From: Alphaproteobacteria bacterium
GTDB lineage: Bacteria > Pseudomonadota > Alphaproteobacteria > Rs-D84
DNA length: 64,000 bases
Assembly (NCBI GenBank): GCA_017511715.1
Contig: JAFWJF010000007.1
Location: 6,421-70,420 of the forward strand
Reading direction: 5' to 3'
Of the stretch, positions 1-64,000 are shown piece by piece. The position numbers and the translations under genes were made by a program. The stretch's first letter is position 1, and each line of letters starts with the position of its first letter. Below the pieces are notes generated by a model. The model made no database searches. It was not told where the DNA came from and saw nothing but the letters and a program-made list of their open reading frames with translations.

Positions 1-640
1 CAGCAATTTGTGCAGATTCTGCCAATGTCAATTCACGTGCACCATGCCCAAAAAGCATATTAGCCGCGGCATCAACACCACGCATTCCGCCGACCAACGA
101 CACCCTGTTCATATATAAATCTAGTATTTGATTTTTTGTAAATCTGTTTTCTAACCACATTGATAATATTAGTTCTTGAATTTTTCTGGAAATCTTTTTA
201 TCGCGGGACAAGAATATATTCTTTGCCGTCTGTTGCGTTATCGTCGACCCCCCCGCAGCAAAATGCCCATTAAACATATTAACAAATATTGCACGAATTG
301 TTCCACGATATGATATTGCACCATGCTTGAAAAAATTTTTGTCTTCGATTGCGACAATTGCCTGCCACACGTGTGGTGGTAAATTATCCACACTTACCGC
401 CGCGCCCATAATACGCCCGTCCGCCCTTATTTCGCGGCTATTTTTATCAAGGAATATTATCGCCGGTTCACGTGTTTCGTGCAACACAGAATCAAGTGAT
501 GGCATCTGTAAAAATACAAACAACACATATAAACCGCACAACGCGACCAAAATCAAGAACACGTTTATAAAGAAACCTAACAAGCGCGCCTTGAAGGAAC
601 GTTTCTTTTTCTGTTTTGTTTCTTCATAATCTTTCTGCAC
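1..640 (-). CDS. Penicillin-binding protein 1A-like, N-terminal transglycosylase part (5' partial in window; runs off left edge)
   Basis: Minus-strand translation contains N-terminal TM helix followed by glycosyltransferase-51 motifs (EDKNFFKHGAISYRG..., GGSTITQQ). Start GTG/ATG near 600-640 directly after ligA stop. Confidence 0.6.
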   Translation of the reverse strand, partial: MQKDYEETKQKKKRSFKARLLGFFINVFLILVALCGLYVLFVFLQMPSLDSVLHETREPAIIFLDKNSREIRADGRIMGAAVSVDNLPPHVWQAIVAIEDKNFFKHGAISYRGTIRAIFVNMFNGHFAAGGSTITQQTAKNIFLSRDKKISRKIQELILSMWLENRFTKNQILDLYMNRVSLVGGMRGVDAAANMLFGHGARELTLAESAQIA

Positions 641-649
641 CGTGGCCCC

Positions 650-2696
<2,047 letters not shown>

Positions 2697-2697
<1 letters not shown>

Positions 2698-3443
2698 TAT
2701 CTTAAAAAGAAAGTTATTGTCGAAACCACGCGAACACGTTTGTTGATTGCCTGACGTTCATTATCAGACCATGCATCAACTTGGTCGCGTGCAGAAATGC
2801 TAAAAGTACCCTGGTTCGCGGTTTTGATTTTGCCCAATGTAGTTCCAGCATCTTTTGCAAACTGTTCACCCGCGGCAGTTGCATTTTTTGTCGCTTCTTC
2901 TATCATTTTTATTTTTATATCGTTAAGCCCGTTAAAGACATAAATTGGACCGGCATAATCTTCGCTTACCGTCACACCTTGACGCACCAAATCGCCCATT
3001 TTACGCGAAACAGCATCAACCAAATTTACAGAATTCGAACGCACCATAACACCTGTTTCAACAACATATCTGTCGTTGCTGGCTTGGTCTTTTCTTTCTG
3101 CTTCGCTGTATCCGGCATATTTATCACGTACTGTGATACGCAGGTTCTGTAATTCGCTTTCTTCAAATCCATTATTAATCAAGAACTGACGGGTCTTTAC
3201 CAAATCAGAATCTACATCAGATTGAACCTTGGCTAAATCGCCCCCAACACGACTGAATTTAATGTTCCAAACCGCAGTATCAGCGACAACATCCATTTCT
3301 GCCAAGCCTTTGACAGTAACAGTTCGCGATGCCAATGATTTATAAACACCGTTACCAATAAAAAAACCACCCAGCGCAACACCAAACGCCATGATAACAA
3401 CCCAAACCGTTGGTAAATTTTTAAGTTTTTCTGATATTTTCAT
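2697..3443 (-). CDS. SIMPL/DUF541 family periplasmic protein (YggE-like)
   Basis: 248 aa, N-terminal signal/TM, sequence pattern typical of 26-kDa periplasmic immunogenic protein family. Confidence 0.65.
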
Positions 3444-3572
3444 CTTTTTCCCCCTTGTTTATTTTTTGATATGTCGATTATAAACCGGTAAAAAAATATT
3501 GCAAGTTTATAAAAATTATTTCTTGCAAAAAATCATGATTATTTTTATTCTGGTCCATGAAAGGAGTCAAAA

Positions 3573-4595
3573 ATGAAATGGACAATTTTATTAGCAATCA
3601 TCATAGCTTTCGGAATTTTAGGTTGTTTTTTTATTTCATGCAACAAATGGGATAACGTATTTCCAAAAAACCCAAATGTTATCACACAAAAGGTACATTT
3701 TCATAATCGATATGGAATTGAATTGGTTGGTGATTTATATATGCCAAAAAATAAATCTGCTGAAAAAATGCCAGCGATAGCAATATCTGGTCCGTTTGGT
3801 GCCGTTAAAGAACAATCATCCGGACTATACGCACAAGAAATGGCGGCGCGTGGTTTTATCACATTGGCTTTTGACCCATCGTTCACTGGCGAAAGTGGTG
3901 GCAAAGTTCGCTATGTCGCATCCCCAGATATAAATACCGAAGATTTTTCAGCGGCTGTTGATTATTTGGCAACCCGCAAAGATGTAGATGCAGAAAAAAT
4001 TGGTATAATTGGAATCTGTGGTTGGGGTGGCATGGCGATTAATGCTGCTGCCATGGATACACGTATCAAGGCGACTGTTGCGTCAACTATGTATGATATG
4101 ACCCGCATTTCTGCGAATGGCTATTATGATGTGGACGATAATGCCGATGCCCGTTTTGCAACTAAAAAGGCATTAAACGAACAACGCACCATCGATTATA
4201 AAAACGGCAAATACGATTTAGCAGGCGGTGTTGTTGACCCATTACCAGAAGATGCCCCGCAATTTGTAAAAGACTATTATGCTTATTATAAAACACCACG
4301 CGGTTACCATAAGCGTTCACTAAATTCTAATGGCGGGTGGAACAAGACAAGTTCTTTGTCATTTATCAACATGCCTATTTTACAGCGCGCTGATGAAATA
4401 CGCACACCTGTATTATTAGTTCATGGCGAAAACGCACACAGCCGTTATTTCAGCGAAGGCGCATTTGCAAAACTGACCGGCGACAACAAAGAATTGATGA
4501 TTATTCCTGGTGCAAGTCATGTTGATTTATATGACAATATGGAAAAAATACCTTTTGATAAAATGGAACAATTCTTTAAGATAAATTTGAAATAA
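3573..4595 (+). CDS. Alpha/beta hydrolase fold protein (membrane-anchored/secreted)
   Basis: 340 aa, N-terminal hydrophobic segment, nucleophile elbow G-x-C/S-x-G (GICGWGG) and HGxxD-like C-terminal motif; RBS aaaggag upstream. Confidence 0.7.
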   Translation: MKWTILLAIIIAFGILGCFFISCNKWDNVFPKNPNVITQKVHFHNRYGIELVGDLYMPKNKSAEKMPAIAISGPFGAVKEQSSGLYAQEMAARGFITLAFDPSFTGESGGKVRYVASPDINTEDFSAAVDYLATRKDVDAEKIGIIGICGWGGMAINAAAMDTRIKATVASTMYDMTRISANGYYDVDDNADARFATKKALNEQRTIDYKNGKYDLAGGVVDPLPEDAPQFVKDYYAYYKTPRGYHKRSLNSNGGWNKTSSLSFINMPILQRADEIRTPVLLVHGENAHSRYFSEGAFAKLTGDNKELMIIPGASHVDLYDNMEKIPFDKMEQFFKINLK

Positions 4596-4607
4596 AAAGA
4601 GTGTTAT

Positions 4608-5141
4608 ATGAAAAAATTATTGTTTATTTTATCGTTGTTTTTACCATTTGTGGCACATGCTGATAACGATAAAATCTTGGTTGCTTACTTCAGTGCAACT
4701 GGAAATACCGCAGAAGTTGCACAAAAATTGGCAACCGCAATAAATGCTGATTTATTTGAAATTGTGCCAGAACAACCATATACATCTGATGATTTAAATT
4801 GGCAAAACAATCAAAGTCGTACTTCGATTGAAATGGGCGACAAAAGTTCACGGCCACAAATCGCATCAAAAATCGAAGACATATCGCAATACAACATTGT
4901 CTTTGTGGGTTCACCAATCTGGTGGGGTCGCGAACCATCTATAATTGACACATTTATTGAAAGTTATAATTTTGCTGACAAAACAATTATACCTTTTGTC
5001 ACATCGGGCAGCAGTGATATCGGCGATTATGGGGCAAATTTACAAGCATTAGCGCCAGATGCAAAAGTATTAGTTGGTAAACGATTCCCAACAGATGTTT
5101 CCGCACAAGAACTTAAAATCTGGGCAGACGAACAAATGTAA
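4608..5141 (+). CDS. Flavodoxin-like protein with signal peptide
   Basis: 177 aa; cleavable signal (MKKLLFILSLFLPFVAHA) then flavodoxin FMN-binding start (LVAYFSATGNTAEVA). Confidence 0.7.
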   Translation: MKKLLFILSLFLPFVAHADNDKILVAYFSATGNTAEVAQKLATAINADLFEIVPEQPYTSDDLNWQNNQSRTSIEMGDKSSRPQIASKIEDISQYNIVFVGSPIWWGREPSIIDTFIESYNFADKTIIPFVTSGSSDIGDYGANLQALAPDAKVLVGKRFPTDVSAQELKIWADEQM

Positions 5142-5145
5142 AAAA

Positions 5146-5174
5146 TACCGCCACTTTGGGCGGTATTTTAATTT
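5146..5174 (+). terminator. Intrinsic terminator after flavodoxin gene
   Basis: Hairpin taccgccactttgggcggta followed by T-rich run. Confidence 0.55.
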
Positions 5175-5190
5175 ATGGGGCGGGTGACCT
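5174..5190 (-). repeat. Partial copy 1 of tRNA-His 3' end (tggggcgggtgacc)
   Basis: Exact match to the 3' acceptor/T-arm end of the downstream tRNA-His, followed by ctcgatacacaat. Confidence 0.7.
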
Positions 5191-5293
5191 GTTCTCGATA
5201 CACAATCTTCCAAGAGCGAGCTTTGTATGCTCGATTTTTAATCCTTGCTGACGCTGCGGTAAAAATCGGCATCGGGTGACCAGATTGCTTCGC

Positions 5294-5310
5294 TATGGGG
5301 CGGGTGACCC
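5294..5310 (-). repeat. Partial copy 2 of tRNA-His 3' end
   Basis: Second tggggcgggtgacc copy; a further fragment gggtgaccagatt at ~5273. Confidence 0.7.
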
Positions 5311-5397
5311 TTCCTCGATACACAATAACAAAAATTAAAAAAATTTCGTAAACTTCAATTTTTTAACATTTTTCTAATTGTGTATTCTCGTATTCGC
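5308..5397. mobile_element. Small IR-bounded MITE-like element (copy A), adjacent to tRNA-His 3' fragment
   Basis: ~90 bp bounded by imperfect inverted ends (cctcgatacacaataacaaaaat ... atttttctaattgtgtattctcgtatt). A near-identical element occurs at ~55388-55478 beside tRNA-Glu. Confidence 0.45.
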
Positions 5398-5544
5398 TCG
5401 GGCTTCGCCCTGTGCGGCATTCGTTAGCACTCGAACTTCGTTACACTCGTTCTCGCTTACTCATAGTCGAACTTTCAGTTCGCATCTGGTCACCTGTCTT
5501 AGTTAAATTAAAAAATGGGCCCTTCGGTCCATTTTTTGATTTAA

Positions 5545-5622
5545 TGGGGCGGGTGACCAGATTCGAACTGGCGACATTCGGTACCACAAACCGACGCTCT
5601 AACCAACTGAGCTACACCCGCC
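5545..5622 (-). tRNA. tRNA-His (anticodon GTG)
   Basis: Cloverleaf with anticodon loop TTGTGGT, extra 5' G(-1) pairing with discriminator C, T-loop GTTCGAATC, 3' CCA encoded. Confidence 0.85.
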
Positions 5623-5642
5623 ATAACTTTTGGGTAAAAACT

Positions 5643-5718
5643 TGGTGGAGCTGATCAGACTCGAACTGACGACCCCTTGCATGCCATGCAAGTGCTCTAC
5701 CAACTGAGCTACAACCCC
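5643..5718 (-). tRNA. tRNA-Ala (anticodon GGC)
   Basis: Acceptor GGGGTTG with G3:U70, anticodon stem CTTGC/GCAAG with loop ATGGCAT, TTCGAGT T-loop, CCA encoded. Confidence 0.85.
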
Positions 5719-5807
5719 ATGCGAGAAAGTATTTTATATTTCTTCTTGCAAAAAGTCAAATCATTTTGCTAACCTTTCTCTATCGAATATATCAACAGGA
5801 GTTTATT

Positions 5808-6368
5808 ATGGATTATTCATCACTGAAAACCGAAGTCGAACAAAAAACAGCCCAAACATTAGAAGTTTTACAAAATGCCTTCGCTGGCTTGCGCACCGGG
5901 CGTGCATCTGTGCATTTACTAGATGGTGTAAAAGTGCCTGTGTATGGCTCTGAAATGCCGCTTAATCAGGTTGCAACTGTTTCAACGCCAGATACTCAAA
6001 CATTATCTGTGACTGTTTGGGATGTTACCAATGCACCTGCTGTAGAAAAAGCGATTCGTGATTCAGGTTTGGGCTTAAATCCAATGACCGCGGGTGGTGT
6101 TATTCGTCTGAATCTGCCACCATTAACCGAAGAACGTCGTCGCGAATTAACAAAAGTTGCCGGAAAATATGCCGAAGAAGCCAAGATTTCCATGCGTAAC
6201 ATCCGTCAAGATGCGATGTCTAAAATCAAACGCGCCGTCACAGATAAAGAAATTTCTGAAGACGATCAGCGTAAATATGAAGAAGACATCCAAAAGGTCT
6301 TTGATGGACGCGGTGTTGAAGTTGATGCAATGGCGAAACAAAAAGAAGCCGATATTATGTCTGTTTAA
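5808..6368 (+). CDS. frr: Ribosome recycling factor
   Basis: 187 aa from ATG at 5808 (RBS aggag 7 nt upstream); conserved Frr sequence; first gene of frr-uppS-cdsA-rseP-bamA block. Confidence 0.95.
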   Translation: MDYSSLKTEVEQKTAQTLEVLQNAFAGLRTGRASVHLLDGVKVPVYGSEMPLNQVATVSTPDTQTLSVTVWDVTNAPAVEKAIRDSGLGLNPMTAGGVIRLNLPPLTEERRRELTKVAGKYAEEAKISMRNIRQDAMSKIKRAVTDKEISEDDQRKYEEDIQKVFDGRGVEVDAMAKQKEADIMSV

Positions 6369-6394
6369 TGCCAAGGACAAGGAAAGGATTTATA

Positions 6395-7150
6395 ATGTTT
6401 AATCTCTTCAAGAAAAAAAATGCAATCACAACCGATACGGCAAAAATACCACAACATATTGCTTTCATTTGTGATGGGAATCGGCGTTGGGCTGAAATGC
6501 GTGGTTTGCCCCCATTGATGGGACACCAAGCGGGCATTTCTAATTTCGAAAACTTGGTTGATTGGTTTATTGCACGCGGTGTTTCAACAATTACATTTTA
6601 TATATTTTCTACAGAAAATTGGAATCGGTCCCAAGAAGAAGTCGATTTTTTAATGAATCTTTTTTACACCGAACTTAACAAAAATATGAAGCATGCGATT
6701 GAAAAAAATTTACGCTATCGTATTTTGGGTTCACGCGACAGATTGCCTGTAAAACTGGCAAAAATGTGTGACAAATTGGAAGAAGCATCTGCAGAAAACA
6801 CTGGCGGAACGGTGGCTTTTGCATTGAATTATGGCGGGCAAGATGAAATTGTTCGCGCAGTAAATGCCGCGATTGAAAATGGGAAACCGGTTGATAAAGA
6901 ATCTTTTGAAACATTTATGGACACTGGTGATTTATTGCCTGTAGATTTGATGGTTCGCACAAGCAATGAAAACAGAATTTCTAATTTCTTGCTTTGGAAA
7001 CTGGCATATGCAGAATTGTTGTTCGTTCCAGAACATTGGCCCGATTTGGTAAAATCTGAAAAATTATGGCAACATGTTCTTGATGAATACCAGAAACGCA
7101 ATCGTCGTTTCGGCGGTGGTAAAAAGAAAAATTATTCGGGGAAAAAGTAA
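6395..7150 (+). CDS. uppS: Undecaprenyl-diphosphate synthase
   Basis: Starts MFNLFKKK; motifs IAFICDGNRRWA and ENWNRS typical of cis-prenyltransferases. Confidence 0.93.
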   Translation: MFNLFKKKNAITTDTAKIPQHIAFICDGNRRWAEMRGLPPLMGHQAGISNFENLVDWFIARGVSTITFYIFSTENWNRSQEEVDFLMNLFYTELNKNMKHAIEKNLRYRILGSRDRLPVKLAKMCDKLEEASAENTGGTVAFALNYGGQDEIVRAVNAAIENGKPVDKESFETFMDTGDLLPVDLMVRTSNENRISNFLLWKLAYAELLFVPEHWPDLVKSEKLWQHVLDEYQKRNRRFGGGKKKNYSGKK

Positions 7151-7151
7151 A

Positions 7152-7823
7152 ATGAAATTATCTGAATTATCTAATACAAGTTTGCGAATTTTGTCAGCGA
7201 TTGCTATGTTAGTGATATTGGCTGTCGTTGTCGCGTTGGAATATTATTTTCCACAGATTCGTGCGGTACGCTGGTTGGCGGTTCTGGTTATGATTGGTGC
7301 GATTTATGAAACAATAAAGAACTTCCGAAACGCGACCAATGAAACGTTCAATGCGCATGCTTTTTATTTCATCCTGTTTTTTGCATGGTTAATTTTAATG
7401 TTGGTTTCTGCTTACTTTGTTGGGGGTCGCCCATGGATTATGCTGTGGCTGTTAATGATTATAGTTGGTGCGGATGTCGGTGCATGGTTATTTGGCAAAA
7501 TATTTGGTGGCGATAAAATGTGGGAAAGATTATCTGCACATAAAACCTGGTCTGGTCAAATTGGTGGCATATTGTGTGGAACACTGATGTCCATCCTGTT
7601 CTTTATGTACATTAAACCATTTGGTAATGATATTGTTTTTGCGATATTGATGGGAATAAGCATGTCTTTGTTATCACAATACGGCGATTTAACCGCAAGT
7701 TTCACAAAAAGGTGTTTGGGCGTAAAAGATTTTGGCAACCTTATACCCGGACACGGTGGTATATTGGACAGATTCGATGGTTGGATATATATCCTGCCGT
7801 TGATGTGGTTTTTCATAGGATAA
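7152..7823 (+). CDS. cdsA: Phosphatidate cytidylyltransferase
   Basis: Multi-TM protein with C-terminal CTP-transferase motif GHGGILDRFDG; ATG at 7152 directly after uppS. Confidence 0.9.
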   Translation: MKLSELSNTSLRILSAIAMLVILAVVVALEYYFPQIRAVRWLAVLVMIGAIYETIKNFRNATNETFNAHAFYFILFFAWLILMLVSAYFVGGRPWIMLWLLMIIVGADVGAWLFGKIFGGDKMWERLSAHKTWSGQIGGILCGTLMSILFFMYIKPFGNDIVFAILMGISMSLLSQYGDLTASFTKRCLGVKDFGNLIPGHGGILDRFDGWIYILPLMWFFIG

Positions 7824-7836
7824 GAGGATTCAGATT

Positions 7837-8895
7837 ATGCACACTATTTTGACCGTTGTTGCATTGTTAATTGTTTTAGGCGTGGTTGTTTTCGTTCACG
7901 AAGCCGGACATTTTATGGCGGCGCGTTGGGCGGGCGTGCGCGTTGATGCGTTTTCTATTGGTTTTGGTCCTGCGCTTGTGAAATGGCACGATAAGCATAA
8001 TACGGTATGGAAATTGTGTGCCTTGCCTTTGGGTGGATATGTTTCTATCTATGGTCAAGAGGACATGTTCAACCGCAAAAAATATCAAGATTTACCAAAA
8101 GATAAAAAAGTCGGACATTACTTGTCTGTCCCTGCATGGAAACAGTTTATAATTATTGCCGCTGGTGTATTTATGAATTTTATGCTGGCTTGGGCGATTT
8201 ACAGTGCTGACTTCATGTTCCGACCACGCAATATCCAGTTGCCTGTTGTTGGTCAGGTTGTTCGTGACAGTGTTGCTTTTAATGCAGGTGTAAAGGCTGG
8301 CGATGTCATAATGAAAATAGACGGGGAAAATATTTCTAATTGGGGTGAATTGATTATCGCCAAAGAATTAGCCGATAAACACGATGCACATGTTTTAATC
8401 GCCCGCAAAGACAGATTGATAAATGTCACACTGATACCGGCAGAACGTTGGGGGCTGATTGCAGACGGCAGCAAAACCATGTTCCGCAACAAGGGTTTCT
8501 TTGGCGCAATTTATTCGGGCTTACGTGAAACATACCATCAATCAAAAACTTTGTTAATCGTGTTGAAACAAATTGTGACGGGGGAACGCTCTTCTAAACA
8601 ACTTGGGTCGTTTATCACTATTGCCCAGGTTTCTGGTCATGCTTTGGAAGCAGGCTTCTTCATTTTCTTGTCGATAATCGCGTTAATTTCTGTGAATTTA
8701 GCGGTTATAAACTTGTTGCCCCTGCCCGTTCTGGATGGTGGCTATTTACTGATTTTGATTATAGAAGCTATCACGCGCCGCAAACTGGGTGGTAAGGCAA
8801 TGGAGATAACTATTGTTATCGGTTGGATTTTAATCCTGTTGTTGTTCGCATTTACTATGTGGAACGATATCGCACGCGTATTTGGTATAAACTAA
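7837..8895 (+). CDS. rseP: RIP zinc metalloprotease RseP
   Basis: 352 aa, HEAGHF zinc motif in TM1, PDZ-like middle, LDGG motif. Confidence 0.92.
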   Translation: MHTILTVVALLIVLGVVVFVHEAGHFMAARWAGVRVDAFSIGFGPALVKWHDKHNTVWKLCALPLGGYVSIYGQEDMFNRKKYQDLPKDKKVGHYLSVPAWKQFIIIAAGVFMNFMLAWAIYSADFMFRPRNIQLPVVGQVVRDSVAFNAGVKAGDVIMKIDGENISNWGELIIAKELADKHDAHVLIARKDRLINVTLIPAERWGLIADGSKTMFRNKGFFGAIYSGLRETYHQSKTLLIVLKQIVTGERSSKQLGSFITIAQVSGHALEAGFFIFLSIIALISVNLAVINLLPLPVLDGGYLLILIIEAITRRKLGGKAMEITIVIGWILILLLFAFTMWNDIARVFGIN

Positions 8896-8906
8896 GAGGT
8901 GTTAAT

Positions 8907-9134
8907 ATGAAACCAAATATTTATAATGTAGAAGCTGGAACAAATATAAGAGAAGCCGTAGAACGTGCTATTTTAGTTGCGCGCGCAAAAAATGCCCCAA
9001 CAATTGTACAATTTAACGGTGCACGTTTCTGTGTTAACCCAGACACAACTTGTCAGGAAGCTATCGACACATACCTTGAAGTAAAGAGAAAAATGTTTGA
9101 AACGGAAAAATTATTGAAACAAAAAACAAAATAA
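8907..9134 (+). CDS. Small hypothetical protein (75 aa) between rseP and bamA
   Basis: ATG with RBS gagg; no recognisable family; conserved position suggests co-transcription with bamA. Confidence 0.4.
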   Translation: MKPNIYNVEAGTNIREAVERAILVARAKNAPTIVQFNGARFCVNPDTTCQEAIDTYLEVKRKMFETEKLLKQKTK

Positions 9135-9139
9135 TAAAA

Positions 9140-11413
9140 ATGAAAAGCAAATCGTTGAAAATTCTACCCTTATTACCTGCTGTGTTTGTTGGCACGGCGA
9201 ATGGTGCCGTTGTTTCGCGCATTGACGTTAATGGTAATCAGCGCATGGATGCGGAATCTGTCCGTATTTTAGCCAACGTAAAAACAGGCGATAATGTCAA
9301 TTCTGAACACATAAACAATATCGCGAAAGATTTACAAGCCAGTGGTTATTTCGAGAAAGTCAATGTACAACTTAATGGGAACGTATTAAAAATAGACCTT
9401 GTTGAATCACCTGTTGTTAATATGGTAACTGTCGAAGGCAACGATGAAATTGATACCGATGACTTGAAAAAAGAAATAAAGACGAAAGAACGCACTTCCT
9501 ATGATAAATCTACGATTGGCGCGGATGTTCAACGAATGCTAACTCTTTATCAGCGCAAAGGTTTCTTTGGCACTAAAATTAATCCTAAAAGAATCGAATT
9601 AGACAACAATCGCGTAAATGTTGTATTTGAAATAACAGAAGGACATCCGACCTATATCAGCGACATTGATTTTGAGAACAACAAAAAGTTTCGTTCCAGA
9701 ACATTACGCAAGGAACTGTTATCGCGTGAACATGCATGGTGGCGTTTCATGACGCAATTTGATGTTTATGACGAAGACCGTATTCAATACGACCAACAAT
9801 TATTACATCAATTTTATATGCGCAATGGCTTCCTTGATTTTCGTATAACAGACGTTAAAGGCGAATTCACAGATACCAGGGAATATTATTCTGTAAAATA
9901 TACAGTTGATGAAGGCAATCAATATAAAATTGGCGAAGTTACAATCGACAACCCTTTTTCCGATGTACCTGATAAAGAATTAAAGCGTGCTTTGACAATA
10001 TCGAAAAAGGATGTGTACAATATTGATGAAATTGATGCAACAATAACCGCATTGCGGGGCAAAGTTGCAGACCATGGATACGCGTTTATAAGTATTGAAC
10101 CAATACCAACAAAACACGATGATACGCGCACTGTTGATATTAACTTCAAGATTCAGAAAACCAATCGCATATATATAAACAGCATCAATTTGCTGGGCAA
10201 TGTTCGTACTTTTGACAGTGTGATTGAACATCATCTGCCTATGCGCGAAGGCGATCCTTTTTCATTACAAACGATTGAAACAGGTCGTCAAAATTTAATG
10301 CACACGCGTTATTTCAAGGATGTTCAAATGGTGCCAAATCGTATGGCAGATGCGAATATGATGAATCTTGATGTAAAGGTTGAAGAACAACCAACAGGCG
10401 AATTGTCTGGTGGTCTGGGCTGGTCAACAATCAATGGGTTTATGGTTGACGCAGGTATCACAGAAAACAATTTTATGGGTCGTGGTCAAATTGTCCAGAT
10501 AAAAGGTTCTATCGCACAATATCAACGGCAGGCCTTGTTTAGTTTTACAGAACCATTCCTTTTTAATCGTGAATTATCCGGTGGTTTTGATGTTTCTTAT
10601 ACACAATACCAATATTCTAAACTTGGCGGTTATGGATATGATCGTGATTCTTTTTCTGTATCTGGCCGGCTTGGTTGGCGTTTAACAGACCATTGGACCC
10701 AGACGATGCGCCTTTCTGCAACATTCGACCAAAACTATGACTTGAATTTAGGTGGCTGGCAAAAGGCAAATCTTTACACACTTGGGACTAATCTGCGTTA
10801 TTATAACCTGAATACAAATTTCCAACAGAATACACATACTGGTCTTGTTGGCAATATAGGCGTGGCATATACAGGCTTTGGCAGCACAAATACATTTATG
10901 CGATATAACGCGGACATCACAGGGCTTGTTAAATTCTTTGATGACAGATGGCAATTCCGCACAGGTTGGGAATTTGGATATTTACAATCATTGGAAAGTA
11001 ATGACTATATACCGCGTGTTTATCGATATTTCCTTGGTGGCGAGACTTTGCGTGGTTTTGATGTTGCAGGTGTTGGTTCGCGTAATTGGTATTATCGTTC
11101 TTATTCTTTGGGCGGACTTTGGAAACTTAACGGTTCGACCCAGATTAATTTCCCGATATTTATACCAGACGAATATCAAATCAAAGGTTTCATATTTGCA
11201 GATTATGGTATTTTAGGACGCCCACCAAAGCAAGAATACGAATTTTATGGCAAACCAAATATAATCGACCAAGATTGGCGCACATCGGCGGGCTTTGGTA
11301 TTTACTGGAATACACCAATGGGGCCGATGAACTTTTCGTGGGGTTGGCCGTTGCATCTTAATAAATATGATGACGAACGCAGATTCTTGTTATCGTTTGC
11401 GACACAATTCTAA
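9140..11413 (+). CDS. bamA: Outer membrane protein assembly factor BamA
   Basis: 757 aa, signal peptide, POTRA repeats then C-terminal beta-barrel ending in aromatic residue (ATQF). Confidence 0.95.
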   Translation: MKSKSLKILPLLPAVFVGTANGAVVSRIDVNGNQRMDAESVRILANVKTGDNVNSEHINNIAKDLQASGYFEKVNVQLNGNVLKIDLVESPVVNMVTVEGNDEIDTDDLKKEIKTKERTSYDKSTIGADVQRMLTLYQRKGFFGTKINPKRIELDNNRVNVVFEITEGHPTYISDIDFENNKKFRSRTLRKELLSREHAWWRFMTQFDVYDEDRIQYDQQLLHQFYMRNGFLDFRITDVKGEFTDTREYYSVKYTVDEGNQYKIGEVTIDNPFSDVPDKELKRALTISKKDVYNIDEIDATITALRGKVADHGYAFISIEPIPTKHDDTRTVDINFKIQKTNRIYINSINLLGNVRTFDSVIEHHLPMREGDPFSLQTIETGRQNLMHTRYFKDVQMVPNRMADANMMNLDVKVEEQPTGELSGGLGWSTINGFMVDAGITENNFMGRGQIVQIKGSIAQYQRQALFSFTEPFLFNRELSGGFDVSYTQYQYSKLGGYGYDRDSFSVSGRLGWRLTDHWTQTMRLSATFDQNYDLNLGGWQKANLYTLGTNLRYYNLNTNFQQNTHTGLVGNIGVAYTGFGSTNTFMRYNADITGLVKFFDDRWQFRTGWEFGYLQSLESNDYIPRVYRYFLGGETLRGFDVAGVGSRNWYYRSYSLGGLWKLNGSTQINFPIFIPDEYQIKGFIFADYGILGRPPKQEYEFYGKPNIIDQDWRTSAGFGIYWNTPMGPMNFSWGWPLHLNKYDDERRFLLSFATQF

Positions 11414-11477
11414 GATTGTTTTGGCTTGACGTGGGGGATGAATTTTTCTTATACTTTTAGAAAAGAAAGGAGAAGAC

Positions 11478-11633
11478 ATGAAAAAAATTTTAGCGATATT
11501 AGCATTGGTAATCGTCGGGTTCTCTTTGGCAGGTTGTGGTCAGATTTATGATGCCGAACCGGTCAGCATTGGCTATGATAACAATGAATTGAAATTAAGC
11601 CCATGCGCATGCATATTGGTATATCGTGCTTAA
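11478..11633 (+). CDS. Small lipoprotein (51 aa), VirB7-like by size and position (tentative)
   Basis: RBS aaggag, lipobox LAGC, sits immediately upstream of a VirB8-like gene. Confidence 0.4.
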   Translation: MKKILAILALVIVGFSLAGCGQIYDAEPVSIGYDNNELKLSPCACILVYRA

Positions 11634-11658
11634 AGCATTATGTTTGTAGGGGGAATGA

Positions 11659-12354
11659 TTGAATTATCCAAATGATTTTGATATAAAATCATTTCCTGCG
11701 GGCAAGACAATCGCACTTTCCCGCAGTGTTTCGATATGGATTTCAATTGTTTTCTTTTTAATTGTTGCCGCATGCGGTTTTATCTTATTTGGCATACACT
11801 ATAAACAAAATTATCCGTTTTTAATATCTGTTGATCCGTTTACGAACGATTGGAATGTTGTGACGTATCCTGGCAAGAACAAAAAGGAAACACTGCAACA
11901 ATACCAAATTGTCCAGGAAAAACTAGTTCGCGATTTTGTGACAAATTGGTTTACAATCACAGGCAATTCACAACAAGACGAACAGCGTTGGCAATCATGT
12001 GATGCCGAAGGTTGTATGGCAAGTGAACAATTTAATCCAGACAATATAAAATGTGCATTGTCTTGCAAATCTGCCCCGGCTGTGTTTGATGAATTTTACA
12101 AAAACGTATTGCCAGATTATCGTTCTTATGCTGGCGCGTCGGGCAAATGGTCTGTTGAACGCATGCTTATCACACCAAATAATGTGAATCAAAAATCTGG
12201 CACTTGGCAGGTTGTGGTATCAATTCAACCTGCTATGTCTGCGCCTTTTGATGCGTTGGTGTTTATTACGATTGAACAAGACCAAAACAAATATCCTGCA
12301 ACTTTGGGGTATTATATAACAACCTTTAATTCGTACAGAATAATAAATGAATAA
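11659..12354 (+). CDS. VirB8-like bitopic membrane protein (NTF2-like periplasmic domain)
   Basis: TTG start with AGGGGG RBS; single N-terminal TM helix; periplasmic part aligns by eye with VirB8 (KQNYPF-ISVD..., ends ...GYYITTFNSYRI like ...GFQVMSYRV). Confidence 0.45.
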   Translation: MNYPNDFDIKSFPAGKTIALSRSVSIWISIVFFLIVAACGFILFGIHYKQNYPFLISVDPFTNDWNVVTYPGKNKKETLQQYQIVQEKLVRDFVTNWFTITGNSQQDEQRWQSCDAEGCMASEQFNPDNIKCALSCKSAPAVFDEFYKNVLPDYRSYAGASGKWSVERMLITPNNVNQKSGTWQVVVSIQPAMSAPFDALVFITIEQDQNKYPATLGYYITTFNSYRIINE

Positions 12355-13012
12355 GATAAAGTCATTTTTTGCAGGTTTGTTTTTATTGATAATAACTTTT
12401 ATTATCATTGTTCTTTGCGCCCTGCTTTATCGTGCTAACGAACGTTCTTCGATAAAATCTTATATTTTTCAAATGAACAATTTTGCGAATCAGCGTGTTG
12501 GCGAATTGCAAGATATAAATGATATTTCTGCCGAAGATTTGCGTAATAAACTGATAAAAAAATATGTATCTGAATATTTCAAGGTGATACCGGGCGAACA
12601 AAATGCTGAAAATCGTTCTGTGTTAGATGCCCTGTCTACCGATGCTGCGTATAAACAATGGCAAAAAGGCGAAGCAAAAACAATCGCCGAAATGTCCCGC
12701 AAGAATATGTTTCGTATTGTCCATGTTTATGACGATGGAATTGCAACATTAAACAGACCTGCCGATTATAATTATACTGATGAAATTGAAAAAAATATTT
12801 ATTATTCCGTTCGTTATTATACAGAAACATGGACGGAAACGAATAAAATGGCAACAGAACCCGTCAAAGAACAAGGGGTTATTTACATTGAAGCCCGATT
12901 CCGACCAGGGATAAGAAAAGATATAGATGTTCAAAAACATTTACAAAAGGGTGAAAATCCAGTAGAATTGTTTAGATTCGAAGTAACAAATATAGGAAAT
13001 AAAGAATCATGA
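12347..13012 (+). CDS. Second bitopic membrane protein, VirB8/NTF2-like paralog (tentative)
   Basis: N-terminal TM, similar size/architecture to upstream gene; overlapping start. Confidence 0.35.
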   Translation: MNKIKSFFAGLFLLIITFIIIVLCALLYRANERSSIKSYIFQMNNFANQRVGELQDINDISAEDLRNKLIKKYVSEYFKVIPGEQNAENRSVLDALSTDAAYKQWQKGEAKTIAEMSRKNMFRIVHVYDDGIATLNRPADYNYTDEIEKNIYYSVRYYTETWTETNKMATEPVKEQGVIYIEARFRPGIRKDIDVQKHLQKGENPVELFRFEVTNIGNKES

Positions 13013-13800
13013 TGATGAAAAAAATCTGCTTTTTGATGTCTTTGTGTTGTTTGACAATTATGTCAAATGCGGTATTGGCAGATGATTACGATGATTTATC
13101 GTTTGATTCTTTCGCAATTGTTGATGATGTTGATTCTGATATGACGATGGAACAGGTTTCGCTTAATTCAGGCGCGGCGGTTGTAAATGTTAAACAATTT
13201 GATGTTGCCGGCGTAATGTTAGGAATGAATTATGACCAAGTAAACGATTTATTCTTTAACGGTTCTGGACTTTATGCACCCAGTCAAAAAAATAGTGTCG
13301 TTTATACTATAAACAAAGAATGGAAATATAACCTTGATTATGAATGCAGACAAAACAACATCTTTGTTCCCGAACAATTGGAAAAATGCATAAATTCTTT
13401 GGCGCGCAACCGCGGACTTTTGTATGTATCGGAAGTGCACGTTGAACGTACTTTTACTGGCGAAACAGTTGATGTCTATTTTACCAGCAATGCCACAGAT
13501 AATCTTGTATGGAAAGTTGTATATAATAATGATGTGAACAAAATGGATGGCGAAAGTGAAAAATTTGCGAATCAACGTGAAAAAAAGATTCTGGCATTCT
13601 GGCAGGGTGTGATTGATAAATACGGCGTTCCAAATTCTGATGAAGACAAATGGATTTCTTCGGAAAACGCGTATGACCCAATGATGCAGGCTTTTTATGG
13701 TCAATTGGTTTTACAAGATAAAGGATTGGAAGCGACTGATTCTTCGGAAAACATCCACAAGGCACGCGAAAATTTCCAGGCAAAACCTTATGCTTTTTAA
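13009..13800 (+). CDS. Secreted hypothetical protein (263 aa)
   Basis: Signal peptide, no recognisable domain; translationally coupled to upstream genes. Confidence 0.45.
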   Translation: MMMKKICFLMSLCCLTIMSNAVLADDYDDLSFDSFAIVDDVDSDMTMEQVSLNSGAAVVNVKQFDVAGVMLGMNYDQVNDLFFNGSGLYAPSQKNSVVYTINKEWKYNLDYECRQNNIFVPEQLEKCINSLARNRGLLYVSEVHVERTFTGETVDVYFTSNATDNLVWKVVYNNDVNKMDGESEKFANQREKKILAFWQGVIDKYGVPNSDEDKWISSENAYDPMMQAFYGQLVLQDKGLEATDSSENIHKARENFQAKPYAF

Positions 13801-14143
13801 TAAAACATCTTATACGGTCGGTTTATATTCTGAATTCTTGGCACGTATGTATTTGCGTTTTCACGGATACAAAATATTGAAAAGCAGATATATTACCGGA
13901 AAAAATACTAATCGTGCCGAAATAGATATTATTGCCAGGCACAAAGACACAATTGTTTTTGTTGAAGTCAAAGCACGGAAAAACACTTCTGCGGCGTGGG
14001 ACGCAATAACACCGAAACAGTCGTTGCGCCTGCGTCGTGCCGCAGAAACATACTTAATAAAAAAACAATGGACAGGAAATGCCCGCTTTGATGTGATTAT
14101 TGTTTGCGGGCATAAAATATATTGGTCCAAGAACGCTATTTAA
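13790..14143 (+). CDS. yraN: YraN family (UPF0102) predicted endonuclease
   Basis: Start overlaps previous gene by 11 nt; motif EIDIIARHKDTIVFVEVKARK typical of UPF0102. Confidence 0.75.
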   Translation: MLFNKTSYTVGLYSEFLARMYLRFHGYKILKSRYITGKNTNRAEIDIIARHKDTIVFVEVKARKNTSAAWDAITPKQSLRLRRAAETYLIKKQWTGNARFDVIIVCGHKIYWSKNAI

Positions 14144-14418
14144 TTTTTTATAACCGCACTTTTAATTAAAGTGACATCTTCTTTGATTCCATCTATTTTC
14201 AATTGCAATTGCCCAATACCAGATTCCAATATTGTTGTGCGATTTTCCAGGGCTATTATTCGTTGATCCTGTCTGTCGATTTCTGAAACATAAGAATCTT
14301 GCCGGGCAACCCAATATATTATTCCTGCGATAAAAGCAATTAAAAACCAACTTTCGCGCAGGGTATCTATAAAACTAAAAATATTTTGTTGTTTGGTCAT
14401 GATAAAAGATAATTTCAC
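14140..14418 (-). CDS. Small membrane/coiled-coil protein, last gene of virion-like cluster
   Basis: 92 aa with one TM helix then coiled coil. Confidence 0.35.
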   Translation of the reverse strand: MKLSFIMTKQQNIFSFIDTLRESWFLIAFIAGIIYWVARQDSYVSEIDRQDQRIIALENRTTILESGIGQLQLKIDGIKEDVTLIKSAVIKN

Positions 14419-14425
14419 ATAAAAT

Positions 14426-14635
14426 TTATGTTATATTATTCCCCCGTTTTATAAGATTTTCTATTTGATGGACCAGCGCATTTTGCGCCGCCCACCAACG
14501 CAATTCGTCATTTGAAGCGTTTTGCCCCATAATACGTTCTCTTGTTATTGCGCGCAAATGATTCAAGACTTGTTTTCCTGATGCAGTGTTGAAAACACGT
14601 GCATAATGTTTTTCTATATCATTCATTTTACGCAC
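14426..14635 (-). CDS. Small hypothetical protein (69 aa) in virion-like cluster
   Basis: ORF only; tightly packed after portal gene. Confidence 0.3.
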   Translation of the reverse strand: MRKMNDIEKHYARVFNTASGKQVLNHLRAITRERIMGQNASNDELRWWAAQNALVHQIENLIKRGNNIT

Positions 14636-14638
14636 CCT

Positions 14639-15862
14639 TTATATAGACATTTCTTCGCGTGCCATTTGTGCGATTGGTGCAATGTATTTTAATTCTGCAT
14701 CGCTGTGCAAAGATATCGGTTCGATTAAACCACGTCTTGATAATATCTGAAGCCCTCTTTCACAAAGCGGTTTAATAAATTCTTGTAACAAGCGTCCGTA
14801 TGTCGCACCTAAAATACGCACCATATCGGAATTGCGCGCCAATATTTCTGTGGCGGTCATTTCTTTATCTGAAAGAAGCCCTAACCTGTCTGCCAAAAGG
14901 GTGTGACGTATTCTGTCGCGCAAATCGCGTAAAACTATTTGTGAAACATCAAAATTAGAACCACTGGTTAATGGGGTTAAACCCGAACTGCCGACAGCCT
15001 TTGGAATTATTGCCCCTGGGGTCAAATTGATATTAGACAAATTGATAACCCCATCGTCATCAGCCTGCCATATACCACTTACCGCAATTGTCGCGTTTTT
15101 AAGGACCAATTCAACAACTTTGTTTGCAGTTTTAATGTCTGGCAATGCGCGCAATACCGGACTGCGCCCGTATAATTCACCACTTACCAGCGACCAACGG
15201 AATATAATATAAGGATTGGTTTCAAAAGTTCCGCGTGCAACGATATTATTTTCAATATCACCACCAACATCAACCCACGCGGTAAAATCTTTACCTATTA
15301 ACGATTGAACTAATCTGATTGGGGTTTCTGGGTTTGCTTTTATTGTATCACGCAAATTCGCAGGGAATACAAATTGCGGATATTTTTCCATCAAATCACT
15401 TGCCGGCAAAGAAGTCGTATGAAATACCATGCCCGGCAATATCGCAATGTCTTTCATTGGTATCGCAGTAAACGAAAACGCAGAATCTGAACCAATTGGG
15501 TTTTCCGCCATAAATAAACATGCAGTACCAAGGACAACCAAATCAATATAACACTGATGCACGGTTGTATAAAAATTAGAATCGTTCAAATGGGCGCGCA
15601 ACACAGCTGTTGCTACATCTGCATCTGGGGATAAATCACTTTCGCGAACAAGGTTTATCCACAAAGATTCTGGTGGAGTTAAAAGTGAATACATTGATGC
15701 CGCCAGATTATCCACTGCATCTGCCGCAGTTGCATCAAATAACGTTGCTGATTCTGTGTCGTCTGTTGGGACAGTATAACGCAACGCATTTTTCCAACGT
15801 GGCAACCATTGTTCCCTTTCATCAAGAGCGCGTTTATATAATTGCATAAGATTTTTTTGCAT
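14639..15862 (-). CDS. Phage portal (head-to-tail connector)-like protein
   Basis: 407 aa immediately downstream of terminase nuclease half. Recalled (not searched) resemblance to podovirus connector proteins, including a YGRS motif. Confidence 0.55.
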   Translation of the reverse strand: MQKNLMQLYKRALDEREQWLPRWKNALRYTVPTDDTESATLFDATAADAVDNLAASMYSLLTPPESLWINLVRESDLSPDADVATAVLRAHLNDSNFYTTVHQCYIDLVVLGTACLFMAENPIGSDSAFSFTAIPMKDIAILPGMVFHTTSLPASDLMEKYPQFVFPANLRDTIKANPETPIRLVQSLIGKDFTAWVDVGGDIENNIVARGTFETNPYIIFRWSLVSGELYGRSPVLRALPDIKTANKVVELVLKNATIAVSGIWQADDDGVINLSNINLTPGAIIPKAVGSSGLTPLTSGSNFDVSQIVLRDLRDRIRHTLLADRLGLLSDKEMTATEILARNSDMVRILGATYGRLLQEFIKPLCERGLQILSRRGLIEPISLHSDAELKYIAPIAQMAREEMSI

Positions 15863-15882
15863 TTGTTTTTCCTTTTGTTTTG

Positions 15883-16731
15883 TTATATTTGGAAGTCTGT
15901 ATTTGCACGAATCTGATTTAGAGTCCTGCCCTGTGGTCTTGCAGGAACAGGTGTCATAGAAACAGCACCTGCCAATGCATCCAAACCATCATCGTGTTCT
16001 TTGGAACCCATTGGTGTAAACGCCAACATTTCTGCCAACAGCATCGTTTGCTTTATTCTTTCGTGCATATAAAGATGACCTGTTGAAAGCAAAGGTTCCA
16101 AAGCGTTCAAAATTCTTGTTTCTTTTTTTATATGATTAGAAATTTGTATAATATTTATATTTCTTTGGTGTTTGCGCGCAATATCTCGCATAATTTCTGG
16201 CAACGCATTACCAATGCCATTTGTTTCAATACCTATTCTGAATAAATTGTGTTTCTGCATAAAATCAAGAACACTAATACATTGGTTTGTCAAAGGATGC
16301 ATATCTTCATCTTCAACCCCCATGTATATTATATCGTGCACAAAAACGTTTCTGTTTTTATCATCACGATAAACCAACACACAGACACTGCCATCATGAT
16401 TTTGGCGTCCTGTTGATGGGTCCCAATAACACGCCATACCTGTAATATTATTTTCACCGATTCGCGATGAAAACAAATCAAAATCATCAGAATAAAAATG
16501 AACCGCCCCAGGATCCAGTTGAACGCGTTCTTGGGCGACATATTCCAACATCATTTGTGCAGAAAAATGTCGCTGTCCAACAATATCTGCCAATTCATGT
16601 ATTTTTTCAATTGGAAACATTTCTGGCCATGCTGGGTTTCCCGCAGCGTCAATAATAGGTATTTTCAATTGCTTATACCCCTGTAAAAAAGGTATTGAAT
16701 TCTGAAAATTTTCGTTTAATCTAATAGACAT
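15883..16731 (-). CDS. Terminase large subunit, C-terminal nuclease half
   Basis: 282 aa with RNase-H-like terminase nuclease motifs (YWDPSTG, IETNG, HDDGLDALAGA). No ATPase motifs. Its ATG overlaps the dnaB ATG in a CATG tetranucleotide. Confidence 0.7.
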   Translation of the reverse strand: MSIRLNENFQNSIPFLQGYKQLKIPIIDAAGNPAWPEMFPIEKIHELADIVGQRHFSAQMMLEYVAQERVQLDPGAVHFYSDDFDLFSSRIGENNITGMACYWDPSTGRQNHDGSVCVLVYRDDKNRNVFVHDIIYMGVEDEDMHPLTNQCISVLDFMQKHNLFRIGIETNGIGNALPEIMRDIARKHQRNINIIQISNHIKKETRILNALEPLLSTGHLYMHERIKQTMLLAEMLAFTPMGSKEHDDGLDALAGAVSMTPVPARPQGRTLNQIRANTDFQI

Positions 16732-18280
16732 GGACTTTACTCCGAAAACTTTACCTACTAACCTAGAAGCCGAACAGGCCGTTTTGGCTGCGGTATTGAT
16801 GAATAACCGCGCACTGGAATCAGTATCTGATTTTTTGTTGCCGGAACATTTTTCGCATCCTGCACACCAAGAAATTTACAGACTGGCAATGCGTCAATTT
16901 GCCGTTGGAATTCCATTTGATATAATTACCGCCAAAACATACCTTGAACAGCAAGGCACTCTTGAAACCGTCGGTGGCGTTGAATATTTATCAAAATTGG
17001 CTTCTGCTGGCTCTACCGTGGTAAATGTTGAACATTACGGACACATTGTTTTTGATAATGCCCGCCGTCGTGATTTAATTCAGTTGGGACAAAGCATTAT
17101 TGATGATGCTTATACCGAAGATTTAGACAAAACAGTAAATGCACAGATAGAATCTGCGGAACAAAAACTGTTTAATCTTGCATCCACTGGACAAAGTGAA
17201 CACAACGTTGTATCTTTGGCGGACGCATTGAAAAGCGCATTACAAGAAGCCGAAATCGCATATAAAGCAGATGGAAAGTTATCTGGTCTTACAACCGGGT
17301 TGGACGATTTAGACAAATCAATAAGTGGCTTACATCATTCTGATTTAATCATTATTGCTGGTCGTCCTGGTATGGGAAAAACGACATTGGCAATGAACAT
17401 CGCATTTAATGCTGCAAACGCTATATTGAACGAACGCGCGAACGCACAATATAAAGGCGCGGTCGCATTTTTTAGTCTTGAAATGTCTTTTGCGCAATTG
17501 GCAACACGTGTGTTGTCTTCTCAATCAAAAATACCAGCGACACGCATGCGTGAGGGTAATTTGACAGATGAAGACTTTATGAAAATGTCACAATACAGTG
17601 AAGCACTGTCAAAAGTTCCTGTGGTCATTGATGACACGGCAAACATGTCTGTTGCGGCAATAAAAACACGTGCCCGCAGAATTGCCCGTAAATATGGCAA
17701 TATCGCATTGATTGTTATTGACTATTTACAGCTGATGACTTCACCTGGTGGCAAACACAACGACAATCGTGTTCAAGAATTATCAGAAATCACGCGTGGC
17801 TTGAAAATTTTAGCCAAGGAATTAGATGTTCCTGTTATCGCATTGTCTCAGTTATCACGAAGTGTCGAACAACGTGATGACAAACGCCCTGTATTATCAG
17901 ATTTGCGTGAATCTGGTTCTATTGAACAAGATGCGGATATTGTTATGTTTACATACCGCGAAGAATATTACCTTGAAGGACGTTCACCTGATAAAAAATT
18001 ATCCGGGACCGCATCTGAAACGTCCATGCAAAATTGGCAAAAACGCTTAGATAATGTTCGCAACAAAGCAGATGTTATCATCGCCAAGAACCGCCATGGT
18101 AAACCAGAAACTGTTCATTTAAGCTTTACCGGCGAATATTACCTGTTTGATAACCTTAATCAATTTGGTCCACAGCCAACACATGATTCTGAATTTGGAA
18201 ACCAATTCACAACAGCCACATCCGACACAAATATACCAAATGTTGCAGACATTAATGATATTCCTGACGATATGATTTAA
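16730..18280 (+). CDS. dnaB: Replicative DNA helicase DnaB
   Basis: 516 aa; N-terminal LEAEQAVLAAVL motif, Walker A GRPGMGKTT, RecA-like core, ~40 aa C-terminal extension. Confidence 0.92.
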   Translation: MDFTPKTLPTNLEAEQAVLAAVLMNNRALESVSDFLLPEHFSHPAHQEIYRLAMRQFAVGIPFDIITAKTYLEQQGTLETVGGVEYLSKLASAGSTVVNVEHYGHIVFDNARRRDLIQLGQSIIDDAYTEDLDKTVNAQIESAEQKLFNLASTGQSEHNVVSLADALKSALQEAEIAYKADGKLSGLTTGLDDLDKSISGLHHSDLIIIAGRPGMGKTTLAMNIAFNAANAILNERANAQYKGAVAFFSLEMSFAQLATRVLSSQSKIPATRMREGNLTDEDFMKMSQYSEALSKVPVVIDDTANMSVAAIKTRARRIARKYGNIALIVIDYLQLMTSPGGKHNDNRVQELSEITRGLKILAKELDVPVIALSQLSRSVEQRDDKRPVLSDLRESGSIEQDADIVMFTYREEYYLEGRSPDKKLSGTASETSMQNWQKRLDNVRNKADVIIAKNRHGKPETVHLSFTGEYYLFDNLNQFGPQPTHDSEFGNQFTTATSDTNIPNVADINDIPDDMI

Positions 18281-18305
18281 TTTTTACTTGCCAAAGTTTA
18301 GAAAA

Positions 18306-18340
18306 TTGACTAACATTTTGTCAACATATGTATATTCAGG
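18306..18340 (+). promoter_or_regulatory. Promoter with palindromic operator-like site (TTGAC-N9-GTCAA) upstream of XRE repressor gene
   Basis: -35 ttgact, -10 tatatt, RBS caggag. -35 lies inside inverted repeat ttgactaacattttgtcaa. Confidence 0.4.
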
Positions 18341-18348
18341 AGTCCACC

Positions 18349-19356
18349 ATGGCACAAGAAGAAATCATTTTTCCAAATAATATCCGTAACATTCGTGCAA
18401 GCAAAGGTATGAAAATGACAGAATTGGCACGCCGTGCAAATTTGTCATTGTCTGCTGTATCAAAGATTGAAAAAGGCGTTCGCCGTCTTAATCAAAAGCA
18501 GTTGTTAAATGTATGCACTATCTTGGGCTGTAAATTGTCGGATATATTTATTCACGAATCTGATTCTGTTGCACAAAATTGGCAAAACGAAATCAAACGT
18601 CGTTTAACAGACAACGAAGATAGCGGCTTGAAAATATTTGGTTCTGGTCTTCGCAAAATTCGCCAACGCACCGAAAAGACTATCGCCCAGGCCGCACACG
18701 ATGCAAAAATGACATTATCTGTGTATCATAAAATCGAAGTCGGTCAACGCGAAGTTTATGAAAACGAAATCGAAGTTTTGGCCCAGGCTTTTGGGTATAA
18801 AGCCTCTGAATTATTTGACGAAATCGCAAAACTTTACAAGGCTGGTGAATTAACAAAACAGATTAACAAAGTCAAAGAACGTGTCAAATCTGTTTTAGAG
18901 CCTGTAAATCCTATTTCTGGTCTTGACATTCATGGCGGTCTTTACGGCGCACAATTATATGATAATGCCCGCAAAAAATTAGTTCCTGTATTTGGCAAGC
19001 CTTCTGGTAAATCTATCAAATTGAAAAAATCTGATGAAACAATGATTGTGGCACCAACTACATTGGAAGGACACACTGGAATATATGCAGTTGTACCTAA
19101 TTCCAAAAGGTTAGGAGGTTTTGTTCCTGAATCTTCATATATTTTTGTAGACTCTAATTCAACACCAAAAGTTGGTGATTTGGCGGTCTGCATAAATGAA
19201 GATTTTGATAAATTGCCACTTGATGGTACGGCCGATGCCCAGGTTGTGGTTGTTCGTCAAGACAGCCATGGAAAAATGTTTGGTCACATATCTAACCCAG
19301 AAGAAAAGATTTCTGGTAAAACTTTTCACAAGGTTGTTATGATAGTGATGCAATAA
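18349..19356 (+). CDS. Tandem XRE-family HTH repressor with C-terminal S24/LexA-like (apparently non-catalytic) domain
   Basis: Two HTH_3-like segments (MTELARRANLSLSAVSKIEKG; TIAQAAHDAKMTLSVYHKIEVG). C-terminal beta-rich domain resembles S24 peptidase fold but lacks the GDSM serine motif. Confidence 0.65.
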   Translation: MAQEEIIFPNNIRNIRASKGMKMTELARRANLSLSAVSKIEKGVRRLNQKQLLNVCTILGCKLSDIFIHESDSVAQNWQNEIKRRLTDNEDSGLKIFGSGLRKIRQRTEKTIAQAAHDAKMTLSVYHKIEVGQREVYENEIEVLAQAFGYKASELFDEIAKLYKAGELTKQINKVKERVKSVLEPVNPISGLDIHGGLYGAQLYDNARKKLVPVFGKPSGKSIKLKKSDETMIVAPTTLEGHTGIYAVVPNSKRLGGFVPESSYIFVDSNSTPKVGDLAVCINEDFDKLPLDGTADAQVVVVRQDSHGKMFGHISNPEEKISGKTFHKVVMIVMQ

Positions 19357-19388
19357 GGCACTATCTCAAAACACAGGGGAGAGAGAAA

Positions 19389-20030
19389 ATGCAACAGCAA
19401 GCACACACAATCGCGCAACGTTTATTAAACCTTTACCGCCAGGCACATGTTATCGAAGGTGGCTGGGCAGCAGTTAATAAAGTTTTTATTGCAGAATCTA
19501 ATGATGCCCAAGTTATCACGGAACTGGAAAACCTGCCGACCGGCAAACGATTGGTTGCACACATTAATAACCTGCGCAGTGGTAAAACCCCTATGGATTC
19601 CATAGACAAAGATTTGCTGCCATATGGTGGTTTGATGTCTGGGGCGACAGGAAACGTTTCTTTAACCAAAGAAGAAATAAAACAGTTAAAACAAGCGCTA
19701 GATTCTTTTCAACCAACCACAGAAAGTCTGGATGTTATCAAAAACTTACCTTTCGTCAAAAAATTTGGTAACGATTGGGTTGATGACATAAGGTCTGCGA
19801 TTGCGTTTGATAATGATATGCTTACAAAATGGCGCACTGTTGCCCAAACAGACAAGGCATACAAAATCTGGAACAGCGCAAAAGAATTATTATCAGAAAC
19901 ATTGACAGAACGCAATCGTGCCCAAATTCAAGCAGACATGCTGGAATATGAAACTTATTTACCAATGTTTGGCGATGCAGGCAAAGAAGTTTTATCTAAA
20001 CTTCGTACATTTATGTCTTCGCTGTCATAG
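19389..20030 (+). CDS. Hypothetical protein (213 aa) in dnaB-repressor cassette
   Basis: RBS gggagag; no recognisable motifs. Confidence 0.35.
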   Translation: MQQQAHTIAQRLLNLYRQAHVIEGGWAAVNKVFIAESNDAQVITELENLPTGKRLVAHINNLRSGKTPMDSIDKDLLPYGGLMSGATGNVSLTKEEIKQLKQALDSFQPTTESLDVIKNLPFVKKFGNDWVDDIRSAIAFDNDMLTKWRTVAQTDKAYKIWNSAKELLSETLTERNRAQIQADMLEYETYLPMFGDAGKEVLSKLRTFMSSLS

Positions 20031-20031
20031 G

Positions 20032-20667
20032 CTATTCAATTTTGTATATTGTGTCTTGCGTGTGTGGGGTTCCTATGAAAATCATAGTTCCATTTGGCGA
20101 CAATATAAAATCTAGTTCGCGCAGTCTTTCCCGCAGGTTTATTCGTTTTTGCTGTGTATTGCAGGTATTCGGCACTTCTACGTCATCACATATAATCAAA
20201 TCAGAACGCATACCTGTTATATTGCCAGAAATTCCCTGACAAATAACGGATGGTTCTCTGATTCCGATTGGACGATTGATGGTTATTTTATGCGATCCCC
20301 ACTCTTTTTTTACATCCGGCACAATACCTTCACACCACGGGTGATTTTCAATGATATTTTTTATATGCGCCACCATGCGCGATGCCAACCCAGATTCCGC
20401 AGATAATATTAAAATTCTGGTTTCTGGTTTATGATACAATACACACGCAGCAAACACACCAACAACTGTTGATTTCCCAGAATGCCGAAACGCATTTAAC
20501 AGACCGCGATGTGGCGAATTGTTAAACACATCGACCAAAAAACTGAGTATTTGCCGGTGATGTTTTGGCGTTTGCAAACCCAAGACTTTATTCCATGCAT
20601 CTAAGAAATTAAATGCTTCCGTAATCGTCATTGTTTTCGCCATCTGCGTCTTCTGCCACAGAACCAT
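20032..20667 (-). CDS. Terminase large subunit, N-terminal ATPase half
   Basis: 211 aa with Walker A (RHSGKST), Walker B (LIICDDVE) and coupling motif (IFIGTP); ends with a stop, no nuclease domain. Confidence 0.7.
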   Translation of the reverse strand: MVLWQKTQMAKTMTITEAFNFLDAWNKVLGLQTPKHHRQILSFLVDVFNNSPHRGLLNAFRHSGKSTVVGVFAACVLYHKPETRILILSAESGLASRMVAHIKNIIENHPWCEGIVPDVKKEWGSHKITINRPIGIREPSVICQGISGNITGMRSDLIICDDVEVPNTCNTQQKRINLRERLRELDFILSPNGTMIFIGTPHTQDTIYKIE

Positions 20668-21145
20668 AATCGTTTATCATATCTTGTAATACAGACACCA
20701 AATTGTAATACAACCCCAGCACTGCACCGCCCGACATTTTATCTTCTATGGTTGATATTGCATAATCAATTTTTGTCAAAAGATTATCATGGACATTTGC
20801 CCACTGTGCCAAATCGACATCTATGCTGCGAATATCCTGCAGGGCGGCCAATAAAAAATTGAAATCAGTATTCAAATCTTCTGGATCTATTTTAGCAGTT
20901 GTCTGGTAATCAATAACACGGGATAAATCTACTTGACGAAAGATATCTATATTCTTGTTATTTTCTGGTGCGCTGGCAAAAACAACTATGCCCCCACCAA
21001 AATCGTCGTTTGGATTCACTGCGTATTGAGTAGTGTCTAAAACAGTATTATCAATACTAACCTTGACATCAGATTCTTGAAAGAACGGGAAAGAAAATGA
21101 AAATTCTGAGGTTTCTCCATCCCCAACATAAGAGATTTTATACAT
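20609..21145 (-). CDS. Tail fiber-like protein (conserved fiber N-terminal motif)
   Basis: N-terminus YVGDGETSEFSFSFPFFQESDVKV resembles the conserved N-terminal anchor motif of many phage tail fiber proteins. Confidence 0.4.
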   Translation of the reverse strand: MYKISYVGDGETSEFSFSFPFFQESDVKVSIDNTVLDTTQYAVNPNDDFGGGIVVFASAPENNKNIDIFRQVDLSRVIDYQTTAKIDPEDLNTDFNFLLAALQDIRSIDVDLAQWANVHDNLLTKIDYAISTIEDKMSGGAVLGLYYNLVSVLQDMINDYGSVAEDADGENNDDYGSI

Positions 21146-21154
21146 TTTATCCCC

Positions 21155-21502
21155 CTATCCTGCTATTTTATCAACATTTGCCAACCAAGTTTGTAATATG
21201 TTTGGTTTTTTTACTTTCAGTTTATTTATTTTATCCATATTATCTTTTCGTTTTGTATCGTATGGTTGTGCCGTTTCATCACGCAAACGCTTTAATACGG
21301 CGTTTTCAGACAAACCGTTCCCACTGTTTCCTGACGCACCATATTTAGCACGTTGTGATGCTAATGCTTTTTTTATTAAATTTGTTTTATTGGCTTCATC
21401 TTGAGCCATTTGTGCCAATATTTTTTGGCGTTGATTTTCTGCTTCTTTTTTAGAGTCTTTATAATCTAAAACCTTGGTTACATCTGATACTAATTGTCCC
21501 AT
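21155..21502 (-). CDS. Hypothetical virion-associated protein (115 aa)
   Basis: ORF in structural module; Lys-rich, no motif. Confidence 0.3.
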   Translation of the reverse strand: MGQLVSDVTKVLDYKDSKKEAENQRQKILAQMAQDEANKTNLIKKALASQRAKYGASGNSGNGLSENAVLKRLRDETAQPYDTKRKDNMDKINKLKVKKPNILQTWLANVDKIAG

Positions 21503-21517
21503 AAATTACCTCCTTTG

Positions 21518-23230
21518 TTAAATTAAATACCAACCGTCAACAGTGACAGATAATATTGTTGCGCCTAATTGTTCATCGCTGGACACTGTCCAAAGGGGTT
21601 CCATTGTGTTAATTTGAGACCCCAACAAATTCATTGACAAATCACCGTCATACCCCAAAGCATTTGCTTCATAAACGGAATTAGGGATTTCAACACGATA
21701 ATTGTTTATAAACACTGTTTTTGTGTCTTTTACACGCAAAGAAACCTTACGCGCACGAATCTTTTTAGGATTATGCCCATTAACAATCATTGGCAAGGCC
21801 GATATTTTGTATGTAAATTTATACGTTTGAGCATCAATTAAATGCTCTGTGTCAAATTTTTCCAGATAATATTTATTATCTCGTTTTACAATCACATAAG
21901 TATTGTTATCAAAAACGGCGACATATTTGAAAGCACCATCTGTTATATATTTTCCCCATGCTCTAATATCTGTATTTGGGTGCTTATTAAGAACGGCCAT
22001 ATATCCATCAGACATAACTATAAACAACTGATGCGTCAACTGATTAAAGGCGATACTAATCGGATTTCGCATCAAATGTTTTGCCCAAGAGCATAAATCA
22101 TTTGCATTGTATTTTTGACTTAAATCATCCAAGTCTAATTCGCGCACATCTTTGCCTGATTGAGATACAAATACTGTTGCGCCTTCTATTTGTTGCGGCG
22201 GCAAATAAATATTTGTGATACTGCCGACAGAAGTATGTTGTTTAATATTAACATTTGATGGGGTTAACGGAGAATTAGAAATCGCCCATTCGCCCACAGA
22301 AGTCAATATTTGCAAATTATCACTGCTGACTATTGTTGATATTTGATGGTGTTGAGATGATAAAAGCGTCATAAAAATCGCATCATCATCCAGTCCTTCG
22401 CCACTGTCAAAGTTATCATAATCACCAACCTTAGACATCCATATATTGTTTGGCGCAGACTTTGTTCCGCCGAACACCAGCCTGTTTTGATGGAAAGATA
22501 CAGCGCGTGGCCATCCGCGTTTATTACTGAATGCACCGACATACCAATCGCTAATCGCATGTCCGGGACACGTAAATGTACCATTTGTATAAACTATCGC
22601 TACACGCGCACTTTGGACAGATTCGACCAACCATTGTTTCCCATTTATTAGCAATCTTTCCCAAAGCCAATCATTTGCCCAAATATCTTTATCCGCAGTA
22701 AACACAGCATGATTGTTATCAATATCACTGTTCGTGATTGTAATCGACACACCATTCATATCGTCAAACCGCATGAAAGGAACGTTTACAGTCACATCTG
22801 TATTGATATGAAACACGAATTCTTCAATATGAAAACCGCTTGCTTCTTTTGTAAGAATTTGTGGCTTAAAATCTGGATGAACAAAAAAGATTTTATTAAA
22901 TCTTTGTGCGTATTGCAGTTGTTTCAAATCTAAATCAGCCCAATCTGCCGACAAAGATTCTATTTTTTCATCGTTTTCATAGATATCTATGATACGACCA
23001 TAAATAACTAACAAATATTTTTCACTTTCGCTTATTTTGAATGGCACTATTATCGCATCATCTGGTATTTCGTCTATTTGCTTTAAGCCTGGTCTGCGTT
23101 TCAGAGCACCAGATTGTAAAACGTCCATATTTTCAAGACACGTAAGTCCATTATTGTTATTTATCGCGTAAAATTCTGGCGACACTTCACCAAAGGAAAA
23201 AATATTTTGTGTTTTAAGAAAATTTCCCAT
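21518..23230 (-). CDS. Putative tail (tubular/nozzle-like) protein, 570 aa
   Basis: Largest structural ORF, sits where podovirus tail tube B would be; assignment by position and size only. Confidence 0.35.
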   Translation of the reverse strand: MGNFLKTQNIFSFGEVSPEFYAINNNNGLTCLENMDVLQSGALKRRPGLKQIDEIPDDAIIVPFKISESEKYLLVIYGRIIDIYENDEKIESLSADWADLDLKQLQYAQRFNKIFFVHPDFKPQILTKEASGFHIEEFVFHINTDVTVNVPFMRFDDMNGVSITITNSDIDNNHAVFTADKDIWANDWLWERLLINGKQWLVESVQSARVAIVYTNGTFTCPGHAISDWYVGAFSNKRGWPRAVSFHQNRLVFGGTKSAPNNIWMSKVGDYDNFDSGEGLDDDAIFMTLLSSQHHQISTIVSSDNLQILTSVGEWAISNSPLTPSNVNIKQHTSVGSITNIYLPPQQIEGATVFVSQSGKDVRELDLDDLSQKYNANDLCSWAKHLMRNPISIAFNQLTHQLFIVMSDGYMAVLNKHPNTDIRAWGKYITDGAFKYVAVFDNNTYVIVKRDNKYYLEKFDTEHLIDAQTYKFTYKISALPMIVNGHNPKKIRARKVSLRVKDTKTVFINNYRVEIPNSVYEANALGYDGDLSMNLLGSQINTMEPLWTVSSDEQLGATILSVTVDGWYLI

Positions 23231-23248
23231 ATAAAAACTCCCTTGGTT

Positions 23249-23776
23249 CTAGAATCTAGAATCTATCAAAGAAAAACTTTCAATATTTGATTGATTTGAT
23301 GTTGTGCTGTCTATAAATTTGGCAGATTGATATTCAGATTCATATAATGCGCTCATCATTCTGAAAACATTTGCATCCCCAATCAGTGGTATACAAAATT
23401 CCATTGCTAATTTCGTAGCCAACAATGTAGCAAAATATCCAGGAAACATTTCTGGTTCCGTTTTTACTACCGCTGTTATCTTTAATGTATTTTCTGCTGC
23501 TTTTATTCTGTTGCCGATAATTTGACCATTACATTTCAAGATTCTTAAAACTTCTGTTGGAATCAGAAAATCATCGTCTTGTGTTTTATTTAACACTAAT
23601 TCTTTGGTTGCAAACCGCCATGGGAACAAAGACAACAAAGTATCCAAAGTCGGATCAAACAAAGTTCGTGCTAATTGTGCGGCGGCACTGTCTTCACGCC
23701 ATGATTGGATTGGTTTTTCACCAAGTTTTAACAATGCCATCGAACATAAATCTATTTTTGTAAACATAATTCGCAC
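23249..23776 (-). CDS. Putative tail tubular A/adaptor-like protein, 175 aa
   Basis: Position between capsid-like and large tail-like genes. Confidence 0.3.
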   Translation of the reverse strand: MRIMFTKIDLCSMALLKLGEKPIQSWREDSAAAQLARTLFDPTLDTLLSLFPWRFATKELVLNKTQDDDFLIPTEVLRILKCNGQIIGNRIKAAENTLKITAVVKTEPEMFPGYFATLLATKLAMEFCIPLIGDANVFRMMSALYESEYQSAKFIDSTTSNQSNIESFSLIDSRF

Positions 23777-23824
23777 CTATTTATTGAAAAAAATCAGGGG
23801 ACAAATGTCCCCTGATTATGATTA

Positions 23825-24055
23825 TTAAGATAATGCACCAACCGTCACAACACCTTCTGCAACAGTGATAACTTTTATCGCAGAACCATTAGAACCATTG
23901 ATTAAAATGATGTCTCCTGTGTTCATAAGATTTTTCAAGCTGGAAAAATATCCAGATGCGGTTATCGTTGCCAATGTCGCGTTTTCTTTATAATGCCACA
24001 AAGTAAAACCATTTGCATATGCAATCACAGACAAATTTTTATTCTGAAAAGCCAT
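23825..24055 (-). CDS. Small hypothetical structural protein (76 aa)
   Basis: ORF directly downstream of capsid-like gene. Confidence 0.3.
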   Translation of the reverse strand: MAFQNKNLSVIAYANGFTLWHYKENATLATITASGYFSSLKNLMNTGDIILINGSNGSAIKVITVAEGVVTVGALS

Positions 24056-24077
24056 CGTTCTTCCTTTTAGTTATAAA

Positions 24078-24902
24078 TTATTGGGCATCATCATCACATT
24101 TGATACGGACGATACCTTCGTTATCAATTAAAACTGCACCTTGGGACATGCTGTTGCTGATAAAGTGCGCCGCACGTTCACCATGCCATGTGATATCTGT
24201 TTTAACTTCTTGACCGCAGGCATGACCAATACTAGATGCATGGTACATAAAGCAATCACGATCATCGTCACTGATTGGTAATGAATTGCACAGAATCCAA
24301 TTCACACCCAACCATTTACGCGATTCGCAACCATCAACCAATGGTGTGGCATTTCCGACATAGTCAGCAGAAACAAATTCATCCAACGCCAACAATTCAT
24401 TCCATTGATGAACACCAACAATGGCAAATCTGCGACCATCATCAGGAACATCATTGGCATTAAGTTTTTCTAATGCTTCCATTATCAAAGCTTTTGTTAA
24501 ACCAGTTGAATAATCACCAACATATTGTGTTGCACTGTTCATAGCATTGATAATCAATTCATCTGTTTTGCGCCCCAACGCATATGCACCAGCAGACGCA
24601 ACAACACGACGTTCATCGACATTGGTTTTCAATTCATCCAACGAATCAACCCAATCACCTGCATAATAATCTTGCAAAACGCATTCAACAGGTGTGTGAT
24701 TCAGATTCATCACAGGAACAATCCCATGACGTGATTTTGTGCTGGCAATACCTTTGCCAACTTTTTGGAAAGTAGTAGATGCACCAACAACCCCGGTTTT
24801 ACTGCGGATTGTAGAGCGCAATTTTGTGCCCATTTGCTGATAAGCCAAATGAACATCTGCTTCAAATTGTTTTACAAACACTTGATCTACAGACATAGAC
24901 AT
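24078..24902 (-). CDS. Putative major capsid protein (274 aa)
   Basis: Position after scaffold-like gene, size compatible with small HK97-fold coat protein; no search performed. Confidence 0.4.
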   Translation of the reverse strand: MSMSVDQVFVKQFEADVHLAYQQMGTKLRSTIRSKTGVVGASTTFQKVGKGIASTKSRHGIVPVMNLNHTPVECVLQDYYAGDWVDSLDELKTNVDERRVVASAGAYALGRKTDELIINAMNSATQYVGDYSTGLTKALIMEALEKLNANDVPDDGRRFAIVGVHQWNELLALDEFVSADYVGNATPLVDGCESRKWLGVNWILCNSLPISDDDRDCFMYHASSIGHACGQEVKTDITWHGERAAHFISNSMSQGAVLIDNEGIVRIKCDDDAQ

Positions 24903-25145
24903 AAGTAATCCTTTTTGTTAAATCGAAACACGCCATGATGGCGTAATTTATAAAAATTTTGTTTTATGGTTATGCGATAATTCGCGCCACAAACACAAAA
25001 CAACACAAAAAAGGGTCCAAAAGAAATTGGATTATCCAATAAAAAATTCAGTCTGACTTTAACATCGGACTGAAAAATTTATCATCAAAAAAGTCCCCAA
25101 AACCAAGCGTTTTAGGGACTTTTATTAAAAGATTTTTTTACAATC

Positions 25146-25466
25146 TTATTTTTTCTTAACTACTTTTTTAGCAGCTGGTTTTTTTGCAGCAACTTTTTTT
25201 GCAGCTGGTTTTTTTGCAACTGCTTTTTTAGCAACTGGTTTTTTTGCAGCTGGTTTTTTTGCAACTACTTTTTTAGCAGCTGGTTTTTTTGCAACTACTT
25301 TTTTAGCAACTGGTTTTTTTGCAACTACTTTTTTAGCAGCTGGTTTTTTAACAGCAACTTTTTTTGCAGCTGGTTTTTTTGCAGCAACTTTTTTAGCAGG
25401 TGCTTTTTTTGCAGCTGGTTTAGCAGCTGGTTTTGCGCATGCGCATTTTTTCTTTAAGCCAAACAT
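25146..25466 (-). CDS. Histone H1-like Lys/Ala-rich DNA-binding protein (tandem AAKKPAAKKVV repeats)
   Basis: 106 aa, ~10 tandem KKPAAKKV(V/A) repeats encoded by 30-nt DNA tandem repeats; N-terminal KKKCACAK. Confidence 0.6.
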   Translation of the reverse strand: MFGLKKKCACAKPAAKPAAKKAPAKKVAAKKPAAKKVAVKKPAAKKVVAKKPVAKKVVAKKPAAKKVVAKKPAAKKPVAKKAVAKKPAAKKVAAKKPAAKKVVKKK

Positions 25467-25563
25467 AATTCTCTCCTTCTATAAGTTTTGGACAGAACAA
25501 AATTATTTTGTTCTTAAACATATTTTATATGATTCAAAACAAATAGTAAAGAATAAAAATTAT

Positions 25564-26220
25564 TTATGAGTATAATTTTCTGAAACCATTTTCAATTTTT
25601 CTTATGTATTCAGGATCTTGGTCGCGCCAATATTTTGGATCACGCATCATGTTGCGCAACATGTCATCGGACAAATTTTCTGTTGCGTTTTTATCGGTCA
25701 AAACACTTGGTTCAAAAGATTGCATCATCTTATAAACGCCTTGTATTCCCTGGGGTGTAGCGCACAGTTCTTCAAATGCATCAGCAGGCAAATACTTTTC
25801 ACCAAATGCTTTTATTTCACGCAACGCATCGTTCATTTTTTCTGATGATCCAAAAAAATTTTTCAATTCATTTATTGCATTTGATTGATTTTGTAATGCA
25901 AATAAATTTTTTAATGTTGGTTGTAAAAATTCTTCTGCTATCGAATAAATTTTTTCAACTTGTTGTGATGTAAGACCAATTTCATGAAATTTTTCACGAA
26001 CCGATTCGTCATCAAATAAATCATTTACAGGATAATCAGACGCGTTATCTGGCACACCAATTGCATGATTAAATTTTTGTTTTGTGTCTGTATCACTGTC
26101 ATCTTTTGGAATCGAAATCATATTGCCCATCTTTTTTTCAAGTTCGCAATAAGACTTAACCAACGCAGAAGTATTTAATTCGCCGTTTTCATCAAGAAAC
26201 TTTTCAGGTATTTGTTCCAT
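25564..26220 (-). CDS. Scaffolding-like acidic helical protein (218 aa)
   Basis: Acidic, helix-rich, directly upstream of H1-like and capsid-like genes. Confidence 0.35.
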   Translation of the reverse strand: MEQIPEKFLDENGELNTSALVKSYCELEKKMGNMISIPKDDSDTDTKQKFNHAIGVPDNASDYPVNDLFDDESVREKFHEIGLTSQQVEKIYSIAEEFLQPTLKNLFALQNQSNAINELKNFFGSSEKMNDALREIKAFGEKYLPADAFEELCATPQGIQGVYKMMQSFEPSVLTDKNATENLSDDMLRNMMRDPKYWRDQDPEYIRKIENGFRKLYS

Positions 26221-26411
26221 TATTTTTTCCCTTTGATTGCTGATTCTTGTTTAAGGAAATATATTCCGCCCAACGTAAATATTGTTTGCATCATTGTAAA
26301 AATATCTTCGTCACCGATTAAATAAGCACCTATTGCAGATATTATACCGACACTTGATACGACATAAGTTTTTTTGTCTTTCAAATATCCACCTTTGATT
26401 ATTTTATTCAT
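26220..26411 (-). CDS. Holin-like small membrane protein (63 aa)
   Basis: One or two TM helices, charged C-terminus, directly downstream of endolysin. Confidence 0.4.
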   Translation of the reverse strand: MNKIIKGGYLKDKKTYVVSSVGIISAIGAYLIGDEDIFTMMQTIFTLGGIYFLKQESAIKGKK

Positions 26412-26428
26412 TGTTTGTCCTTTTTTAT

Positions 26429-26839
26429 TTACAAATAAAACAAAATATCTTCACATTCTGATATGTATCCGCGCGCCATTGCCCAATCTGGAATAATATT
26501 TGTGTGATGAAATTTTGTTGCGCCGAAAACAGAATCAGGCAAATTTCCACGCATCATTGTTTTTACCGTGCGCAAACACAATTGAAATTTTCTGTCATTT
26601 GCATCTATGTTCAATTTTTCATTACGTTCTGATTTTGTGTTCAGACATTCAAACAAATCAGAATCTTTTGATATTGCATCAAAAGTTTTTCCGTACTTAA
26701 TATGAACATTGTTTATCATGGATGTCATCGCTTCTATAAGTGGCAGCGATTTAGCTTCTGTTTCTGCGAACACAATGCGCGCCAATTTATATGATACGAT
26801 TTGTGCATCATCATTGTTTTTTATCAAAGTTAATTGCAT
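26429..26839 (-). CDS. Cell wall hydrolase SleB-type (Hydrolase_2) endolysin
   Basis: Starts MQLTLIKNNDD at 26839; motifs ARIVFAETEAKSL ... ATKFHHTNIIPDWA typical of SleB-family amidase used as endolysin. The table ORF extends upstream across terminator hairpins using a TTG, so the 26839 start is preferred. Confidence 0.7.
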   Translation of the reverse strand: MQLTLIKNNDDAQIVSYKLARIVFAETEAKSLPLIEAMTSMINNVHIKYGKTFDAISKDSDLFECLNTKSERNEKLNIDANDRKFQLCLRTVKTMMRGNLPDSVFGATKFHHTNIIPDWAMARGYISECEDILFYL

Positions 26840-26861
26840 ATTTTTGCCCCGGTTTTTAGTT

Positions 26862-26928
26862 AAAAAAAGCCCGTGCAAAAAAATGCACAGGCAAAAATAA
26901 AGAATAAAAAAAACCGCAAACACTGCGG
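26862..26928 (-). terminator. Two tandem intrinsic terminators in the leader of the virion/lysis operon
   Basis: Minus-strand hairpins ccgcagtgtttgcgg+U8 (26906-26928) and gcctgtgca-ttttttt-gcacgggc+U7 (26862-26892), between promoter and endolysin start. Confidence 0.6.
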
Positions 26929-26939
26929 ACATAATTTCT

Positions 26940-26985
26940 ATTCTTGATGCTTTATATAATATCACAAATTGACACAAAAGTCAAG
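26940..26985 (-). promoter_or_regulatory. Strong sigma70-like promoter for virion/lysis operon (also birA terminator region)
   Basis: Minus strand TTGACT-17 nt-TATTAT; -35 lies in palindrome TTGAC-N6-GTCAA. Confidence 0.55.
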
Positions 26986-26990
26986 ACATA

Positions 26991-27677
26991 TTAAATGCTA
27001 ATTTCATCACCGTATGTTAAAACATATCGTGTATCAAAACGCAAAACCAACGCACCATCTTCATTTATGCCAATTAATTCTGCTTTTTTTCCTTGATAGC
27101 AAACCATTTTATTTATACACAGAGCTAATTCCATCCACCTTTTGCGAACATCGTAAAATTGTGCATTGCGCCACTTGTCCAATTTTCTCATCAGTACACC
27201 AAGCACCTCTTCAACCGACACATCAACATAGTTTTTTATTTTAGTGGTTTGATATTCTTTGACTGTTGGGCATGTTTTTATATTGATACCGATACCGACT
27301 ATCACAAAATTTTGAGCATACTCAATCAATATACCGCTTATTTTTTTACCATCTATTAAAATATCATTAGGCCATTTTATTTGCGGTTTTAACCCAAAAG
27401 AAATAAGAGTTTCTGCAACCGCAACCGCTATTGCATAAGACAAACGCGGGTCCCGCTCTATATCCCTGTAAATAAATGATGCATATAAATTTCCACGATG
27501 AGAAACCCAATTGCGTTTATACCTTCCGCGACCAGCACTCTGGGCCAAAGCCGTTACAACAGTTTTATCGGCTACTTTTTTTTGTGCGATTAAATCATGC
27601 GCATAATCTTGGGTGCTGGCAATCTTATCAAAAGAAATCAATTTATATGCGCCCAATTTTATATCCCCCATTTTCAT
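26991..27677 (-). CDS. birA: Biotin--[acetyl-CoA-carboxylase] ligase (group I, no DNA-binding domain)
   Basis: GRGRxxRxW motif (SAGRGRYKRNWVS), KWPND motif, C-terminal SH3-like domain. Confidence 0.85.
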   Translation of the reverse strand: MKMGDIKLGAYKLISFDKIASTQDYAHDLIAQKKVADKTVVTALAQSAGRGRYKRNWVSHRGNLYASFIYRDIERDPRLSYAIAVAVAETLISFGLKPQIKWPNDILIDGKKISGILIEYAQNFVIVGIGINIKTCPTVKEYQTTKIKNYVDVSVEEVLGVLMRKLDKWRNAQFYDVRKRWMELALCINKMVCYQGKKAELIGINEDGALVLRFDTRYVLTYGDEISI

Positions 27678-28062
27678 TCACAATAAAATTGTGCCCATAT
27701 TTTTTACGCAGTTGATAGATTGCGTTTTCTACGCTGTGTGTGGCAATATCCGGTAAAAAACCAACTGCCAATTTCAATTCTTGCATTTGGATATGTGGTT
27801 TTTTATAAAGTGCGACAATAATTTTTCGCTGCAATTCAGACAAGACTTCATCGTGTCCAAAAACATTGGCAATAATATCGTTATTATTAAAGCGATTTGA
27901 AATCAGATTCTGTAAATCATCAACCGCGATTGGCGCATTTATTTTGATATCATCAAACAAAATGTCAGCATCTTCTGGTTTAGTGACCAAACACGCACCT
28001 AAATCAGTCAAAATACGATTCCAGTATTTATCCGCGGTATAAATTTTTATATTTTCCAACAT
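27643..28062 (-). CDS. OmpR/PhoB-type winged-helix DNA-binding protein with short non-receiver N-terminus
   Basis: C-terminal 65 aa fit Trans_reg_C pattern (LSELQRKIIVALYKK...AIYQLRKKYG...GGYKIG); N-terminal 60 aa too short for a REC domain. Overlaps birA start by ~35 nt. Confidence 0.45.
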   Translation of the reverse strand: MLENIKIYTADKYWNRILTDLGACLVTKPEDADILFDDIKINAPIAVDDLQNLISNRFNNNDIIANVFGHDEVLSELQRKIIVALYKKPHIQMQELKLAVGFLPDIATHSVENAIYQLRKKYGHNFIVNENGGYKIGRI

Positions 28063-28107
28063 ATTTACACAATACCGAATAAAACGACACTGTGCAAGGT
28101 TTTATTG

Positions 28108-28353
28108 CTACATACTATGCGGTTCATGGGCAGGGATAAACTTTGTAAAATCTTCCAACGAAGAACCAGTAGAAGCCAAAATTTTGGAAATACTGTTGGT
28201 TGATGGCCAACGTGGCTGTCCTTCTTTGGACCAGCGTTTGCTTTTGTTAAAGGTCGTTGGGTCCAAACCACTGCATTTAGCAAGCCCGGAACAAGACATA
28301 TTATGTTCCATTGCAAATTTTTCTATTGCACGCCACACATCTTCATGCGTCAT
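28108..28353 (-). CDS. Ner/Nlp-like HTH DNA-binding protein
   Basis: 81 aa; pattern W-x-D/E-V...LS...GL.PTT......W.KEG..RWP matches Mu Ner / Nlp family by eye. Confidence 0.5.
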   Translation of the reverse strand: MTHEDVWRAIEKFAMEHNMSCSGLAKCSGLDPTTFNKSKRWSKEGQPRWPSTNSISKILASTGSSLEDFTKFIPAHEPHSM

Positions 28354-28487
28354 AACGCTCTCCTTTTTTTATATATTTTCCTACAAGACAATCTAATATT
28401 AATTGATAAGCAACGCCATTTCAACCTATTATTTTTGGTATAAATTCCTGGGAATAAATAAAAACAAAAAAAATTTGACAAAATACT

Positions 28488-28522
28488 TGACAAACACAAT
28501 TTTGTGTATTATATTTCGATTC
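28488..28522 (+). promoter_or_regulatory. Promoter of candidate sRNA
   Basis: ttgaca-17-tatatt on plus strand. Confidence 0.45.
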
Positions 28523-28523
28523 G

Positions 28524-28700
28524 TCAAGGGATGAATAATCGTTTGACTATATCGGGCCCAGGGTTTTCAGACTCCCTCCTACATTCTCTCTCCTCTGGAC
28601 TTTGGGCCCAAACGACAGTTAAGGATGCCCGTTTCTTTTTCTCCTTTCCTTCCTTTCTGGGCATCCGGAAAAAGCCACCCCCGCGGGTGGCTTTTTTTTA
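28524..28700 (+). ncRNA. Candidate trans-acting sRNA with two stem-loops carrying CU-rich (anti-SD-like) loops and intrinsic terminator
   Basis: Stem 1 gggcccag...ctgggccc, loop CUCCCUCCUACAUUCUCUCUCCUCU. Stem 2 ggaugccc...gggcaucc, loop UUUCUUUUUCUCCUUUCCUUCCUUUCU. Terminator aaagccacccccgcgggtggc+U8. The in-frame ORF 28504..28749 is low-complexity and runs through the terminator. Confidence 0.4.
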
Positions 28701-29633
28701 CTTTTCTAAAACACTGAATATTTCCCAATGGCTTGATCCAACAAATTGATCAACAGGAATACCAACTGTCATTTTATACCCGCCTTTTTCCAAAATCTTT
28801 TTATCGCGGACAAAAGTTGTCGGGTTACAAGAAACATAAATTATTCGTTTTACATTTGATTTTGATAATTCTTTGCTCTGTTTTTCTGCACCGGCACGTG
28901 GTGGATCCATTATTACAACTTCGTATTGATTAAGATTTGCCACCGACAAAGGTTTCTTGAACAAATCGCGCTTTATACCATTACCGACAATATCAAAGCC
29001 TGTGGCATTTGTCGCAAATGTAAAATTACCAAGGCCGCAAAACAAATCTGCAACACGCGTTGCGCCATTGACATATTTCACAACCAAATCACGCAAAATT
29101 TGTTCTGTTTCAATTGTTGGCTGTAAAAACGCATTTGAAGGATAAGCGACAATCTTATCATTGAACTTAACTTCTGGTTCTTTATATTTTCGCGCGACGG
29201 AATCGTTCCATGTAAAACGTATTATTTGTGCGGGCAATTTTTCAACTGCGCTTCTGAAATCGGCGTTAAAGTACGGAACATCGCTGTTCACCGAAACATC
29301 AATTCCGTTTTCACATTTTGTGATTAACACAGACCCTGCACCACGCCATGGCAAATGCGCCACATCTTTCAAGATATCATTTATTTCATGCACCAAATTC
29401 GGACAACTATCTATATCAACAATATCTTTTGATTGTTTCTTGAAAAAACCGAAATGATTGTCTGTAAACGCAAAATCTGCGCGGCGACGTGTTCCGAAAT
29501 CGCCCCATATTGCATCATGAGAAAAATTCAAGTCCGGCAGAGTTTTTAGTTTTTTTTCGCGATATTTTTCATCCGAAAAATCTAGCTGACATCCGCCACA
29601 AATTCCAACAAAAGGACATTTTTTTATCTGCAT
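28698..29633 (-). CDS. RNA (uracil-5)-methyltransferase, RlmD/TrmA family with N-terminal 4Fe-4S Cys cluster
   Basis: CPFVGICGGCQ cluster, SAM-binding motif DLFCGLGNFT, catalytic C-terminal SCNP motif. Confidence 0.8.
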   Translation of the reverse strand: MQIKKCPFVGICGGCQLDFSDEKYREKKLKTLPDLNFSHDAIWGDFGTRRRADFAFTDNHFGFFKKQSKDIVDIDSCPNLVHEINDILKDVAHLPWRGAGSVLITKCENGIDVSVNSDVPYFNADFRSAVEKLPAQIIRFTWNDSVARKYKEPEVKFNDKIVAYPSNAFLQPTIETEQILRDLVVKYVNGATRVADLFCGLGNFTFATNATGFDIVGNGIKRDLFKKPLSVANLNQYEVVIMDPPRAGAEKQSKELSKSNVKRIIYVSCNPTTFVRDKKILEKGGYKMTVGIPVDQFVGSSHWEIFSVLEK

Positions 29634-29671
29634 GTTTTATATCATAATATAAAATCTGTCTTGATTCCAGT

Positions 29672-30514
29672 ATGTTTTCGAACTACAATAAAACCATGAT
29701 GAAAAAAGAAGATAAAAAAGTTGCCCTTTTTGCAGGTGCATTATCCTTGCCGTTTCAGACGCGCGATGCGTTGCGCAAAAACGGATGGGAAGTTTACGTG
29801 ATTGGGCTTAAAAATTTCTTTGACCCTGCGCTTAAGCCTGATTTAGTGATAAGGCTTGGCAATGGGGGACGTGCGGCGCGCGAATGCAAAAAACGCGGCA
29901 TACACAAACTGGTTTTTGTAGGCGCGCTTGGGCATATAAATTTATCAGACATTCGTCCTGACTTTTGGTCGATTTCTGTATTATTAAGTGTATTAAAACA
30001 TCAACGGGGGTATGATTCGATGGCTGTGGCATTTAACAAAGCGTTGGAAAAACGTGGCTATGAAATTGTGGCTGCACAAGATTTAGCACCGGAATTAACT
30101 TTCGAAAAGCCGGGTATTCAAACAAAAACGAAACCATCGCACGATGACGAAAAAGATATTGAACGCGCAATTCAGGTATCGCACACAATCGGCGTTGAAG
30201 ACATTGGGGCTTCTGTTGTTGTTGATAAACAAGTTATTGCAGTCGAAGCCGCCGAAGGTACCGCGCGCATGCTGGAACGCGTTGTTGAGATGCGTAAAAA
30301 CAGACGAAAAAAAGGTGGTGTATTTGCAAAAATGACAAAACCGGGGCAAGATTTAAGAATCGATATTCCTGCGATTGGTGTTGATACGGTGCGTGCTGTA
30401 TCTGCGGCAAAATTACACGGGATAATTGTAAACGCAAAGACTTGTTTTGTTATTGATAAACCCGCAGTAATTGCGGCGGCTAACAAAGCAAAGATATTTA
30501 TAAAAGCGATATAA
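29672..30514 (+). CDS. lpxI: UDP-2,3-diacylglucosamine hydrolase LpxI (DUF1009)
   Basis: 280 aa; pattern VIAVEAAEGTARMLERV and N-terminal KVALFAGALSLP resemble LpxI of alphaproteobacteria. Confidence 0.65.
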   Translation: MFSNYNKTMMKKEDKKVALFAGALSLPFQTRDALRKNGWEVYVIGLKNFFDPALKPDLVIRLGNGGRAARECKKRGIHKLVFVGALGHINLSDIRPDFWSISVLLSVLKHQRGYDSMAVAFNKALEKRGYEIVAAQDLAPELTFEKPGIQTKTKPSHDDEKDIERAIQVSHTIGVEDIGASVVVDKQVIAVEAAEGTARMLERVVEMRKNRRKKGGVFAKMTKPGQDLRIDIPAIGVDTVRAVSAAKLHGIIVNAKTCFVIDKPAVIAAANKAKIFIKAI

Positions 30515-30517
30515 AAA

Positions 30518-30545
30518 AACCGCCATTTTGGCGGTTTTCAATTAT
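30518..30545. terminator. Bidirectional terminator between lpxI and FKBP gene
   Basis: Hairpin accgccattttggcggt flanked by A- and T-runs. Confidence 0.5.
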
Positions 30546-30856
30546 TTTTTGATATCTTTTATTGTCACCTTGAACACAACATCTTTGCCGGCAAGGTTTG
30601 GAACATATTCTTTTGGGAAAGTGATATTAACATCACGTGTTTCACCAATTTTTGCCCCAATTAATTGTTCTTCAAATCCTGGAACGAATTGACCACTGCC
30701 TAATTTCAATGGATAATTTTCTGCTGTTCCGCCCGCGAATTGTTCTTCACCAAGAAAGCCAGCGAAATCAATAATTACTGTATCGCCGTTTTTTGCAGTT
30801 TTTTCACACGCACCAAGTGCCGCACACATTGCCAATATACCAACAAATTTTTTCAT
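30542..30856 (-). CDS. FKBP-type peptidyl-prolyl isomerase domain lipoprotein
   Basis: Lipobox LGAC; GDTVIIDFAGF...LGSGQFVPGFEEQLIGAKIGE matches FKBP/trigger-factor PPIase domain. Confidence 0.6.
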   Translation of the reverse strand: MKKFVGILAMCAALGACEKTAKNGDTVIIDFAGFLGEEQFAGGTAENYPLKLGSGQFVPGFEEQLIGAKIGETRDVNITFPKEYVPNLAGKDVVFKVTIKDIKK

Positions 30857-30873
30857 CTGTTTTCCCCTTTGTT

Positions 30874-31413
30874 TTAATTGTTATACACACATCTGAAACC
30901 GTATTCGCGCATAGATTCGCCTTCGGCTTCGACACGATAATCAAAGAATGACGTAGGACGCATTACTTCGAACGAAGGTCTGTCGTAAACGATTACTATG
31001 CTTTCAGCATTACGGCCACAAACTTTTTTCATCTCATAATCAGCGACATGTCCCAACACAGTTCTGGAATCAGCATCAATATCTGCGCCATCTGCATTCT
31101 GTATCAGACGCAAGCGCATTTCACGAACACTGGTATCACCCAACAAGATTTCAATACGAACCATTGTACCTTTGTATTCTTGCCATCTTGTTTCTTTACG
31201 CGAAGTATTCCAACGCGCTGCCGCTGCTTCCCGTTCTTTCATTGTGCGGGGTTGATACGAATCGATTTGGGCAAATTCATTTTTTTCAGTTATATATTGC
31301 GCGCTTTGTTCATCATAATATTCATCATCGCGCCCGGCGTATCCGCCATTATCTGTACTGCATGCCGCAACGGTTAACGCCAATCCCAGAATAAAAAATA
31401 TAGATTTTTTCAT
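30874..31413 (-). CDS. Hypothetical lipoprotein (179 aa)
   Basis: Lipobox VAAC; no recognisable domain. Confidence 0.45.
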   Translation of the reverse strand: MKKSIFFILGLALTVAACSTDNGGYAGRDDEYYDEQSAQYITEKNEFAQIDSYQPRTMKEREAAAARWNTSRKETRWQEYKGTMVRIEILLGDTSVREMRLRLIQNADGADIDADSRTVLGHVADYEMKKVCGRNAESIVIVYDRPSFEVMRPTSFFDYRVEAEGESMREYGFRCVYNN

Positions 31414-31459
31414 TTTTTCTCTCTTGGTTAGTTTTTTTTATTTTAACAAATAAACAATT

Positions 31460-32455
31460 TTGATTCAAGCCACGATTTATGATAAAATAAAAAATATGAC
31501 GAATGTAGTACTTGAATCTTTATTAAAGCCATTGGAAGAATTTTATCGCCCTTCCTTTGTTGAAGAAATCGCGATAAACCATGCTGGCGAAGTATGGATG
31601 CGCCTTAACGGTGGGCGTGTTCCATGGGTTTCTTATAACGCAGATATTTTATCTAAACAGTATTTGGTCGATTTAATTCACACGGTTGCAAACATATACG
31701 AACGCCCATTTGATCCGATTCATGGTGTGCCGGTTGTTTATGCGACTTTGCCGGGCAATCATCGTTTTTCTGCGATTGCTGGTCCAAATGTTCAGTATGA
31801 TGAAAACGATGTCACCGGGGGGGTTGCATTAAATATTCGCGGCGGTGGCGTTAACGAGACCAGTTTCGAGAATTATCATCTTAAACGTGGGGAAAAATTA
31901 CTAAAAATAAAACCGCGCGAAAATGTCCGCCCTGATGACCCATACGAACGATTGATGTCCGCAATAAATGACGGCAGTCCGATTTTAATATCAGGCGCAA
32001 CATCAACAGGTAAGACCACATTCCTTAATCACATGTTGACATTGATAGACCAAAACAGTCGCGTTATCACTGTCGAAGATGCGCGCGAAATTCGTGTTCC
32101 GCAAAAAAATCGTGTTCATTTTGTCTTGTCACGGACGGAACAAACAAACGATTTTAATTATGCACGATTGCTTGATTTGGTTGTTCGCATGACCCCAGAT
32201 GTTATAATCGGTGGGGAAATATCCACTGATAATGCAGCGGTACTTTGGGAAATGTTGGGAACCGGGCATGACCATTTTTACACAACAATCCATGCAGAAA
32301 GCGCAGAAGCAGCATATGCCGCATTCGCAGACCGCATATTGCATACCCAACCCGCATACGACAGAACCGATTTAATCGCAGAAATGAAAAAGAAAATTCG
32401 TGTAGTCCAACTTTCACGCGAAGGGACTTTGCGTGCTGTAACGGAAGTTGTTTAA
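31460..32455 (+). CDS. VirB11/TrbB-family type IV secretion ATPase (orphan)
   Basis: Walker A GATSTGKTT, Asp box and His box spacing typical of P-loop T2SS/T4SS ATPases, ~320 aa like TrbB/VirB11; true start may be the internal Met at ~31496. Confidence 0.7.
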   Translation: MIQATIYDKIKNMTNVVLESLLKPLEEFYRPSFVEEIAINHAGEVWMRLNGGRVPWVSYNADILSKQYLVDLIHTVANIYERPFDPIHGVPVVYATLPGNHRFSAIAGPNVQYDENDVTGGVALNIRGGGVNETSFENYHLKRGEKLLKIKPRENVRPDDPYERLMSAINDGSPILISGATSTGKTTFLNHMLTLIDQNSRVITVEDAREIRVPQKNRVHFVLSRTEQTNDFNYARLLDLVVRMTPDVIIGGEISTDNAAVLWEMLGTGHDHFYTTIHAESAEAAYAAFADRILHTQPAYDRTDLIAEMKKKIRVVQLSREGTLRAVTEVV

Positions 32456-32488
32456 TAAATTCTTAATAAAAAACAAAAGGAAACAAAA

Positions 32489-32896
32489 ATGTACACTGAT
32501 ATCGAAAAACAATTAAATAAAATCACAGACACTCTGAAACAAGAACTGTTGGCAGCAAACGCCATTGATGAAGCGGGTCATGCGACAGATGTAAAAAAAT
32601 TCAATGAAATAATTGATGCGAAAATCGCGCAACTTAATGAAATAATGGCAACAACTGAAAAAGACGGTGTCACCATTGACCGATATGGCGCGAATATTGC
32701 CGGCAACAGAATTGACAGACTTGAAAAAATAAAAGAACATAATGTATTAAGCCCGGAAACATCATGGATTGAAAAAGAAGAAAAGTCTACCGCACGAAAA
32801 TCAGAAAAAACATCGGCATTTAACATGGGAATAAAGAAATTGTTTTCAATGTTTCAATCGCGTACAAAGATAAATTCGCCAGAAAACAACAGATAA
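32489..32896 (+). CDS. Coiled-coil hypothetical protein (135 aa)
   Basis: RBS aaaggaaac; helical, Lys/Glu-rich. Confidence 0.35.
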   Translation: MYTDIEKQLNKITDTLKQELLAANAIDEAGHATDVKKFNEIIDAKIAQLNEIMATTEKDGVTIDRYGANIAGNRIDRLEKIKEHNVLSPETSWIEKEEKSTARKSEKTSAFNMGIKKLFSMFQSRTKINSPENNR

Positions 32897-32943
32897 AGTT
32901 TGTCTTAACAATAAAAAACACCGCCCAGATGGGCGGTGTTTTT

Positions 32944-33405
32944 TTATTTTTGTGGCAGGCTGTTTTGCACAGCAGAGCTAAAAAGGCCACTGCGCATCCT
33001 CGGTAGCGTCTGAACATAGTTTGAAGCACAAAATTGTGCGCAAGAGTTTGAACAAGTACTTACATGTCCTCTGCTATATCCATACACCCAAGCAGACAAA
33101 GCAGGATGTGTCATCCGACACCAACAATATTGACCGTTTGTTTCCCCACCAACAACCAATTCACCGTTATCATGCAGGTCTGCTGTTCCAGAACTCTGAT
33201 TAGTATTCAAACACGCCGAGCGACCATGAATTGTTCCGTATGGAAATATAACATGCCATGTCGCGTTTGGATTATCATAGTAAGAGCTAACGCCATCAAT
33301 AGACGGGTCCAGCACTATTGTTATTGTGTCGTTTTTGGAACACATTGTCGCGGCAGGCAATGCCATCGGTAATATCATCGCAATTATTATTATCAGTTTC
33401 TTCAT
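32944..33405 (-). CDS. Secreted cysteine-rich protein, paralog family member (153 aa)
   Basis: Signal peptide; C-terminal motif GxYCWCxM...W.YGY...CxxxCxxxCAS...R.G.FSSAVQ shared with 33533-33988 and 40241-41413. Confidence 0.5.
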   Translation of the reverse strand: MKKLIIIIAMILPMALPAATMCSKNDTITIVLDPSIDGVSSYYDNPNATWHVIFPYGTIHGRSACLNTNQSSGTADLHDNGELVVGGETNGQYCWCRMTHPALSAWVYGYSRGHVSTCSNSCAQFCASNYVQTLPRMRSGLFSSAVQNSLPQK

Positions 33406-33532
33406 CCTTCCTTTCCTTTTTGTTTTGTTTGTTTAGTTCCCAGACTTGCATCCTTTTGATTAGGGGTGGGCTGTATTAAAAAAAGAAAGTTTGTCGTTTT
33501 TCCACCCCTAATCAAAAGGACTTGCCGCCCTT

Positions 33533-33988
33533 TTACCACATCGATTCAAATACCGCTGTGCGAAATGTGTCATCGTCCTTCATCGCATCTGCGCAATCGG
33601 TCGTGCATGTCGATGCACACGCTGAATCTGTCGAATATGATTTAAGGTATATCCAATATGATGTCGGACCGCTTTCGTATCCATATGCTGGCACGGGCCA
33701 CATTTCACACCAACAATGTATCCCTACATCCTCCGCCCCTGTTACAAGGTTCGTCTTTGGCGTGTTTGCCACACCACTTATATCATTACACGATGCATAG
33801 CCCGTTAATGTCTGATCCGGAAACACCACTTTCCATGCTTTGTTTGTCGTATCCACCTGTTTCGATGTCCCGTCCACGTTCTTTCTGAATATCCCTATGT
33901 AACTGTTAGTTTTCACACAGGTCGTAAATCCATACGCAGACATACCTGTCGTTATTATTGTTATTATTATCAATATTGCCTTTCTCAT
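33533..33988 (-). CDS. Secreted cysteine-rich protein, paralog family member (151 aa)
   Basis: Signal peptide; HCWCEMWPVPAYGY ... CASTCTTDCAD ... FRTAVFESMW. Confidence 0.5.
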   Translation of the reverse strand: MRKAILIIITIITTGMSAYGFTTCVKTNSYIGIFRKNVDGTSKQVDTTNKAWKVVFPDQTLTGYASCNDISGVANTPKTNLVTGAEDVGIHCWCEMWPVPAYGYESGPTSYWIYLKSYSTDSACASTCTTDCADAMKDDDTFRTAVFESMW

Positions 33989-33996
33989 ATCCCCCC

Positions 33997-34767
33997 CTAT
34001 TTAATTAGATGTAAATCGTTATCACCGTATCGAACCCACACACTCGTTTCGTCCGTTGGTTCGTCCGTCAAATTCCCATAACATACACCATTGTTATACC
34101 CAACATTTAATGATGGTTGTGTCTGTGCGCTTGACCACAATGGAACAATAACGCCGTTGCTGGTCCGAAATGTCGTTATACCCAACCCACACAAAGTTGC
34201 ACATGTCCCCGCATTAGTCGTTAATTGTCCATCTTCACAAAAACTTACACATGTCGAAGCTGTCAAATCATATCCACATGAATCTTGTGCAATATATTGG
34301 CTGTATCCGGTCGCACACGAACCGTTTTTAGGCGCAAATGATGCAGAACCCGCCGCAACACCATAATAACCAGTCGGACAATTTGTCGTCCCATATGTCG
34401 TACATGTCGTATTGTCCGGCGAATAACCATTATCACAAAGTAATATTTCACTGCCAACAATTGCCCCATTATGTATTACCGCCACTGTTGTATCTGGTAA
34501 TGTTCGTGGTTCGTATCCACTAATATCGCACAAATCTTCAGATGGTGTCGTTATCATAAACGATTCCGAAGATGGCGTTATATCATGATATCCCGAATCA
34601 CAATTACCAATGCCGTATGTCGTACATGTCGTATTGTCCGGTGAATAACCATTATCACAGAGTAATACTTCACTGCCAACAATTTGCGCAGCAAAAAGCG
34701 CGCTTGTAAAAAACAAGCAACAAATGTTTATTCTTAAAATTCGCAAAAAATAGCTACCTTTGCTCAT
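33997..34767 (-). CDS. Secreted cysteine-rich protein with internal duplication (256 aa)
   Basis: Signal peptide; duplicated IVGSE(V/I)LLCDNGYSPDNTTCTTYG module; first gene of operon behind conserved leader. Confidence 0.5.
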   Translation of the reverse strand: MSKGSYFLRILRINICCLFFTSALFAAQIVGSEVLLCDNGYSPDNTTCTTYGIGNCDSGYHDITPSSESFMITTPSEDLCDISGYEPRTLPDTTVAVIHNGAIVGSEILLCDNGYSPDNTTCTTYGTTNCPTGYYGVAAGSASFAPKNGSCATGYSQYIAQDSCGYDLTASTCVSFCEDGQLTTNAGTCATLCGLGITTFRTSNGVIVPLWSSAQTQPSLNVGYNNGVCYGNLTDEPTDETSVWVRYGDNDLHLIK

Positions 34768-34895
34768 CTTTATTCCGCCCTAAAAACCACCAAATGTTTT
34801 AGGTGGTTGGAGGTTAGTAGCTATAAAAACAGTATAGTGCGCTTATTTATATATATCCGCGCCCTCCAACCTATTCCATGGTTGGAGGCGTTTAT
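34768..34895 (-). promoter_or_regulatory. Conserved structured 5' leader (copy X): hairpin CCUCCAACC/GGUUGGAGG, second CCUCCAACC, terminator-like hairpin + U-run
   Basis: Minus-strand hairpin 34861-34890. Second aaccuccaacc at ~34805-34815 overlaps stem ccacc-uaaaacauuu-ggugg + UUUUU (34782-34806), 15 nt before ATG. Same architecture upstream of 40241. Confidence 0.5.
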
Positions 34896-35088
34896 CGTCC
34901 GCTTTCGACGCTGTTTTCCAATGGCTACTACACCACATCAACAGAACACCTGTTGACACAGCTAGCGTAGCAAAAATATTATGAATCTTTCAAGAGTTTT
35001 TTTTACAAGTATGTTTTCATATTATTTGTGTGTATATCAAAGGCATTAAATTTAACCCATCCGCACACCACAAAATTAATCTTTAATA

Positions 35089-37284
35089 CTACACAAAACT
35101 TTGTGGGTTGACATCAATTTTTACACGAACATTTGTCGGTTGTTTTACTTTGTCCAACCACGCACGAACTATCGGTTGCAGATTCGCACGCGCATTACCA
35201 GACACCAAAAATCGCATACGATACCAATTTCTTATTTGATATATTTGTGCCGCGATTGGACCCATTATTTTACCGCCATTTAATGTCGGCGCTGCATGCG
35301 ATAATTCGGCGCAATATTTTTTAAGTGTTGATTCTTTGTCTGCTTCCACTATGACGGCTATCAGTTGTCCAAAAGGTGGCATTTGTGCCATGCGTCTTGA
35401 TTCCATATCAGATGCCATAAATTCGTCCCTGTCACCTGCACAAATCGCACGAATAACAGGATGTTCTGGTTGAAATGTTTGCAATAATACGCGTCCTGGG
35501 AATTCGCCACGCCCGGCGCGCCCCGCAACCTGAAACAGTTGTTGAAAAGTATGTTCCCCGGCGCGAAAATCTGTACCAAACAACCCCATATCTGCATCAA
35601 CGACACCAACCAAAGTCAAATTTGGGAAATGATGACCCTTGGCTAAAATTTGTGTTCCGATAATTATATCTATTTCGCCGTTTTCCATTTTGTGAACAAG
35701 GCGTTCCAACGCTTCGCGCGACATAATTGTATCACTGGACACCAGTGCAATACGCGCCTTTGGAAATTTTGACGCAACTTCTTCTTCTATTTTTTCCAGA
35801 CCTGCCCCACGCATTGAAACACTGTTTTTGCATTGCGGACAAACTGTCGGCAGATTTTCCATCCGCCCACACATATGACAAACCAGTTTGTTTATATGCT
35901 TATGATAATTATACGAAGTGGAACAATCAGGACAACCCGCAACCCAACCACATTTTTTACACTGAACAATCGGTGCAAACCCACGGCGGTTTATAAACAA
36001 CATCACCTGTTTATGATTTGCCAATGTGTCTGTGATTTCAGAACATAATTGCGGCGAAAGATTTCCAGATTTTTCTTCTTCTTCGACTTTATAAGAATCT
36101 GGACGATTAGCGCGCATATCGATTGTTTCTATGGTTGGCATTTGCGCACCGCCAAATCGCGAAGTCAATCGCAACCTGTTGTATTTCCCCAGCGCAACAT
36201 TATGCAAAGTTTCAACAGACGGTGTCGCAGATACCAACACTATTGGGAAACCCGCAATCTTTGCACGTAATATCGCCATGTCGCGTGCATGATAATTCCC
36301 CATGTCTTCTTGCTTATACGAAGTATCATGTTCTTCATCAACAACTATCAATCCTAAATTTTGCCACGGCAGAAATAACGCACTGCGCGTACCAACAACT
36401 ATGCGAATATCACCACGCGCAACCCCACGCCAAATATCACGCCGGCGCGCTGATGTCAAATTACTGTGCCAGACAACAGGTGGTGCACCGAAACGTTTTG
36501 TAAACCTGTCCATGAATTGTGCAGTTAATGCGATTTCTGGCATCATTAACAAAACCGATTTTCCAGCATTATATGCACGCAACACAGAATCAAAGTAAAC
36601 CTGAGTCTTGCCAGAACCTGTTATTCCGTCTAACAAATGCACAGAAAAATTGTTCGCGCTTATTGCGGTTGCTATTGTGTCTGCTGCCGCGCGCTGTTCG
36701 TCGTTCAATGTCACAGAACCTGTATCAAAATACTTATACTGGAAACGAGTATCTTTTATTTCACGCACATGAACAGGTGTTAAAACCGCGTTCTTTATCA
36801 TTGTTTTAACAACAGCACCGCTGACATGTGCAATATTTATGATATCGTTCACAGACATTGCTTCGTTATCATTAGAAGAAAAAGCATCTGCCACACTTTG
36901 ACGCGCATCTGTCATTTTAACCTTGGTATCAAAATTGAAATTGTATAACTGTTCTATTTTCGGGGCAGAAAAAGCATCCGGGACATTAAGAATCAATCGC
37001 AAAACCGCCCCTGGCGCCATAAGTGTCCAATCTGACATTTTATATATCCAATCTATGTCAGACGGCGACATTTTCCCCAATTTACAGATTTCAATAACAG
37101 ACTTTATCTTTGATTCTTCCAATCCACTGTCACCCGGACCAACGATTACACCAACATATTGCCGGTTCATGACCGTCACACGTGCAAACGCGCCGATTTC
37201 TGCACTTTCATTTAAACGATAATCATAGCCCCGATTGATAACATTGGGGACAAGAACTTTCACAATATCGCCAGGTTGAAACAT
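35089..37284 (-). CDS. priA: Primosomal protein N' (replication restart helicase)
   Basis: 731 aa, Walker A GITGSGKT, DEEH box, Cys-rich zinc-binding insertion (CxxC x4). Confidence 0.92.
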   Translation of the reverse strand: MFQPGDIVKVLVPNVINRGYDYRLNESAEIGAFARVTVMNRQYVGVIVGPGDSGLEESKIKSVIEICKLGKMSPSDIDWIYKMSDWTLMAPGAVLRLILNVPDAFSAPKIEQLYNFNFDTKVKMTDARQSVADAFSSNDNEAMSVNDIINIAHVSGAVVKTMIKNAVLTPVHVREIKDTRFQYKYFDTGSVTLNDEQRAAADTIATAISANNFSVHLLDGITGSGKTQVYFDSVLRAYNAGKSVLLMMPEIALTAQFMDRFTKRFGAPPVVWHSNLTSARRRDIWRGVARGDIRIVVGTRSALFLPWQNLGLIVVDEEHDTSYKQEDMGNYHARDMAILRAKIAGFPIVLVSATPSVETLHNVALGKYNRLRLTSRFGGAQMPTIETIDMRANRPDSYKVEEEEKSGNLSPQLCSEITDTLANHKQVMLFINRRGFAPIVQCKKCGWVAGCPDCSTSYNYHKHINKLVCHMCGRMENLPTVCPQCKNSVSMRGAGLEKIEEEVASKFPKARIALVSSDTIMSREALERLVHKMENGEIDIIIGTQILAKGHHFPNLTLVGVVDADMGLFGTDFRAGEHTFQQLFQVAGRAGRGEFPGRVLLQTFQPEHPVIRAICAGDRDEFMASDMESRRMAQMPPFGQLIAVIVEADKESTLKKYCAELSHAAPTLNGGKIMGPIAAQIYQIRNWYRMRFLVSGNARANLQPIVRAWLDKVKQPTNVRVKIDVNPQSFV

Positions 37285-37397
37285 GTTATTAAATTAGCTG
37301 TTTTTTTTATTTTTTTCAACAGACAAATAAAAATGTTGACAATTCGCGTTTTTGTATTATATTAACATTAAATAAAACCTAAACAAAGGAAAACCAA

Positions 37398-37928
37398 ATG
37401 GCAAAATCTAAACAACTTAAACAAAAACGCGCAATGCAGGTTGCGGAAGCAGAAGCTCAATTTGAAGCATACAAAGATTTTATTGTCAAAGAATTCATTG
37501 AAAAATTCGGCGGTTCTTATCAAACAGCCGAAAACATGAAAGACATTTGGCGCGACAGTTTTGTTTTTCGCCCAGAATGCGAACAATTTCTGATATCAAA
37601 AACAAAATTATTTATAAACCTGATGGGCGATTGCCATACCAGCGCAAGTCCTTGTTTTTTAAGAGTTATTACCGGCAGAATCAGCGAATACTTGGCGCGC
37701 TATATATGCAAAAAAGGCATATCCCGTAATGATTGCGTCAATCAGTTAAGAGATATCTTCTTTGTGAACAATCATCACGTAGGCCACGAAATAAGACGTT
37801 ATAAATCTGAAGAGAAAAAAGCCTATGCCATGAAATGTAGAGCAAAAAAACAAGCCGCACAAAAGGCAGCAAAAAAACAAGAACAATTGTTGCAAATACA
37901 AATTTTTGTTAATGAAAGCGTAAGATAA
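37398..37928 (+). CDS. Hypothetical protein (176 aa)
   Basis: Promoter ttgaca-17-tatatt upstream; Lys-rich termini; no family recognised. Confidence 0.35.
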   Translation: MAKSKQLKQKRAMQVAEAEAQFEAYKDFIVKEFIEKFGGSYQTAENMKDIWRDSFVFRPECEQFLISKTKLFINLMGDCHTSASPCFLRVITGRISEYLARYICKKGISRNDCVNQLRDIFFVNNHHVGHEIRRYKSEEKKAYAMKCRAKKQAAQKAAKKQEQLLQIQIFVNESVR

Positions 37929-37930
37929 AA

Positions 37931-38827
37931 TTATAATTGTTCAATTACACGTTCCAAATCTTTGTCGTTTGGAACGTTTTTTATTTCAATATCTGCGTTG
38001 TATTGCCCGTTAAACCAAGTACGTTGACGTTTTGCATATTGATTTGTTTTTGTTGTCCAATTTTCAATTGCTTCATTTTCTGAAATTTTTCCACGCAACA
38101 TATCACAAATTTGCACTGCACCAATCGCACGCGATGAATCAAGGTTATTTTTTATTATATTTGCACCCTCTTCCAGTGCACCACCTTTTATCATTTCAGG
38201 AATTCGCGATGCAATTCGTTTTAACAAATCTGCGCGTTCCGGCATAATCAAGACCCGCAGTGCATCAGGCACCACCGCACAATCACGTGGTTTTTTTTGC
38301 CAATCTGTTATATGTTTTCCCGTTTCAAGAAAAACTTCCAACGCCCGTGCAATTCTTTGTGGGTCTGTCGCGACAAATTCGGTTGGCAACATTTTTTTTG
38401 CACTTTCAATATCTTCTGCAACCATTTCGCGCGCTTTATTACGATTCGATTCGCAAACTTCTGGAATTTGCGAAATACCGTTTATAAGAACATTTATGTA
38501 ATATCCTGTCCCGCCAACAAAGATTGGCACTTTGCCCATCGCAACGACTTCATCAAATGCCTGTTTTGCCAATGCTAAATAATCTGCCACGCTGATATGT
38601 TCATTCAGCGAAAGAATTGAAAACAGTTTATATGGCACACCATCTATTTCATCAAACCTGCCAGAAATTTCCGCGAACGGTGATGCGGATATATTTTCAA
38701 TTCCACGATATATTTGCACACTGTCCGCGTTTATGATTGCACCATTGATACGCTTTGCCAGTTTATGTGCAAATTCAGATTTCCCCGATGCAGTCGGTCC
38801 TGCGATAATAATTGCGTTGTGTTTCAT
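37931..38827 (-). CDS. miaA: tRNA dimethylallyltransferase
   Basis: Start MKHNAIIIAGPTASGKS (P-loop); table ORF extends upstream with alternative start; 298 aa typical MiaA length. Confidence 0.88.
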   Translation of the reverse strand: MKHNAIIIAGPTASGKSEFAHKLAKRINGAIINADSVQIYRGIENISASPFAEISGRFDEIDGVPYKLFSILSLNEHISVADYLALAKQAFDEVVAMGKVPIFVGGTGYYINVLINGISQIPEVCESNRNKAREMVAEDIESAKKMLPTEFVATDPQRIARALEVFLETGKHITDWQKKPRDCAVVPDALRVLIMPERADLLKRIASRIPEMIKGGALEEGANIIKNNLDSSRAIGAVQICDMLRGKISENEAIENWTTKTNQYAKRQRTWFNGQYNADIEIKNVPNDKDLERVIEQL

Positions 38828-38946
38828 GGAACTATTATAAAATCGCGAATTTGGCTTTGCAAGGGAAGCCCCGAAAAAAATCCCGCTGTGTTTTTTTGCC
38901 TTTTTGTGATAGAATAGACGCATAGAAAAAAGAAAAAGGATAAAGG

Positions 38947-39945
38947 ATGAAAAAAATTCGTGTTGCAATAAATGGTTTTGGGCGCATTGGGCGTCTGGTA
39001 TTGCGTGCCGCATTGGAATCAGGTCGCAAAGATATTGAATTTGTCGCAGTTAATGATTTGGCCCCAGCGGACGAAAATGCATACTTGCTGGAATATGATT
39101 CCGTTCATGGTAAATTACCAGTGGATGTAAAGTTAGATGGCGAATATATTTTGGTTGGCGGACAAAAGATAAAATGTTTATCTGAACGCGACCCATCTAA
39201 ACTGCCATGGAAACAATTAAAGATAGATATTGTTATGGAATGCACGGGGCTGTTTACATCTGCGGATAAAGCACGCGTTCATTTGGACAACGGCGCAAGG
39301 CGCGTTTTGGTTTCTGCCCCATCGGCCGGCGCAGACAAGACAATCGTCTTTGGTGTTAACGAAAACAAATTGACCAAGAAAGATTTAATCGTATCAAATG
39401 CATCTTGCACAACAAATTGTTTGGCACCGGTATTAAATGTGCTGGATAAAAAATTCGGCATTATAAATGGATGGATGACAACTGTGCATGCATACACAGG
39501 CGACCAGCAACTTTTAGATAAAAACCACAAAGATTTCAGACGTGCACGTGCGGCAAACCTTTCGATGATTCCAACCAGCACCGGTGCCGCAAAGGCAATT
39601 GGTCTGGTATTGCCAAAATTATCCGGCAAAATGGATGGTATCGCAATTCGCGTTCCAACCCCAGATGTTTCTGTTGTTGAATTGGCGTTAAATGTGAACA
39701 AACGCGCAACGATTGATTCTGTGAATAAAGTAATGAAATCTGCTGAATCTGAAATATTGGGATACAATGATAAACCACTTGTTTCGATAGATTTCACAAA
39801 TGATAAACACAGTTCGATTTTTGATGCATCACAAACACGTGTAATTGATGAACATTTAATACACGTGACCGCGTGGTACGATAACGAATGGGGCTTTTCT
39901 AACCGTATGTGTGATACAGCCGTTGCGATTGGTAAAACTTTATAA
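38947..39945 (+). CDS. gap: Glyceraldehyde-3-phosphate dehydrogenase
   Basis: NGFGRIGR NAD motif, active-site SCTTNCLAP. Confidence 0.95.
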   Translation: MKKIRVAINGFGRIGRLVLRAALESGRKDIEFVAVNDLAPADENAYLLEYDSVHGKLPVDVKLDGEYILVGGQKIKCLSERDPSKLPWKQLKIDIVMECTGLFTSADKARVHLDNGARRVLVSAPSAGADKTIVFGVNENKLTKKDLIVSNASCTTNCLAPVLNVLDKKFGIINGWMTTVHAYTGDQQLLDKNHKDFRRARAANLSMIPTSTGAAKAIGLVLPKLSGKMDGIAIRVPTPDVSVVELALNVNKRATIDSVNKVMKSAESEILGYNDKPLVSIDFTNDKHSSIFDASQTRVIDEHLIHVTAWYDNEWGFSNRMCDTAVAIGKTL

Positions 39946-39953
39946 AATAAAAA

Positions 39954-39978
39954 TACCGCCAATACGGCGGTTTTTTTT
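39954..39978 (+). terminator. Intrinsic terminator after gap
   Basis: Hairpin accgccaatacggcggt + T8. Confidence 0.6.
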
Positions 39979-40013
39979 ATTTGTATTTCAAGTGATTTTT
40001 TTGTATAATCTAT

Positions 40014-40240
40014 ACATCGGCGAATAAATATTTGCTGATGGGGTGTAACGACCCTTTACAAATAGGCGTCTTGTTGAATTAAAGCAAGATGAAAAATGCT
40101 CCAACCACATTGGGTTGGAGGGTCGCAAAATATATCGAATATGCGCACAATTTCCTATTTGAATTGTCGTTAACCTCCAACCGCCTGAATTTCATGCGGT
40201 TTATTTGTTTATAAACAAAAAAGGAACAAAAGGAAACAAT
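40014..40240 (+). promoter_or_regulatory. Conserved structured 5' leader (copy Y) with promoter TTGTAT-17-TGTATAAT upstream
   Basis: Hairpin cuccaacc-acauug-gguuggag (~40099-40120). Second aaccuccaacc (~40172-40182) overlaps hairpin ccgcc-ugaauuucau-gcgg + U-rich (~40181-40212). ATG at 40241. Confidence 0.5.
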
Positions 40241-41413
40241 ATGAAATCGAAAATAATAATGACCTCTATGGTCGGCTTGGCGTTTGCGATGCCGGCATTC
40301 GCGGCGCCAAGCAATTCTTCCAACACATTTCCGTCAAACGGACAAATGCAGGAAGACACTAAATACATAGGTCAGGCAACACAAGCAAACCTGCACTCAT
40401 ACGAAGGACCGGTGACGGCAACCGCAAATTATACCGATACGCCATATACCGTGACGGCGGGTAATTATTTGCCAATGTCATCGGAAACAGTTGCACAATG
40501 TACCAGCGGTAATTATTGTCCGGGAATAAACGGCACAGTAAATTACAGCACGTCAGCGAATCAAGGTTTAACCGCATGTCCAAATGGATATCCAAATTCA
40601 TTGGCTGGCGCAACATCGGATACAGAATGTTATACGGCATGCACGGTTGCAAATGCGGGAATCGCCAACGCAAGCGCAGTATCCGGTAATGATTATTATG
40701 GCACAGGCACCGACACTTGTTATCCAACAGAATGCGTTGCCGGTTGGCATCTTAACCCCGGCGCACCAGATTTAACAACGATAATCGGCGAATCGGCATC
40801 AACAGGGTATGGATATCAAAATAACAGTGCCACAGCCCCTGATGGTGAAAACCAAAATACATACGGCATTACCCAAAATAATGAATTTGTGGTTGATTAT
40901 GGCAACAAAGGAAAAATCCACGGATATGCAAGATGTAGTACGCGTTCTGCAACCGACCCATGGGTGGGTCCAGATGAATATGAATTACAATCAGACAATA
41001 TAACCAGCACATTACCAGATAGCACGGGTCAATATTGTTATTGTCAACTTGATGGCTATACACCGAATGGTCAATCAATGCAAAGCGTGTCTGCCCCTTG
41101 GGTGTTCGAAGTCGACTTAGGTTCTTTGTCGCTGGATTGTGCGTCGAACTGCGCGCGCAACTGTGCGTCCGATCTGCGGTCCAACTTCACGTTCCGTACC
41201 GCGGTGTTTAACGCCGTTGCGGCAGCAGGCGCACCATCATGTGATGCGAATGTTATTTCTATCACATGGGATGGTGCGGATGCGGCGGACGTTGCGGCGA
41301 ATGATGCAGGACAATGTACATATGGTGGCGATATCAATACACCGAAAAAGGCTGTGCATGTTCCCGGAAAGACGTTTGTCGGTTGGACATTCGACACACC
41401 AAGTGGAAACTAA
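40241..41413 (+). CDS. Secreted cysteine-rich protein, paralog family member with C-terminal Listeria-Bacteroides-repeat-like module (390 aa)
   Basis: Signal peptide MKSKIIMTSMVGLAFAMPAFA; shared motif QYCYCQLDG...SAPWVFEV...CASNCARNCAS...FTFRTAVFN; C-terminal ISITWDG...GKTFVGWTF. Confidence 0.55.
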   Translation: MKSKIIMTSMVGLAFAMPAFAAPSNSSNTFPSNGQMQEDTKYIGQATQANLHSYEGPVTATANYTDTPYTVTAGNYLPMSSETVAQCTSGNYCPGINGTVNYSTSANQGLTACPNGYPNSLAGATSDTECYTACTVANAGIANASAVSGNDYYGTGTDTCYPTECVAGWHLNPGAPDLTTIIGESASTGYGYQNNSATAPDGENQNTYGITQNNEFVVDYGNKGKIHGYARCSTRSATDPWVGPDEYELQSDNITSTLPDSTGQYCYCQLDGYTPNGQSMQSVSAPWVFEVDLGSLSLDCASNCARNCASDLRSNFTFRTAVFNAVAAAGAPSCDANVISITWDGADAADVAANDAGQCTYGGDINTPKKAVHVPGKTFVGWTFDTPSGN

Positions 41414-41588
41414 CAACCCACGCACAACAAACACCGCCCATTCCCGGGCGGTTTTTGATTCTGCGAACCTAAAATTCCCCGCCTGGGGCGGGGGGGACCA
41501 CGAAGTGGTGGGGAGGGTTGCCAATAAATATTGTGTATCAAGAACCTCCCTCCCGTCCTTACGGACGGACTCCCCCCAAGGGGAGAAT

Positions 41589-41612
41589 CAAAAATTCCCC
41601 GCTCCGGGCGGG
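41589..41612 (-). terminator. Terminator hairpin for zapA (ccccgcccggagcgggg + U-run on minus strand); a second similar hairpin at ~41478-41500
   Basis: GC-rich inverted repeats followed by aattttt on minus strand. Confidence 0.45.
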
Positions 41613-41613
41613 G

Positions 41614-41892
41614 TTATGAAATCTTGTGCTTAATCTCACGAATGCGGGCTAATATTTCACGCAAATCTTCGTCTGAAACTGTCGGGGTTTGGTTTTTATT
41701 CTGAATTTCATCAACTAAAACTATACAGAGCGTTGCAAGCAAAGCATTTTCTTGTAATGGCCCTATTTTATCCAAAATCTGACGTGCGCGGGCATCGACT
41801 ATGCGCCCCAGCTCGATAAGGCGTCCTTCCTGGCCGTCTTCACAGCCCATCGGATAATTGCGATTAACAATAGGTATTGAAACTACACTCAT
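41614..41892 (-). CDS. zapA: Cell division protein ZapA
   Basis: 92 aa; N-terminal VSIPIVNRNYPMGCEDGQEGRLIELGRIVDARARQI fits ZapA pattern. Confidence 0.65.
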   Translation of the reverse strand: MSVVSIPIVNRNYPMGCEDGQEGRLIELGRIVDARARQILDKIGPLQENALLATLCIVLVDEIQNKNQTPTVSDEDLREILARIREIKHKIS

Positions 41893-42101
41893 TTCTTTAA
41901 TTTCTCTAAGATTGAAACAGATTTTTCAATTAACTGTTTTGCAACTTCGTTCTTTTCGCGCAATGTTTTGACCTGCTTGGTCAATATCGCCACTTCTAAA
42001 TCAGTTTGCTTGCTGGCAGATGTGGCATCTGCACGCAGATGCACCGTTAATGCTTCTAAAGAATCGAGTTCTTGAAAAATTTGTTCTTTGATATTCGCCA
42101 T
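41889..42101 (-). CDS. Small coiled-coil protein upstream of zapA (ZauP-like)
   Basis: 70 aa all-helical coiled coil, translationally coupled to zapA as in alphaproteobacterial zauP-zapA. Confidence 0.4.
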   Translation of the reverse strand: MANIKEQIFQELDSLEALTVHLRADATSASKQTDLEVAILTKQVKTLREKNEVAKQLIEKSVSILEKLKK

Positions 42102-42183
42102 ATTTGCATTTTAAGACATTTTTTATATGCGTTCAACCCTAAAATGTGATATAATGTCGTATGTTATATGGGGGAATTGTTTC

Positions 42184-43134
42184 ATGAAGACTAAAATTAT
42201 CTATATTTCTGGAAATGAAGTTTTTGATATGGCGGATATTCGTGCCGCTTTCGAAGAAGTACGTAAAACATTAAACCTGGACAAAACAACGGTTATGTTT
42301 GGCGTTCCTGTGGATACAGATGATGCCGGTTTAATGTCGGACGAACGCCAAAAAACTGTTAATGTTCCGGAAACAATTGTTGAAAACATCCCTGATTCAG
42401 AACCAATTATTGAAACAACCGAAGAAATCGAGCACCCCGAAATAACACAAGAAATTATCGTGGAAACAGTTTCAGAACCTGTTGTTGAAGTTGCGCCCAA
42501 AAAACGCGGTCGCCAACGCAAAGAAGAAATTATCGATGAACCTGTTGCCAAAGAAAACGAACCAACAGATTCAGATGAAAAAATTGTTCCTATATTGTCT
42601 GTCCTGTCCACAAAGTCTGAACCAGAACAAATTGAAGAAGACGTGCTTCCTGAACCCGCAGAAATCGAAGATGTTGAAGAAGTTGAAATAATCTCTGAAA
42701 TTTCCGAAGAAAAAACAGAAGACGATGTAGACGAAGAAACAATCAATGACACCAATGTTTCACAAGAATCAGAAGATGATGATGAAGCTGATTTGGAAAA
42801 ATTATTGTCTGCAATGACCCCGTTGGCAGAAGATGTTTTAAGCGAAGATAAAAAAGAAATCTCTGCAGAACCAGAATATAATGATGATATTTCTGTGGAT
42901 GCAACATTGGAACAACTGGCAACAGAATTCGCAGAAACACAAGATAAAATCTCGTCAGGGAACAAATCTTCTTCGCGCAGTAAAATTGGAAAATTACGCA
43001 ATATTTTACCGTTCAAACAATCTAAACACAAAGACCAAGGCCTTGGCGATTTGTTCGGATGGGCTGGGGTTGCTGCAAATGATGAAGATTTTTCTGTACC
43101 AGGATTTTTCACAAATGCAGCATCTAAAAAATAA
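42184..43134 (+). CDS. Highly acidic hypothetical protein (316 aa)
   Basis: Glu/Asp-rich low-complexity middle, conserved-looking ends. The same span carries a full-length antisense ORF (42201..43112) that is serine/low-complexity and probably not real. Confidence 0.4.
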   Translation: MKTKIIYISGNEVFDMADIRAAFEEVRKTLNLDKTTVMFGVPVDTDDAGLMSDERQKTVNVPETIVENIPDSEPIIETTEEIEHPEITQEIIVETVSEPVVEVAPKKRGRQRKEEIIDEPVAKENEPTDSDEKIVPILSVLSTKSEPEQIEEDVLPEPAEIEDVEEVEIISEISEEKTEDDVDEETINDTNVSQESEDDDEADLEKLLSAMTPLAEDVLSEDKKEISAEPEYNDDISVDATLEQLATEFAETQDKISSGNKSSSRSKIGKLRNILPFKQSKHKDQGLGDLFGWAGVAANDEDFSVPGFFTNAASKK

Positions 43135-43136
43135 CA

Positions 43137-44117
43137 ATGGATGAAACAACCATTATCAATTTGCTTACTAATTCAGGACTGAAAGTTTTCGGTTTAGATT
43201 CTGATTTTATTTATTTTGAAGACCCGTCTTGTGTTTTTCCTGCTTTTGATACACTGCTTGAATACGCGTGGATTGCGATATTGGTTTTTACAGCAATAAT
43301 GCTTTTTGGTTGGGGGGTGCTTTACATCAAAAACGGGGTAAAAATAGATACACTTTTCAACAATGCAAAAACTTTAATTCTTGTGTTGTGTATTCTTGGG
43401 GTCGTAAAATCTATTGTTAATTTAGTGTATGGCGACAATTTGTTCGCGAAACAATGCGAAGTCAAACAAGTTTCACGTGCAGCGGTAAATGAATTGTTGG
43501 AATTGCGCAATAAAAAACTTGGAAAATCTGACGAAAATATTTTATATGAAAATTTCAGTGTGATTGATTCTGGGGTTAATTATTCCGATGTTACTAATGA
43601 AGTTTTACCAAAACCAACCGTAGAAACCATAAAGCAAGAATCGGTATATTCTGGCTTCAAGGCATCTGATATTAAAATGGTTGAATCTGGCAAGGGTTAT
43701 GTTATCTATGTAAAACAAGACGGCACAAAAATAAAACGTACGGGTGGCACAACTGCATGGCGAACAAACAACCCCGGAAATATTATCAAATCTAAATTCG
43801 CATCTGAAAATGGCGCAATCGGTGTCGCCGGCAGATTTGCTGTATTTCCCAATGAAGAAACCGGATTGCAAGCAACCATTAAATTATTGCGCAGTTCTGG
43901 TTATATAAATTTACAACTGCGTCAAGTGTATCACAGATGGGCACCAAAAGGTGATGGCAACAATAATCCTGATGCATATGCTAATCGCGTGTCAAAACTT
44001 TCAGGTGTTCCGTTGAACAAACAAATAAAAGAACTTGATGACAACGAAATCATGCGTGTTGCGCGCGCAATGCAAACTGTTGAAGGATGGACAATCGGCA
44101 TTGAACAAAAAATATAA
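43137..44117 (+). CDS. Membrane protein with C-terminal soluble domain (possible peptidoglycan-interacting; WRxNNPGN motif)
   Basis: Two N-terminal TM helices; C-terminal ~200 aa domain of unknown family. Confidence 0.4.
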   Translation: MDETTIINLLTNSGLKVFGLDSDFIYFEDPSCVFPAFDTLLEYAWIAILVFTAIMLFGWGVLYIKNGVKIDTLFNNAKTLILVLCILGVVKSIVNLVYGDNLFAKQCEVKQVSRAAVNELLELRNKKLGKSDENILYENFSVIDSGVNYSDVTNEVLPKPTVETIKQESVYSGFKASDIKMVESGKGYVIYVKQDGTKIKRTGGTTAWRTNNPGNIIKSKFASENGAIGVAGRFAVFPNEETGLQATIKLLRSSGYINLQLRQVYHRWAPKGDGNNNPDAYANRVSKLSGVPLNKQIKELDDNEIMRVARAMQTVEGWTIGIEQKI

Positions 44118-44128
44118 AGGCAAAACTT

Positions 44129-44719
44129 ATGAATAAAACAAAAAATTTAATATGGTTTTTATCCGTCATTGTATTATGTGCATTAGCATTCGTTCTTTAC
44201 ACCACATATAACAAACAAAAAACCAACGAACAAAATGCACCTGTTTTCAGCGATGAATTTACGACACCAAATGCTATTTTTTCGGACGGGCTGACGAATC
44301 CCGATTCTGTGACAAAATATCAACTTGATGAATTTGATGTTGGTGTATCAGAAAAAAATATTTACTATGCAGATATAAACCACGATAACAAACCAGACAG
44401 AATAACAAGAACTTTCACAGAAACCGGAAACGCACATTCTTATTACGAATACAAAATTGAACTAAATCAAGACGGCAAATATATTGATATAACACCTGAA
44501 AATTTCAGAACAATAAGTGGTGCAGATTGCGATTTGCAACTTATACAATTTGTTTTCAGACCACAATTCAGAATTATTTTAATTTCTCGCGATATGGGCG
44601 AAACATGGATTGATGCAACCGTGGCAAAAAAACAAGTATTCCAAATATCTGAAAACAAACTGAAACAAACAGAAACAAAAATTTTGCGCAAAGTTTGTGA
44701 TGTCAAAAACTTATTTTAG
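44129..44719 (+). CDS. Membrane-anchored hypothetical protein (196 aa)
   Basis: N-terminal TM; no motif. Confidence 0.35.
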   Translation: MNKTKNLIWFLSVIVLCALAFVLYTTYNKQKTNEQNAPVFSDEFTTPNAIFSDGLTNPDSVTKYQLDEFDVGVSEKNIYYADINHDNKPDRITRTFTETGNAHSYYEYKIELNQDGKYIDITPENFRTISGADCDLQLIQFVFRPQFRIILISRDMGETWIDATVAKKQVFQISENKLKQTETKILRKVCDVKNLF

Positions 44720-45409
44720 ATTATCAAACAACAAATGCATATTCTTGGCAGAATAAATTATATCGCCCGAAACCAATAAATGGTCATAAAGTTTTATTTT
44801 CAATTTCTGTAATGCACTTTGTAATTCTTGTGTTATCAAAATATCTTCTGATGAAAAAGACACGCCGGGTGTTGGGTGATTATGCAACATAACGATATTG
44901 CGCGCATCTAAATCTAAGGCCCTTTTAACAATTTCACGAACATAAACAGCCGCCCAATCAACAGTTCCTGTACTGTGCAATTCATCTTCTATTAACTTAT
45001 ATTCACCATCAAGATACAAGACATGAAATTCTTCAACATTTTTACCACCTAATAATATCTTGCAATAATTTTCCAATTTTTCGTAGTTATGAAATATTGG
45101 CGCACTGTCCAGAACAGCCTTGTATTCCAATTCTGTTATTTTATGAATTAACTTGAAAAATGTTGCAGTGTTTTCTTTGATTCCTTCATTTGCGGTCAAA
45201 GATTCCATCGGCGCAGCCAACACAGAATGTATCGAACCATATTTCTTGTAAAGTTGTCTAGACAAAGCACGAACATCACGTCGCGGTATCGCATAAGTTA
45301 ATAATAATTCCAGCATTTCATATTCTGGTGTTTGTCCATCAAGAAATTTTTTACGCAACCGCGCACGATGCCCAGATTGTAAAGATTGTAAATCTTTCGC
45401 TTTAATCAT
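44711..45409 (-). CDS. radC: RadC-like JAB domain protein (UPF0758)
   Basis: JAMM-like motif HNHPTPG...S..D; N-terminal HhH-like region. Confidence 0.8.
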   Translation of the reverse strand: MIKAKDLQSLQSGHRARLRKKFLDGQTPEYEMLELLLTYAIPRRDVRALSRQLYKKYGSIHSVLAAPMESLTANEGIKENTATFFKLIHKITELEYKAVLDSAPIFHNYEKLENYCKILLGGKNVEEFHVLYLDGEYKLIEDELHSTGTVDWAAVYVREIVKRALDLDARNIVMLHNHPTPGVSFSSEDILITQELQSALQKLKIKLYDHLLVSGDIIYSAKNMHLLFDNLK

Positions 45410-46172
45410 GAATCATTTTTTCTGTAAATATAATCACACCATCTTCCGTGATACCTAAAGTGTGTTCCCATTGCGCAGACAAACCGCCATCCGCGGTCCT
45501 TACTGTCCAACCATCTTTTTCATCGGTTGTACATCTGTGTGTTCCTGTATTTATCATGGGTTCTATTGTAAATACAAAACCTGGTTGCATTATCAGTTTA
45601 TCGTAAGCCTTGTCATAAAAATGTAATATATTGGGGTTATCATGCATCACCTTACCGATACCATGTCCACAATAATCTTGAACGATAGAAAAACCATGTG
45701 GTTTTACAACCGCCTCTATCGTTTTTCCTATTTCAGAAAGCGGAACACCAGGCGCACAAATAGAAATTGCCGCATTAAGTGCATCTTGACAGGTTTGCAC
45801 CAATTCGCGAGCTTTGTTGGAAACATTTCCAATCATAAACATACGTGATGCATCACCGTGAAAACCGTGATATTCTGCCGTTAAATCGACATTTATTATA
45901 TCGCCGTCTTTCAATATAACATTATCATTTGGGATTCCGTGACACACAACATCATTAATTGAAGTACAAATACTTTTTGGATACCCCATATACCCAAGGT
46001 CAGACGAACGTGCACCGTTTTCTTTCAGGAATTCTGCAACCAGCCTATCAATTTCCCCGGTTGAAACACCGGCAACAATATGCGGTGTAATATAATCGAA
46101 ACAACGCGCAACCAAATCGCCAGATACGCGTAATCTCTTAAAATCTTTTGGAGCATATACAGATGACAACAT
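45402..46172 (-). CDS. map: Methionine aminopeptidase type I
   Basis: Metal ligands D..D..H..E..E pattern, VVCHGIPND motif. Confidence 0.92.
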   Translation of the reverse strand: MLSSVYAPKDFKRLRVSGDLVARCFDYITPHIVAGVSTGEIDRLVAEFLKENGARSSDLGYMGYPKSICTSINDVVCHGIPNDNVILKDGDIINVDLTAEYHGFHGDASRMFMIGNVSNKARELVQTCQDALNAAISICAPGVPLSEIGKTIEAVVKPHGFSIVQDYCGHGIGKVMHDNPNILHFYDKAYDKLIMQPGFVFTIEPMINTGTHRCTTDEKDGWTVRTADGGLSAQWEHTLGITEDGVIIFTEKMIHD

Positions 46173-46174
46173 TT

Positions 46175-47164
46175 TTATTTCCTTCGTTTTAATGCGAGCT
46201 TTGCAGCACGCACAGACAATTTCAATGAAAAATCACGTATTAAAATTTCTGGTGACATACCTTTTGTTCTGAATTGTTTTTCCAGTTCATTTAATTTTGA
46301 TAATACATTTACAATTTCTTTTTCAGGCCAAATTTTTACTGCCATATTAAATTTATCTGCAACTTTCCAAAACAATTTTGGTAATTGCCCATCGACAACA
46401 GCAGTTAACAACCTGGAAAAATGATTGTACAACATACGAACCAGCATATTAGAATCAGCACCAGCATATAATAATCTGTCCAGCGCAACCATTGTTTGAT
46501 TTATATGTCCTGCTGTTAACGAATACATATAATCATCGGCACTGGATGCAGAAGTGTCCGGCAAACATTTTTCTACATCTTCTAAATCGACAATATGTTT
46601 ATCTGAAACATAAATCGCGATTTTTTGTAAAAAACTGCGTGTAATACCCCTGTCGCCCCCCATGTGAGATAACATGTAAGACATTGCATCCGGGGTTATC
46701 TGACGAATACCAGATGCCGCAGATAATTCTTTGCGAATAAGGGCTTCCAGTGTTTTTGTATCATCAGAATAACACGCGATTGCCGCAATACCAGATTTGG
46801 CTTCTTCGAACAATTTACGTAATGACGCAGGGCGCAAATCACCAGCAGTCACAATAACCGTTGCACAAAGCGAAGAAGATGTCACCAAATCAGATATAAT
46901 TTTAGTATCGCTGTCACCTGCCCCTGATATTATAACGGCTTTACGTCCACCAAACATTGACGGACTGCAACTTTCTGCGAATACCGCATCTTCTTTGTCG
47001 CGCAATTCATTCGCATCAAGTGCCAACAGATTATCTTTTTCAATTTCCAGTTTTTCAATTGCTTTATCACACAATTCATCAACCAGACCTGCATCTGGCC
47101 CATATATCAATACCGCATTGATATTTATGATTCCAGAATTAAAATCTGATTCTTTCCATTTCAT
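46175..47164 (-). CDS. holA: DNA polymerase III subunit delta
   Basis: 329 aa, N-terminal VLIYGPDAGL motif, gene order holA-lptE as in proteobacteria. Confidence 0.8.
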   Translation of the reverse strand: MKWKESDFNSGIININAVLIYGPDAGLVDELCDKAIEKLEIEKDNLLALDANELRDKEDAVFAESCSPSMFGGRKAVIISGAGDSDTKIISDLVTSSSLCATVIVTAGDLRPASLRKLFEEAKSGIAAIACYSDDTKTLEALIRKELSAASGIRQITPDAMSYMLSHMGGDRGITRSFLQKIAIYVSDKHIVDLEDVEKCLPDTSASSADDYMYSLTAGHINQTMVALDRLLYAGADSNMLVRMLYNHFSRLLTAVVDGQLPKLFWKVADKFNMAVKIWPEKEIVNVLSKLNELEKQFRTKGMSPEILIRDFSLKLSVRAAKLALKRRK

Positions 47165-47622
47165 TATTTACTTTCTTGTTTCTGAATTTCTGTTATCACG
47201 CGCATACTGATTTTTTCAGACAACTGATGTATCGTGTTCATAACCGCATTATTATATGACGCATTAGATGCAACCAGATAACGAACAAAAGTATAACTTT
47301 CTGCGGCAGATTCTTTGGACGTGGCAATTTCCTTGTCGCCCTGCTTTAGAACATACGTTGCATTTAATTTAACTTCTTGCCAAACCGCGTCGCCTGCGCG
47401 TTCAAACGCTTTATATTGAGTCACAGGTTCATCCAGTTTGACAGTCAATGTATATTTTGCATTTTGTTCGTGTATGCCACCAAATTGGGCATTTAATGAA
47501 TTACGCAATTCAATACCATTAATACCGCTTATCGGTGCGACATAAACATCTGTCTTGTCGCCAGAAAAGATTGGGCGAAAACTGCATGCCGATATCATCA
47601 AAAGTAAAAATAATTTTTTCAT
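47164..47622 (-). CDS. lptE: LPS-assembly lipoprotein LptE
   Basis: 152 aa lipoprotein (lipobox ISAC) immediately upstream of holA. Confidence 0.7.
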   Translation of the reverse strand: MKKLFLLLMISACSFRPIFSGDKTDVYVAPISGINGIELRNSLNAQFGGIHEQNAKYTLTVKLDEPVTQYKAFERAGDAVWQEVKLNATYVLKQGDKEIATSKESAAESYTFVRYLVASNASYNNAVMNTIHQLSEKISMRVITEIQKQESK

Positions 47623-47687
47623 GTCTTTTTCCTGTTGAAGTTTATATTAATATTAGCTACACTTTTCATAAATCGCAAGGGGGAATC

Positions 47688-48929
47688 TTGAATATTTTTC
47701 TAATTCTTTTATCCGTAATAATTATGGCGGGGTATTATATTATATCGTCCCCATCTCAGCGTATAATCGAACATGAAACAGAATATGCGATAAAAAGGGC
47801 AGATTTGCGTTCCATCGCAGAATGTGTGGTATCCGCCCAAAACGCCGCAATGTACGCCGAAGATTTCAATGATATATGTATAGAAAAATACGGAATTGTC
47901 AGCCAATATGTTTGCATGAACGAAAAATACAACATTGTTTCGTGTGATTCTGAAGATACCAAGGCCCCCACATACAGCTTTATTATAACGACTTCTTCTG
48001 CATTACCAGAAGAAGAATATAATAACATGCTGGAAATTTTGGAAAAACATTATCCGGACGCAGGGACATTTGGTGTCTTTATCAATCCTAATTTAATGTC
48101 GGCAGGTTCTGTGGCAAATCGCGCTATTCCATCAAAAATTATCGAAGCAGCAAAATTGCAAACAGGACAACTGATGTACCTTATGCAATATAAAATCCCA
48201 GAAAAAACGATAGAATATCCCTTGGTTGATGGTTCCAATATAAATTGTCCGGTTGGAACGATGAAGACTTTCAGATTTGGTCGTTGGCAGTGTATCGATT
48301 ATAACTATAAAACATCTTGCACTGGCGATACAATATGGGATCCTGATTTGATGGTTTGTGTCGCAGACGAAAGCCGTAAGCCACTATGTTCTAACAACCA
48401 AACCGCTGTTATGGTTGATGACATATGGGAATGCGTGGATCCTTTTTCTGACCAAGTTTGCCCGGAAAAGATGGTGGCGCGCCTTAATTATTCAACACTA
48501 ACTTGGGAATGCGTAGAAGATCCAAATGCAACCAAGACCGTAAAAAAATGCGATAACATCGCACTGGCACCCCAGATGCGTGGCGCAGTTGGTGCAACAC
48601 TGCGTGTTCGTTCTGTGTCGTGCACCGATTGCGAAACCGCGGTCATAGACCAGGAAACATGCGAAACACATTGTATTCCTGATACGAACAAATTAACAGA
48701 CCCACGGTGTTATGATGGCGACATTTCCGAATGCAGTGGTTCAACCCGCGGTTTGTATTTTGGTTTTTCGGCAAAATCACGTCCAGATTTAATACCTGCA
48801 CTGCAAAATACTTCCGTTATTTTGGACCGCGACCACAGCCAAAACAGAATGTTTAATTGCCTTGATTGTGGCGAAGGCGAAATAGACACATCAAAATCAA
48901 TTTCGCCCTATACAGCCATTTGTAAGTAA
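47688..48929 (+). CDS. Cysteine-rich secreted/membrane-anchored protein (413 aa)
   Basis: TTG start after RBS aaggggg, N-terminal signal-anchor, C-terminal half with many paired Cys (CxxGT...C motifs); the table ORF start at 47535 overlaps lptE and is unlikely. Confidence 0.45.
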   Translation: MNIFLILLSVIIMAGYYIISSPSQRIIEHETEYAIKRADLRSIAECVVSAQNAAMYAEDFNDICIEKYGIVSQYVCMNEKYNIVSCDSEDTKAPTYSFIITTSSALPEEEYNNMLEILEKHYPDAGTFGVFINPNLMSAGSVANRAIPSKIIEAAKLQTGQLMYLMQYKIPEKTIEYPLVDGSNINCPVGTMKTFRFGRWQCIDYNYKTSCTGDTIWDPDLMVCVADESRKPLCSNNQTAVMVDDIWECVDPFSDQVCPEKMVARLNYSTLTWECVEDPNATKTVKKCDNIALAPQMRGAVGATLRVRSVSCTDCETAVIDQETCETHCIPDTNKLTDPRCYDGDISECSGSTRGLYFGFSAKSRPDLIPALQNTSVILDRDHSQNRMFNCLDCGEGEIDTSKSISPYTAICK

Positions 48930-49034
48930 AAAATCTTTAACATATAAACGGTTATAAAAAACACCCCGCAGGCACGGGATGTTTTTAACAGAGTAAAGAA
49001 TCGAACAAATCTTAAAACAAATTGAAGATTACTC

Positions 49035-50726
49035 TTAGAACAATTTGAATTTATAATTTGTCCCGGCGCGGAATGCCACCTGGGTTTTATCACCAGATGC
49101 GATGCCGGCACCTGCATTGACAGACCATCTGTCAGACAAGCCCATAGCCGCACCGAACGCCATTGCTGATTGGCTGTTATAATAACCATAACCACCACCA
49201 ACAGAAACTTCGCCTTTCTTTACATTAGACACTGCAACAGAAGACAATGCGGTCGCTGCCGCAACACCACCAGACAAATTCTTTTCCAGTGTATTGACTT
49301 TCGCATCTGTATAAGAATTGGCTTTCTTTAATGTTAACGCATCTGCATCAGCGATGCTTGCATTTATTTGTTGTTGCAATTGTTGGTCGGCATTTGCGCG
49401 TGCGCTTGCTTCATCAGTAATTGCCTGTTCTAATTCTGTGTCTTTTGCTTCGCGTGCGCTTGCTTCATCAGTAATTGCCTGTTGCAATTCTGTGTCTTTT
49501 GCTTCACGTGCGCTTGCTTCATCAGTAATTGCCTGTTGCAATTCTGTGTCTTTTGCTTCGCGTGCGCTTGCTTCATCATTAAGCGCAGAACTATCTGCCT
49601 TTAATGCCAATGCCGCATCAACATCTGCAACATTTGCTTTGCCACTAATATCTTGGTGTTCTGTCAAGAATTTAGCATCAGCATCTGCTTTGCTATAGAC
49701 ATCGTCGACATTTGCTTTATCATCCAACGCTGTCTTGATAGTTCCAGAAGCGACAGAAGCTTCAATGGCGTCATTTGCATGCGTATCAATTGTTTCTTCG
49801 ATTGGTGCATTAAATATATCTTTTGCTGCATTCAACGCATCATCGTTTTCGCTGTATGCTTCTTTCGCCGCCTGTTGATTTGCCTGTGCTGTTTCCAACA
49901 AACCAGCAGCTGTTTCATAAGAATTCCAATAACCGTTCAATTCTTCGACTTTGTTGCTGTCGGTTGTAAAGGCCGCATCTGCAGTTGCAAAATTTGCCTG
50001 TTCTGTTGTCCACTGGTCAGCAGTAGTTGTTTTTGCGCTATCAACACTTGCAACATCGTTCGCGTATGCTGTTTTCATCGCATCAAACGCATCTGCCAAT
50101 GCCGAACCAGGTTCTGGTTCACCTGCTGGTGTGTTATTGCTGTGATACAACGCTGTTCCATCAGCAGACAAATGGTATGTATCATCACCATCCATTGTAA
50201 CACTGTACAATGTGCCATCAAAAGAATCAGCCGTTCCGTTTGTCACAACTATTTCTGCGCCGTTGGTATAATCAGAATTTAATGTGACGGTTTGTGTCAT
50301 ATCTTGTGCAGAAGTGCCCAATTCGACATCATCGCCTGCGCCGTTGGTATAAGTATAATTGCCACGTTCAACTGTTGCCCCGGAAACGATTTCTTGTGTT
50401 GTCGAAACCACACCAGATGCGGCTGTATCGCCAGTAAAATCACCTTGTTCTTTTGTGCCAGACGACAAATCTGCAGGATTTCCATCTTTATCTGTGTATG
50501 TAAAATCTTCCAATGTTGGGTCTGTTGTTTGATTCGCTACATCGCGTGTTGTGCCGTCTGATTTTTCATACGAATAAGTTTGTGCCGCGACAGCATCATT
50601 GACATTTACTGTATCGCCGTTTGAATTGGTATAATCACCAGCAAACGTAACATCTGTTGCTGCATTTGCTCCGGCGACAGTCGCCATAATAGCCACAACA
50701 GAAGTCAAAATTAAATTTTTCTTCAT
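49035..50726 (-). CDS. Trimeric autotransporter adhesin (YadA-like anchor) with tandem 20-aa stalk repeats
   Basis: Signal peptide MKKNLILTSVVAIMATVAGANA; 3.5 tandem repeats (TDEASAREAKDTELQQAI); C-terminal YadA-like membrane anchor ending FKLF. Confidence 0.7.
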   Translation of the reverse strand: MKKNLILTSVVAIMATVAGANAATDVTFAGDYTNSNGDTVNVNDAVAAQTYSYEKSDGTTRDVANQTTDPTLEDFTYTDKDGNPADLSSGTKEQGDFTGDTAASGVVSTTQEIVSGATVERGNYTYTNGAGDDVELGTSAQDMTQTVTLNSDYTNGAEIVVTNGTADSFDGTLYSVTMDGDDTYHLSADGTALYHSNNTPAGEPEPGSALADAFDAMKTAYANDVASVDSAKTTTADQWTTEQANFATADAAFTTDSNKVEELNGYWNSYETAAGLLETAQANQQAAKEAYSENDDALNAAKDIFNAPIEETIDTHANDAIEASVASGTIKTALDDKANVDDVYSKADADAKFLTEHQDISGKANVADVDAALALKADSSALNDEASAREAKDTELQQAITDEASAREAKDTELQQAITDEASAREAKDTELEQAITDEASARANADQQLQQQINASIADADALTLKKANSYTDAKVNTLEKNLSGGVAAATALSSVAVSNVKKGEVSVGGGYGYYNSQSAMAFGAAMGLSDRWSVNAGAGIASGDKTQVAFRAGTNYKFKLF

Positions 50727-50784
50727 TTTGTTTCCTTTTTTTATTTTTAATATTAAAAACCGAGATTGTATAACCTCGAAATAA

Positions 50785-50812
50785 ATGGTACAAAAACCAA
50801 GGTTTTTTAACC
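50785..50812. promoter_or_regulatory. hix-like recombination site (left): ggtacAAAAACC-AA-GGTTTTTTaacc
   Basis: Core AAAACCAAGGTTTTT identical to Salmonella hixL core (TTCTTGAAAACCAAGGTTTTTGATAA); coordinates approximate (+/-3). Confidence 0.6.
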
Positions 50813-50892
50813 GCCACTTCAACGACATCTAACAAAACGCGCTTTTTCACTGTTTTCTGGGAAAAAATTACTAAATAAAAATTTATAAAAAC

Positions 50893-50920
50893 TGGTTGAC
50901 TTTTAACCTTGGTTTTTTTT
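50893..50920. promoter_or_regulatory. hix-like recombination site (right, inverted): tgacTTTTAACC-TT-GGTTTTTTTTag
   Basis: Same half-sites with central TT instead of AA, i.e. inverted orientation. Together with the left site it brackets a ~110 bp segment between adhesin gene and invertase gene. Confidence 0.6.
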
Positions 50921-51011
50921 AGACCTCTTGACATATTGAAAAAAAGAACTAAATATCCTGATGTAAACAGGCTTTTGCCTGTTTTTTTATTTGATAAAAA
51001 AAGGAGAATTT

Positions 51012-51608
51012 ATGATTTACGGATATTGCCGTGTTTCTACTGCACATCAACACGAAGAAAACCAACATTTTGTCATAGAAAACTTCGCAAAAAACAACAA
51101 TATGACTATCGATGTTTGGATAGAAGAAAAAATTTCAAGCAATAAAAAATTACAAGACAGAAAACTGGGGACTCTGTTAAACAAACTTGAATCTGGCGAT
51201 ATTTTAATAACAACAGAAATCTCGCGTCTTGGGCGCAGCCTATTGGAAGTCATGGGAATTTTACAGAATTGTCTTGAAAAAAATTGCCAGATTTGGACAT
51301 TGAAAGAAAATTTTCGCCTGGGGGCAGATATTCAATCAAAAGTTTTAGCTTTTGCATTTGGCCTGTCTGCAGAATTATCAAAATCTTTATTGCAAGAACG
51401 CGTTCGCGAAAGTTTGGCACGACTGAAAGCCAGCGGAAAAAAACTTGGACGCCCAATCGGTGCAAAATCAAAAAAATTGAAGTTAAGTAAAAATAAAAAA
51501 AGAATAACCTTTTTGGTAAACAAAGGTTTAAGCAAAAACGAAATCGCGCGCATCATGCATGTTAACAAAAGTACTCTTTACAATTATTTGCGAAATAATT
51601 ATATGTAA
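51012..51608 (+). CDS. Serine recombinase, Hin/Gin/Pin-type DNA invertase
   Basis: Starts MIYGYCRVSTAHQ (catalytic Ser in YxRVST motif), ~198 aa, C-terminal HTH (LSKNEIARIMHVNKSTLYNYL), RBS aaggag. Confidence 0.85.
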   Translation: MIYGYCRVSTAHQHEENQHFVIENFAKNNNMTIDVWIEEKISSNKKLQDRKLGTLLNKLESGDILITTEISRLGRSLLEVMGILQNCLEKNCQIWTLKENFRLGADIQSKVLAFAFGLSAELSKSLLQERVRESLARLKASGKKLGRPIGAKSKKLKLSKNKKRITFLVNKGLSKNEIARIMHVNKSTLYNYLRNNYM

Positions 51609-51751
51609 TCACAATTATTAAATAATTTGTCGTGGCACGTGCGCGCACCTGTTCCAAGAATTCAAGAAACGCAGCATAACTGTCTATGGTAAAATTGAAA
51701 CAGATGCAGAAGAAAAAAGTTCTGAAAGATTATGTATCGGGTGGACACACA

Positions 51752-51822
51752 GTTTACAAACCAAAGAGATAATTGCATACCCTGCAATTCACGAGCTGAT
51801 TTTCTGTATGATTTGTTGTTGT
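51752..51822. repeat. ~70 bp direct repeat, copy 1
   Basis: ctgcaattcacgagctgattttctgtatgatttgttgttgtttgggaaagaaattaaggtgtttttgg; near-identical copy at ~53636-53706. Confidence 0.7.
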
Positions 51823-51881
51823 TTGGGAAAGAAATTAAGGTGTTTTTGGAAAATTTATAATTATATAAAACACAAACAGAA

Positions 51882-52217
51882 TTATTCGCGTTTAAAATAA
51901 AAACGACATCCGTCTAAAAAAATATAAATAGAATCTTTACTTGATACGTAAAACTTTTCTGTTAAATTGTCTTCAGTTTTTACAAAAAGTTCTTGAGCTT
52001 TCTCATCCAAATCATATTCTCCAACAGTAAAATTGCGAACATCTATTTTAATATAAGTGTTTGCATAAAAATGCCGCGCAGTGCTTTCACAATCTGTGGT
52101 TATATGCCCGACATATTCAAATTTATCAAAAGACCAGTTACCACATAAATCACACGATTGGCTGTATACAGAACTACAGCCAACCAAAAAAGCAAAAAAC
52201 ACGATAATTTTTTTCAT
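51882..52217 (-). CDS. Small lipoprotein (111 aa)
   Basis: Lipobox LVGC; Cys-containing. Confidence 0.45.
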   Translation of the reverse strand: MKKIIVFFAFLVGCSSVYSQSCDLCGNWSFDKFEYVGHITTDCESTARHFYANTYIKIDVRNFTVGEYDLDEKAQELFVKTEDNLTEKFYVSSKDSIYIFLDGCRFYFKRE

Positions 52218-52290
52218 ACATCACAGTATAAATATTATTATTGTAAAAATCAATATACTCAAATTGACTTTCGGTAAAAAATCACTTATC

Positions 52291-52728
52291 ATGTCAAGCA
52301 TGAGAAAAATTCTATTACCATTGTTATTTTGTTTTATATATTTACCTGTTTATTCAATGACCTATAGTAATGGCACAGATTATTTATCTGGAAAATGGTA
52401 CTTAAATAATGCAGATACATTTTTTGGTGGCGAAATGAGTATTTCTAATTGCTCTGATTCTGTTTGTAGGTTTAATATTCAATCATGGTACGACTCACAT
52501 ATATGTGATGTTGATGGAGAATTATCTATACAAAATGGTTTTGCAGAATATAAAACCACTAAATATGTGTATGACAATCAAACAGGTGCAGAAAATTATA
52601 TTCCTGTTGGAATAGCATTCAATGTATTGTCACAGAATAAACTGAATCTGCGTTATATTAACACAGATTCAGACAATGCTTTTTGTGGTATGAACGCAAC
52701 AGTTGAAGGTGTTTGGATAAAACAATAA
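52291..52728 (+). CDS. Small secreted protein (145 aa)
   Basis: Signal peptide MSSMRKILLPLLFCFIYLPVYS; four Cys. Confidence 0.4.
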   Translation: MSSMRKILLPLLFCFIYLPVYSMTYSNGTDYLSGKWYLNNADTFFGGEMSISNCSDSVCRFNIQSWYDSHICDVDGELSIQNGFAEYKTTKYVYDNQTGAENYIPVGIAFNVLSQNKLNLRYINTDSDNAFCGMNATVEGVWIKQ

Positions 52729-52729
52729 T

Positions 52730-53263
52730 TCAGTATGCATTGGTTCTTTTTGTCCATCCGTTTTTCGCGGTTTCCCAGTTTCGCGTATTTCGTAAATAGT
52801 CAATTCTTTCAGACTTGATTGTTGACATAAATTCTTCAATCTTTGTATCTGGAATCGAATTTATAGCTTTGATTGTTTCTTTGCCTATGACGCCATCAAC
52901 TTTTAAATTTGCATCAGAGAAAGAGTTTATTGCTCTCTGAACAACTTTTCCTGCGCCACCCATAACGTTCATATCAAATACCGCATTACGTATTCTATCA
53001 TTTTCTATTTGCGGTATTCTTGTATTATCCCAGTATTCACTCTTATATATCTCTTTTGCGTGGTATTCTTTTAAATCTTTTACATCCTGCGGAAAATTTT
53101 TATCTGGGTATTTCGCAGAATATTTATCCAAAGTACTTTGTTTTATCCCCATGTTGGTTGCTTCATCTTTTTTCTGGTTTTTGCCAGTTGTATATCCGCC
53201 TTCGCGTTCTTTCAAATTATTATATGCTTGATTGAATTTTTTAGTGTCGTCACTCATTTTCAT
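52730..53263 (-). CDS. GH108-type lysozyme-like protein with peptidoglycan-binding C-terminal region
   Basis: N-terminal EREGGYTTGKNQKKDEATNMGI matches the EGGY...D.GG.T..GI signature of glycoside hydrolase family 108. Confidence 0.6.
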   Translation of the reverse strand: MKMSDDTKKFNQAYNNLKEREGGYTTGKNQKKDEATNMGIKQSTLDKYSAKYPDKNFPQDVKDLKEYHAKEIYKSEYWDNTRIPQIENDRIRNAVFDMNVMGGAGKVVQRAINSFSDANLKVDGVIGKETIKAINSIPDTKIEEFMSTIKSERIDYLRNTRNWETAKNGWTKRTNAY

Positions 53264-53277
53264 ATCTTTTACCTCAT

Positions 53278-53502
53278 TTATATCTGTTTTATTTTCTGGC
53301 TTTTGACCTTTGTACGGTTTGCTTGAAATTGTTCATAGGTCATATCGTATTCTGGTTCGATATATTGACCAGTTGCGTCTTTTTGTAATTGTTCTGGGAA
53401 CAAAGTTCCCAGATATTCATTTGCTTTTGCAAATTCGGTGCTATTTTTATCCCAATAATTATTAGATTGTAATAAATTGCGTAAAAATTTTGGTGTTTGC
53501 AT
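53278..53502 (-). CDS. Small hypothetical protein upstream of GH108 gene (74 aa from internal Met)
   Basis: Table ORF 53278..53589; Met at 53502 preferred because the upstream part is hydrophobic low-complexity. Confidence 0.3.
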   Translation of the reverse strand: MQTPKFLRNLLQSNNYWDKNSTEFAKANEYLGTLFPEQLQKDATGQYIEPEYDMTYEQFQANRTKVKSQKIKQI

Positions 53503-53635
53503 TATAACTTCTTTGTTAAATAAAAAAAAGCCCACACGTGATGGGATAAAATAAGAAAAGACAGCGAATGCTGTCTTATTAAGTTGCAATTATTATATCA
53601 TAAATCGCATAAAAAAGCAATACCCAAAAATCCTG

Positions 53636-53706
53636 TGCAATTCACGAGTTGATTTTCTGTATGATTTGTTGTTGTTTGGGAAAGATGTTAAGGCGTTTTT
53701 GAATAA
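53636..53706. repeat. ~70 bp direct repeat, copy 2
   Basis: Matches 51752-51822 with a few substitutions. Confidence 0.7.
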
Positions 53707-53828
53707 AGCATTTTGAAATATCTTGATTTTACAAATATTTGTAATACAATCTAAGTGTGTAATCTGAACGAAAGGATAAAACCAATGCGTATGTAATATT
53801 GTAATTTTTATAAATCACACATAGAAAT

Positions 53829-55247
53829 ATGTGTCTGTTTAATTGCAATAGCAGAGGTTTTATTGTGGCTTTAATTTCTTTATCAAATGTATCTTTTGGT
53901 TATAACGACAACGATTTGTTGACGGGTGTTTCGATTGCTTTTAATGACAATGAACATGTTGCAATTATTGGCGATAACGGTTCTGGGAAAACAACACTAT
54001 TAAAGTTGTTGGCTGGTGATTTATTGCCTGATTCTGGCAATATTAACAAGAATGCAAACGTGTATATCTTAAATCAAATTAATGTATCTGATTCCAAAAG
54101 TGGTGGCGAACAACAAATGTTTGCTTTAATGAGGGCTTTTGAATCTGGTGCTGATATTTTATTGCTGGACGAACCGACAAATAACCTTGATACAGATGCT
54201 AAGCAAGTATTCTTTAATCAGTTGAACAACTATCCAAATGGCGTTGTTATTGTTTCACACGATAGGGAACTTTTACAACAAATGGATAAAATTATTGAAT
54301 TACAAACTGGTAAATTGGTGGTATATGGTGGAAATTATGATTTTTATCTGGAACAAAAACAGATTGAATCAGACAGTATTTATTCAAAATATATTGATAC
54401 ACAAAAATCTATTGCCAGGTTGAATAATACAATAAATATTGCACAAAACACTCGACAACATCATGAAGCAAAACAAGCAAAAGATATTGCTAATTCCAGA
54501 CGTAGCAGATTAGAAGCAAACGCACTGAAAGGCAAAAGTCAACAGACAGAAGCAAAAAAACGGGCAGTTATCCAAAAGAAACTAATTCAACAAATGGATT
54601 TGCAACAATCTTTGTCTGAACAAATGCGAAACGAAACAATAAAAATTCCTATGCCAAACAAACCTTTTTATAGCAAGGAATTGGTGCAAATATCAAATTT
54701 GTGTTTTGCTTATGGTTCTAAACAGATTTTTGATAATTTTGACTTTACTATGTATGGTGGACAACGTGTTCGTATTGTTGGAAAAAACGGTTCTGGTAAA
54801 TCAACATTGTTAAAAATTATATGTGGCGAATTAAAACCACAATCTGGAACTGTTAAAACATTTGGCAAAATCACATATTTGAACCAAGATTTATCTGTGT
54901 TAGATAAAAGTAAAAGCATAGTTGAAAACATAATGGAGATATCTGGTTGCCTGAAACACGATGCACATGCGATTGCTGCTAATTTTGGTTTTCGTGGTGA
55001 TACGTCGTTAAAAAAGGTTGGTGTATTATCTGGCGGAGAATTGTTAAAAGCAACATTGGCAGCCGTTCTGGGCAGTTCTGAACAACCGGATTTATTGATA
55101 TTAGACGAACCAACAAACAATCTGGAAATCAAAAGCATATCAATATTGGAATATGCTTTGAATCAATATCGTGGCGCAATATTATTGGTGTCGCACGATG
55201 AAATGTTTGTGAAAAATATAAAAACCGATAAAGCAATACAGTTTTGA
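53829..55247 (+). CDS. ABC-F family ATPase (two tandem NBDs, no TMD) with abnormally short first NBD
   Basis: Walker A GDNGSGKTT and GKNGSGKST, signatures SGGE/LSGGE, Walker B LLLDEPTNNLD x2; only ~35 aa between first Walker A and signature. Confidence 0.65.
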   Translation: MCLFNCNSRGFIVALISLSNVSFGYNDNDLLTGVSIAFNDNEHVAIIGDNGSGKTTLLKLLAGDLLPDSGNINKNANVYILNQINVSDSKSGGEQQMFALMRAFESGADILLLDEPTNNLDTDAKQVFFNQLNNYPNGVVIVSHDRELLQQMDKIIELQTGKLVVYGGNYDFYLEQKQIESDSIYSKYIDTQKSIARLNNTINIAQNTRQHHEAKQAKDIANSRRSRLEANALKGKSQQTEAKKRAVIQKKLIQQMDLQQSLSEQMRNETIKIPMPNKPFYSKELVQISNLCFAYGSKQIFDNFDFTMYGGQRVRIVGKNGSGKSTLLKIICGELKPQSGTVKTFGKITYLNQDLSVLDKSKSIVENIMEISGCLKHDAHAIAANFGFRGDTSLKKVGVLSGGELLKATLAAVLGSSEQPDLLILDEPTNNLEIKSISILEYALNQYRGAILLVSHDEMFVKNIKTDKAIQF

Positions 55248-55364
55248 TTAAAAAGTTCGTAAATGTGTAAAACTGTGGATGTTTTCAACACCTAACTTAC
55301 GAACTCACACCAATAACGAAAATCAAAAAAATCTCCGTCTGTCGATTTTTTAAGATTTTCTTAA

Positions 55365-55384
55365 TTGCCCCACTCGGATTTTTT
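55365..55384 (-). repeat. Partial copy of tRNA-Glu 3' end (gccccactcggattt)
   Basis: Matches the 3' end of downstream tRNA-Glu and abuts the MITE-like element; inverted T-arm fragment (atcccggttcaaatccggg) at ~55503-55523. Confidence 0.6.
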
Positions 55385-55387
55385 ACT

Positions 55388-55478
55388 CGCCTCCTCGATA
55401 CGCAATAACAAAAATCTATAAAAACTCGTCATAACAGACCCCGTTTTTATGATTTTTCTAATTGTGTATTCTCGTATT
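55388..55478. mobile_element. Small IR-bounded MITE-like element (copy B), adjacent to tRNA-Glu 3' fragment
   Basis: cctcgatacgcaataacaaaaat ... atttttctaattgtgtattctcgtatt; same ends as copy A at 5308-5397. Confidence 0.45.
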
Positions 55479-55565
55479 GGTCGTGCGCTTCGCTCCGACC
55501 TATCCCGGTTCAAATCCGGGGGTTGAACAAAAATTAAAACCACCCGTTTGGGTGGTTTGAATTTT

Positions 55566-55640
55566 TGGCAGCCCCACTCGGATTTGAACCGGGATTCTCG
55601 CCTTGAAAGGGCGGTGTCCTAACCATTAGACGATGGGGCC
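55566..55640 (-). tRNA. tRNA-Glu (anticodon TTC)
   Basis: GGCCCCATCGTCTAATGGTTAGGAC... with anticodon loop CTTTCAA; resembles canonical bacterial tRNA-Glu; CCA encoded. Confidence 0.85.
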
Positions 55641-55682
55641 AAGGACTCTTATAAACCGCCGTTTTATCGGCGGTAAAATCTC

Positions 55683-55760
55683 TGGCGGGATGTAAGGGGC
55701 TCGAACCCTCGACCTTCTGCGTGACAGGCAGACGCTCTAAACCAGCTGAGCTAACACCCC
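55683..55760 (-). tRNA. tRNA-Asp (anticodon GTC)
   Basis: Acceptor GGGGTGT/ACATCCC, anticodon loop CTGTCAC, T-loop TTCGAGC, CCA encoded. Confidence 0.85.
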
Positions 55761-55980
55761 AGAGCAACGCTTATATTATAACACCCGTGCACAAAAAGCA
55801 AGCATTTTTTTCACAAATTGACAACAAGTAAAAAATATCTTACAATATGATCATGAAAAAGATAATATTTTTGATTTGCATGGTTTTGTTGTGCGCTGTT
55901 GTTCTGGGTGGATGTGGGGTGAAATCAGAATTAGCGCATGATACTGATTATCCACGCAATTATCCGGTATATTAAAATCT

Positions 55981-56065
<85 letters not shown>

Positions 56066-56162
56066 AGAATGAATATTTCCTGTGTGAAGCGCGTATCCTT
56101 GCTTTTTCATCTAAGACTCGTTGCTAATAACGCAACTCGTCAAGATTCCAATACGCGCGGAT

Positions 56163-56207
56163 TCTCTTTACCCGCACCAAGAATGAATTTTTCCTGTGTG
56201 AAGCGCG
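56163..56207 (+). repeat. Direct repeat of tRNA-Leu 3' end plus 28 nt downstream
   Basis: tctctttacccgcaccaagaatgaatttttcctgtgtgaagcgcg repeats 56049-56093; ~70 bp between copies. Confidence 0.7.
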
Positions 56208-56213
56208 ATTTTA

Positions 56214-59200
56214 TTATTTCTTAAATTTCCAACCCTGGAAAGATGCACCAGTCTTGCTGACCAGGTTTGATTCTTGTGGGGTGTGAATATCGCCATCATA
56301 ATAGACCTGACGAACATTAGTCGCCAAGGCTTCCTGGGATGTCACACCATCCCATGTAATGTTAATTTGGTTAGGGCTTTCGCACGCATAATAAGTTCCA
56401 GTTGGATTTGTAAAACTGGTTGTTGTTGCGGTACAGTCTGCTGAAGTTCCCCAACCACCGCTGAATGTATAGCCTGTTTTTGTTAAACCGCTGACGCCAC
56501 CAAAATCACAAGAAACAGATTGAGAACATATTATACTTGCATTGCCGGTACCAGAAGTGCCCTGTATTGTACCACTTCCCCCGTTTTTGTTAAGAGTAAT
56601 TGTGGTTTTACAACTGCTTTGACCTGCGTGGTCTGCGGCTGTTGTTCCACTGTTTGTGTATCCGTTGGTTGTATTACATGTGCTTAATATAGATGTTTGA
56701 CCATAGTTTATATTATGTCGTGTCGTATATTTATTATCGGTTGTAATTGCAGTGCATTGGTCGTTGGTTCTGTGTACGGCAGTCCCCGCATCGCAGGCGG
56801 TCTGACAGTTGCTCTGTGCGGTTGTTCCGTTTGCCGCATCATAATCTCTTGGACAATCGTTAATTGTACTTGTTGAACCATAACTCACAGAATGTAGTGT
56901 CGTATATTTACCCTTGTATGTAGAGTTCTGTATTGTTTCACATGCCCGCGCATTCGCTGTTAATACCGCATAACCAGCACTGCACGTTATCTTACAATCT
57001 GATATATCATCATGATCTGTTGCTTCATCTACATCTATATCTATTTTGCCTATTGGTTTTACAGTGCCTTCGCCTATTGTAGAAGTGCTACCAATAGTAT
57101 ACCCCCTTGGGCACGCAGTACAACTGGTCGCGCCAGTGGTGGACGAATATGTCGAACCGTCGCACACTGTGCAAGATGCGGCACCCCCGGTGCTATAAGT
57201 TCCTGCTGCACATGCGGTTTGTGTCAAAGAATCTTCGGCACTGTAATAACCCGCATCTGTATTTGTACAAACCTTGCCGTTCATAAAATCGATACCGTAT
57301 CCACGAGCATAGGTAGGATTACTTGTCCAATTCCACTCGTCTGTGCTTGTGATAGTATCATATTTACCTGCCGCGCAAGCAGTCGGATGCCGAACTTCAC
57401 AAATACTATTTGCACCACCGTAGGCACCATCTGTAGTGTTATAATAGCAATACACTCTAAATGTTGCATCATTATCTGTATCAGAGAAATTCGCGGCACA
57501 CCCTGTAATTTTATTATGTATATCGTTGCTCCACCAACCACTGTAAGAGGTGACACGACTCGCTATATCGCCCGTTACCGCAGGACACACCGAACAACTT
57601 GCCGCACCGGCTGTTGAATAAGTTTTACGTCCAGTTGTGGAATCGCTGGTACATTGACCGCATGTATTACCGCTTAAGCAATCGCTACTGCTGGTTGGGG
57701 CTGCGACCTTTGCACCACCAGAAGCAAAATACCCAGCCGTAACATCGCCAGTTATACCTAAGTCCGTACCGTTATAAGTATATGTACCACCCGCGCAATA
57801 TTTACCAGCAGGACATGCCGTGCATTGTGCATTGCTTGCATTTAGATATTCACCTGCGACACATGTTGCAACAACTGTCGCACACCATGGTTTGCCTGCA
57901 TCAGATGCCCATGATGGGGTGACAGTATATGTTCCCGCAGGGCAAGATGAAGCCAAAGATGTATTTGCGAACATATCACTTACTACGCCTTCTCCGCCTG
58001 TGACAGTGGTAAGGAATGTTCCCGGAACATAAGTCGTACTTGTTTGACCATCGGTTATACTAGCCAGGTTTGTACATCCATAAAATGTTTCCAGAAAAAC
58101 ATAATCTCCAGAACCTGACATTCCAGAAAAAGAGTCCGCTGGTATCGATGTTAAGCTTGTACAACCATAAAATGTATCAATAAATGCCCCTTCTCCGGCG
58201 CTGGATATTCTATTAAACAATCCTGCGGGTATTGTCGTTAATCCCGATCCTCCAAATGTGTTGTCAAACATATAACTTGCCGCTGTGGTATAATTTGCGA
58301 ACAGTGTGTCCGGTACACTGGTCAGGTTTGTTGCATAGCCAAATGCGCTGGCAAACCTTGGTTGGGCACCATCTTGTGCATTGCCCGAAACATACGGGAA
58401 TATGGCGGACAAATTACCAGAAACTGACGCAATCTTTGCAGCATTTGGTGTTGAAAATTTGTAAAAATTTATTGCCGATTCCGAAGATGCAGAGTATCCA
58501 GTTGCTTCTCCGCCAAACAAGATTGTTTGAAACGCACTGCTGTTCCAAGTACAAGTATATGTCACCTCGGTCGTATTGGAACGGGTGATTGTAGTTCCGG
58601 AAACGCCGGTCCCGCTTAATGTTCCGCCATTTCCACAATCTACATAGAATGTTCCGATGGCAGTCATGCTGAACTGATAACTGTTTGTTGATGTTGTTGT
58701 TAGTGTGAATTTGGGCAATTCCCAGTTCGCAGTGTAAGATTTTGCACCGGTGGCACTTGCACCAATCGTCACGGTTGGTTGTGGCGTTGAACCATTAGAA
58801 CCAGTCCATCCTTTGAATATATATCCTGATTTTGTTGGTGTGCCACTAATGGTTGTACCCACCCCATAAACATATGTTGTTGGTGCGCCGGAATAGTTTG
58901 TCCCACCATTCAAATTATATGTAATCGTATTTCCCGGTGAACACCATGGTTTGCTTGCGTCTGTTGCCCACGATGGCGTTGTGGTAACCGTTCCAGATGG
59001 ACAAGTGCCAGCTAATTCCGCCATACTAAACATATATCTTGCCACATTTGTTCCGCCGGTGACACCGCTAAGGAATGATCCCGGAATATAAGTTGTACTG
59101 GTTCCGCCATCAGTTATGCTGGTCAAGTTGCTACCATAAAACGCAGATTCAAACATAGAATTTGCCGCACCAGATATCCCGGTAAACATGTTTAATGGTA

Positions 59201-61094
59201 TTGATGTTAAACTTGAACAACCTTCAAATACAAAAGCAAACAAATAATCTGCGGCACCTGTTATACCAGAAAACAATTCCGCAGGCACTGTTGTTAAGCC
59301 GGTATCTCTGAACGTCCCATAAAACATATATGTTGCAGGTGTAGTATAATCATCAAACAGGGTTGCCGGCACACTGGTTAAATATCTTGCCCATGCAAGT
59401 GTTTCATAAAATCTTGGTTGTGCGCCACTTTGTGCATTGCCTGTGATATACGGGAACATAGCAGACAAATTACCAGAAACCGATGCAATCTTTTCGGCAT
59501 TGGCTAGCTTGGCATCGTCAGAACTGCCTGCGTAAAAACTTATCGCCGGTGTTGATGTGTCTGAACTATATGTGGTTGTTGTGTTAGTGGCACTTCCACC
59601 AAATTTAATTGTTTGCACGGCACTGCTGTCCCACGAACATGTATATGTTGCTTCGGTTGTGTCGGCACGCGTAATAGTGCTTCCAGAAACGCCGGTTCCA
59701 TTTAACGTTCCGCCGTTTCCGCAATCTACATAGAATGTTCCCTTGGCAGACAGGTTGAATTGGAAACTGTCGGTTGACGATGTGGTTAATGTGAATTTCA
59801 GTTCTGCCCAATTTGCAGTAATGGTTTTTGCTCCGGTATCACTTGGTCCAATGGTTATACTGGATGACGGTATCGTGACACCATTACCCGTCCATCCCAA
59901 GAAAAAATGGTCATTTGGATGTGTTGGGGTACCACTAATGGTTGTACCTATACCTTCTGTATATGTAGTCGGAGCATTTGAATAATTTGTTCCGCCGTTC
60001 ATATTGTATGTAATAGCATAAGTAGGTGAACACCATGGTTTGCCAGCAGTGGCTGCCCACGATGGTGTTGTAGCATCTGTTCCAGATGGACAAGGCGATT
60101 CCAAACCCGTTCTTGTAAACATCTGGTATACCACATTTGTTCCGCCTTCTGTGACACCATTAAGGAACGTTCCGGGAACATAACTTGTGCTTGTTTGACC
60201 TTTGGTTATACCAGTCAAACTGGAACAGTTATAAAATGTTTGTTGAAACATATAATTTGCCGAACCAGATATGCCTGAAAACAGCCCCTTTGGTATTGAT
60301 TCCAAGCTCGTACAGCCATAAAATGTCTGCTGAAACATATAATCTGCCGCACCAGATATGCCTGAAAACAGCCCCTCTGGTATTGATTCCAAGCTTGTAC
60401 AGCCACGAAATGTCTGCTGAAACATATGAGTTGTTGCAACTGTATAACCGTAAAAAAGGTCATCTTGTATCGCTTCCAGATTTTCTGCACTATGAAATGT
60501 TTGATAAAATCGTGGTTGTGCGGTGGTTGTGTTACTGGCGCGTGGAAATAAGTCCGATAACTTACCGCTAACACCAGTAATCAATCTTGCGTTTGTGGCC
60601 TTTTCGGTAGTATCTGCGCCCGAATAGAAACGTATGGTTGGATTACCGTAGGTACCATAAGATGAAGTAGTATCAGACGCATTGCCACTAAACCTGACTG
60701 TTTGTGTGTCGTTTTGTGCCCAACTGTTCCATGAACACGTATATAATGTCGACGTGTTGATGGTTCGCGTAATTGTTTTGCCTGAAACCGTACTGCCAGA
60801 AACGCTGGGACCATCTAATGTTCCAGCGTTTCCGCAATCTACATAGAAAGTCCCCTTTGCGCTGATTTCGAAATCAAAAGTTGTTCTTGTGGTTGTATTG
60901 TTTTTAAGGTTCACTGTGAACTTTACCGGTTCACACACACTGCCACCGCCATTTACATCAATTTGATTGCTAGCACACGCCGCAAATGCAGAATTTGCAG
61001 TAAACACTACGAATATTGCAAATATTACGCTTTTTATAAAACTACAAAAAGGCTTTTGCAGTGTCACCCCTTCCCTTTCCTTTCCTTTTTCCAT
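56214..61094 (-). CDS. Giant modular surface protein (1626 aa): lectin-like repeats, 26-residue surface repeats, Listeria-Bacteroides (Flg_new-like) repeats, Cys-rich C-terminal region
   Basis: Signal peptide. Three copies of the ~120-aa module ...SAKGTFYVDCGNGGTL.G.GVSG.TITR. Tandem YMFQQTFYGCTSLESIP.GLFSGISG.A repeats. ITYNxNGGTNYS...GWTG modules. Dense Cys pairs in last 500 aa. Confidence 0.65.
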   Translation of the reverse strand: MEKGKEREGVTLQKPFCSFIKSVIFAIFVVFTANSAFAACASNQIDVNGGGSVCEPVKFTVNLKNNTTTRTTFDFEISAKGTFYVDCGNAGTLDGPSVSGSTVSGKTITRTINTSTLYTCSWNSWAQNDTQTVRFSGNASDTTSSYGTYGNPTIRFYSGADTTEKATNARLITGVSGKLSDLFPRASNTTTAQPRFYQTFHSAENLEAIQDDLFYGYTVATTHMFQQTFRGCTSLESIPEGLFSGISGAADYMFQQTFYGCTSLESIPKGLFSGISGSANYMFQQTFYNCSSLTGITKGQTSTSYVPGTFLNGVTEGGTNVVYQMFTRTGLESPCPSGTDATTPSWAATAGKPWCSPTYAITYNMNGGTNYSNAPTTYTEGIGTTISGTPTHPNDHFFLGWTGNGVTIPSSSITIGPSDTGAKTITANWAELKFTLTTSSTDSFQFNLSAKGTFYVDCGNGGTLNGTGVSGSTITRADTTEATYTCSWDSSAVQTIKFGGSATNTTTTYSSDTSTPAISFYAGSSDDAKLANAEKIASVSGNLSAMFPYITGNAQSGAQPRFYETLAWARYLTSVPATLFDDYTTPATYMFYGTFRDTGLTTVPAELFSGITGAADYLFAFVFEGCSSLTSIPLNMFTGISGAANSMFESAFYGSNLTSITDGGTSTTYIPGSFLSGVTGGTNVARYMFSMAELAGTCPSGTVTTTPSWATDASKPWCSPGNTITYNLNGGTNYSGAPTTYVYGVGTTISGTPTKSGYIFKGWTGSNGSTPQPTVTIGASATGAKSYTANWELPKFTLTTTSTNSYQFSMTAIGTFYVDCGNGGTLSGTGVSGTTITRSNTTEVTYTCTWNSSAFQTILFGGEATGYSASSESAINFYKFSTPNAAKIASVSGNLSAIFPYVSGNAQDGAQPRFASAFGYATNLTSVPDTLFANYTTAASYMFDNTFGGSGLTTIPAGLFNRISSAGEGAFIDTFYGCTSLTSIPADSFSGMSGSGDYVFLETFYGCTNLASITDGQTSTTYVPGTFLTTVTGGEGVVSDMFANTSLASSCPAGTYTVTPSWASDAGKPWCATVVATCVAGEYLNASNAQCTACPAGKYCAGGTYTYNGTDLGITGDVTAGYFASGGAKVAAPTSSSDCLSGNTCGQCTSDSTTGRKTYSTAGAASCSVCPAVTGDIASRVTSYSGWWSNDIHNKITGCAANFSDTDNDATFRVYCYYNTTDGAYGGANSICEVRHPTACAAGKYDTITSTDEWNWTSNPTYARGYGIDFMNGKVCTNTDAGYYSAEDSLTQTACAAGTYSTGGAASCTVCDGSTYSSTTGATSCTACPRGYTIGSTSTIGEGTVKPIGKIDIDVDEATDHDDISDCKITCSAGYAVLTANARACETIQNSTYKGKYTTLHSVSYGSTSTINDCPRDYDAANGTTAQSNCQTACDAGTAVHRTNDQCTAITTDNKYTTRHNINYGQTSILSTCNTTNGYTNSGTTAADHAGQSSCKTTITLNKNGGSGTIQGTSGTGNASIICSQSVSCDFGGVSGLTKTGYTFSGGWGTSADCTATTTSFTNPTGTYYACESPNQINITWDGVTSQEALATNVRQVYYDGDIHTPQESNLVSKTGASFQGWKFKK

Positions 61095-61317
61095 GACACA
61101 AAGACAACTGTTTTTCCCCAGTTTTCTTCGCCCTGCACGCACCGTCCATCGATTATTTTGACGCGTCGCACTATTTTGTTATCGCGATTGTAGCACAAAA
61201 ACTTTTCAACGGTCAAGTTATAACAGAGAATAAAAAAGCTGTATTTTAATAAAAAAAACTTGATTTTAAGTAAAATATTATCTACAATGCGCCAAGTGAA
61301 TAAAAAAGGCGATAAAA

Positions 61318-61497
61318 ATGGCATCTAAAAAAGGTAGCAAAGAAGTTGTAAAACTGGAAAATAAAGAAACCGGTTTTTATTACACAACAACAAAAAACAC
61401 AAAATCTGAAAATACCCAGGGTAAAATGAAATTCCGTAAATACGACCCAAAATTACGCAAACACGTTGTATTCACAGAAGCAAAAATGAGCCACTAA
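61318..61497 (+). CDS. rpmG: 50S ribosomal protein L33
   Basis: 59 aa MASKKGSKEVVKLENKETGFYYTTTKNTKSENTQGKMKFRKYDPKLRKHVVFTEAKMSH; classic L33 pattern (below the 60-aa ORF cutoff). Confidence 0.85.
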   Translation: MASKKGSKEVVKLENKETGFYYTTTKNTKSENTQGKMKFRKYDPKLRKHVVFTEAKMSH

Positions 61498-61581
61498 GGT
61501 ATATTTTGTTATGTCAAGTTTTAACAGACCCCGCAATCGCGGGGTCTGTTATTGCATAAAAATCGCCCAAACGGGTGGTTT

Positions 61582-63819
61582 TTATTTCCCAAATTTACCA
61601 CTGCGTGGGAAACCTACAGGAATTGTATGACCCTGGGATGCGCGTTTTGCAAGCCATGGTTTTATATCGTCCAATTTGGTTGTGCCACGTCCAGTTGTCC
61701 ATCCAAAACCATCAGACATATTAAAGAACATCGCATCAATCGTATAAGTGCGTTCGGCGTTATATTTTTGTAATATTACACCCTTGCCGCGTGTCATTTC
61801 CGGAATTTGTTCGGTTTCGAACATCAGCAATTTATCATTTGACCCAGACAACGCAACCATATCGCCAGTCACAGGCACACACAAAACCGCAGGATTACGT
61901 TCATCGACATTCATTATCTGTTTACCATTTCTGGTTTGTGCAACACAATTTTCGCCCGCAACAATAAATCCTGTACCATGGCGACCTACAACCAGATATT
62001 TTGCGTTTGTATCCAAAACAAAAGCCCTCACTATTGTTTCTTCGGCACCGATGTCCGCCATCATTCGCACAGATTCCCCAAAACCACGCGCAGACGGCAA
62101 ATCGTTCCCAGACAAAGTAAACATCTTGCCCCCAGATGCAAACAAATTGATTTTGTCAGTGGTTTGTGCATGGAACGCGAATTGTAATTCATCGCCTTCC
62201 TTGAACTTCATATCCAAACTGTTCAAATCAAGATGTCCTTTGGCTGCACGTATCCAACCCATAGATGACAATACAACTGTGATTGGTTCTTTTTCAATAA
62301 AGTCTTCTGCATTGACAGCGACCTCTTCCCCAACCGGTGCCCATTGAGTCCGACGACGACCCAGGCTTGTATTTTTTGCGTACTGTTTTTTAATATCGTC
62401 AAACCAAGCGTGTAATTGAGCATTCTGAATTTCTTCGCTGTCCAACAAGTTTTGTAATTTTTCTTTCTCTGCGCGCAATTCTTGGTCTTCGCGTTTAATT
62501 TCCATTTCTTCCAATTTACGAAGTGAACGCAAGCGCGTATTCAATATTGATTCAACCTGAATTTCTGTTAATTGAAATTCCGCCATCAAGACAGATTTTG
62601 GATCGTCTTCATTACGAATAATCTCAATCACCCTGTCCAGATTCAGATAAACTATTAACAGTCCACCCAATATTTCTAACCTGCGTTCTATATTGCCTAA
62701 ACGCCATTTAGTGCGACGCAATAAAACATTTTTCTGGTGTGCAATAAATTCACGCAATACATCACCAATCGGCATTACACGTGGCGCACCATTGGAATCT
62801 ACGACATTGAAATTCATATTGAATTTGTATTCTAAATCAGTCATCGCAAACAAATGTGCCATCATTTTATCAATCGGGATATTGCGATTTTTTGGCGTGA
62901 TGACAATACGAACATCAGTTGTAGATTCATCAACAATATCTTCAACCAATGGCAATTTTTTATTGTCAATCAAATCAGCAATCTGTTCCACTAGTTTAGA
63001 TTTAACTATGCCATATGGAATTTCGGTTATAACAACCTGTTCTGCCCCACGATCCAGTTTTTCCACGTCCCATTTTGCACGAACACGAAACGCGCCACGT
63101 CCAGTATCATAATTCTTGCAAATCGTGGCAAAATCATCAATTAAAACACCACCTGTTGGAAAATCTGGTCCCACCAATTTTTTCATAATTTGTTCGGTGG
63201 TTGCGGCCGGTTTATCAACGACCAAATTCAGCGCATCCATAATTTCAGACACATTGTGTGTTGGAATATTTGTCGCCATACCAACCGCGATTCCCATACC
63301 ACCATTTGCCAATAAATTAGGGAAAGCCCCCGGCATAACAGTTGGTTCAACTGTTGTTCCGTCAAAATTCGGCATCATATCAACGCTGTCTTCATCAATA
63401 CCTTCCATAATCAGCATTGCCGCCGGTGTCATCTTTGATTCTGTATAACGATATGCAGCCTGGGGGTCGCCATCAATATTACCAAAGTTTCCCTGACCAT
63501 CTATCAGTGGATAACGCACAGAAAAGTCTTGCGCCAAGCGCACCATCGCATCATAAACCGAAGAATCACCATGCGGATGATAATGCCCCAACACATCGCC
63601 TACAACCGTTGCACACTTACGAAATGCGGCGTTTGGTGATAATTTTTGGCGCAACATAGAATACAAAATGCGGCGATGCACAGGCTTTAACCCATCACGA
63701 ACATCAGGCAACGCACGTGCCACAATCGTAGATACCGCGTACGACAAATAGCGTTCAGACAGTGCGTCTGATAATTGCTGTCCAGATATATTTTCAACTG
63801 TATTTTCAGATTTTCTCAT
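61582..63819 (-). CDS. parC: DNA topoisomerase IV subunit A
   Basis: 745 aa (GyrA would be ~900), active-site region AAMRYTE-like ([10 protein letters not shown]), HPHGD motif. Confidence 0.85.
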
Positions 63820-63880
63820 ATTTTCTTTCCGTTTTTATCAGCCAAAGAATAAAACATTTGCAAAAATAAAACAAGTAAAA

Positions 63881-63908
63881 AACCGCCCGATTGGGCGGTG
63901 TTTTTTTG
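63881..63908 (-). terminator. Intrinsic terminator downstream of partial rpsU
   Basis: Hairpin accgcccgattgggcggt with U-run on minus strand. Confidence 0.5.
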
Positions 63909-63914
63909 ATTCTG

Positions 63915-64000
63915 TTAGAATCCGAAAACCATACGTTGTTTCGATTGACGTTTCTTTTCGTTACGAACCGCTTCTTCTTTCAAGCGTTTACGTTTTGTCG
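63915..64000 (-). CDS. rpsU: 30S ribosomal protein S21, C-terminal part (3' partial in window)
   Basis: Minus-strand frame gives ...TKRKRLKEEAVRNEKKRQSKQRMVFGF*, Lys/Arg-rich tail ending GF as in alphaproteobacterial S21. Confidence 0.45.
   Translation of the reverse strand, partial: TKRKRLKEEAVRNEKKRQSKQRMVFGF

Follow-up and report, generated by a model that had tools for sequence, protein, structure and literature searches.

The extra pieces of tRNA-His that lie downstream of the tRNA-His gene are, on balance, best read as the junction repeats of two to three short structured elements, arranged in tandem or nested, which would be non-autonomous and insert at tRNA position 58|59. Judging from their sequences, these elements directly follow the 3' ends of tRNA genes, both in Candidatus Enterousia and in its relatives from gut and rumen. 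Comparison among loci showed that the units are multicopy, that their bodies are common to different tRNA loci, and that their ends match the local tRNA and its species variant.

We analyzed a 64-kb stretch of DNA (the window) in which ARAGORN and Rfam placed tRNA-His(GTG) on the minus strand at 5545-5621, with its CCA-encoding 3' end at 5545, and tRNA-Ala(GGC) on the same strand at 5643-5718. The 14-mer TGGGGCGGGTGACC, which represents the tRNA-His 3' end in reverse complement, has exactly three exact sites in the window (5176, 5296, and 5545). Allowing up to 2 mismatches, 0.11 matches were expected, and three were reached in 0 of 100 shuffles. A sequence-only reading made earlier had placed copies at ~5174 and ~5294 in addition to the one in the gene at 5545. 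All three were recovered, and the small difference in position arises because a longer 33-nt repeat, TATGGGGCGGGTGACCnnTTCnTCGATACACAAT, begins at ~5174 and again at ~5294, its two copies being 91% identical. The further fragment reported at ~5273 proved to be a 14-nt exact match to the tRNA-His gene (CGGGTGACCAGATT, 5273-5286). The inverted fragment is also present, as an exact 11-nt piece at 5484-5494 (18/19 nt across 5477-5495), its distance from tRNA-His being ~50 bp rather than the ~60 bp first given. Since the sequence of the tRNA-His region was recovered in three independent assemblies (ENA ERZ28655009, Logan SRR12529293, and ENA ERZ14209544), the repeats are not an assembly artefact.

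Copies of the tRNA-His end thus bound 370 bp of noncoding DNA (5176-5545). No credible gene was found in this interval, the sole open reading frame of at least 60 codons touching it (5412-5654, 80 amino acids, GTG start) running antisense across tRNA-His. Tandem duplication of a 120-bp block was considered and dropped, as the two intervals are unrelated outside the 33-nt repeat. Together, the 3' part of the tRNA, the terminator, and the inverted copy form a palindrome whose arms of 39 nt are 74% complementary in the window, and similar palindromes of tRNA end, terminator, and inverted copy were found at other tRNAs. The features of both loci of the window are listed in Table 1.

Table 1. Features of the tRNA-His and tRNA-Glu loci, in window coordinates
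Feature	Position	Strand	Remark
tRNA-His(GTG), CCA encoded	5545..5621	-	reference copy of the repeated 3' end
tRNA-Ala(GGC)	5643..5718	-	upstream gene of the tRNA-His operon
Promoter-like site TTGACT-17-TAAAAT	5731-5759		upstream of tRNA-Ala
Terminator hairpin A, AAAAAATGGACC-GAAG-GGCCCATTTTTT	5510..5537	-	directly 3' of tRNA-His; centre of the imperfect palindrome with 39-nt arms (tRNA 3' part and inverted copy)
INV, inverted tRNA-His 3' part, ggtgaccagat	5484..5494	-	pairs with 5273-5286 in the predicted fold
Small hairpin gcGAACTgaaAGTTCGA	5467..5483	-	forms the left junction with the body; its end, GTTCGA, is T-loop-like
Unit 1 body, "a-long", CTATGAGTAAGCGAG... plus long AT-rich hairpin P3	5310..5466	-	homologues of this body follow His, Glu, Gln, Pro, Arg, Ser, and Tyr tRNAs
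P3 arms of unit 1 body	5376-5394 and 5313-5326
DIR1, direct copy of tRNA-His nt 64-77, GGTCACCCGCCCCA	5296..5309	-
"tagcgaagc"	5287..5295	-	left over from a type b unit's 3' tail, which reads ...GCAAGGGAGCGAAGC|AATCTGG in L015, L008, L018, and L059
DIR3, direct copy of tRNA-His nt 59-72, AATCTGGTCACCCG	5273..5286	-	belongs to a 19-nt repeat of older date that the mini unit interrupts
Mini unit, hairpin GATTTTTA..TTAAAAATC plus short P3 base GAGCATACAA..TTGTGTATCGAG	5190..5272	-	inside the 19-nt repeat, with 9-nt flanking repeat GGTCACCCG; arrangement also in L008 and L018
DIR2, distal direct copy of tRNA-His nt 64-77	5176..5189	-
Terminator hairpin B, AAAATACCGCC-CAAAG-TGGCGGTATTTT	5140..5169	.	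comes after the distal copy in the way terminator A comes after the gene; on the opposite strand, also serves as the end of the flavodoxin gene
Alpha/beta hydrolase	3573-4595	+
Flavodoxin_4 protein	4608-5141	+	signal-like N terminus
tRNA-Glu	55566-55640
Second family copy, 3' of tRNA-Glu	55367..55565	-
Terminator of the tRNA-Glu element	55529-55565
Inverted copy of the tRNA-Glu T-arm	55502-55518
P2 of the tRNA-Glu element	55479-55501
P3 of the tRNA-Glu element	55393-55478
Direct tRNA-Glu copy, AATCCGAGTGGGGC	55367-55380
Palindromic insert of 59 nt, CAATTAAG...TTATTGGT	55309..55367	-	cuts the direct tRNA-Glu copy

The body of the family is present at two loci of the window, 3' of tRNA-His and 3' of tRNA-Glu, and the copy at tRNA-Glu carries inverted and direct ends derived from tRNA-Glu. 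Its core motif was found in 99 metagenome stretches, and for about 62 of the 103 core instances, a tRNA gene in the same orientation lies less than 600 nt upstream. In these gut metagenomes, the upstream tRNAs are Glu, Gln (two anticodons), His, Pro, Arg, Ser (three anticodons), and Tyr; all told, ten or more kinds of tRNA gene, that for tRNA-Glu of the window included, are followed by members of the family. We then scored the ends of 56 distinct instances against their cognate tRNA, using 473 noncognate tRNA pairings for comparison. A direct copy of at least 10 nt was found for the cognate tRNA in 38 of the 56 instances, versus 9/473 noncognate pairings, and an inverted copy of at least 10 nt in 37/56 versus 24/473. 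In 27/40 cases, precisely 18 nt separate the inner end of the inverted copy from the 3' end of the tRNA. An 81-nt P3 hairpin, for its part, was 100% identical behind Glu, His, and Pro tRNAs.

Units collected and aligned with nhmmer and MAFFT are ~90 to 200 bp long and noncoding. Read in the direction of the tRNA, they consist of a terminator, an inverted cognate end (up to 18 nt), the conserved body with its covarying helices, a direct copy that extends from T-loop to CCA, and again a terminator. The spacer between body and tRNA copy measures 3 to 8 nt, and the tRNA copy is often truncated. In several types, the body is placed precisely at the junction of TTCGA with AAT-Tstem in a partial tRNA copy, while "long" forms carry a piece made of the 5' T-stem and TTCGA ahead of the body. 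Terminator flanks are alike across different tRNA loci, and units are often truncated, nested, or recombined, as in L180. The whole data set consists of metagenome-assembled sequence, and metagenome assemblies break at these repeats.

The window comes from Candidatus Enterousia, an uncultured gut bacterium, and we compared its tRNA-His locus with 52 related Enterousia-type frr loci carrying tRNA-His. In 20 of the 52, the tRNA is followed, over a few hundred nucleotides (~0.5 kb at most), by one to three partial copies of its 3' end on the same strand. An exact 19-nt copy (nt 59 to 77, from the T-loop to CCA) was found in 11 species and exists in five sequence variants, each identical to the tRNA-His end of the species that carries it. 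The number of units (0 to 3) and their content vary among related species, many of which lack units altogether, indicating that the repeats are not a fixed structural feature. With respect to L042, L024, and L025, locus L033 contains a 146-nt insertion at tRNA-His, composed of 94 nt of unique sequence and an exact 52-nt repeat (tRNA nt 59-77 plus terminator). Locus L009, which has no unit, has the same terminator as the proximal terminator A of the window; by its sequence, this locus is explained no less well by insertion after the terminator than by T-loop insertion. At tRNA-Glu, a palindromic insert of 59 to 67 nt is present in the window and in L151 and absent at the same position in L090, and at tRNA-His of the window, the mini unit is nested inside the 19-nt repeat. 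As far as sequence comparison goes, these filled and empty sites, together with the nesting, show that insertion happens.

The earlier proposal that the locus bears the scars of repeated integration therefore stands in part: the copies run in the same direction, they vary among relatives, and sites are found both filled and empty. The enclosed DNA, however, is not decayed island sequence; by its similarity to other loci, it is made of intact members of a conserved, multicopy, gene-less unit family. The inverted fragment, which had been listed among the scars, is instead a regular component of the units.

Analysis of the aligned units pointed to conserved secondary structure. In type b units, 16 pairs are 98.2% paired, with double changes at 9 pairs, and the covariation score was 0.505 compared to 0.147 in shuffles (reached by 0 of 500 shuffles). 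Compensatory changes were found in 4 of the 5 pairs of helix P2 in type a units (26 copies behind 7 kinds of tRNA), and a G.U pair on the tRNA-sense strand is conserved. In the predicted fold, whose stability exceeds that of shuffled sequence (z = -3.4), the inverted copies pair with the direct ones. Pairing of the inverted copy often extends to CCA, and the terminal hairpins of the units are unlike each other. Inside the units, which sit behind a terminator, no promoter-like site was found. The CGAG flanking P3 was considered as a target duplication and is more simply part of the helix, with tandem G.A pairs.

We next turned to the neighboring genes. Annotation agreed with the sequence-only reading that SIMPL, alpha/beta hydrolase, and Flavodoxin_4 genes, the last with a signal-peptide-like N terminus, adjoin the locus, but the further suggestion that hydrolase, flavodoxin, and possibly SIMPL are surviving cargo was not supported. 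No tRNA-His fragment of at least 9 nt was detected anywhere in 2600-5175, and these genes therefore lie outside every repeat pair, hydrolase and flavodoxin (3573-5141) being located beyond the distal repeat (5176). Neither did we find a foreign compositional signal in the three genes, the GC content being flat at ~0.40. Compared with relatives at the same locus, the hydrolase is 93% identical (L009) and the flavodoxin 85% (L011), a divergence comparable to that of the flanking core genes ligA, SIMPL, and frr. Between SIMPL and tRNA-His, L008 and L015 have none of these genes and lack both hydrolase and flavodoxin, L009 has the hydrolase, L011 the flavodoxin and others, and L010 other genes. 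This pattern fits vertical descent with differential loss and not recent cargo, and the sequence data argue that the adjacent hydrolase and flavodoxin are not cargo of the repeat elements. The SIMPL-to-tRNA-His neighborhood is variable in content but not repeat-flanked. In other species, the same hotspot holds genes for a Mu-F/lysozyme protein, a Tad4-like protein, and a GIY-YIG protein.

Could a dedicated enzyme be linked to the units? As had been noted from the sequence alone, no integrase remains: 5176-5545 holds neither a credible open reading frame nor an integrase remnant. A six-frame scan of all loci (~1.7 Mb) and of the window for tyrosine-recombinase motifs returned only XerC/D-like matches (L034 and L051) and no IntI-like motif. 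Serine recombinases occur near units only sporadically, and tblastn searches of all loci with the small serine recombinase that the window encodes at 50991-51608, the large serine recombinase of L030, and the GIY-YIG protein revealed no systematic association with units. Among the loci examined, no recombinase, transposase, or nuclease was tied to the units; no tnpA or tnpB was noticed in the open reading frames inspected, and a Pfam scan of selected ones gave no such family. In the sister species L023 and L030, large serine recombinase genes, as a pair or single, adjoin tRNA-His on the opposite strand. There, the recombinase junction falls at a GTTCGAAC half-site located ~85 nt beyond the tRNA and not in the T-loop, and no distal tRNA repeat was found within 7.7 kb.

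Database searches were also negative: Rfam (15; E value of ≤1) recognized only tRNAs in window positions 1-12000 and in L011, L015, L020, and L059, an exact search with the conserved core gave 0 matches in IMG/VR viral contigs, 5140-5545 had no blastn match in phage and plasmid collections, and our literature search found no published description of such elements. Several known RNA and DNA architectures were set aside. A tmRNA or tRNA-mimic RNA is at odds with an inverted copy that pairs even with CCA. Retron noncoding RNAs are built similarly (a1/a2 repeats, small hairpins, and a single long hairpin), yet the units have no linked reverse transcriptase. A reverse transcriptase gene does lie by a displaced unit in L100 and L114; this gene is DGR-like in look and convergent. 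A retrovirus-style 18-nt primer-binding site is a misfit, given the terminator between tRNA and inverted copy and the lack of a reverse transcriptase; the length of such a site nevertheless coincides strikingly with the 58|59 boundary. Finally, a classical attP palindrome of large serine recombinases predicts adjacent inverted and direct copies, which were not observed.

How could such an arrangement be built? We propose that non-autonomous elements enter at position 58|59 of the tRNA, i.e., TTCGA|AAT of the T-loop, by means of an enzyme that would act in trans. The tRNA would be kept intact in that the element supplies or duplicates its 3' part and the terminator, and since this would take place at each insertion, copies of the tRNA end would line up one after another as events succeed each other. 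As attachment site, we consider probable the imperfect palindrome formed by tRNA 3' part, terminator, and inverted tRNA 3' part, which, by analogy with integron attC or CTX-phage attP, is probably used as a folded hairpin. Such a folded-hairpin model does not easily explain how the ends of one body would become cognate to a new tRNA, and it would leave the "long" forms, with their T-stem and TTCGA ahead of the body, unaccounted for. We also consider, tentatively and with clearly lower confidence, that the units belong to a cassette or insertion system docking on the universally conserved T-loop GTTCGAAT at 58|59, the hairpin serving both as recombination site and as tRNA spare part. Tied to tRNA genes, such a system would be an integron-like platform whose enzyme is possibly structure-specific. 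In the same organisms, we observed polar single-gene cassette arrays 3' of tRNA genes, with 52-bp GTTCGWA...TWCGAAC sites between the genes; under T-loop docking, the machinery behind the units would also have produced these arrays.

Direct repeats of a tRNA 3' end that start in the T-loop are a textbook sign of tRNA-targeted integration, and the copies could accordingly be att scars of conventional islands or prophages, integrated one after another by tyrosine integrases and later almost entirely deleted, of which hydrolase, flavodoxin, and perhaps SIMPL would be the cargo. The exact direct repeats downstream of the gene, the differences in SIMPL-to-tRNA-His gene content among close relatives, and the phage-like and defence-related genes in the same hotspot of other species all agree with this. 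We nevertheless regard it as improbable, because the genes lie outside all repeat pairs, with no repeat between SIMPL and hydrolase, because there is neither an integrase remnant nor a compositional signal, and because hydrolase and flavodoxin diverge as their core neighbors do. Moreover, the enclosed DNA is a conserved covarying family found at many tRNA loci, unlike random deletion remnants, and the regular inverted copy would remain unexplained. An inverted copy could also arise without any dedicated mobility machinery. According to the tandem inversion duplication (TID) model, direct-inverted-direct products arise by template switching during replication, and snap-back at the terminator palindrome and T-arm could have generated the duplications, on which unrelated palindromic MITEs landed later. 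Template switching at short inverted repeats is documented as a source of inverted triplications (PMC11790251). Indeed, copy, terminator palindrome, inverted copy, and copy form an inverted triplication with junctions at hairpins, and comparison of filled with empty sites reveals independent palindromic inserts. However, the bodies abut the inverted copy at a fixed position (18 nt in 27/40), at at least ten kinds of tRNA and in many genomes, a junction that is therefore hard to obtain from sporadic replication errors; terminator flanks are also similar across different tRNA loci. This makes template switching an unlikely source of the units.

Precise insertion could also be the work of single-strand (HUH, IS200/IS605-type) miniature elements, possibly RNA-guide elements, inserting 3' of TTCGA in the T-loop. 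This would agree with bodies lying exactly between TTCGA and AAT-Tstem, with hairpins near both ends, and with the succession of body, 11- to 23-nt tRNA match, and terminator, which resembles a scaffold-guide layout. A cut point in the T-loop 18 to 19 nt before the terminator hairpin is, in addition, reminiscent of IS608 geometry. Weighing against it are the lack of tnpA or tnpB in the open reading frames inspected and of any IS605-type or other RNA family in Rfam, the variable spacer (3 to 8 nt) between body and an often truncated copy, and the dissimilar terminal hairpins. Since, furthermore, neither the intact upstream tRNA nor the inverted copy is explained, we give this possibility little credence. 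Strong covariation would also be expected of a functional RNA gene. The units could thus be small-RNA genes or structured 3' modules of tRNA operons, the tRNA-derived ends forming a closing helix required for folding or processing of the RNA, mobility being incidental and differences in copy number arising by ordinary duplication and loss. The compensatory changes in several helices, the conserved G.U pair on the tRNA-sense strand, the pairing of inverted and direct copies in the predicted fold, and the terminator after each unit are all in agreement with such a role. Yet the units have no promoter-like site and lie behind a terminator, the inverted copy often pairs with CCA, unlike in a tRNA mimic, many relatives have no units, and those present are often truncated, nested, or recombined (L180). 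Identical bodies are, moreover, found at different tRNAs with target-specific ends, and we consider it very unlikely that the units are primarily RNA genes.

Insertion of non-autonomous elements at 58|59, the explanation we favor, has partial parallels among known systems. [quoted passage not shown] The units described here share with these islands and with CIMEs a direct repeat of ~20 bp reaching the 3' end of an RNA gene and a tandem arrangement downstream of it, and the large serine recombinase genes of L023 and L030 likewise adjoin tRNA-His on the opposite strand. As in CIMEs, att-type repeats lie on both sides and no recombination genes lie inside. Unlike the kilobase-scale ssrA islands, however, our units measure ~90 to 200 bp and are gene-less, a single body family serves at least ten tRNAs with ends matched to each, and there is an extra inverted tRNA end as well as covarying helices. 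With integron attC sites and cassettes and with CTX-phage-type (IMEX) sites, the units have in common core copies that alternate between direct and inverted along the array, an imperfect palindrome of ~90 to 100 nt at the unit boundaries, a single orientation, and a proposed crossover at the hairpin base. On the other hand, IntI-type integrase, attI, Pc promoter, and dif-like sequence are all missing here, the cassettes are noncoding, and the stems consist of tRNA sequence that differs from one tRNA to the next, so that there is no common protein-binding arm.

Like MITEs, REP/BIME/REPIN sequences, Correia elements, and Rickettsia palindromic elements, the units are short, noncoding, multicopy, hairpin-rich, and nested, have filled and empty sites, and interrupt assemblies. 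In contrast to these families, they are found strictly at tRNA 3' ends and in one orientation, with no known partner transposase, and their terminal repeats copy the target tRNA rather than a transposase-binding end. The repeats flanking insertions measure 9 nt (mini unit) and 52 nt (L033). A seemingly fixed short target (TTCGA), hairpins close to the ends, and the placing of flank-derived sequence after a structured region recall the IS200/IS605 family with its miniature derivatives and TnpB guide RNAs. The intact tRNA upstream, however, implies that the tRNA end is duplicated, and such duplication and an inverted copy are foreign to that family. Tandem inversion duplications and origin-dependent inverted-repeat amplification similarly yield direct-inverted-direct triplications with junctions at short palindromes, but here the repeats are tens of nucleotides long, occur at many tRNAs, and are always joined to the same body family.

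Repeats of tRNA 3' ends are usually read as footprints of large mobile islands. Those described here appear instead to mark tiny, gene-less, structured elements specialized for the 3' ends of many tRNAs. If insertion in the T-loop with hairpin-borne rebuilding of the tRNA holds true, it would represent a new use, by mobile DNA, of the most conserved motif in biology as a landing pad, and it would explain the concentration of rearrangements and gene turnover at the tRNA flanks of these gut bacteria with reduced genomes. In practical terms, the repeats break metagenome assemblies at tRNA loci, and att-based island finders can misread them as island boundaries.

The 3' end of tRNA-His is repeated several times downstream of its gene. 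The plus-strand 14-mer TGGGGCGGGTGACC, the reverse complement of tRNA-His nt 64 to 77, occurred exactly at 5176, 5296, and 5545 and at no other site in the 64 kb. When as many as two mismatches were allowed, chance alone predicted 0.11 matches, and three were reached in none of 100 shuffles. Both distal copies are held in a 33-nt repeat of 91% identity (5174 to 5206 and 5294 to 5326), nt 59 to 72 of the tRNA are matched exactly by CGGGTGACCAGATT (DIR3), and the inverted copy (INV) is exact over 11 nt and matches at 18 of 19 nt across 5477 to 5495. This confirms what the sequence-only reading had observed, namely, direct copies of the tRNA end, a further fragment and an inverted one, with coordinates correct within 2 nt. 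The sequence of the repeat region was identical in three independent assemblies.

An imperfect palindrome, its 39-nt arms 74% complementary, is made up of the 3' part of the tRNA, terminator A, and INV. Deleting the mini unit plus one copy of its 9-nt flank GGTCACCCG regained a perfect 19-nt repeat, AATCTGGTCACCCGCCCCA. All tRNA-His repeats of the window enclose 370 bp without a credible gene, the sole ORF of at least 60 codons touching this span (5412 to 5654, 80 aa) being antisense across tRNA-His.

Features of the tRNA-His array, read in tRNA direction, and of the related tRNA-Glu element in the window
Feature	Positions	Strand
tRNA-Ala(GGC), immediately upstream of tRNA-His	5643-5718	
tRNA-His(GTG), CCA encoded, 3' end at 5545	5621-5545	minus
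Terminator hairpin A	5537-5510	minus
INV, inverted copy of tRNA end	5494-5484	minus
Small hairpin, GTTCGA at its end	5483-5467	minus
Body, 157 nt, including long AT-rich hairpin P3	5466-5310	minus
DIR1, direct copy GGTCACCCGCCCCA	5309-5296	minus
Nine nucleotides, tagcgaagc	5295-5287	minus
DIR3, direct copy AATCTGGTCACCCG	5286-5273	minus
Mini unit, 83 nt	5272-5190	minus
DIR2, direct copy	5189-5176	minus
Terminator hairpin B; on the other strand also the end of the flavodoxin gene	5169-5140	
tRNA-Glu	55566-55640	minus
Terminator of tRNA-Glu element	55529-55565	minus
Inverted copy of tRNA-Glu T-arm	55502-55518	minus
Helix P2, then hairpin P3, between the inverted and direct tRNA-Glu copies		minus
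Direct copy AATCCGAGTGGGGC of tRNA-Glu end	55367-55380	minus

The gene order is ligA, a SIMPL protein, an alpha/beta hydrolase, a Flavodoxin_4 protein with a signal-like N terminus, the tRNAs, and frr-uppS-cdsA-rseP-bamA. Related genomes place the host in Candidatus Enterousia, uncultured alphaproteobacteria of gut and rumen. Since no tRNA-His fragment of at least 9 nt was found across 2600 to 5175, the hydrolase and flavodoxin genes are not bracketed by repeats. GC content is flat across the neighborhood, so that the compositional check revealed no anomaly. Among loci of the closest species, the interval from SIMPL to tRNA-His lacks both genes in L008 and L015, holds a 93% identical hydrolase in L009, an 85% identical flavodoxin with other genes in L011, and other genes in L010; ligA, SIMPL, and frr show identities equal to those of the hydrolase and flavodoxin in the same genomes. 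The suggestion that these two genes are surviving cargo is therefore not borne out. The data fit a variable neighborhood shaped by vertical descent and loss rather than recent delivery by repeat-bounded DNA.

The order tRNA-His/tRNA-Ala/frr was kept in most of 80 species loci, and the region 3' of tRNA-His was variable throughout. Of the 52 loci having tRNA-His, 20 showed partial repeats of its 3' end on the same strand, one to three in number and within a few hundred nucleotides downstream; in eleven species the copy was exactly nt 59 to 77 (19 nt, from the T-loop through CCA). The acceptor and T stems of tRNA-His vary among species, and each repeat was identical to the tRNA-His of its own species, giving five different 19-mers in all. 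The DNA between tRNA and repeat fell into a few conserved types (a, b, and c). Repeat number and content differ between related species, so the invariance that would have spoken against the sequence-only reading was not seen, and the repeats do not form a constant part of the locus.

Other variation was seen at this locus. Its internal spacing is highly variable, and tRNA-His is inverted in L016, L060, L069, and L070. Between tRNA-His and tRNA-Ala lies a cysteinyl-tRNA-synthetase-like gene in L055 (5493 to 7025, assigned by eye) and a Tad4-like (anti-Thoeris) protein in L051 (6864 to 7535), and five species (L017, L025, L026, L035, and L036) carry a coiled-coil ORF of about 400 aa between tRNA-Ala and frr. 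A 79-aa GIY-YIG nuclease ORF (L016, 7374 to 7613; L040, 7291 to 7527; L061, 7310 to 7546) stands in place of the terminator and left part of the repeat unit. It lies directly after the tRNA-His CCA in L016 and L040; an exact 19-nt direct repeat follows in L016, so that the ORF lies between gene and repeat, and only a truncated unit remnant follows in L040.

The right end of the window's units, ATTGTGTATCGAGRA, was found again 3' of tRNA-Glu (see table). An exact search with the 22-nt core of P3 recovered 99 metagenome stretches and no viral match. About 62 of 103 instances lay downstream of a tRNA gene of the same orientation, at a distance below 600 nt, namely Glu (13), Gln(ttg) (11), Ser with three anticodons (10), His (8), Pro and Arg (6 each), Gln(ctg) (5), and Tyr (3); most others were contig-truncated, accompanied by a tRNA-end fragment only, or spurious AT-rich matches. 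The units form a family of noncoding elements that occur strictly at the 3' ends of tRNA genes and in a single orientation. The ends of each unit match its local tRNA: in a set of 56 distinct instances linked to a tRNA, direct copies of at least 10 nt matched the cognate tRNA in 38, compared to 9 of 473 non-cognate tRNAs, and inverted copies did so in 37, compared to 24 of 473. Counted from the 3' end of the tRNA, the inverted copy had its inner end at exactly 18 nt in 27 of 40 cases, and an 81-nt P3 was 100% identical behind Glu, Pro, and His tRNAs. These data give a general unit with the order terminator, INV, body, DIR, and terminator; bodies are common to different loci, and ends are either copies of the local tRNA or maintained in identity with it. 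Longer forms carry the 5' T-stem strand plus TTCGA before the body and AAT plus the 3' T-stem strand after it, which places their body inside the T-loop of an incomplete tRNA copy, at a 58|59 junction.

Four loci (L087, L095, L144, and L162) have a conserved sequence ending in CAGCTCGTGAATTGCACAGATGGCCCTGCCA about 120 nt upstream of the unit. This end resembles a tRNA 3' end and is followed by terminator and unit; ARAGORN called no tRNA there, and the sequence could be an RNA gene of a degenerate or unusual kind. In the window, a G/C-rich repeat pair (AAAATTCCCCGCCTGGGGCGGGG ... AAAATTCCCCGCTCCGGGCGGGG; 41470 to 41620) surrounds a one-mismatch match to the right-end motif (ATTGTGTATCAAGAA at 41530), and a similar motif occurs in L135.

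The helices of the bodies covary. Type b (14 copies, mostly His and one Pro) folds into a three-way junction whose 16 pairs are 98.2% paired, with both-sided changes in 9 pairs. Its covariation score was 0.505 compared to 0.147 in shuffles, none of 500 being as high, and the signal collapsed in slid controls; on the tRNA-sense strand, one of the conserved pairs is G.U. Type a, with 26 copies at seven tRNA kinds, showed compensatory changes in 4 of the 5 pairs of P2 and a nearly invariant P3. In the predicted fold of the window array, INV pairs with DIR3 (-90 kcal/mol, compared to -73 for shuffles; z = -3.4).

The units show insertion polymorphism, nesting, and tandem arrays. L033 is 146 nt longer than its empty relatives L042, L024, and L025, of which 94 nt are unique and the other 52 nt form an exact repeat (tRNA nt 59 to 77 and terminator). 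L136 has identical terminators on both sides of the unit. The mini unit is nested within an older repeat in the window, L008, and L018, and a palindromic insert of 59 to 67 nt breaks the tRNA-Glu direct copy in the window and L151 and is absent from L090. Behind the tRNA-His of L180 (711 to 1093), the inverted copy is His type and the direct copy Glu type, indicating a recombinant between loci. By implication, elements of different tRNA loci have recombined with each other and, in doing so, rearranged the chromosome via the repeats. Several assemblies have contigs that stop at unit loci, as expected of repeats.

We tentatively prefer a model, doubtful as it still is, in which a unit integrates into the T-loop at 58|59, supplying its own tRNA nt 59 to 77 and terminator. 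The tRNA would remain intact, its old 3' end being shifted downstream to become the direct copy. The inverted copy would turn the incoming tRNA end into a hairpin (tRNA end, terminator, inverted end) that might act as a recombination site by analogy with integron attC or CTX-phage attP, and repeated exchange between gene and units could keep all copies within a genome identical. Such a model would account for alternating direct and inverted copies, constant body orientation, a fixed boundary, and arrays with the youngest unit nearest the gene. The switch of a body to a new tRNA and the long forms fall outside its account. Insertion after the terminator fits equally well, since L009, which lacks a unit, has the window's proximal terminator. 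The only tyrosine recombinases in about 1.7 Mb were XerC/D-like, none tied to the units; serine recombinases near units were sporadic, and no enzyme for the units was found.

The interpretation given in the sequence-only reading was partly supported: the repeats are insertion related, but decayed islands with the neighboring genes as their cargo did not hold. Selection on structure is atypical of att arms that bind protein and of remnants left by random deletion, and it points to an RNA or to a single DNA strand that folds. Rival explanations are decayed islands, IS200/IS605-like or guide-RNA elements, sRNA genes, and template-switch inversion-duplications together with MITEs. The units matched no Rfam family and contain no promoter-like site. 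Overall, the locus is best read as a set of tRNA-end-targeted, non-autonomous repeat elements of unusual architecture. Taken alone, the tRNA-His locus looks ordinary; the family to which it belongs would come as a surprise to those who study mobile DNA.

[quoted passage not shown] Unlike every family considered, the Enterousia units are about 90 to 200 bp and gene-less, and they combine a regular inverted copy, bodies common to ten or more tRNAs with target-matched ends, and covarying structure. A limited search of the searchable literature found no description of such units.

Large serine recombinase genes (Resolvase and Recombinase domains) abut tRNA-His, convergent with it, in the Enterousia sister species L023 (tandem pair, 4790 to 6214 and 6268 to 7728) and L030 (250 to 1710). 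Their junction is a GTTCGAAC / GGTTCGAACTTA half-site about 85 nt past tRNA-His, and no distal tRNA repeat was seen at these two loci. This arrangement resembles the CcrAB and DsiAB integration modules; L017, L021, L028, and L044 diverge at the same GGTTCGAACTTA half-site. In L100 (9020 to 10060, minus) and L114 (1614 to 2654, minus), an RVT_1 reverse transcriptase gene with a DGR-like N terminus ends immediately at the tRNA-Ser-type direct copy in a displaced unit without upstream tRNA; this adjacency may be chance.

Within 2 to 4 kb of the tRNA-Glu element, the window encodes a 205-aa small serine recombinase (50991 to 51608, plus; Resolvase and HTH_7), a GH108 lysozyme (52730 to 53263, minus), and a short ORF (53278 to 53589, minus) homologous to the N terminus of a Mu-F/lysozyme protein that adjoins tRNA-His in L020-type species. 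The tRNA-Glu/Asp/Leu cluster is flanked by a 1642-aa putative surface protein (56214 to 61142, minus), internally repetitive and Cys/Thr-rich, and a 597-aa protein (49035 to 50828, minus) with tandem DEASAREAKDTELQQAIT repeats. A 52-bp site, AGTTCG[TA]AAGT-N30-A[CT]TT[TA]CGAACT, lies at 55254 to 55305 (minus) and was seen in 33 loci, among them L178, L111, L090, L172, L176, L153, L162, L147, L108, and L151. It has 10-bp terminal inverted repeats, with an A-T to T-A co-change at positions 13/52. Downstream (3') of tRNA genes, these sites are often arrayed in a single orientation, with intervals of about 0.3 to 2.4 kb (most 0.6 to 1.4 kb) that usually hold one small gene in either orientation. 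The interval genes include several likely GNAT acetyltransferases (two confirmed by Pfam), an ART-PolyVal protein (Pfam), and, judged by eye, a methyltransferase-like protein, a peptidase, and lipoprotein-like proteins. The whole resembles an array of cassettes with tRNA genes as its anchor.

Follow-up and report, generated by a model that had tools for sequence, protein, structure and literature searches.

A hairpin element at two tRNA loci

In the window, the whole stretch of 64,000 nucleotides analysed here, the tRNA-His and tRNA-Glu genes are each accompanied by pieces of their own 3' ends and by a short element with inverted-repeat ends, which raises the question of whether this element is a small non-autonomous element at tRNA 3' ends or the conserved arm of tRNA-specific islands, the two readings offered by the original prediction. 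Enterousia and the rest of the order Rs-D84 have genomes of ~0.75-1 Mb, and mobile elements are not mentioned in the available part of the account of these genomes (PMC12306168). The two copies of the element, here called E, were found where they had been predicted, with the limits given in Table 1; the two termini, CTCGATACRCAATAACAAAAAT on the left and ATTTTTCTAATTGTGTATTCTCGTATT on the right, have exactly two matches each in the window, while dinucleotide shuffles gave a chance expectation of 0.00 matches even with three mismatches. As had been proposed, the two termini are imperfect inverted repeats of one another.

Table 1. Positions of E, tRNA-derived sequences and associated modules in the window
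Feature	Position	Strand	Evidence	Remark
Decayed older unit, His locus	5176-5295	+	sequence inspection	
Direct copy of tRNA-His 3' end including CCA, tggggcgggtgacc	5296-5309	+	identical to 5545-5558	same strand sense as gene
E copy 1	5313-5394	+	covariance model R1 92.6 bits; terminus matches; DNA fold z -3.7	His locus; predicted as 5308-5397
Class C structured module, ~80 nt, cgctcgggcttcgccctgtgcggcattcgt...actcatagtcg	5395-5475	+		replaces GC hairpin
Inverted tRNA-His T-arm/acceptor fragment, cagttcgcatctggtcacc...	5476-5498	+	sequence, inverted repeat	
Trailer and terminator-like hairpin	5510-5537		inverted repeat, 74% complementary	between tRNA-His and inverted fragment
tRNA-His(gtg)	5545-5621	-	ARAGORN; Rfam tRNA 68 bits	anchor of locus 1
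M4 cassette-end motif, copy 2	51783-51857	+		encodes CNSRADFLYDLLLFGKEIKVFLENL, stop
M4 cassette-end motif, copy 1	53636-53713	+		encodes orphan C-terminal peptide CNSRVDFLYDLLLFGKDVKAFLNKAF, stop
M3 inverted repeat, agttcgtaagt...atttacgaactt	55253-55305	-		usual proximal end of gene cassettes
Degenerate inner part of E hairpin, caccaataacgaaaat...gattttcttaattg	55307-55366	+	R1 match 55307-55380, 46 bits	
Direct copy, part of tRNA-Glu 3' end, gccccactcggattt	55367-55381	+	identical to 55571-55585	
E copy 2	55393-55478	+	covariance model R1 97.8 bits; terminus matches; DNA fold z -5.5	Glu locus; predicted as 55388-55478
GC hairpin, ggtcgtgcgcttcgctccgacc	55478-55499	+	covarying basal stem across copies	
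Inverted tRNA-Glu T-arm fragment, cccggttcaaatccgggggtt	55504-55524	+	sequence	
Bidirectional intrinsic terminator	55537-55558			part of E-unit, not of tRNA
tRNA-Glu(ttc)	55566-55640	-	ARAGORN; Rfam tRNA	anchor of locus 2

At the His locus, the order was direct copy, E, class C module, inverted T-arm/acceptor fragment, terminator hairpin and tRNA-His. The repeated core consists of the last 14 nt of tRNA-His, and its direct copy forms the distal boundary of the unit. The terminator-like hairpin is the centre of a palindrome with 39-nt arms (5476-5514 and 5532-5570). In the compared sequences, the class C module recurs after E or nested within the E apical loop (L011/L014, L084 and L096), and by itself it makes up E-less units in L017 and L106. 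Adjoining the direct copy, the decayed older unit contains a tRNA-His 3' fragment (5176-5189), a 13-nt remnant of the E left end (5194-5206), a small hairpin (5217-5233) and a third, internal tRNA-His fragment (5273-5286). The second and third tRNA-His fragments and the E remnant were additional to the features originally predicted.

At the Glu locus, we found the order direct fragment, E, GC hairpin, inverted T-arm fragment, terminator and tRNA-Glu. The flank order that had been described for both loci (direct 3' copy, element, inverted T-arm fragment, tRNA) was present at each. The direct copy at tRNA-Glu lacks the last 5 nt, the terminal CCA part, and is cut at a GGGG|C junction that also occurs in L012 and L052. 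The terminator was assigned to the E-unit because L044 carries the same terminator before the same E-unit with a different upstream cassette. We also observed a degenerate inner-hairpin copy of E, absent from the original prediction, in which both outer stem arms are replaced at mirror-image positions and which abuts the tRNA-Glu fragment directly. Additionally, the two M4 copies bracket a low-GC 1.85-kb segment with a GH108 lysozyme gene.

The unit between tRNA 3' ends

The E-unit is gene-less, ~190-250 bp long, and begins just past the tRNA CCA and ends with a distal copy of the final 12-19 nt of that tRNA. Counted from the tRNA, it comprises the trailer and terminator, the inverted T-arm/acceptor fragment, the GC hairpin or class C module, E and the core copy. 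A direct tRNA 3'-end copy of at least 8 nt followed 86% of the units, with the CCA reached in 34 of 58; an inverted tRNA fragment of at least 8 nt was present in 82% of the units in the genome set versus 3.9% of shuffles, and in this set E lay a median of 131 nt from the tRNA 3' end. Given these boundaries, an incoming unit supplies the tRNA with a new trailer and terminator, and older units are pushed outward. The insertion-like unit is this ~190-250-bp segment between the tRNA 3'-end copies and not the 90-bp inverted-repeat hairpin, directly around which no target-site duplication was found.

Distribution and association with tRNA genes

The exact 19-mer of the E right end was found at 95 loci in 74 species-representative genomes of Rs-D84/"Ca. 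Enterousia" and in nothing else, all of these loci lying in Alphaproteobacteria/Enterousia gut or rumen MAGs. The E left-end pattern was found in 98 rumen or gut metagenome contigs, an independent set, and the family numbers ~200 copies; E was absent from 2.9 million viral contigs. The nearest tRNA was always on the same side of E and in the same orientation relative to it (62:0 in the independent set), with E 3' of the tRNA, and the same ten tRNA species carry E in both sets. All assessable copies of the ~200 lay beside tRNA-derived sequence. E is clearly not limited to the two copies of the window, and its occupancy and order differ. L002 and L003, from other samples, were identical to the window. 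The ten clade-wide sites, together with many orthologous loci, could mean that the pattern is largely old and vertically inherited.

The reading that we favour, on an evenly balanced judgement, is that a gene-less, non-autonomous integrative cassette, of which E forms the conserved structured core, resides at tRNA 3' ends in Rs-D84/"Ca. Enterousia" Alphaproteobacteria and would be moved in trans. The earlier idea of a small non-autonomous element at tRNA 3' ends holds with respect to copy number, single side and orientation, the ten tRNAs and polymorphism, but it had taken the hairpin for the unit. Alternatively, E might be an ordinary MITE whose terminal inverted repeats are mobilised by a transposase and whose proximity to tRNA genes reflects chance or an insertion preference. 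Its imperfect terminal inverted repeats, its size of 80-88 bp, the inner-hairpin copies with other flanks and the class C module nested in E would agree with such an origin, but the missing target-site duplication, the constant sequence just outside the paired arms (CCTCGAT..., ...TCTCGTATT), which is not site-specific, the failure to find a transposase, and the confinement of the assessable copies to tRNA-derived contexts make it highly improbable.

Folding and conservation of the hairpins

As single-stranded DNA, both window copies form long imperfect hairpins (z-scores -3.7 to -5.5), and none of 200 shuffles folded equally well. The fold has an outer stem of 3 bp and 8 bp with a 3-nt bulge, a 3x3 internal loop, an inner stem of 6-7 bp and then a variable apical stem-loop. 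The ends CCTCGATACRCAAT ... ATTGTGTATTCTCGTATT were present in 72 of 72 aligned copies, and the termini were invariant or nearly so across the 74 species, while loops and flanks varied. In particular, the inner stem showed C-G to T-A double changes at paired positions, the apical stems kept their pairing with a type-dependent sequence, and the basal stem of the GC hairpin covaried through five states across copies, its apical stem being variable. One left-arm position of E is A in 42 copies and G in 35, and its right-arm partner is T throughout (one C); the + strand would therefore contain a G.T pair where the other strand would have C.A. This wobble asymmetry, the basis of which is mainly this one polymorphic position, favours the + strand as the folded one; the GC hairpin showed no strand asymmetry across copies.

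All the hairpins covary in a way that suits structured RNA no less than folded DNA. E-units might accordingly be RNA elements from the window + strand, antisense to the tRNA, that function at the RNA level in insulation, stability, or tRNA sensing or binding. They could form the 3' UTR or end of cassette-gene transcripts converging on the tRNA, with the 14-19-nt complement of the tRNA 3' end sequestered in the closing stem and a stop at the bidirectional terminator. The covariation of three helices, the wobble asymmetry, the genes distal to E that mostly face the tRNA, the bidirectional terminator that follows on the + strand and the extreme conservation of the termini in 74 species are all consistent with this explanation. 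However, promoter-like sites in or before the units did not exceed chance; on searching the window with Rfam 15, only five tRNAs passed, and the best sub-threshold matches over the units were at most 25 bits, far under the cut-offs. Moreover, many E-units have sense-oriented cassettes on their distal side, and the tRNA-core boundaries, the changing order relative to gene cassettes and the tandem copies would be left unexplained, so that we consider an RNA-level function unlikely.

It is barely credible that the unit, read on the tRNA-sense strand, is a tRNA-like RNA processed from read-through tRNA transcripts, whose closing stem would imitate an acceptor/T minihelix ending in NCCA. Many units do have a closing stem that ends in a discriminator and CCA, followed by their own terminator, and the whole unit folds with a z-score of -3.6, but on that strand ~45% of copies would have a C.A mismatch in the middle of the 10-bp stem of E. 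Furthermore, E stays intact in units without the CCA end (the window Glu unit, L025 and L017), and the unit is located beyond a terminator.

The same conservation bears on the suggestion that the units are attR remnants, inert scars left by integrase-carrying islands or prophages once present at these tRNAs. Direct repeats of tRNA 3' ends characterise such islands, a single classical integrase is located beside tRNA-Arg(tct) in L014, and decayed units such as that at 5176-5295 are present. The near-invariant termini amid varying loops and flanks and the compensatory changes in the hairpins argue against scars, as do the absence of E from the viral contigs, the absence of integrase fragments within the units and the single architecture at ten different tRNAs; this already disfavoured origin is very unlikely.

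Gene cassettes and polymorphism of the arrays

Single-gene cassettes are bounded like E-units, in the order terminator, M3, gene, M4 and core, and share arrays with them. The cargo includes a GDSL lipase, methyltransferases, a bile-salt hydrolase, a restriction-modification system, GNAT acetyltransferases and cell-wall hydrolases. Between the tRNA and E, we found single genes for a methyltransferase, an RNase_T exonuclease or a GDSL lipase, other accessory genes being distal to E; most gene cassettes are distal to the E-unit, and most genes there point towards the tRNA. The earlier reading of E as the conserved arm of tRNA-specific islands retains one point, namely that E sits where gene cassettes carry the arm M4, but the cassettes hold one gene and have no linked integrase, and E-less units use the same insertion sites.

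The arrays vary between genomes in content, order and occupancy. A 979-nt GDSL cassette, 98.2% identical, is distal to the E-unit in L025 and between tRNA-Glu and the E-unit in L071, and the terminator stays with the E-unit both here and between the window and L044. Tandem identical E-units were observed in L038, L083 and L085. At tRNA-Ser(tga), L060 has no unit, L162 and L106 have one and two E-less units, respectively, and L028 has a unit with class C and E. Excised circles and empty/occupied pairs within one species were not seen. The same cores also receive gene-less units that lack E, some made of class C only and some of another type, so that integration cannot depend on E, which may be cargo-like. 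E also takes part in rearrangements, as evident from hybrid junctions in which the core GGGG|C is joined to the E inner hairpin at mirror-image positions of both arms.

These modules might instead be homology anchors: after natural DNA uptake, RecA-dependent double crossovers involving the tRNA gene, E, M3 and M4 would alter the arrays, and the core repeats would be fossils of ancient integrations. The lack of a linked recombinase in 1.25 Mb and the same ten sites throughout the clade suit this proposal, and the near-invariant tRNA and E sequences could be crossover sites across species. It is nevertheless rather improbable, because gain and loss take place precisely at cores of 14-19 nt, a length insufficient for efficient homologous recombination, one cassette occurs on either side of the E-unit, identical units stand in tandem, and the conservation of E itself would go unexplained.

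Search for a recombinase and candidate mechanism

All ORFs of the 742 kb and 506 kb (~1.25 Mb) around the ~200 copies were searched by phmmer with an E. coli XerD sequence and the resolvase of the window as queries, which limits the sensitivity to XerD- and resolvase-like proteins. This search revealed one tyrosine recombinase/integrase, that of L014, which adjoins a different tRNA and is apparently unrelated to the E arrays; no recombinase was found in or beside the arrays. A Pfam scan of 149 neighbouring ORF clusters gave no integrase among the 25 families listed, and neither these families nor ten ORFs scanned singly included a primase/helicase or recombinase. As no recombinase was identified, the central mechanistic step is one that we infer.

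For a cassette moved in trans, the reading favoured above, insertion would occur by site-specific recombination within 6-9 bp around ...CCA, catalysed by an enzyme presumably encoded elsewhere in the 0.75-1-Mb genomes. E would serve in cis as an accessory or arm site and would be recognised in its folded single-stranded form, probably that of the window + strand, antisense to the tRNA, in a logic like that of integron attC or the folded attP of CTX phage. E together with the core may be the favoured landing pad, and the position of most gene cassettes distal to the E-unit would then be accounted for. More tentatively, Rs-D84/Enterousia may possess an integron-like gene capture without a linked integrase, in which about ten tRNA 3' ends would be insertion sites that exchange one-gene or gene-less cassettes, and the E hairpin, folded from one strand, would be the site read by an unlinked, possibly housekeeping recombinase. 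M4, with its orphan, codon-constrained peptide tail on the same strand, gives a hint of an additional layer.

The tRNA arrays would be the main place of accessory gene gain and loss in Rs-D84 genomes. Should ~200-bp structured cassettes be moved into tRNA 3' ends by an enzyme acting in trans, the system would be a compact one for site-specific integration, its cis element would be defined, and a third kind of streamlined genome would offer a parallel to tycheposons and integrons. E also provides a ready marker, as one 19-mer locates the arrays in any rumen or gut metagenome.

Comparison with known systems

P4-type and other tyrosine integrases place islands at the 3' ends of tRNA genes, and Williams, in 2002, reportedly distinguished sublocation classes of integration within these genes. 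As in such islands, each E-unit is bounded by a tRNA 3'-end direct repeat and reconstitutes the tRNA 3' end on insertion, units line up in tandem at a single tRNA, the newer ones nearer to it, and the sites show presence/absence polymorphism. In contrast, the units of E arrays measure 0.2-2 kb with no gene or one gene, lack an integrase in cis in the ~1.25-Mb context, and E-units add an inverted tRNA fragment beyond the terminator and a conserved folded hairpin.

Integron attC sites carry RYYYAAC ... GTTRRRY core sites at their hairpin ends, and intI, attI and the Pc promoter head the array, although arrays without a neighbouring integrase (CALINs) occur. E arrays resemble integrons in their mostly one-gene cassettes and in the apparent folding of one strand, and E resembles attC as an imperfect hairpin with paired basal boxes, an unpaired spacer, bulged bases and a variable terminal stem-loop. 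Unlike attC, the E ends lack RYYYAAC/GTTRRRY in the 72 aligned copies; the array head is a tRNA gene rather than attI, with no intI nearby, the cassettes carry their own terminators and tRNA-core copies, and E-less cassettes exist.

IMEX elements and CTX phage target dif through the host XerCD, and a hairpin in their attachment region rebuilds a duplex copy of the chromosomal target. E-units would share with them a non-autonomous character, a host-encoded recombinase and a target duplex rebuilt by a hairpin, here from core, terminator and inverted core, but E arrays use ten different tRNA targets. By eye, no dif-like sequence was recognised in E against the dif consensus, which may not match the dif of these genomes. 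Bacterial MITEs and repeated palindromes include Correia, ERIC, REP/BIME and RPE sequences. E is similar to these in size, inverted-repeat ends, strong hairpin potential, many copies and lack of coding capacity, but differs in being found only at tRNA-core junctions, without target duplication, and near-invariant across 74 species.

Tycheposons of Prochlorococcus are cargo arrays with partial tRNAs at a few tRNA genes (bioRxiv 10.1101/2020.12.28.424599). According to the part of that source available, they are equipped with tyrosine or large serine recombinases and with replication genes, and neither a conserved hairpin module nor a gene-less 200-bp unit is described in that part. The tycheposon hallmarks, a recombinase with primase/helicase or packaging genes, were not recognised in the arrays, to judge by the phmmer search for recombinases and by the Pfam families listed for recombinases, primases and helicases. 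On the other hand, judging from the same part of the source, the two systems are alike in their streamlined hosts, in the small set of tRNAs that seeds variable arrays and in successive integrations that push older elements outward.

The E element and its flanks in the window

We found that E, the ~90-bp hairpin element of the window, is the conserved core of a gene-less member of a cassette family. Throughout the clade, members of this family occur as insertions at the 3' ends of ten tRNA genes, and they are polymorphic between genomes. The two window copies, near tRNA-His and tRNA-Glu, are real: both termini occur exactly twice in the window, and shuffled sequences are expected to hold none even at three mismatches. 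Each copy forms a long imperfect hairpin (z of -3.7 to -5.5 with DNA parameters), and none of 200 shuffles was equally stable. The flank order of the original prediction (partial direct tRNA 3' copy, E, inverted T-arm fragment, intact tRNA) was recovered at both loci, where the + strand reads tRNA 3' copy, E, a second structured segment, inverted fragment, terminator hairpin and intact tRNA. Distal to the E-unit (the ~190-250-bp gene-less cassette around E) at tRNA-His, a decayed older unit is a sign that this gene has received two or more successive insertions. The window belongs to a metagenomic scaffold of 174 kb; a search for strain polymorphism within its species met two further contigs, both identical throughout the His locus.

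Coordinates of features in the window and in E-bearing loci (L-numbers) fetched from the genome and metagenome sets
Feature	Position	Strand	Remarks
E, His locus	5313-5394		limits from covariance model
E, Glu locus	55393-55478		limits from covariance model
Left terminus of E	5314-5335; 55394-55415		CTCGATACRCAATAACAAAAAT
Right terminus of E	5368-5394; 55452-55478		ATTTTTCTAATTGTGTATTCTCGTATT
Direct tRNA-His 3' copy	5296-5309	same sense as gene	identical to 5545-5558
Direct tRNA-Glu 3' copy	55367-55381	same sense as gene	identical to 55571-55585
Inverted T-arm/acceptor fragment, His locus	5476-5498
Inverted T-arm/acceptor fragment, Glu locus	55504-55524
tRNA-His	5545-5621	-
tRNA-Glu	55566-55640	-
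Decayed older unit	5176-5295		tRNA-His 3' fragment, 13 nt of E left end, small hairpin, internal tRNA fragment
Degenerate inner-hairpin copy of E	55307-55380
71-nt direct repeat	51783-51853; 53636-53706		M4 motif
M4 coding stretches	51783-51857; 53636-53713	+
M4 box palindrome	51771-51790		GAATTGCAgggtaTGCAATT
Small serine recombinase	50991-51608	+	Resolvase + HTH_7
Tandem repeat	25090-25451		at least 16 copies, 15-nt period
ORF containing tandem repeat	25146-25466	-
1642-aa protein	56214-61142	-	internal repeats of ~1.06-1.09 kb and 87 nt
Class C module nested in E	L096:926-1093; L084:4451-4606; L011:228-382 / L014:1-142
E-less, gene-less units	L106:4200-4700; L162:9200-9400	-; +
Tyrosine integrase gene	L014:5933-7504		~400 nt downstream of tRNA-Arg(tct)
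Half-E joined to C5 cytosine methyltransferase gene	L033:4985-8000	tRNA-sense	gene begins ~110 nt past half-E
Half-E joined to choloylglycine (bile-salt) hydrolase gene	L069:873-2084		gene ends directly at half-E

Distribution of E and its tRNA sites

When copies were counted in relatives, as originally proposed, E was found beyond the window's two. An exact 19-mer of its right end matched 95 stretches from 74 genomes (one genome per GTDB species), all of them Alphaproteobacteria / "Candidatus Enterousia" MAGs from rumen, faeces and gut, and a left-terminus scan of metagenome contigs added 98 further contigs with 101 E copies. Genomes of the order Rs-D84 are put at ~0.75-1.0 Mb in PMC12306168. 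The 19-mer had no match among 2.9 million viral contigs, and a phage origin of E was rejected on this basis.

A tRNA lay no more than 450 nt from E in 62 of the 101 genome-set copies within the fetched DNA, at a median of 131 nt. The metagenome set, ascertained independently, gave 62 copies with a tRNA on the expected side no more than 700 nt away, and the orientation was as expected in all 62, which upheld the suspected tRNA adjacency. Ten tRNA species were common to both sets, namely His, Glu(ttc), Gln(ttg), Gln(ctg), Ser(cga), Ser(tga), Ser(gga), Pro(tgg), Arg(acg) and Tyr. Where operons were visible (Ala-His, Asp-Glu, Gly-Tyr), the occupied tRNA was the final gene.

Architecture of the units

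Upon alignment on E, one shared plan was evident at every locus. In tRNA orientation, the tRNA is followed by a trailer with an intrinsic terminator and then by a fragment antisense to the T-stem/acceptor region; the middle is taken up by a GC-rich hairpin, enlarged at times, or by the structured class C module that replaces it. E follows as AATACGAGAATACACAATTAGAAAAAT, a variable A/T stem-loop and ATTTTTGTTATTGYGTATCGAGG, and the distal end consists of a spacer of 2-12 nt, the core (the terminal 12-19 nt of the tRNA repeated in sense orientation, mostly including CCA) and often a further terminator. In the genome set, an inverted tRNA fragment with an exact match of at least 8 nt was present in 82% of units versus 3.9% of shuffled controls; a direct fragment by the same measure was present in 86% and reached CCA in 34 of 58.

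Among 72 distinct genome copies of E, little or no variation was seen in the outer stem (10 bp), the internal loop (3x3), the inner stem (6-7 bp) and the unpaired ends, with an inner C-G pair changed to T-A in six copies. The apical stem occurs in several sequence types, ATAAAAAC/GTTTTTAT, AAAAAATC/GATTTTTT and AAAAAATT/AATTTTTT, and pairing is kept in all of them. Since the 19-mer search had itself fixed the right arm, its conservation was checked in the left-end-ascertained set, where it was exact in 55 of 78 copies and carried 1-3 differences in the remainder. The basal stem of the GC hairpin covaries through five states around a conserved TGCG...CTC, and its apical stem varies in length. 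Such hairpin covariation fits RNA as well as folded DNA, and a structured RNA of the + strand was placed first among five rival explanations. Rfam returned no match for the units, and a known RNA family was rejected for E; promoter signal inside E was not above chance.

One left-arm position of E was A in 42 copies and G in 35, and its right-arm partner was T throughout save for a single C. The resulting pair is G.T when read on the window + strand and C.A when read on the tRNA-sense strand, which is most simply explained by folding of the + strand of E. The strand signal was weak elsewhere, and strand asymmetry of the GC hairpin was not significant when tested. A tRNA-like RNA on the tRNA-sense strand, the last-ranked rival, would have to bear the C.A mismatch in the main stem of ~45% of copies, which argues against it.

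E was also found in rearranged forms. At window positions of the degenerate copy and in L012, L034 and L052, the inner hairpin was joined to the GGGG|C of the tRNA core, and each of the two outer arms had been replaced, at positions that mirror one another. Elsewhere, the class C module (~80 nt) was nested in the E apical loop with junctions at CTCG; a CTCG/CGAG motif also recurs at the E ends, at the class C start and in M4, the conserved end motif of single-gene cassettes. In a comparison aimed at concerted evolution within genomes, copies at different tRNAs of the same genome (0.78, only 22 pairs) were not closer to each other than orthologous copies were (0.77), both values lying above a background of 0.72. 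In MAG RUG13375, three E copies at three tRNAs (L008, L054, L064) share the apical loop tgcccgctgtt and orthologous sites elsewhere differ, which hints at spread or gene conversion within one genome.

Gene cassettes and the M4 motif

Where the tRNA-to-E distance was 0.8-2.3 kb, the gap was filled by single genes, those identified encoding a methyltransferase (L017), an RNase_T-family exonuclease (L037) or a GDSL lipase (L071, L091). These gene cassettes are bounded as E-units are: they start with a trailer, a terminator and the inverted repeat M3, and end with the conserved 75-nt M4 followed by 7-10 nt of tRNA 3' end. They lay distal to the E-unit at ~27 loci and between tRNA and E at ~8. The 71-nt direct repeat of the window is M4, and the low-GC stretch at ~51.8-55.5 kb beside tRNA-Glu is therefore a cassette array. 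Cargo farther out included GNAT acetyltransferases, R.HinP1I, a C5 methyltransferase, phage-type lysozymes, an amidase, a GT8 glycosyltransferase and a choloylglycine hydrolase, and half-E sites adjoined cargo in L033, L052 and L069. The R.HinP1I-family ORF came from the scan of neighbouring ORFs, which gave its family and not its source locus.

The M4 strand that is antisense to the tRNA encodes protein, in the window and in ~30 more copies from L007-L091. The peptide reads (F)WQGHL-CNSRxDFxxDLLxFGKEIKVFL..stop, and codon periodicity is clear (entropy of 0.46/0.33/0.79 at codon positions 1/2/3). The frame extends across the tRNA 3' end in antisense, with neither a start codon nor an N-terminal body. 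We rejected M4 as the end of a full-length gene, possibly an integrase, as no full-length parent was found by word-indexed search, which gave five short ORFs, or by profile search of 1.84 billion proteins, which gave 75 matches, nearly all of 34-138 aa with junk N-termini. The longer P0053 (443 aa) and P0075 (266 aa), each with several matched stretches, have the look of weak matches or of matches to repeats. P0069 (201 aa) carries the motif close to its N-terminus, and its frame continues into sequence that by eye resembles a nucleotide cyclase.

Cassettes as apparent independent insertions

A 979-nt GDSL cassette, 98.2% identical between loci, lies distal to the E-unit in L025 and between tRNA-Glu and the E-unit in L071, and the terminator "tcaccttttggtga" directly precedes the E-unit in both. 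The L044 E-unit, nearly identical to that of the window and with the same terminator ahead, is preceded by an M4-type cassette in place of a tRNA. As the cassette order swaps and the terminator stays with the E-unit, the insertion point lies directly after, or within, the terminal ...CCA, and the new trailer and terminator of the tRNA are supplied by the incoming unit. M4-type cores carry two differences from the tRNA sequence (GGCCCTGCCA against GGGGCTGCCA), by which the exchange is narrowed to roughly CTGCCA and the bases that open the trailer. Among the rivals to site-specific insertion, homologous exchange at conserved anchors was ranked second.

Identical E-units were also found as tandem repeats (periods of 187, 248 and 259 nt). 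At tRNA-Ser(tga), in genes caught only incidentally in the fetched loci, we observed no unit (L060), one E-less unit (L162), two E-less units each ending in the same 19-nt core (L106), and a unit of class C and E (L028). Gene-less, E-less units with the same 19-nt tRNA cores were seen in L106, L162 and L017 (after tRNA-Gln); they consist of the class C module alone or of sense and antisense T-arm-like pieces (ggattcgaac / gggggttcgaccc).

Search for a recombinase

The window encodes a small serine recombinase at the far end of the tRNA-Glu array, and an M4 box palindrome lies ~170 nt past its stop codon. It was rejected as the array recombinase, having no homolog in the 95 genome or 98 metagenome loci. 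With a XerD query, in searches that detect only XerD-like and resolvase-like enzymes, the sole match was a classical integrase at tRNA-Arg(tct) in L014, far from any E and the only one detected in ~1.25 Mb; an array-linked tyrosine recombinase was thereby rejected. The 10 kb of scaffold past each window edge held housekeeping genes only. Units that are inert scars of integrase-carrying islands were the third-ranked rival.

Proposed mechanism and comparison with known systems

We filed the system as integrative cassettes at tRNA genes, with a fair chance that its mechanism is more unusual than that of ordinary cassettes of this type. Insertion into the tRNA end would be site-specific and catalysed in trans, E may be used as a folded single-strand accessory site, and E plus core may form the preferred landing pad. 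We consider this mechanism about evenly balanced, because E-less units insert too and the hairpin covariation fits RNA equally.

In site choice and stacking, the E system resembles tRNA-targeting islands, but it has no cis integrase; the same likeness holds for tycheposons, whose hallmark genes were absent among the families listed. Its unit size, arrays without a neighbouring integrase and folded-site anatomy are those of integron cassettes, whereas attC core sites and intI are missing. A MITE, ranked fourth, is disfavoured by the lack of dispersed copies and of target duplication, the originally suggested check for which found none. In the literature covered by the search, no specific description of this kind of system was found.

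Other features of the window

A 15-nt tandem repeat inside a minus-strand ORF suggests a pentapeptide-repeat-like stretch. Beside the tRNA cluster, the 1642-aa protein is a probable surface protein, given its matches to the Listeria-Bacteroides repeat and to BspA-type LRR.

Follow-up and report, generated by a model that had tools for sequence, protein, structure and literature searches.

Gene transfer agents (GTAs) of the RcGTA type, present in Rhodobacter and, as CcGTA, in Caulobacter, are made of head, tail, terminase, and lysis genes of phage origin. These genes are chromosomally fixed, vertically inherited, and under purifying selection, and they are accompanied by neither an integrase nor a replication module. 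In Bartonella, the domesticated particle system BaGTA is physically coupled to a run-off replication origin located beside the GTA genes. A GTA-like element is also known from the gut, namely FpGTA of Faecalibacterium prausnitzii, for which a podovirus-like morphology has been proposed (PMC12946183).

Rs-D84 ("Ca. Enterousia") are gut Alphaproteobacteria with genomes smaller than 1 Mb (PMC12306168). The organisms carrying the cluster described here are known only as MAGs, and one of the orthologous loci (L077) sits in a complete chromosome of 958,618 bp. No description of an Rs-D84 podovirus-derived cluster was found in the searchable literature. The window, i.e., the whole analysed stretch of 64,000 nucleotides, contains a virion and lysis cluster of 12.8 kb which, leader included, extends over 14140-26984. 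It shares with RcGTA-type agents all the features listed above and, from its sequence, is best regarded as a domesticated and selected particle-forming element. The preferred reading, with a probability of about 0.6, is that of a domesticated GTA-like viriform of T7/pelagiphage-like podovirus origin, which would be vertically inherited and selected for the production of DNA-filled particles and for lysis.

Virion and lysis genes between yraN and birA

The flanks of the cluster were identified by family profile search as yraN (PF02021) and birA (PF03099), which agrees with the initial annotation of a block lying between these genes and not at a tRNA. Family searches and a repeat search of the window revealed no integrase, as had been claimed, and no att-like repeat or tRNA at the cluster. 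The virion and lysis genes of that annotation are all present where it had placed them, with statistically significant family support, and those for the T7-type portal, scaffold, capsid, adaptor, nozzle, fibre stub, large terminase, lysin, and holin can be taken as real. The set of genes for head, tail, packaging, and lysis is complete.

The genes described in this section are on the minus strand. The endolysin (136 aa, 26429..26839) is SleB/Hydrolase_2-like and matches the endolysin family phrog_938 (E=2e-6); its L009 orthologue and its Acetobacteraceae counterpart both match PF07486, and its dN/dS is 0.148. Its start is the ATG at 26839 and not the TTG of a 182-aa ORF, which overruns the leader. 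It is followed by a holin-like protein of 63 aa (26220..26411) with two hydrophobic segments and no family match, full-length in 65 loci (dN/dS 0.079). A 92-aa protein (14140..14418), for which searches gave no family assignment, carries an N-terminal membrane segment and a coiled coil and appears spanin-like by composition; its gene is full-length in 66 loci (dN/dS 0.073).

The head genes begin with a T7 gp9-type scaffolding protein (25564..26220; PF05396, E=1.8e-9; dN/dS 0.099). A Lys/Ala/Pro-rich histone-H1/HC2-like protein comes next (25146..25466; PF07382, E=8.6e-18), whose gene has its own promoter-like site, a strong RBS, and two terminators downstream; a comparable gene lies between the scaffold and capsid genes in 67/67 loci. 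The major capsid protein (MCP, 274 aa, 24078..24902) matches PF19821 (E=1.5e-72) and PDB 9eg4 (E=1e-33), with a median identity of 83% across species and a dN/dS of 0.030. The 76-aa virion-module protein p76 (23825..24055; phrog_18004, E=8e-14; dN/dS 0.044) has a homologue after the MCP also in the phage Hodr and in the scaffold MT838907, both described below. The portal protein, again T7-type (14639..15862; PF12236, E=1.3e-81), also matches PDB portals (median identity 81%, dN/dS 0.040), and the Bbp19-like small phage protein next to it (14426..14635; PF25181, E=4.5e-7) likewise comes after the portal in MT838907.

The tail comprises a T7 gp11-like adaptor, or tail tubular protein A (23249..23776; phrog_394, E=1.5e-32; dN/dS 0.087), and a T7 gp12-like nozzle, or tail tubular protein B, of 570 aa (21518..23230; phrog_376, E=9e-84; dN/dS 0.106). 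The nozzle matches the "Tail Nozzle" of PDB 8ck1 (E=1e-38); 1495 homologues were found, nearly all of the best 120 being 570 aa long, and a relative is encoded in at least 430 GTDB species genomes. The adjacent 115-aa protein (21155..21502; dN/dS 0.079) shares its position with an Acetobacteraceae protein of 146 aa that matches the internal virion protein family phrog_418 (E=0.0014). Pairwise similarity between the two is weak (E=0.005), and the 115-aa protein is possibly a small internal virion protein. Of the tail fibre, only the N-terminal, tail-attachment domain is encoded (178 aa, 20609..21145; phrog_1640, E=1.8e-16; PF03906, E=1e-3), and this stub is missing in approximately one fifth of the orthologous loci. 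The receptor-binding fibre part, the small terminase (TerS), and T7-type internal core/ejection proteins were not found in the cluster, and the checked window ORFs outside it included no further phage genes.

Conservation and the split terminase

The whole arrangement, terminase split included, occupies the same birA-side locus with the same gene order in about 80 species-level Rs-D84 genomes, which answers the initial call for a search of relatives. Each cluster gene is full-length in 62-83 loci, with dN/dS values of 0.03-0.15 indicative of strong purifying selection, as compared to 0.045 for lpxI, 0.075 for birA, and 0.136 for trmA. MCP and portal are more conserved than the host-type proteins DnaB, LpxI, and BirA (median identities of 73%, 78%, and 65%), and virion-gene distances follow those of the host flanks (Pearson r = 0.84 over 50 genomes). 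Fixed locus, intact genes, low dN/dS, capsid and portal conservation above housekeeping level, and co-divergence with the flanks bear out the domestication proposed earlier, and in no related genome was the cluster seen within a complete prophage. A 12-kb sister element, whose terminase is not split, is fixed in Acetobacteraceae.

These data bear on two further readings. The first is that of a decaying, functionless prophage remnant persisting by chance. The lack of integrase and phage replication genes, the interrupted terminase, and the truncated fibre would fit decay. However, synonymous sites have reached saturation (pS about 0.6) among the approximately 80 species in which the genes are intact, and dN/dS is equal to or under that of housekeeping neighbours; the catalytic residues are present in both terminase halves, the cluster is kept in gene-shedding genomes of less than 1 Mb, and co-divergence with the flanks argues against a recent horizontal spread behind the selection signal. 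This reading is already contradicted and hardly tenable. The second is that of an active small temperate podovirus or a PICI-like phage satellite, still mobile, and it is highly improbable, being already largely contradicted: a size of 12-13 kb is satellite-like and such stretches are classed as viral by IMG/VR, whereas every genome has the same chromosomal neighbours, which co-diverge with host genes, integrase, att repeats, primase, and polymerase are lacking, and replication is represented by a cellular-type dnaB alone.

A plus-strand insert of 3.3 kb (16730-20030) divides the terminase gene cleanly at a variable loop. The block had been described as lying on one minus strand, which is correct for the other cluster genes and not for this insert. 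The N-terminal piece (TerL-N, 20032..20667, minus strand) comprises the ATPase core through motif III and aligns with residues 28-210 of T7 gp19 (E=2e-21). Its Walker A GKS, Walker B DDxE, and GTPH motifs show no variation among 78 sequences (68 split and 10 unsplit), and its dN/dS is 0.065. The C-terminal piece (TerL-C, 15883..16731, minus strand; PF22530, PF17289) contains the ATPase lid and the RNase-H-like nuclease, with acidic residues D104, E169, and D247/248/251 invariant in the same set of sequences and a dN/dS of 0.113. This conservation suggests that the split terminase may be functional.

Three genes make up the insert. DnaB (516 aa, 16730..18280, plus strand), nested antisense inside the terminase gene, is a cellular-type replicative helicase: it reaches 620 bits against the NF006606 equivalog (cutoff 540 bits) and scores under the phage_DnaB cutoff. 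Its start codon overlaps that of TerL-C (CATG) in 45/68 loci. The dnaB-bearing insert had been overlooked in the initial annotation; its statement that replication genes are lacking holds for phage-type ones, as primase, polymerase, and phage replication genes gave no family match in the cluster in Pfam/PHROG/NCBIfam-type searches, and fails for this cellular helicase. The second gene encodes a regulator of 342 aa (18328..19356, plus strand; PF01381/PF13560) with two XRE-type HTH domains (2xHTH) and an uncharacterised C-terminal domain (median identity 75%, dN/dS 0.046). The third, u213 (19389..20030, plus strand), lies between the terminase pieces and encodes an all-helical orphan protein of 213 aa with a dN/dS of 0.106. 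It has no Pfam/PHROG/NCBIfam match, its AF2 model (pLDDT 83) has no fold match, and only 57 representative clusters were found among 1.84 billion proteins. TerL-C and the portal lie 3.3 kb downstream of TerL-N with antisense genes between, and no conserved promoter for them was found across loci.

Leader and terminators

The leader promoter (26956..26984, minus strand) has a -35 TTGACT, a 17-nt spacer with a TGn extended -10, and a -10 TATTAT. In 64/64 orthologous loci the -35 is TTGACT, TTGACA, or TTGATT and the spacer is 17 nt. Two terminators, each a hairpin with a T-run on the minus strand, follow. T1 (26906..26928; CCGCAGtgtTTGCGG + T8) begins about 17-20 nt past the inferred transcription start; it occurs in all 64 loci, where its stem takes 40 different sequences. 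T2 (26862..26892; GCCTGTGCA-loop-TGCACGGGC + T7) ends roughly 20 nt short of the lysin start codon, an ATG. Both satisfy strict criteria in 55/64 loci, 52 different stems being represented, and 99% of shuffled sequences contain no terminator. Since the same architecture recurs in 64/64 loci, the promoter and terminators, which the initial annotation had recognised, are far beyond chance. A further terminator, a strong 11-bp hairpin with a T-run, follows the capsid and p76 genes (23792..23817), and 38/80 loci have one at this position by strict criteria.

The conserved leader points to an antitermination gate, as had been suggested, on account of its conservation and compensatory stem changes, and its layout parallels that of the CcGTA cluster (PMC11150451). 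Control of the latter combines activation with antitermination and involves a factor site located between the -35 and -10 elements as well as intra-cluster terminators (PMC11150451). No Q, GafZ, or NusG-paralogue family match was found in the searched proteins. Two small DNA-binding-type genes upstream of birA, h139 and h81 (27643..28353, minus strand), are syntenic in all loci and are candidate regulators of the cluster; h81 has a median identity of 90%, and an h81-like HTH gene adjoins the Acetobacteraceae element.

Alternatively, the promoter and T1 may form a small-RNA gene and/or a birA terminator, the virion genes being transcribed from other promoters without antitermination. T1 and T2 come right after the birA stop codon and, being directly downstream of this gene, in part serve as its terminators; moreover, a transcript ended at T1 would be an RNA of about 45 nt with a conserved 5' part, and a second conserved sRNA-like gene is nearby. 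Against this, the gap between T2 and the lysin ATG is about 20 nt and variable, so that a conserved promoter cannot fit, the first three genes are separated by gaps of just 19 and 3 nt, and the additional intra-cluster terminators also require read-through. This alternative is considered unlikely.

Proposed particle and comparison with known systems

In the preferred reading, a strong constitutive promoter of sigma-70 type would produce transcripts that end at T1/T2, and the lethal operon would therefore be off by default. A putative factor, for which h81, h139, the 2xHTH protein, and u213 are candidates, would, in the manner of lambda Q or Caulobacter GafZ, enable RNA polymerase to ignore terminators. 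The modified polymerase would pass the leader, the H1-gene terminators, and the post-capsid terminator, and would probably read antisense across dnaB into TerL-C and portal. The two terminase polypeptides would join as one enzyme and, without a small terminase, packaging would begin without sequence preference, so that capsids would be filled with host DNA. Their geometry is probably T=7, judging from the 7 chains of 9eg4, the closest capsid with a solved structure. Particles would be released by holin and lysin, and DNA entry would depend on the recipient, given the lack of ejectosome proteins and a fibre reduced to a stub. As GTA activity, such random packaging and transfer of DNA would be plausible.

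It is also conceivable, although unlikely, that the cluster is domesticated and selected for a function other than transfer, such as interference with related infecting podoviruses by a capsid or terminase decoy, programmed lysis releasing DNA or public goods, or killer particles. The selection data show a function and not which one; TerS and ejection proteins are lacking, the fibre stub is often lost, and related free phage-like sequences occur in the same habitats (the MCP of MT838907 is 63% identical). However, conservation extends to the head, portal, scaffold, adaptor, nozzle, and both terminase domains, whose catalytic residues are intact; neither a decoy nor lysis by itself would need such a full virion set, and tailocin-type killers are without capsids and terminases.

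The nearest phage relatives of the proposed viriform are the Pelagibacter podophage EXVC031P "Hodr" (OQ414635), HTVC019P-like/T7-like podoviruses, and the human faecal scaffold MT838907. Capsid (44% identical in Hodr), portal, scaffold, p76, adaptor, nozzle, fibre N-domain, and lysin are homologous, and the order portal-(Bbp19)-scaffold-MCP-p76-gp11-gp12 is shared by Hodr and MT838907. In the cluster, the portal block instead follows the terminase and the lysis genes are at the front. Hodr, of 34 kb, also has an early/replication region and, past the nozzle, large internal virion proteins of 783 and 1247 aa, none of which occur in the cluster. As in a lambdoid late operon (PR'-tR', Q), termination comes immediately after a strong promoter, and co-directional lysis and structural genes come next, but the cluster has two tandem terminators instead of one, no recognisable Q-family protein, and embedded host genes.

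The nrdA gene of the Aeromonas phage Aeh1 is split by a homing endonuclease gene, and its two polypeptides still cooperate. The cluster terminase is similarly an enzyme gene cut into two ORFs by inserted DNA, whereas its insert of 3.3 kb is encoded on the opposite strand and contains an essential-type host gene but no endonuclease. As in BaGTA, a replication function physically adjoins the particle genes, here the cellular dnaB; no phage origin was identified beside it, and a functional coupling with the cluster is speculation. FpGTA, compared by description, differs in its Firmicutes host, in its two separate loci including baseplate genes, and in its experimental packaging data (PMC12946183).

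No GafA/GafYZ or CtrA link to the cluster was found. As the initial annotation had held, its ancestry is not that of RcGTA: the latter is siphovirus-like, with tape measure and tail tube, whereas the cluster has a T7-like content with portal, scaffold, adaptor, and nozzle, as well as a split terminase. The RcGTA head is small (T=3, oblate), whereas that of the cluster, given its scaffold, is probably full-size. A T=7 head of about 35-40 kb capacity, as inferred, could hold the whole 12.8-kb cluster, in which case this element, probably a gene transfer agent of a new type, would depart from the classical description of a GTA as packaging less than its own genes.

Gene content of the virion and lysis cluster

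The 12.8-kb cluster (window 14140-26990) is flanked by yraN and birA, according to the family search, with no tRNA near it. In order of transcription, its minus strand encodes a lysin with a PHROG endolysin match (26839-26429), a 63-aa protein containing two hydrophobic stretches, a T7 gp9-type scaffold (PF05396), an HC2/H1-like protein rich in Lys, Ala and Pro (25146-25466; PF07382), the major capsid protein (24078-24902; PF19821, E=1.5e-72), the 76-aa phage protein p76 (phrog_18004), a gp11-like adaptor (phrog_394), a gp12-like nozzle (phrog_376, E=9e-84; PDB 8ck1, 'Tail Nozzle'), a 115-aa protein, a 178-aa fibre protein reduced to the T7-type fibre N-terminal domain (phrog_1640, PF03906), the two pieces of the large terminase (TerL-N, recognized by alignment with T7 gp19, and TerL-C, PF22530 and PF17289), the portal (PF12236, E=1e-81), a Bbp19-like protein and, last, a 92-aa protein that combines a membrane segment with a coiled coil. 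The initial annotation had described one minus-strand block; this does not hold for 16730-20030, where the plus strand carries the genes that split the terminase, namely dnaB, the gene of a double-HTH protein of XRE type (no confident single-sequence AF2 model, pLDDT 36) and that of u213, an orphan of 213 aa.

The set of T7-type portal, scaffold, capsid, adaptor, nozzle, fibre and TerL genes is that of a T7-like podovirus of Autographivirales type. No integrase, polymerase or primase was found in the Pfam and PHROG assignments of the cluster ORFs, and a repeat search, together with reading of the insert junctions, gave no att-like direct repeats flanking the cluster or the 3.3-kb insert. Phage RNA or DNA polymerase, the core proteins gp14-16, a small terminase and a full-length fibre were also not found among the cluster ORFs and the other window ORFs checked. 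As in GTAs and viriforms, the structural cluster is thus resident in the host and devoid of its own means of replication and integration, DnaB being of cellular type. The nearest solved capsid is 9eg4, whose seven chains per entry suggest a T=7 head that would hold about 35-40 kb of DNA, more than the 12.8-kb cluster itself; by the usual definition, the DNA in a GTA particle falls short of the length of its coding cluster.

The capsid gene (24078-24902) diverges least at synonymous sites among the genes compared (pS 0.21, 0.31-0.38 for most others), which hints at selection on codon usage and would suggest high expression. The neighboring H1/HC2-like gene (25146-25466, flanks 24929-25140) is built of 15-nt periodic repeats and is equipped with a promoter-like site of its own as well as a strong RBS and two terminators. 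In all 67 Rs-D84 loci, an equivalent of 52-164 aa (some 37% Lys) separates the scaffold gene from the capsid gene; it is absent from the related element of Acetobacteraceae described below. Its product may serve the nucleoid or may be packaged and condense DNA. Elsewhere in the window, in a region of shifted GC content, the minus strand encodes a 597-aa protein with a YadA-type anchor (49035-50828) and a 1642-aa protein with a Listeria-Bacteroides repeat (56214-61142), both probably surface adhesins.

The divided terminase and the nested dnaB gene

Placed end to end, TerL-N and TerL-C align with T7 gp19 (4bij, 8dgc). TerL-N spans gp19 residues 28-210 and ends directly past motif III; comparison with the unsplit relative L109 puts the break between 'GTPH..LY' and 'RIPLLD', within a variable loop, with no residues missing. 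In all 78 sequences compared (68 with a split and 10 with an undivided TerL), Walker A (G64-K65-S66), Walker B (D161/D162/E164) and motif III (G199-T200-P201-H202) of the N-terminal piece are invariant, as are the acidic nuclease residues D104, E169 and D247/D248/D251 of the C-terminal piece. The junctions are tight: the stop codons of TerL-N and u213 are 1 nt apart, and the start codons of TerL-C and dnaB overlap as CATG, an overlap seen in 45 of 68 genomes. Rejoining of TerL by programmed excision is not supported, as the 3.3-kb insert has no att-like repeats around it and neither a recombinase nor repeats border the split. A split intein is likewise not supported, given that TerL-N ends directly past motif III and leaves no space for an intein half. 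Without flanking repeats, a recombinase or such space, and with the catalytic residues conserved, the likeliest arrangement is that the two pieces act as a two-polypeptide terminase.

The DnaB of the insert passes the NCBIfam equivalog for replicative DNA helicase, NF006606 (620 bits, cutoff 540), as well as TIGR00665, scores under the cutoff of the phage_DnaB model and is conserved at the level of a housekeeping gene (median identity 73%, dN/dS 0.055). For these reasons the gene is best read as that of the cell's own replicative helicase, lying antisense within a virus-derived gene. No conserved sigma-70 promoter that could serve TerL-C and the portal was found upstream of them, inside dnaB. 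In the divergent relative L106 (4731-10749), TerL-N and TerL-C are parted by dnaB and an 834-aa ORF without any family match, and the HTH and u213 genes are missing. Since dnaB has another partner there, its insertion may be older than the HTH and u213 genes.

Conservation of the cluster and its double-terminator leader

Several metagenome contigs carry the portal sequence in an identical layout. Of 1495 nozzle homologues, the top 120 (100-64% identity) are with few exceptions exactly 570 aa long and lie on long bacterial contigs; on contigs with a nozzle 67-74% identical, gene order and flanking host genes are unchanged. With each GTDB species represented by a single genome, a scan revealed a relative in at least 430 genomes. 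The best 80 of these (83-49% identity) are Alphaproteobacteria of rumen, gut and termite gut, many of them 'Candidatus Enterousia', and include a complete chromosome of 958,618 bp. They belong to Rs-D84, an uncultured order with genomes mostly below 1 Mb (PMC12306168). Presence, length and identity of each gene were tabulated by tblastn over all loci, with the window as reference. At every locus, as far as the contig reaches, all virion genes and the dnaB-HTH-u213 insert occur in full length; the exception is the fibre stub, missing in about one fifth of genomes (e.g., loci L009 and L077). Relative to the window, median identity is 83% for capsid, 81% for portal, 74% for TerL-N and 73% for DnaB, and for host genes 78% (LpxI), 65% (BirA) and 59% (TrmA).

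Synonymous sites are saturated between species (pS ~0.6); for this reason, dN/dS was pooled over up to 15 independent close pairs. The values are 0.030 for capsid, 0.040 for portal, 0.044 for p76, 0.065 for TerL-N, 0.106 for nozzle, 0.113 for TerL-C and 0.148 for lysin, with adjoining host genes at 0.045-0.15. In 50 genomes, the pairwise protein distances of virion genes and flanking host genes are correlated (Pearson 0.84). A decaying remnant is ruled out by the low dN/dS and this correlation, and so is a currently mobile phage. Taken together, these sequence comparisons show that the cluster has been vertically co-inherited over a long time under selection; the same locus in about 80 species with dN/dS of 0.03-0.15 corresponds to the vertical inheritance and purifying selection that mark GTAs and viriforms.

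The leader of the operon is conserved as well. In the window, the birA stop is followed by a promoter (-35 TTGACT, 17-nt spacer, TGn-extended -10 TATTAT), then by a first hairpin with T8 (T1, 26906-26928, minus strand) and a second with T7 (T2, 26862-26892), and the lysin ATG lies about 20 nt further on. Of 64 orthologous loci, 59 have TTGACT as the -35, four have TTGACA and one has TTGATT; the promoter spacer, itself conserved in sequence, measures exactly 17 nt in every locus, and transcribed bases 1 to about 16, CAT(C/A)AA..., are also conserved. Strict criteria recognize two terminators in 55 loci and one in the remaining nine; of shuffled control leaders, 99% had no terminator. The stems take 40 distinct sequences in T1 and 52 in T2, so pairing has been maintained by compensatory change. 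No Rfam family matched the leader RNA above the gathering threshold, all E-values being at chance level. The -35 lies within a perfect inverted repeat, TTGAC-N6-GTCAA (26969-26984), which covers the -35 and spacer and to which a dimeric HTH protein might bind as its operator; the pattern is not enriched across the whole window.

There is no space for a conserved promoter between T2 and the lysin, and further terminators occur around the H1-like gene and after the capsid and p76 genes; the simplest way of expressing the operon would therefore be read-through by processive antitermination. The layout, in which a promoter is followed directly by one or more terminators ahead of late genes, is that of lambda PR'-tR'. 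It also matches the GTA cluster of Caulobacter, which like the present one has terminators inside. In Caulobacter, GafZ binds between the -35 and -10, after which the polymerase bypasses the terminators within the cluster (PMC11150451). With regard to host regulatory control, the cluster combines a sigma-70-type promoter with a conserved terminator gate, which a protein antiterminator would open. No neighboring ORF matches a Q-family antiterminator in Pfam, PHROGs or NCBIfam. Candidates are h81 and h139, two small DNA-binding-type genes upstream of birA, the double-HTH protein and u213; h81 is 90% conserved, and an h81-like HTH gene adjoins the Acetobacteraceae element. Divergent from h81, on the plus strand, lies a candidate sRNA of about 180 nt (28487-28700) with the promoter TTGACA-17-TATATT. 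It is predicted to form three stem-loops, two with C/U-rich, anti-Shine-Dalgarno-like loops of 22-26 nt (MFE -70.6 kcal/mol, z = -5.3), and ends at a bidirectional terminator shared with trmA. With at least 90% identity in 53 genomes, its core exceeds every protein gene of the region in conservation. The trmA-h81 spacer gave only chance-level Rfam E-values, none above the gathering threshold.

A sister element and comparison with known systems

The nearest cultured phage is the Pelagibacter podophage Hodr (capsid identity 44%), which differs from the cluster in having an early region and, after the nozzle, internal virion proteins of large size. A human faecal virome scaffold, MT838907, has a capsid 63% identical and the order portal-Bbp19-scaffold-MCP-p76-gp11-gp12 (MCP, capsid). 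IMG/VR holds additional Rs-D84 copies and a second group (L108-L122) of high-GC, 12-13 kb elements with unsplit TerL. This TerL recurs with 68-95% identity in many Acetobacteraceae genera. The loci examined in four of these genera, Pararoseomonas, Pseudoroseomonas, Paracraurococcus and Crenalkalicoccus (L173-L176), have near-constant gene lengths. Their element, of about 12 kb, consists of portal, scaffold, MCP, gp11, gp12, a 146-aa protein, a full-length fibre of 760-772 aa, a 101-113-aa protein in the position of TerS, unsplit TerL, small proteins and a SleB-type lysin. The host gene DUF952 adjoins or follows it in three of the four genera, and no integrase was found in any of them. Nine genes are homologous to those of the Rs-D84 cluster (capsid identity 57%). 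When the sequence upstream of its portal gene was scanned, nothing equivalent to the promoter and double-terminator leader was found. The element looks like a second domesticated lineage.

The cluster is read as a GTA-like viriform with T7-like ancestry. The wider proposal, to which we would give roughly three chances in ten jointly with its working parts, is that a second ancient alphaproteobacterial GTA lineage, derived from a T7-like podovirus, is fixed in Rs-D84 and Acetobacteraceae, the latter having an unsplit terminase and a full fibre. The Rs-D84 version would use a natural two-piece large terminase, without small terminase or ejectosome; its double-terminator gate would hold it off until a processive antiterminator of a new kind opened the gate. 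Because late transcription must pass antisense through the cell's dnaB, the element would interlock with chromosome replication, and this antisense transcription may have regulatory meaning. The particles presumably made would carry random host DNA in headfuls of some 35-40 kb, which is around 4% of a genome below 1 Mb, and would give recombination to otherwise clonal, shrinking genomes. The lack of a recognizable TerS fits such packaging and is only suggestive. Megablast of the cluster, and of 25 kb of neighboring host DNA, against GenBank phage records gave no match, a result with no bearing on packaging.

A T7-type element spread through the order would add a GTA lineage in an uncultured gut and rumen clade. 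Rs-D84 genomes are below 1 Mb, yet about 1.4% is devoted to the cluster, a point of relevance to the question of how mutational decay is avoided in reduced genomes. Dissection of the packaging motor would profit from a large terminase that is split in nature, an essential replicative helicase gene nested in a virus-derived gene is an unusual arrangement, and the clean, conserved promoter and double-terminator gate offers a handle to seek a new antiterminator. As the Acetobacteraceae hosts (Roseomonas and relatives) are cultivable, the idea is open to experiment.

Full-text searches on Enterousia or Rs-D84 phage, podovirus or T7-like GTAs, Acetobacteraceae GTAs and split terminases turned up no description of the element. 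It does not belong with the RcGTA-like GTAs (Rhodogtaviriformidae), as its tail genes are T7 gp11/gp12-like and the family matches include no RcGTA head-tail homologues such as siphovirus tail tube, tape measure or distal tail proteins. Unlike phage satellites (PICI, cf-PICI, VEIME), it is without integrase, att sites, its own replication initiator and variable insertion sites; tailocins consist of tail genes without capsid, portal and terminase, whereas the cluster keeps capsid, portal, scaffold and terminase conserved. To our knowledge, only a handful of independent GTA lineages exist, and the sole podovirus-like case is in Firmicutes. The FpGTA of Faecalibacterium was called the first podovirus-like GTA-like element in 2026 (PMC12946183). 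Three features of the cluster are unprecedented: its terminase in two pieces, the dnaB nested there and the gate of two terminators.
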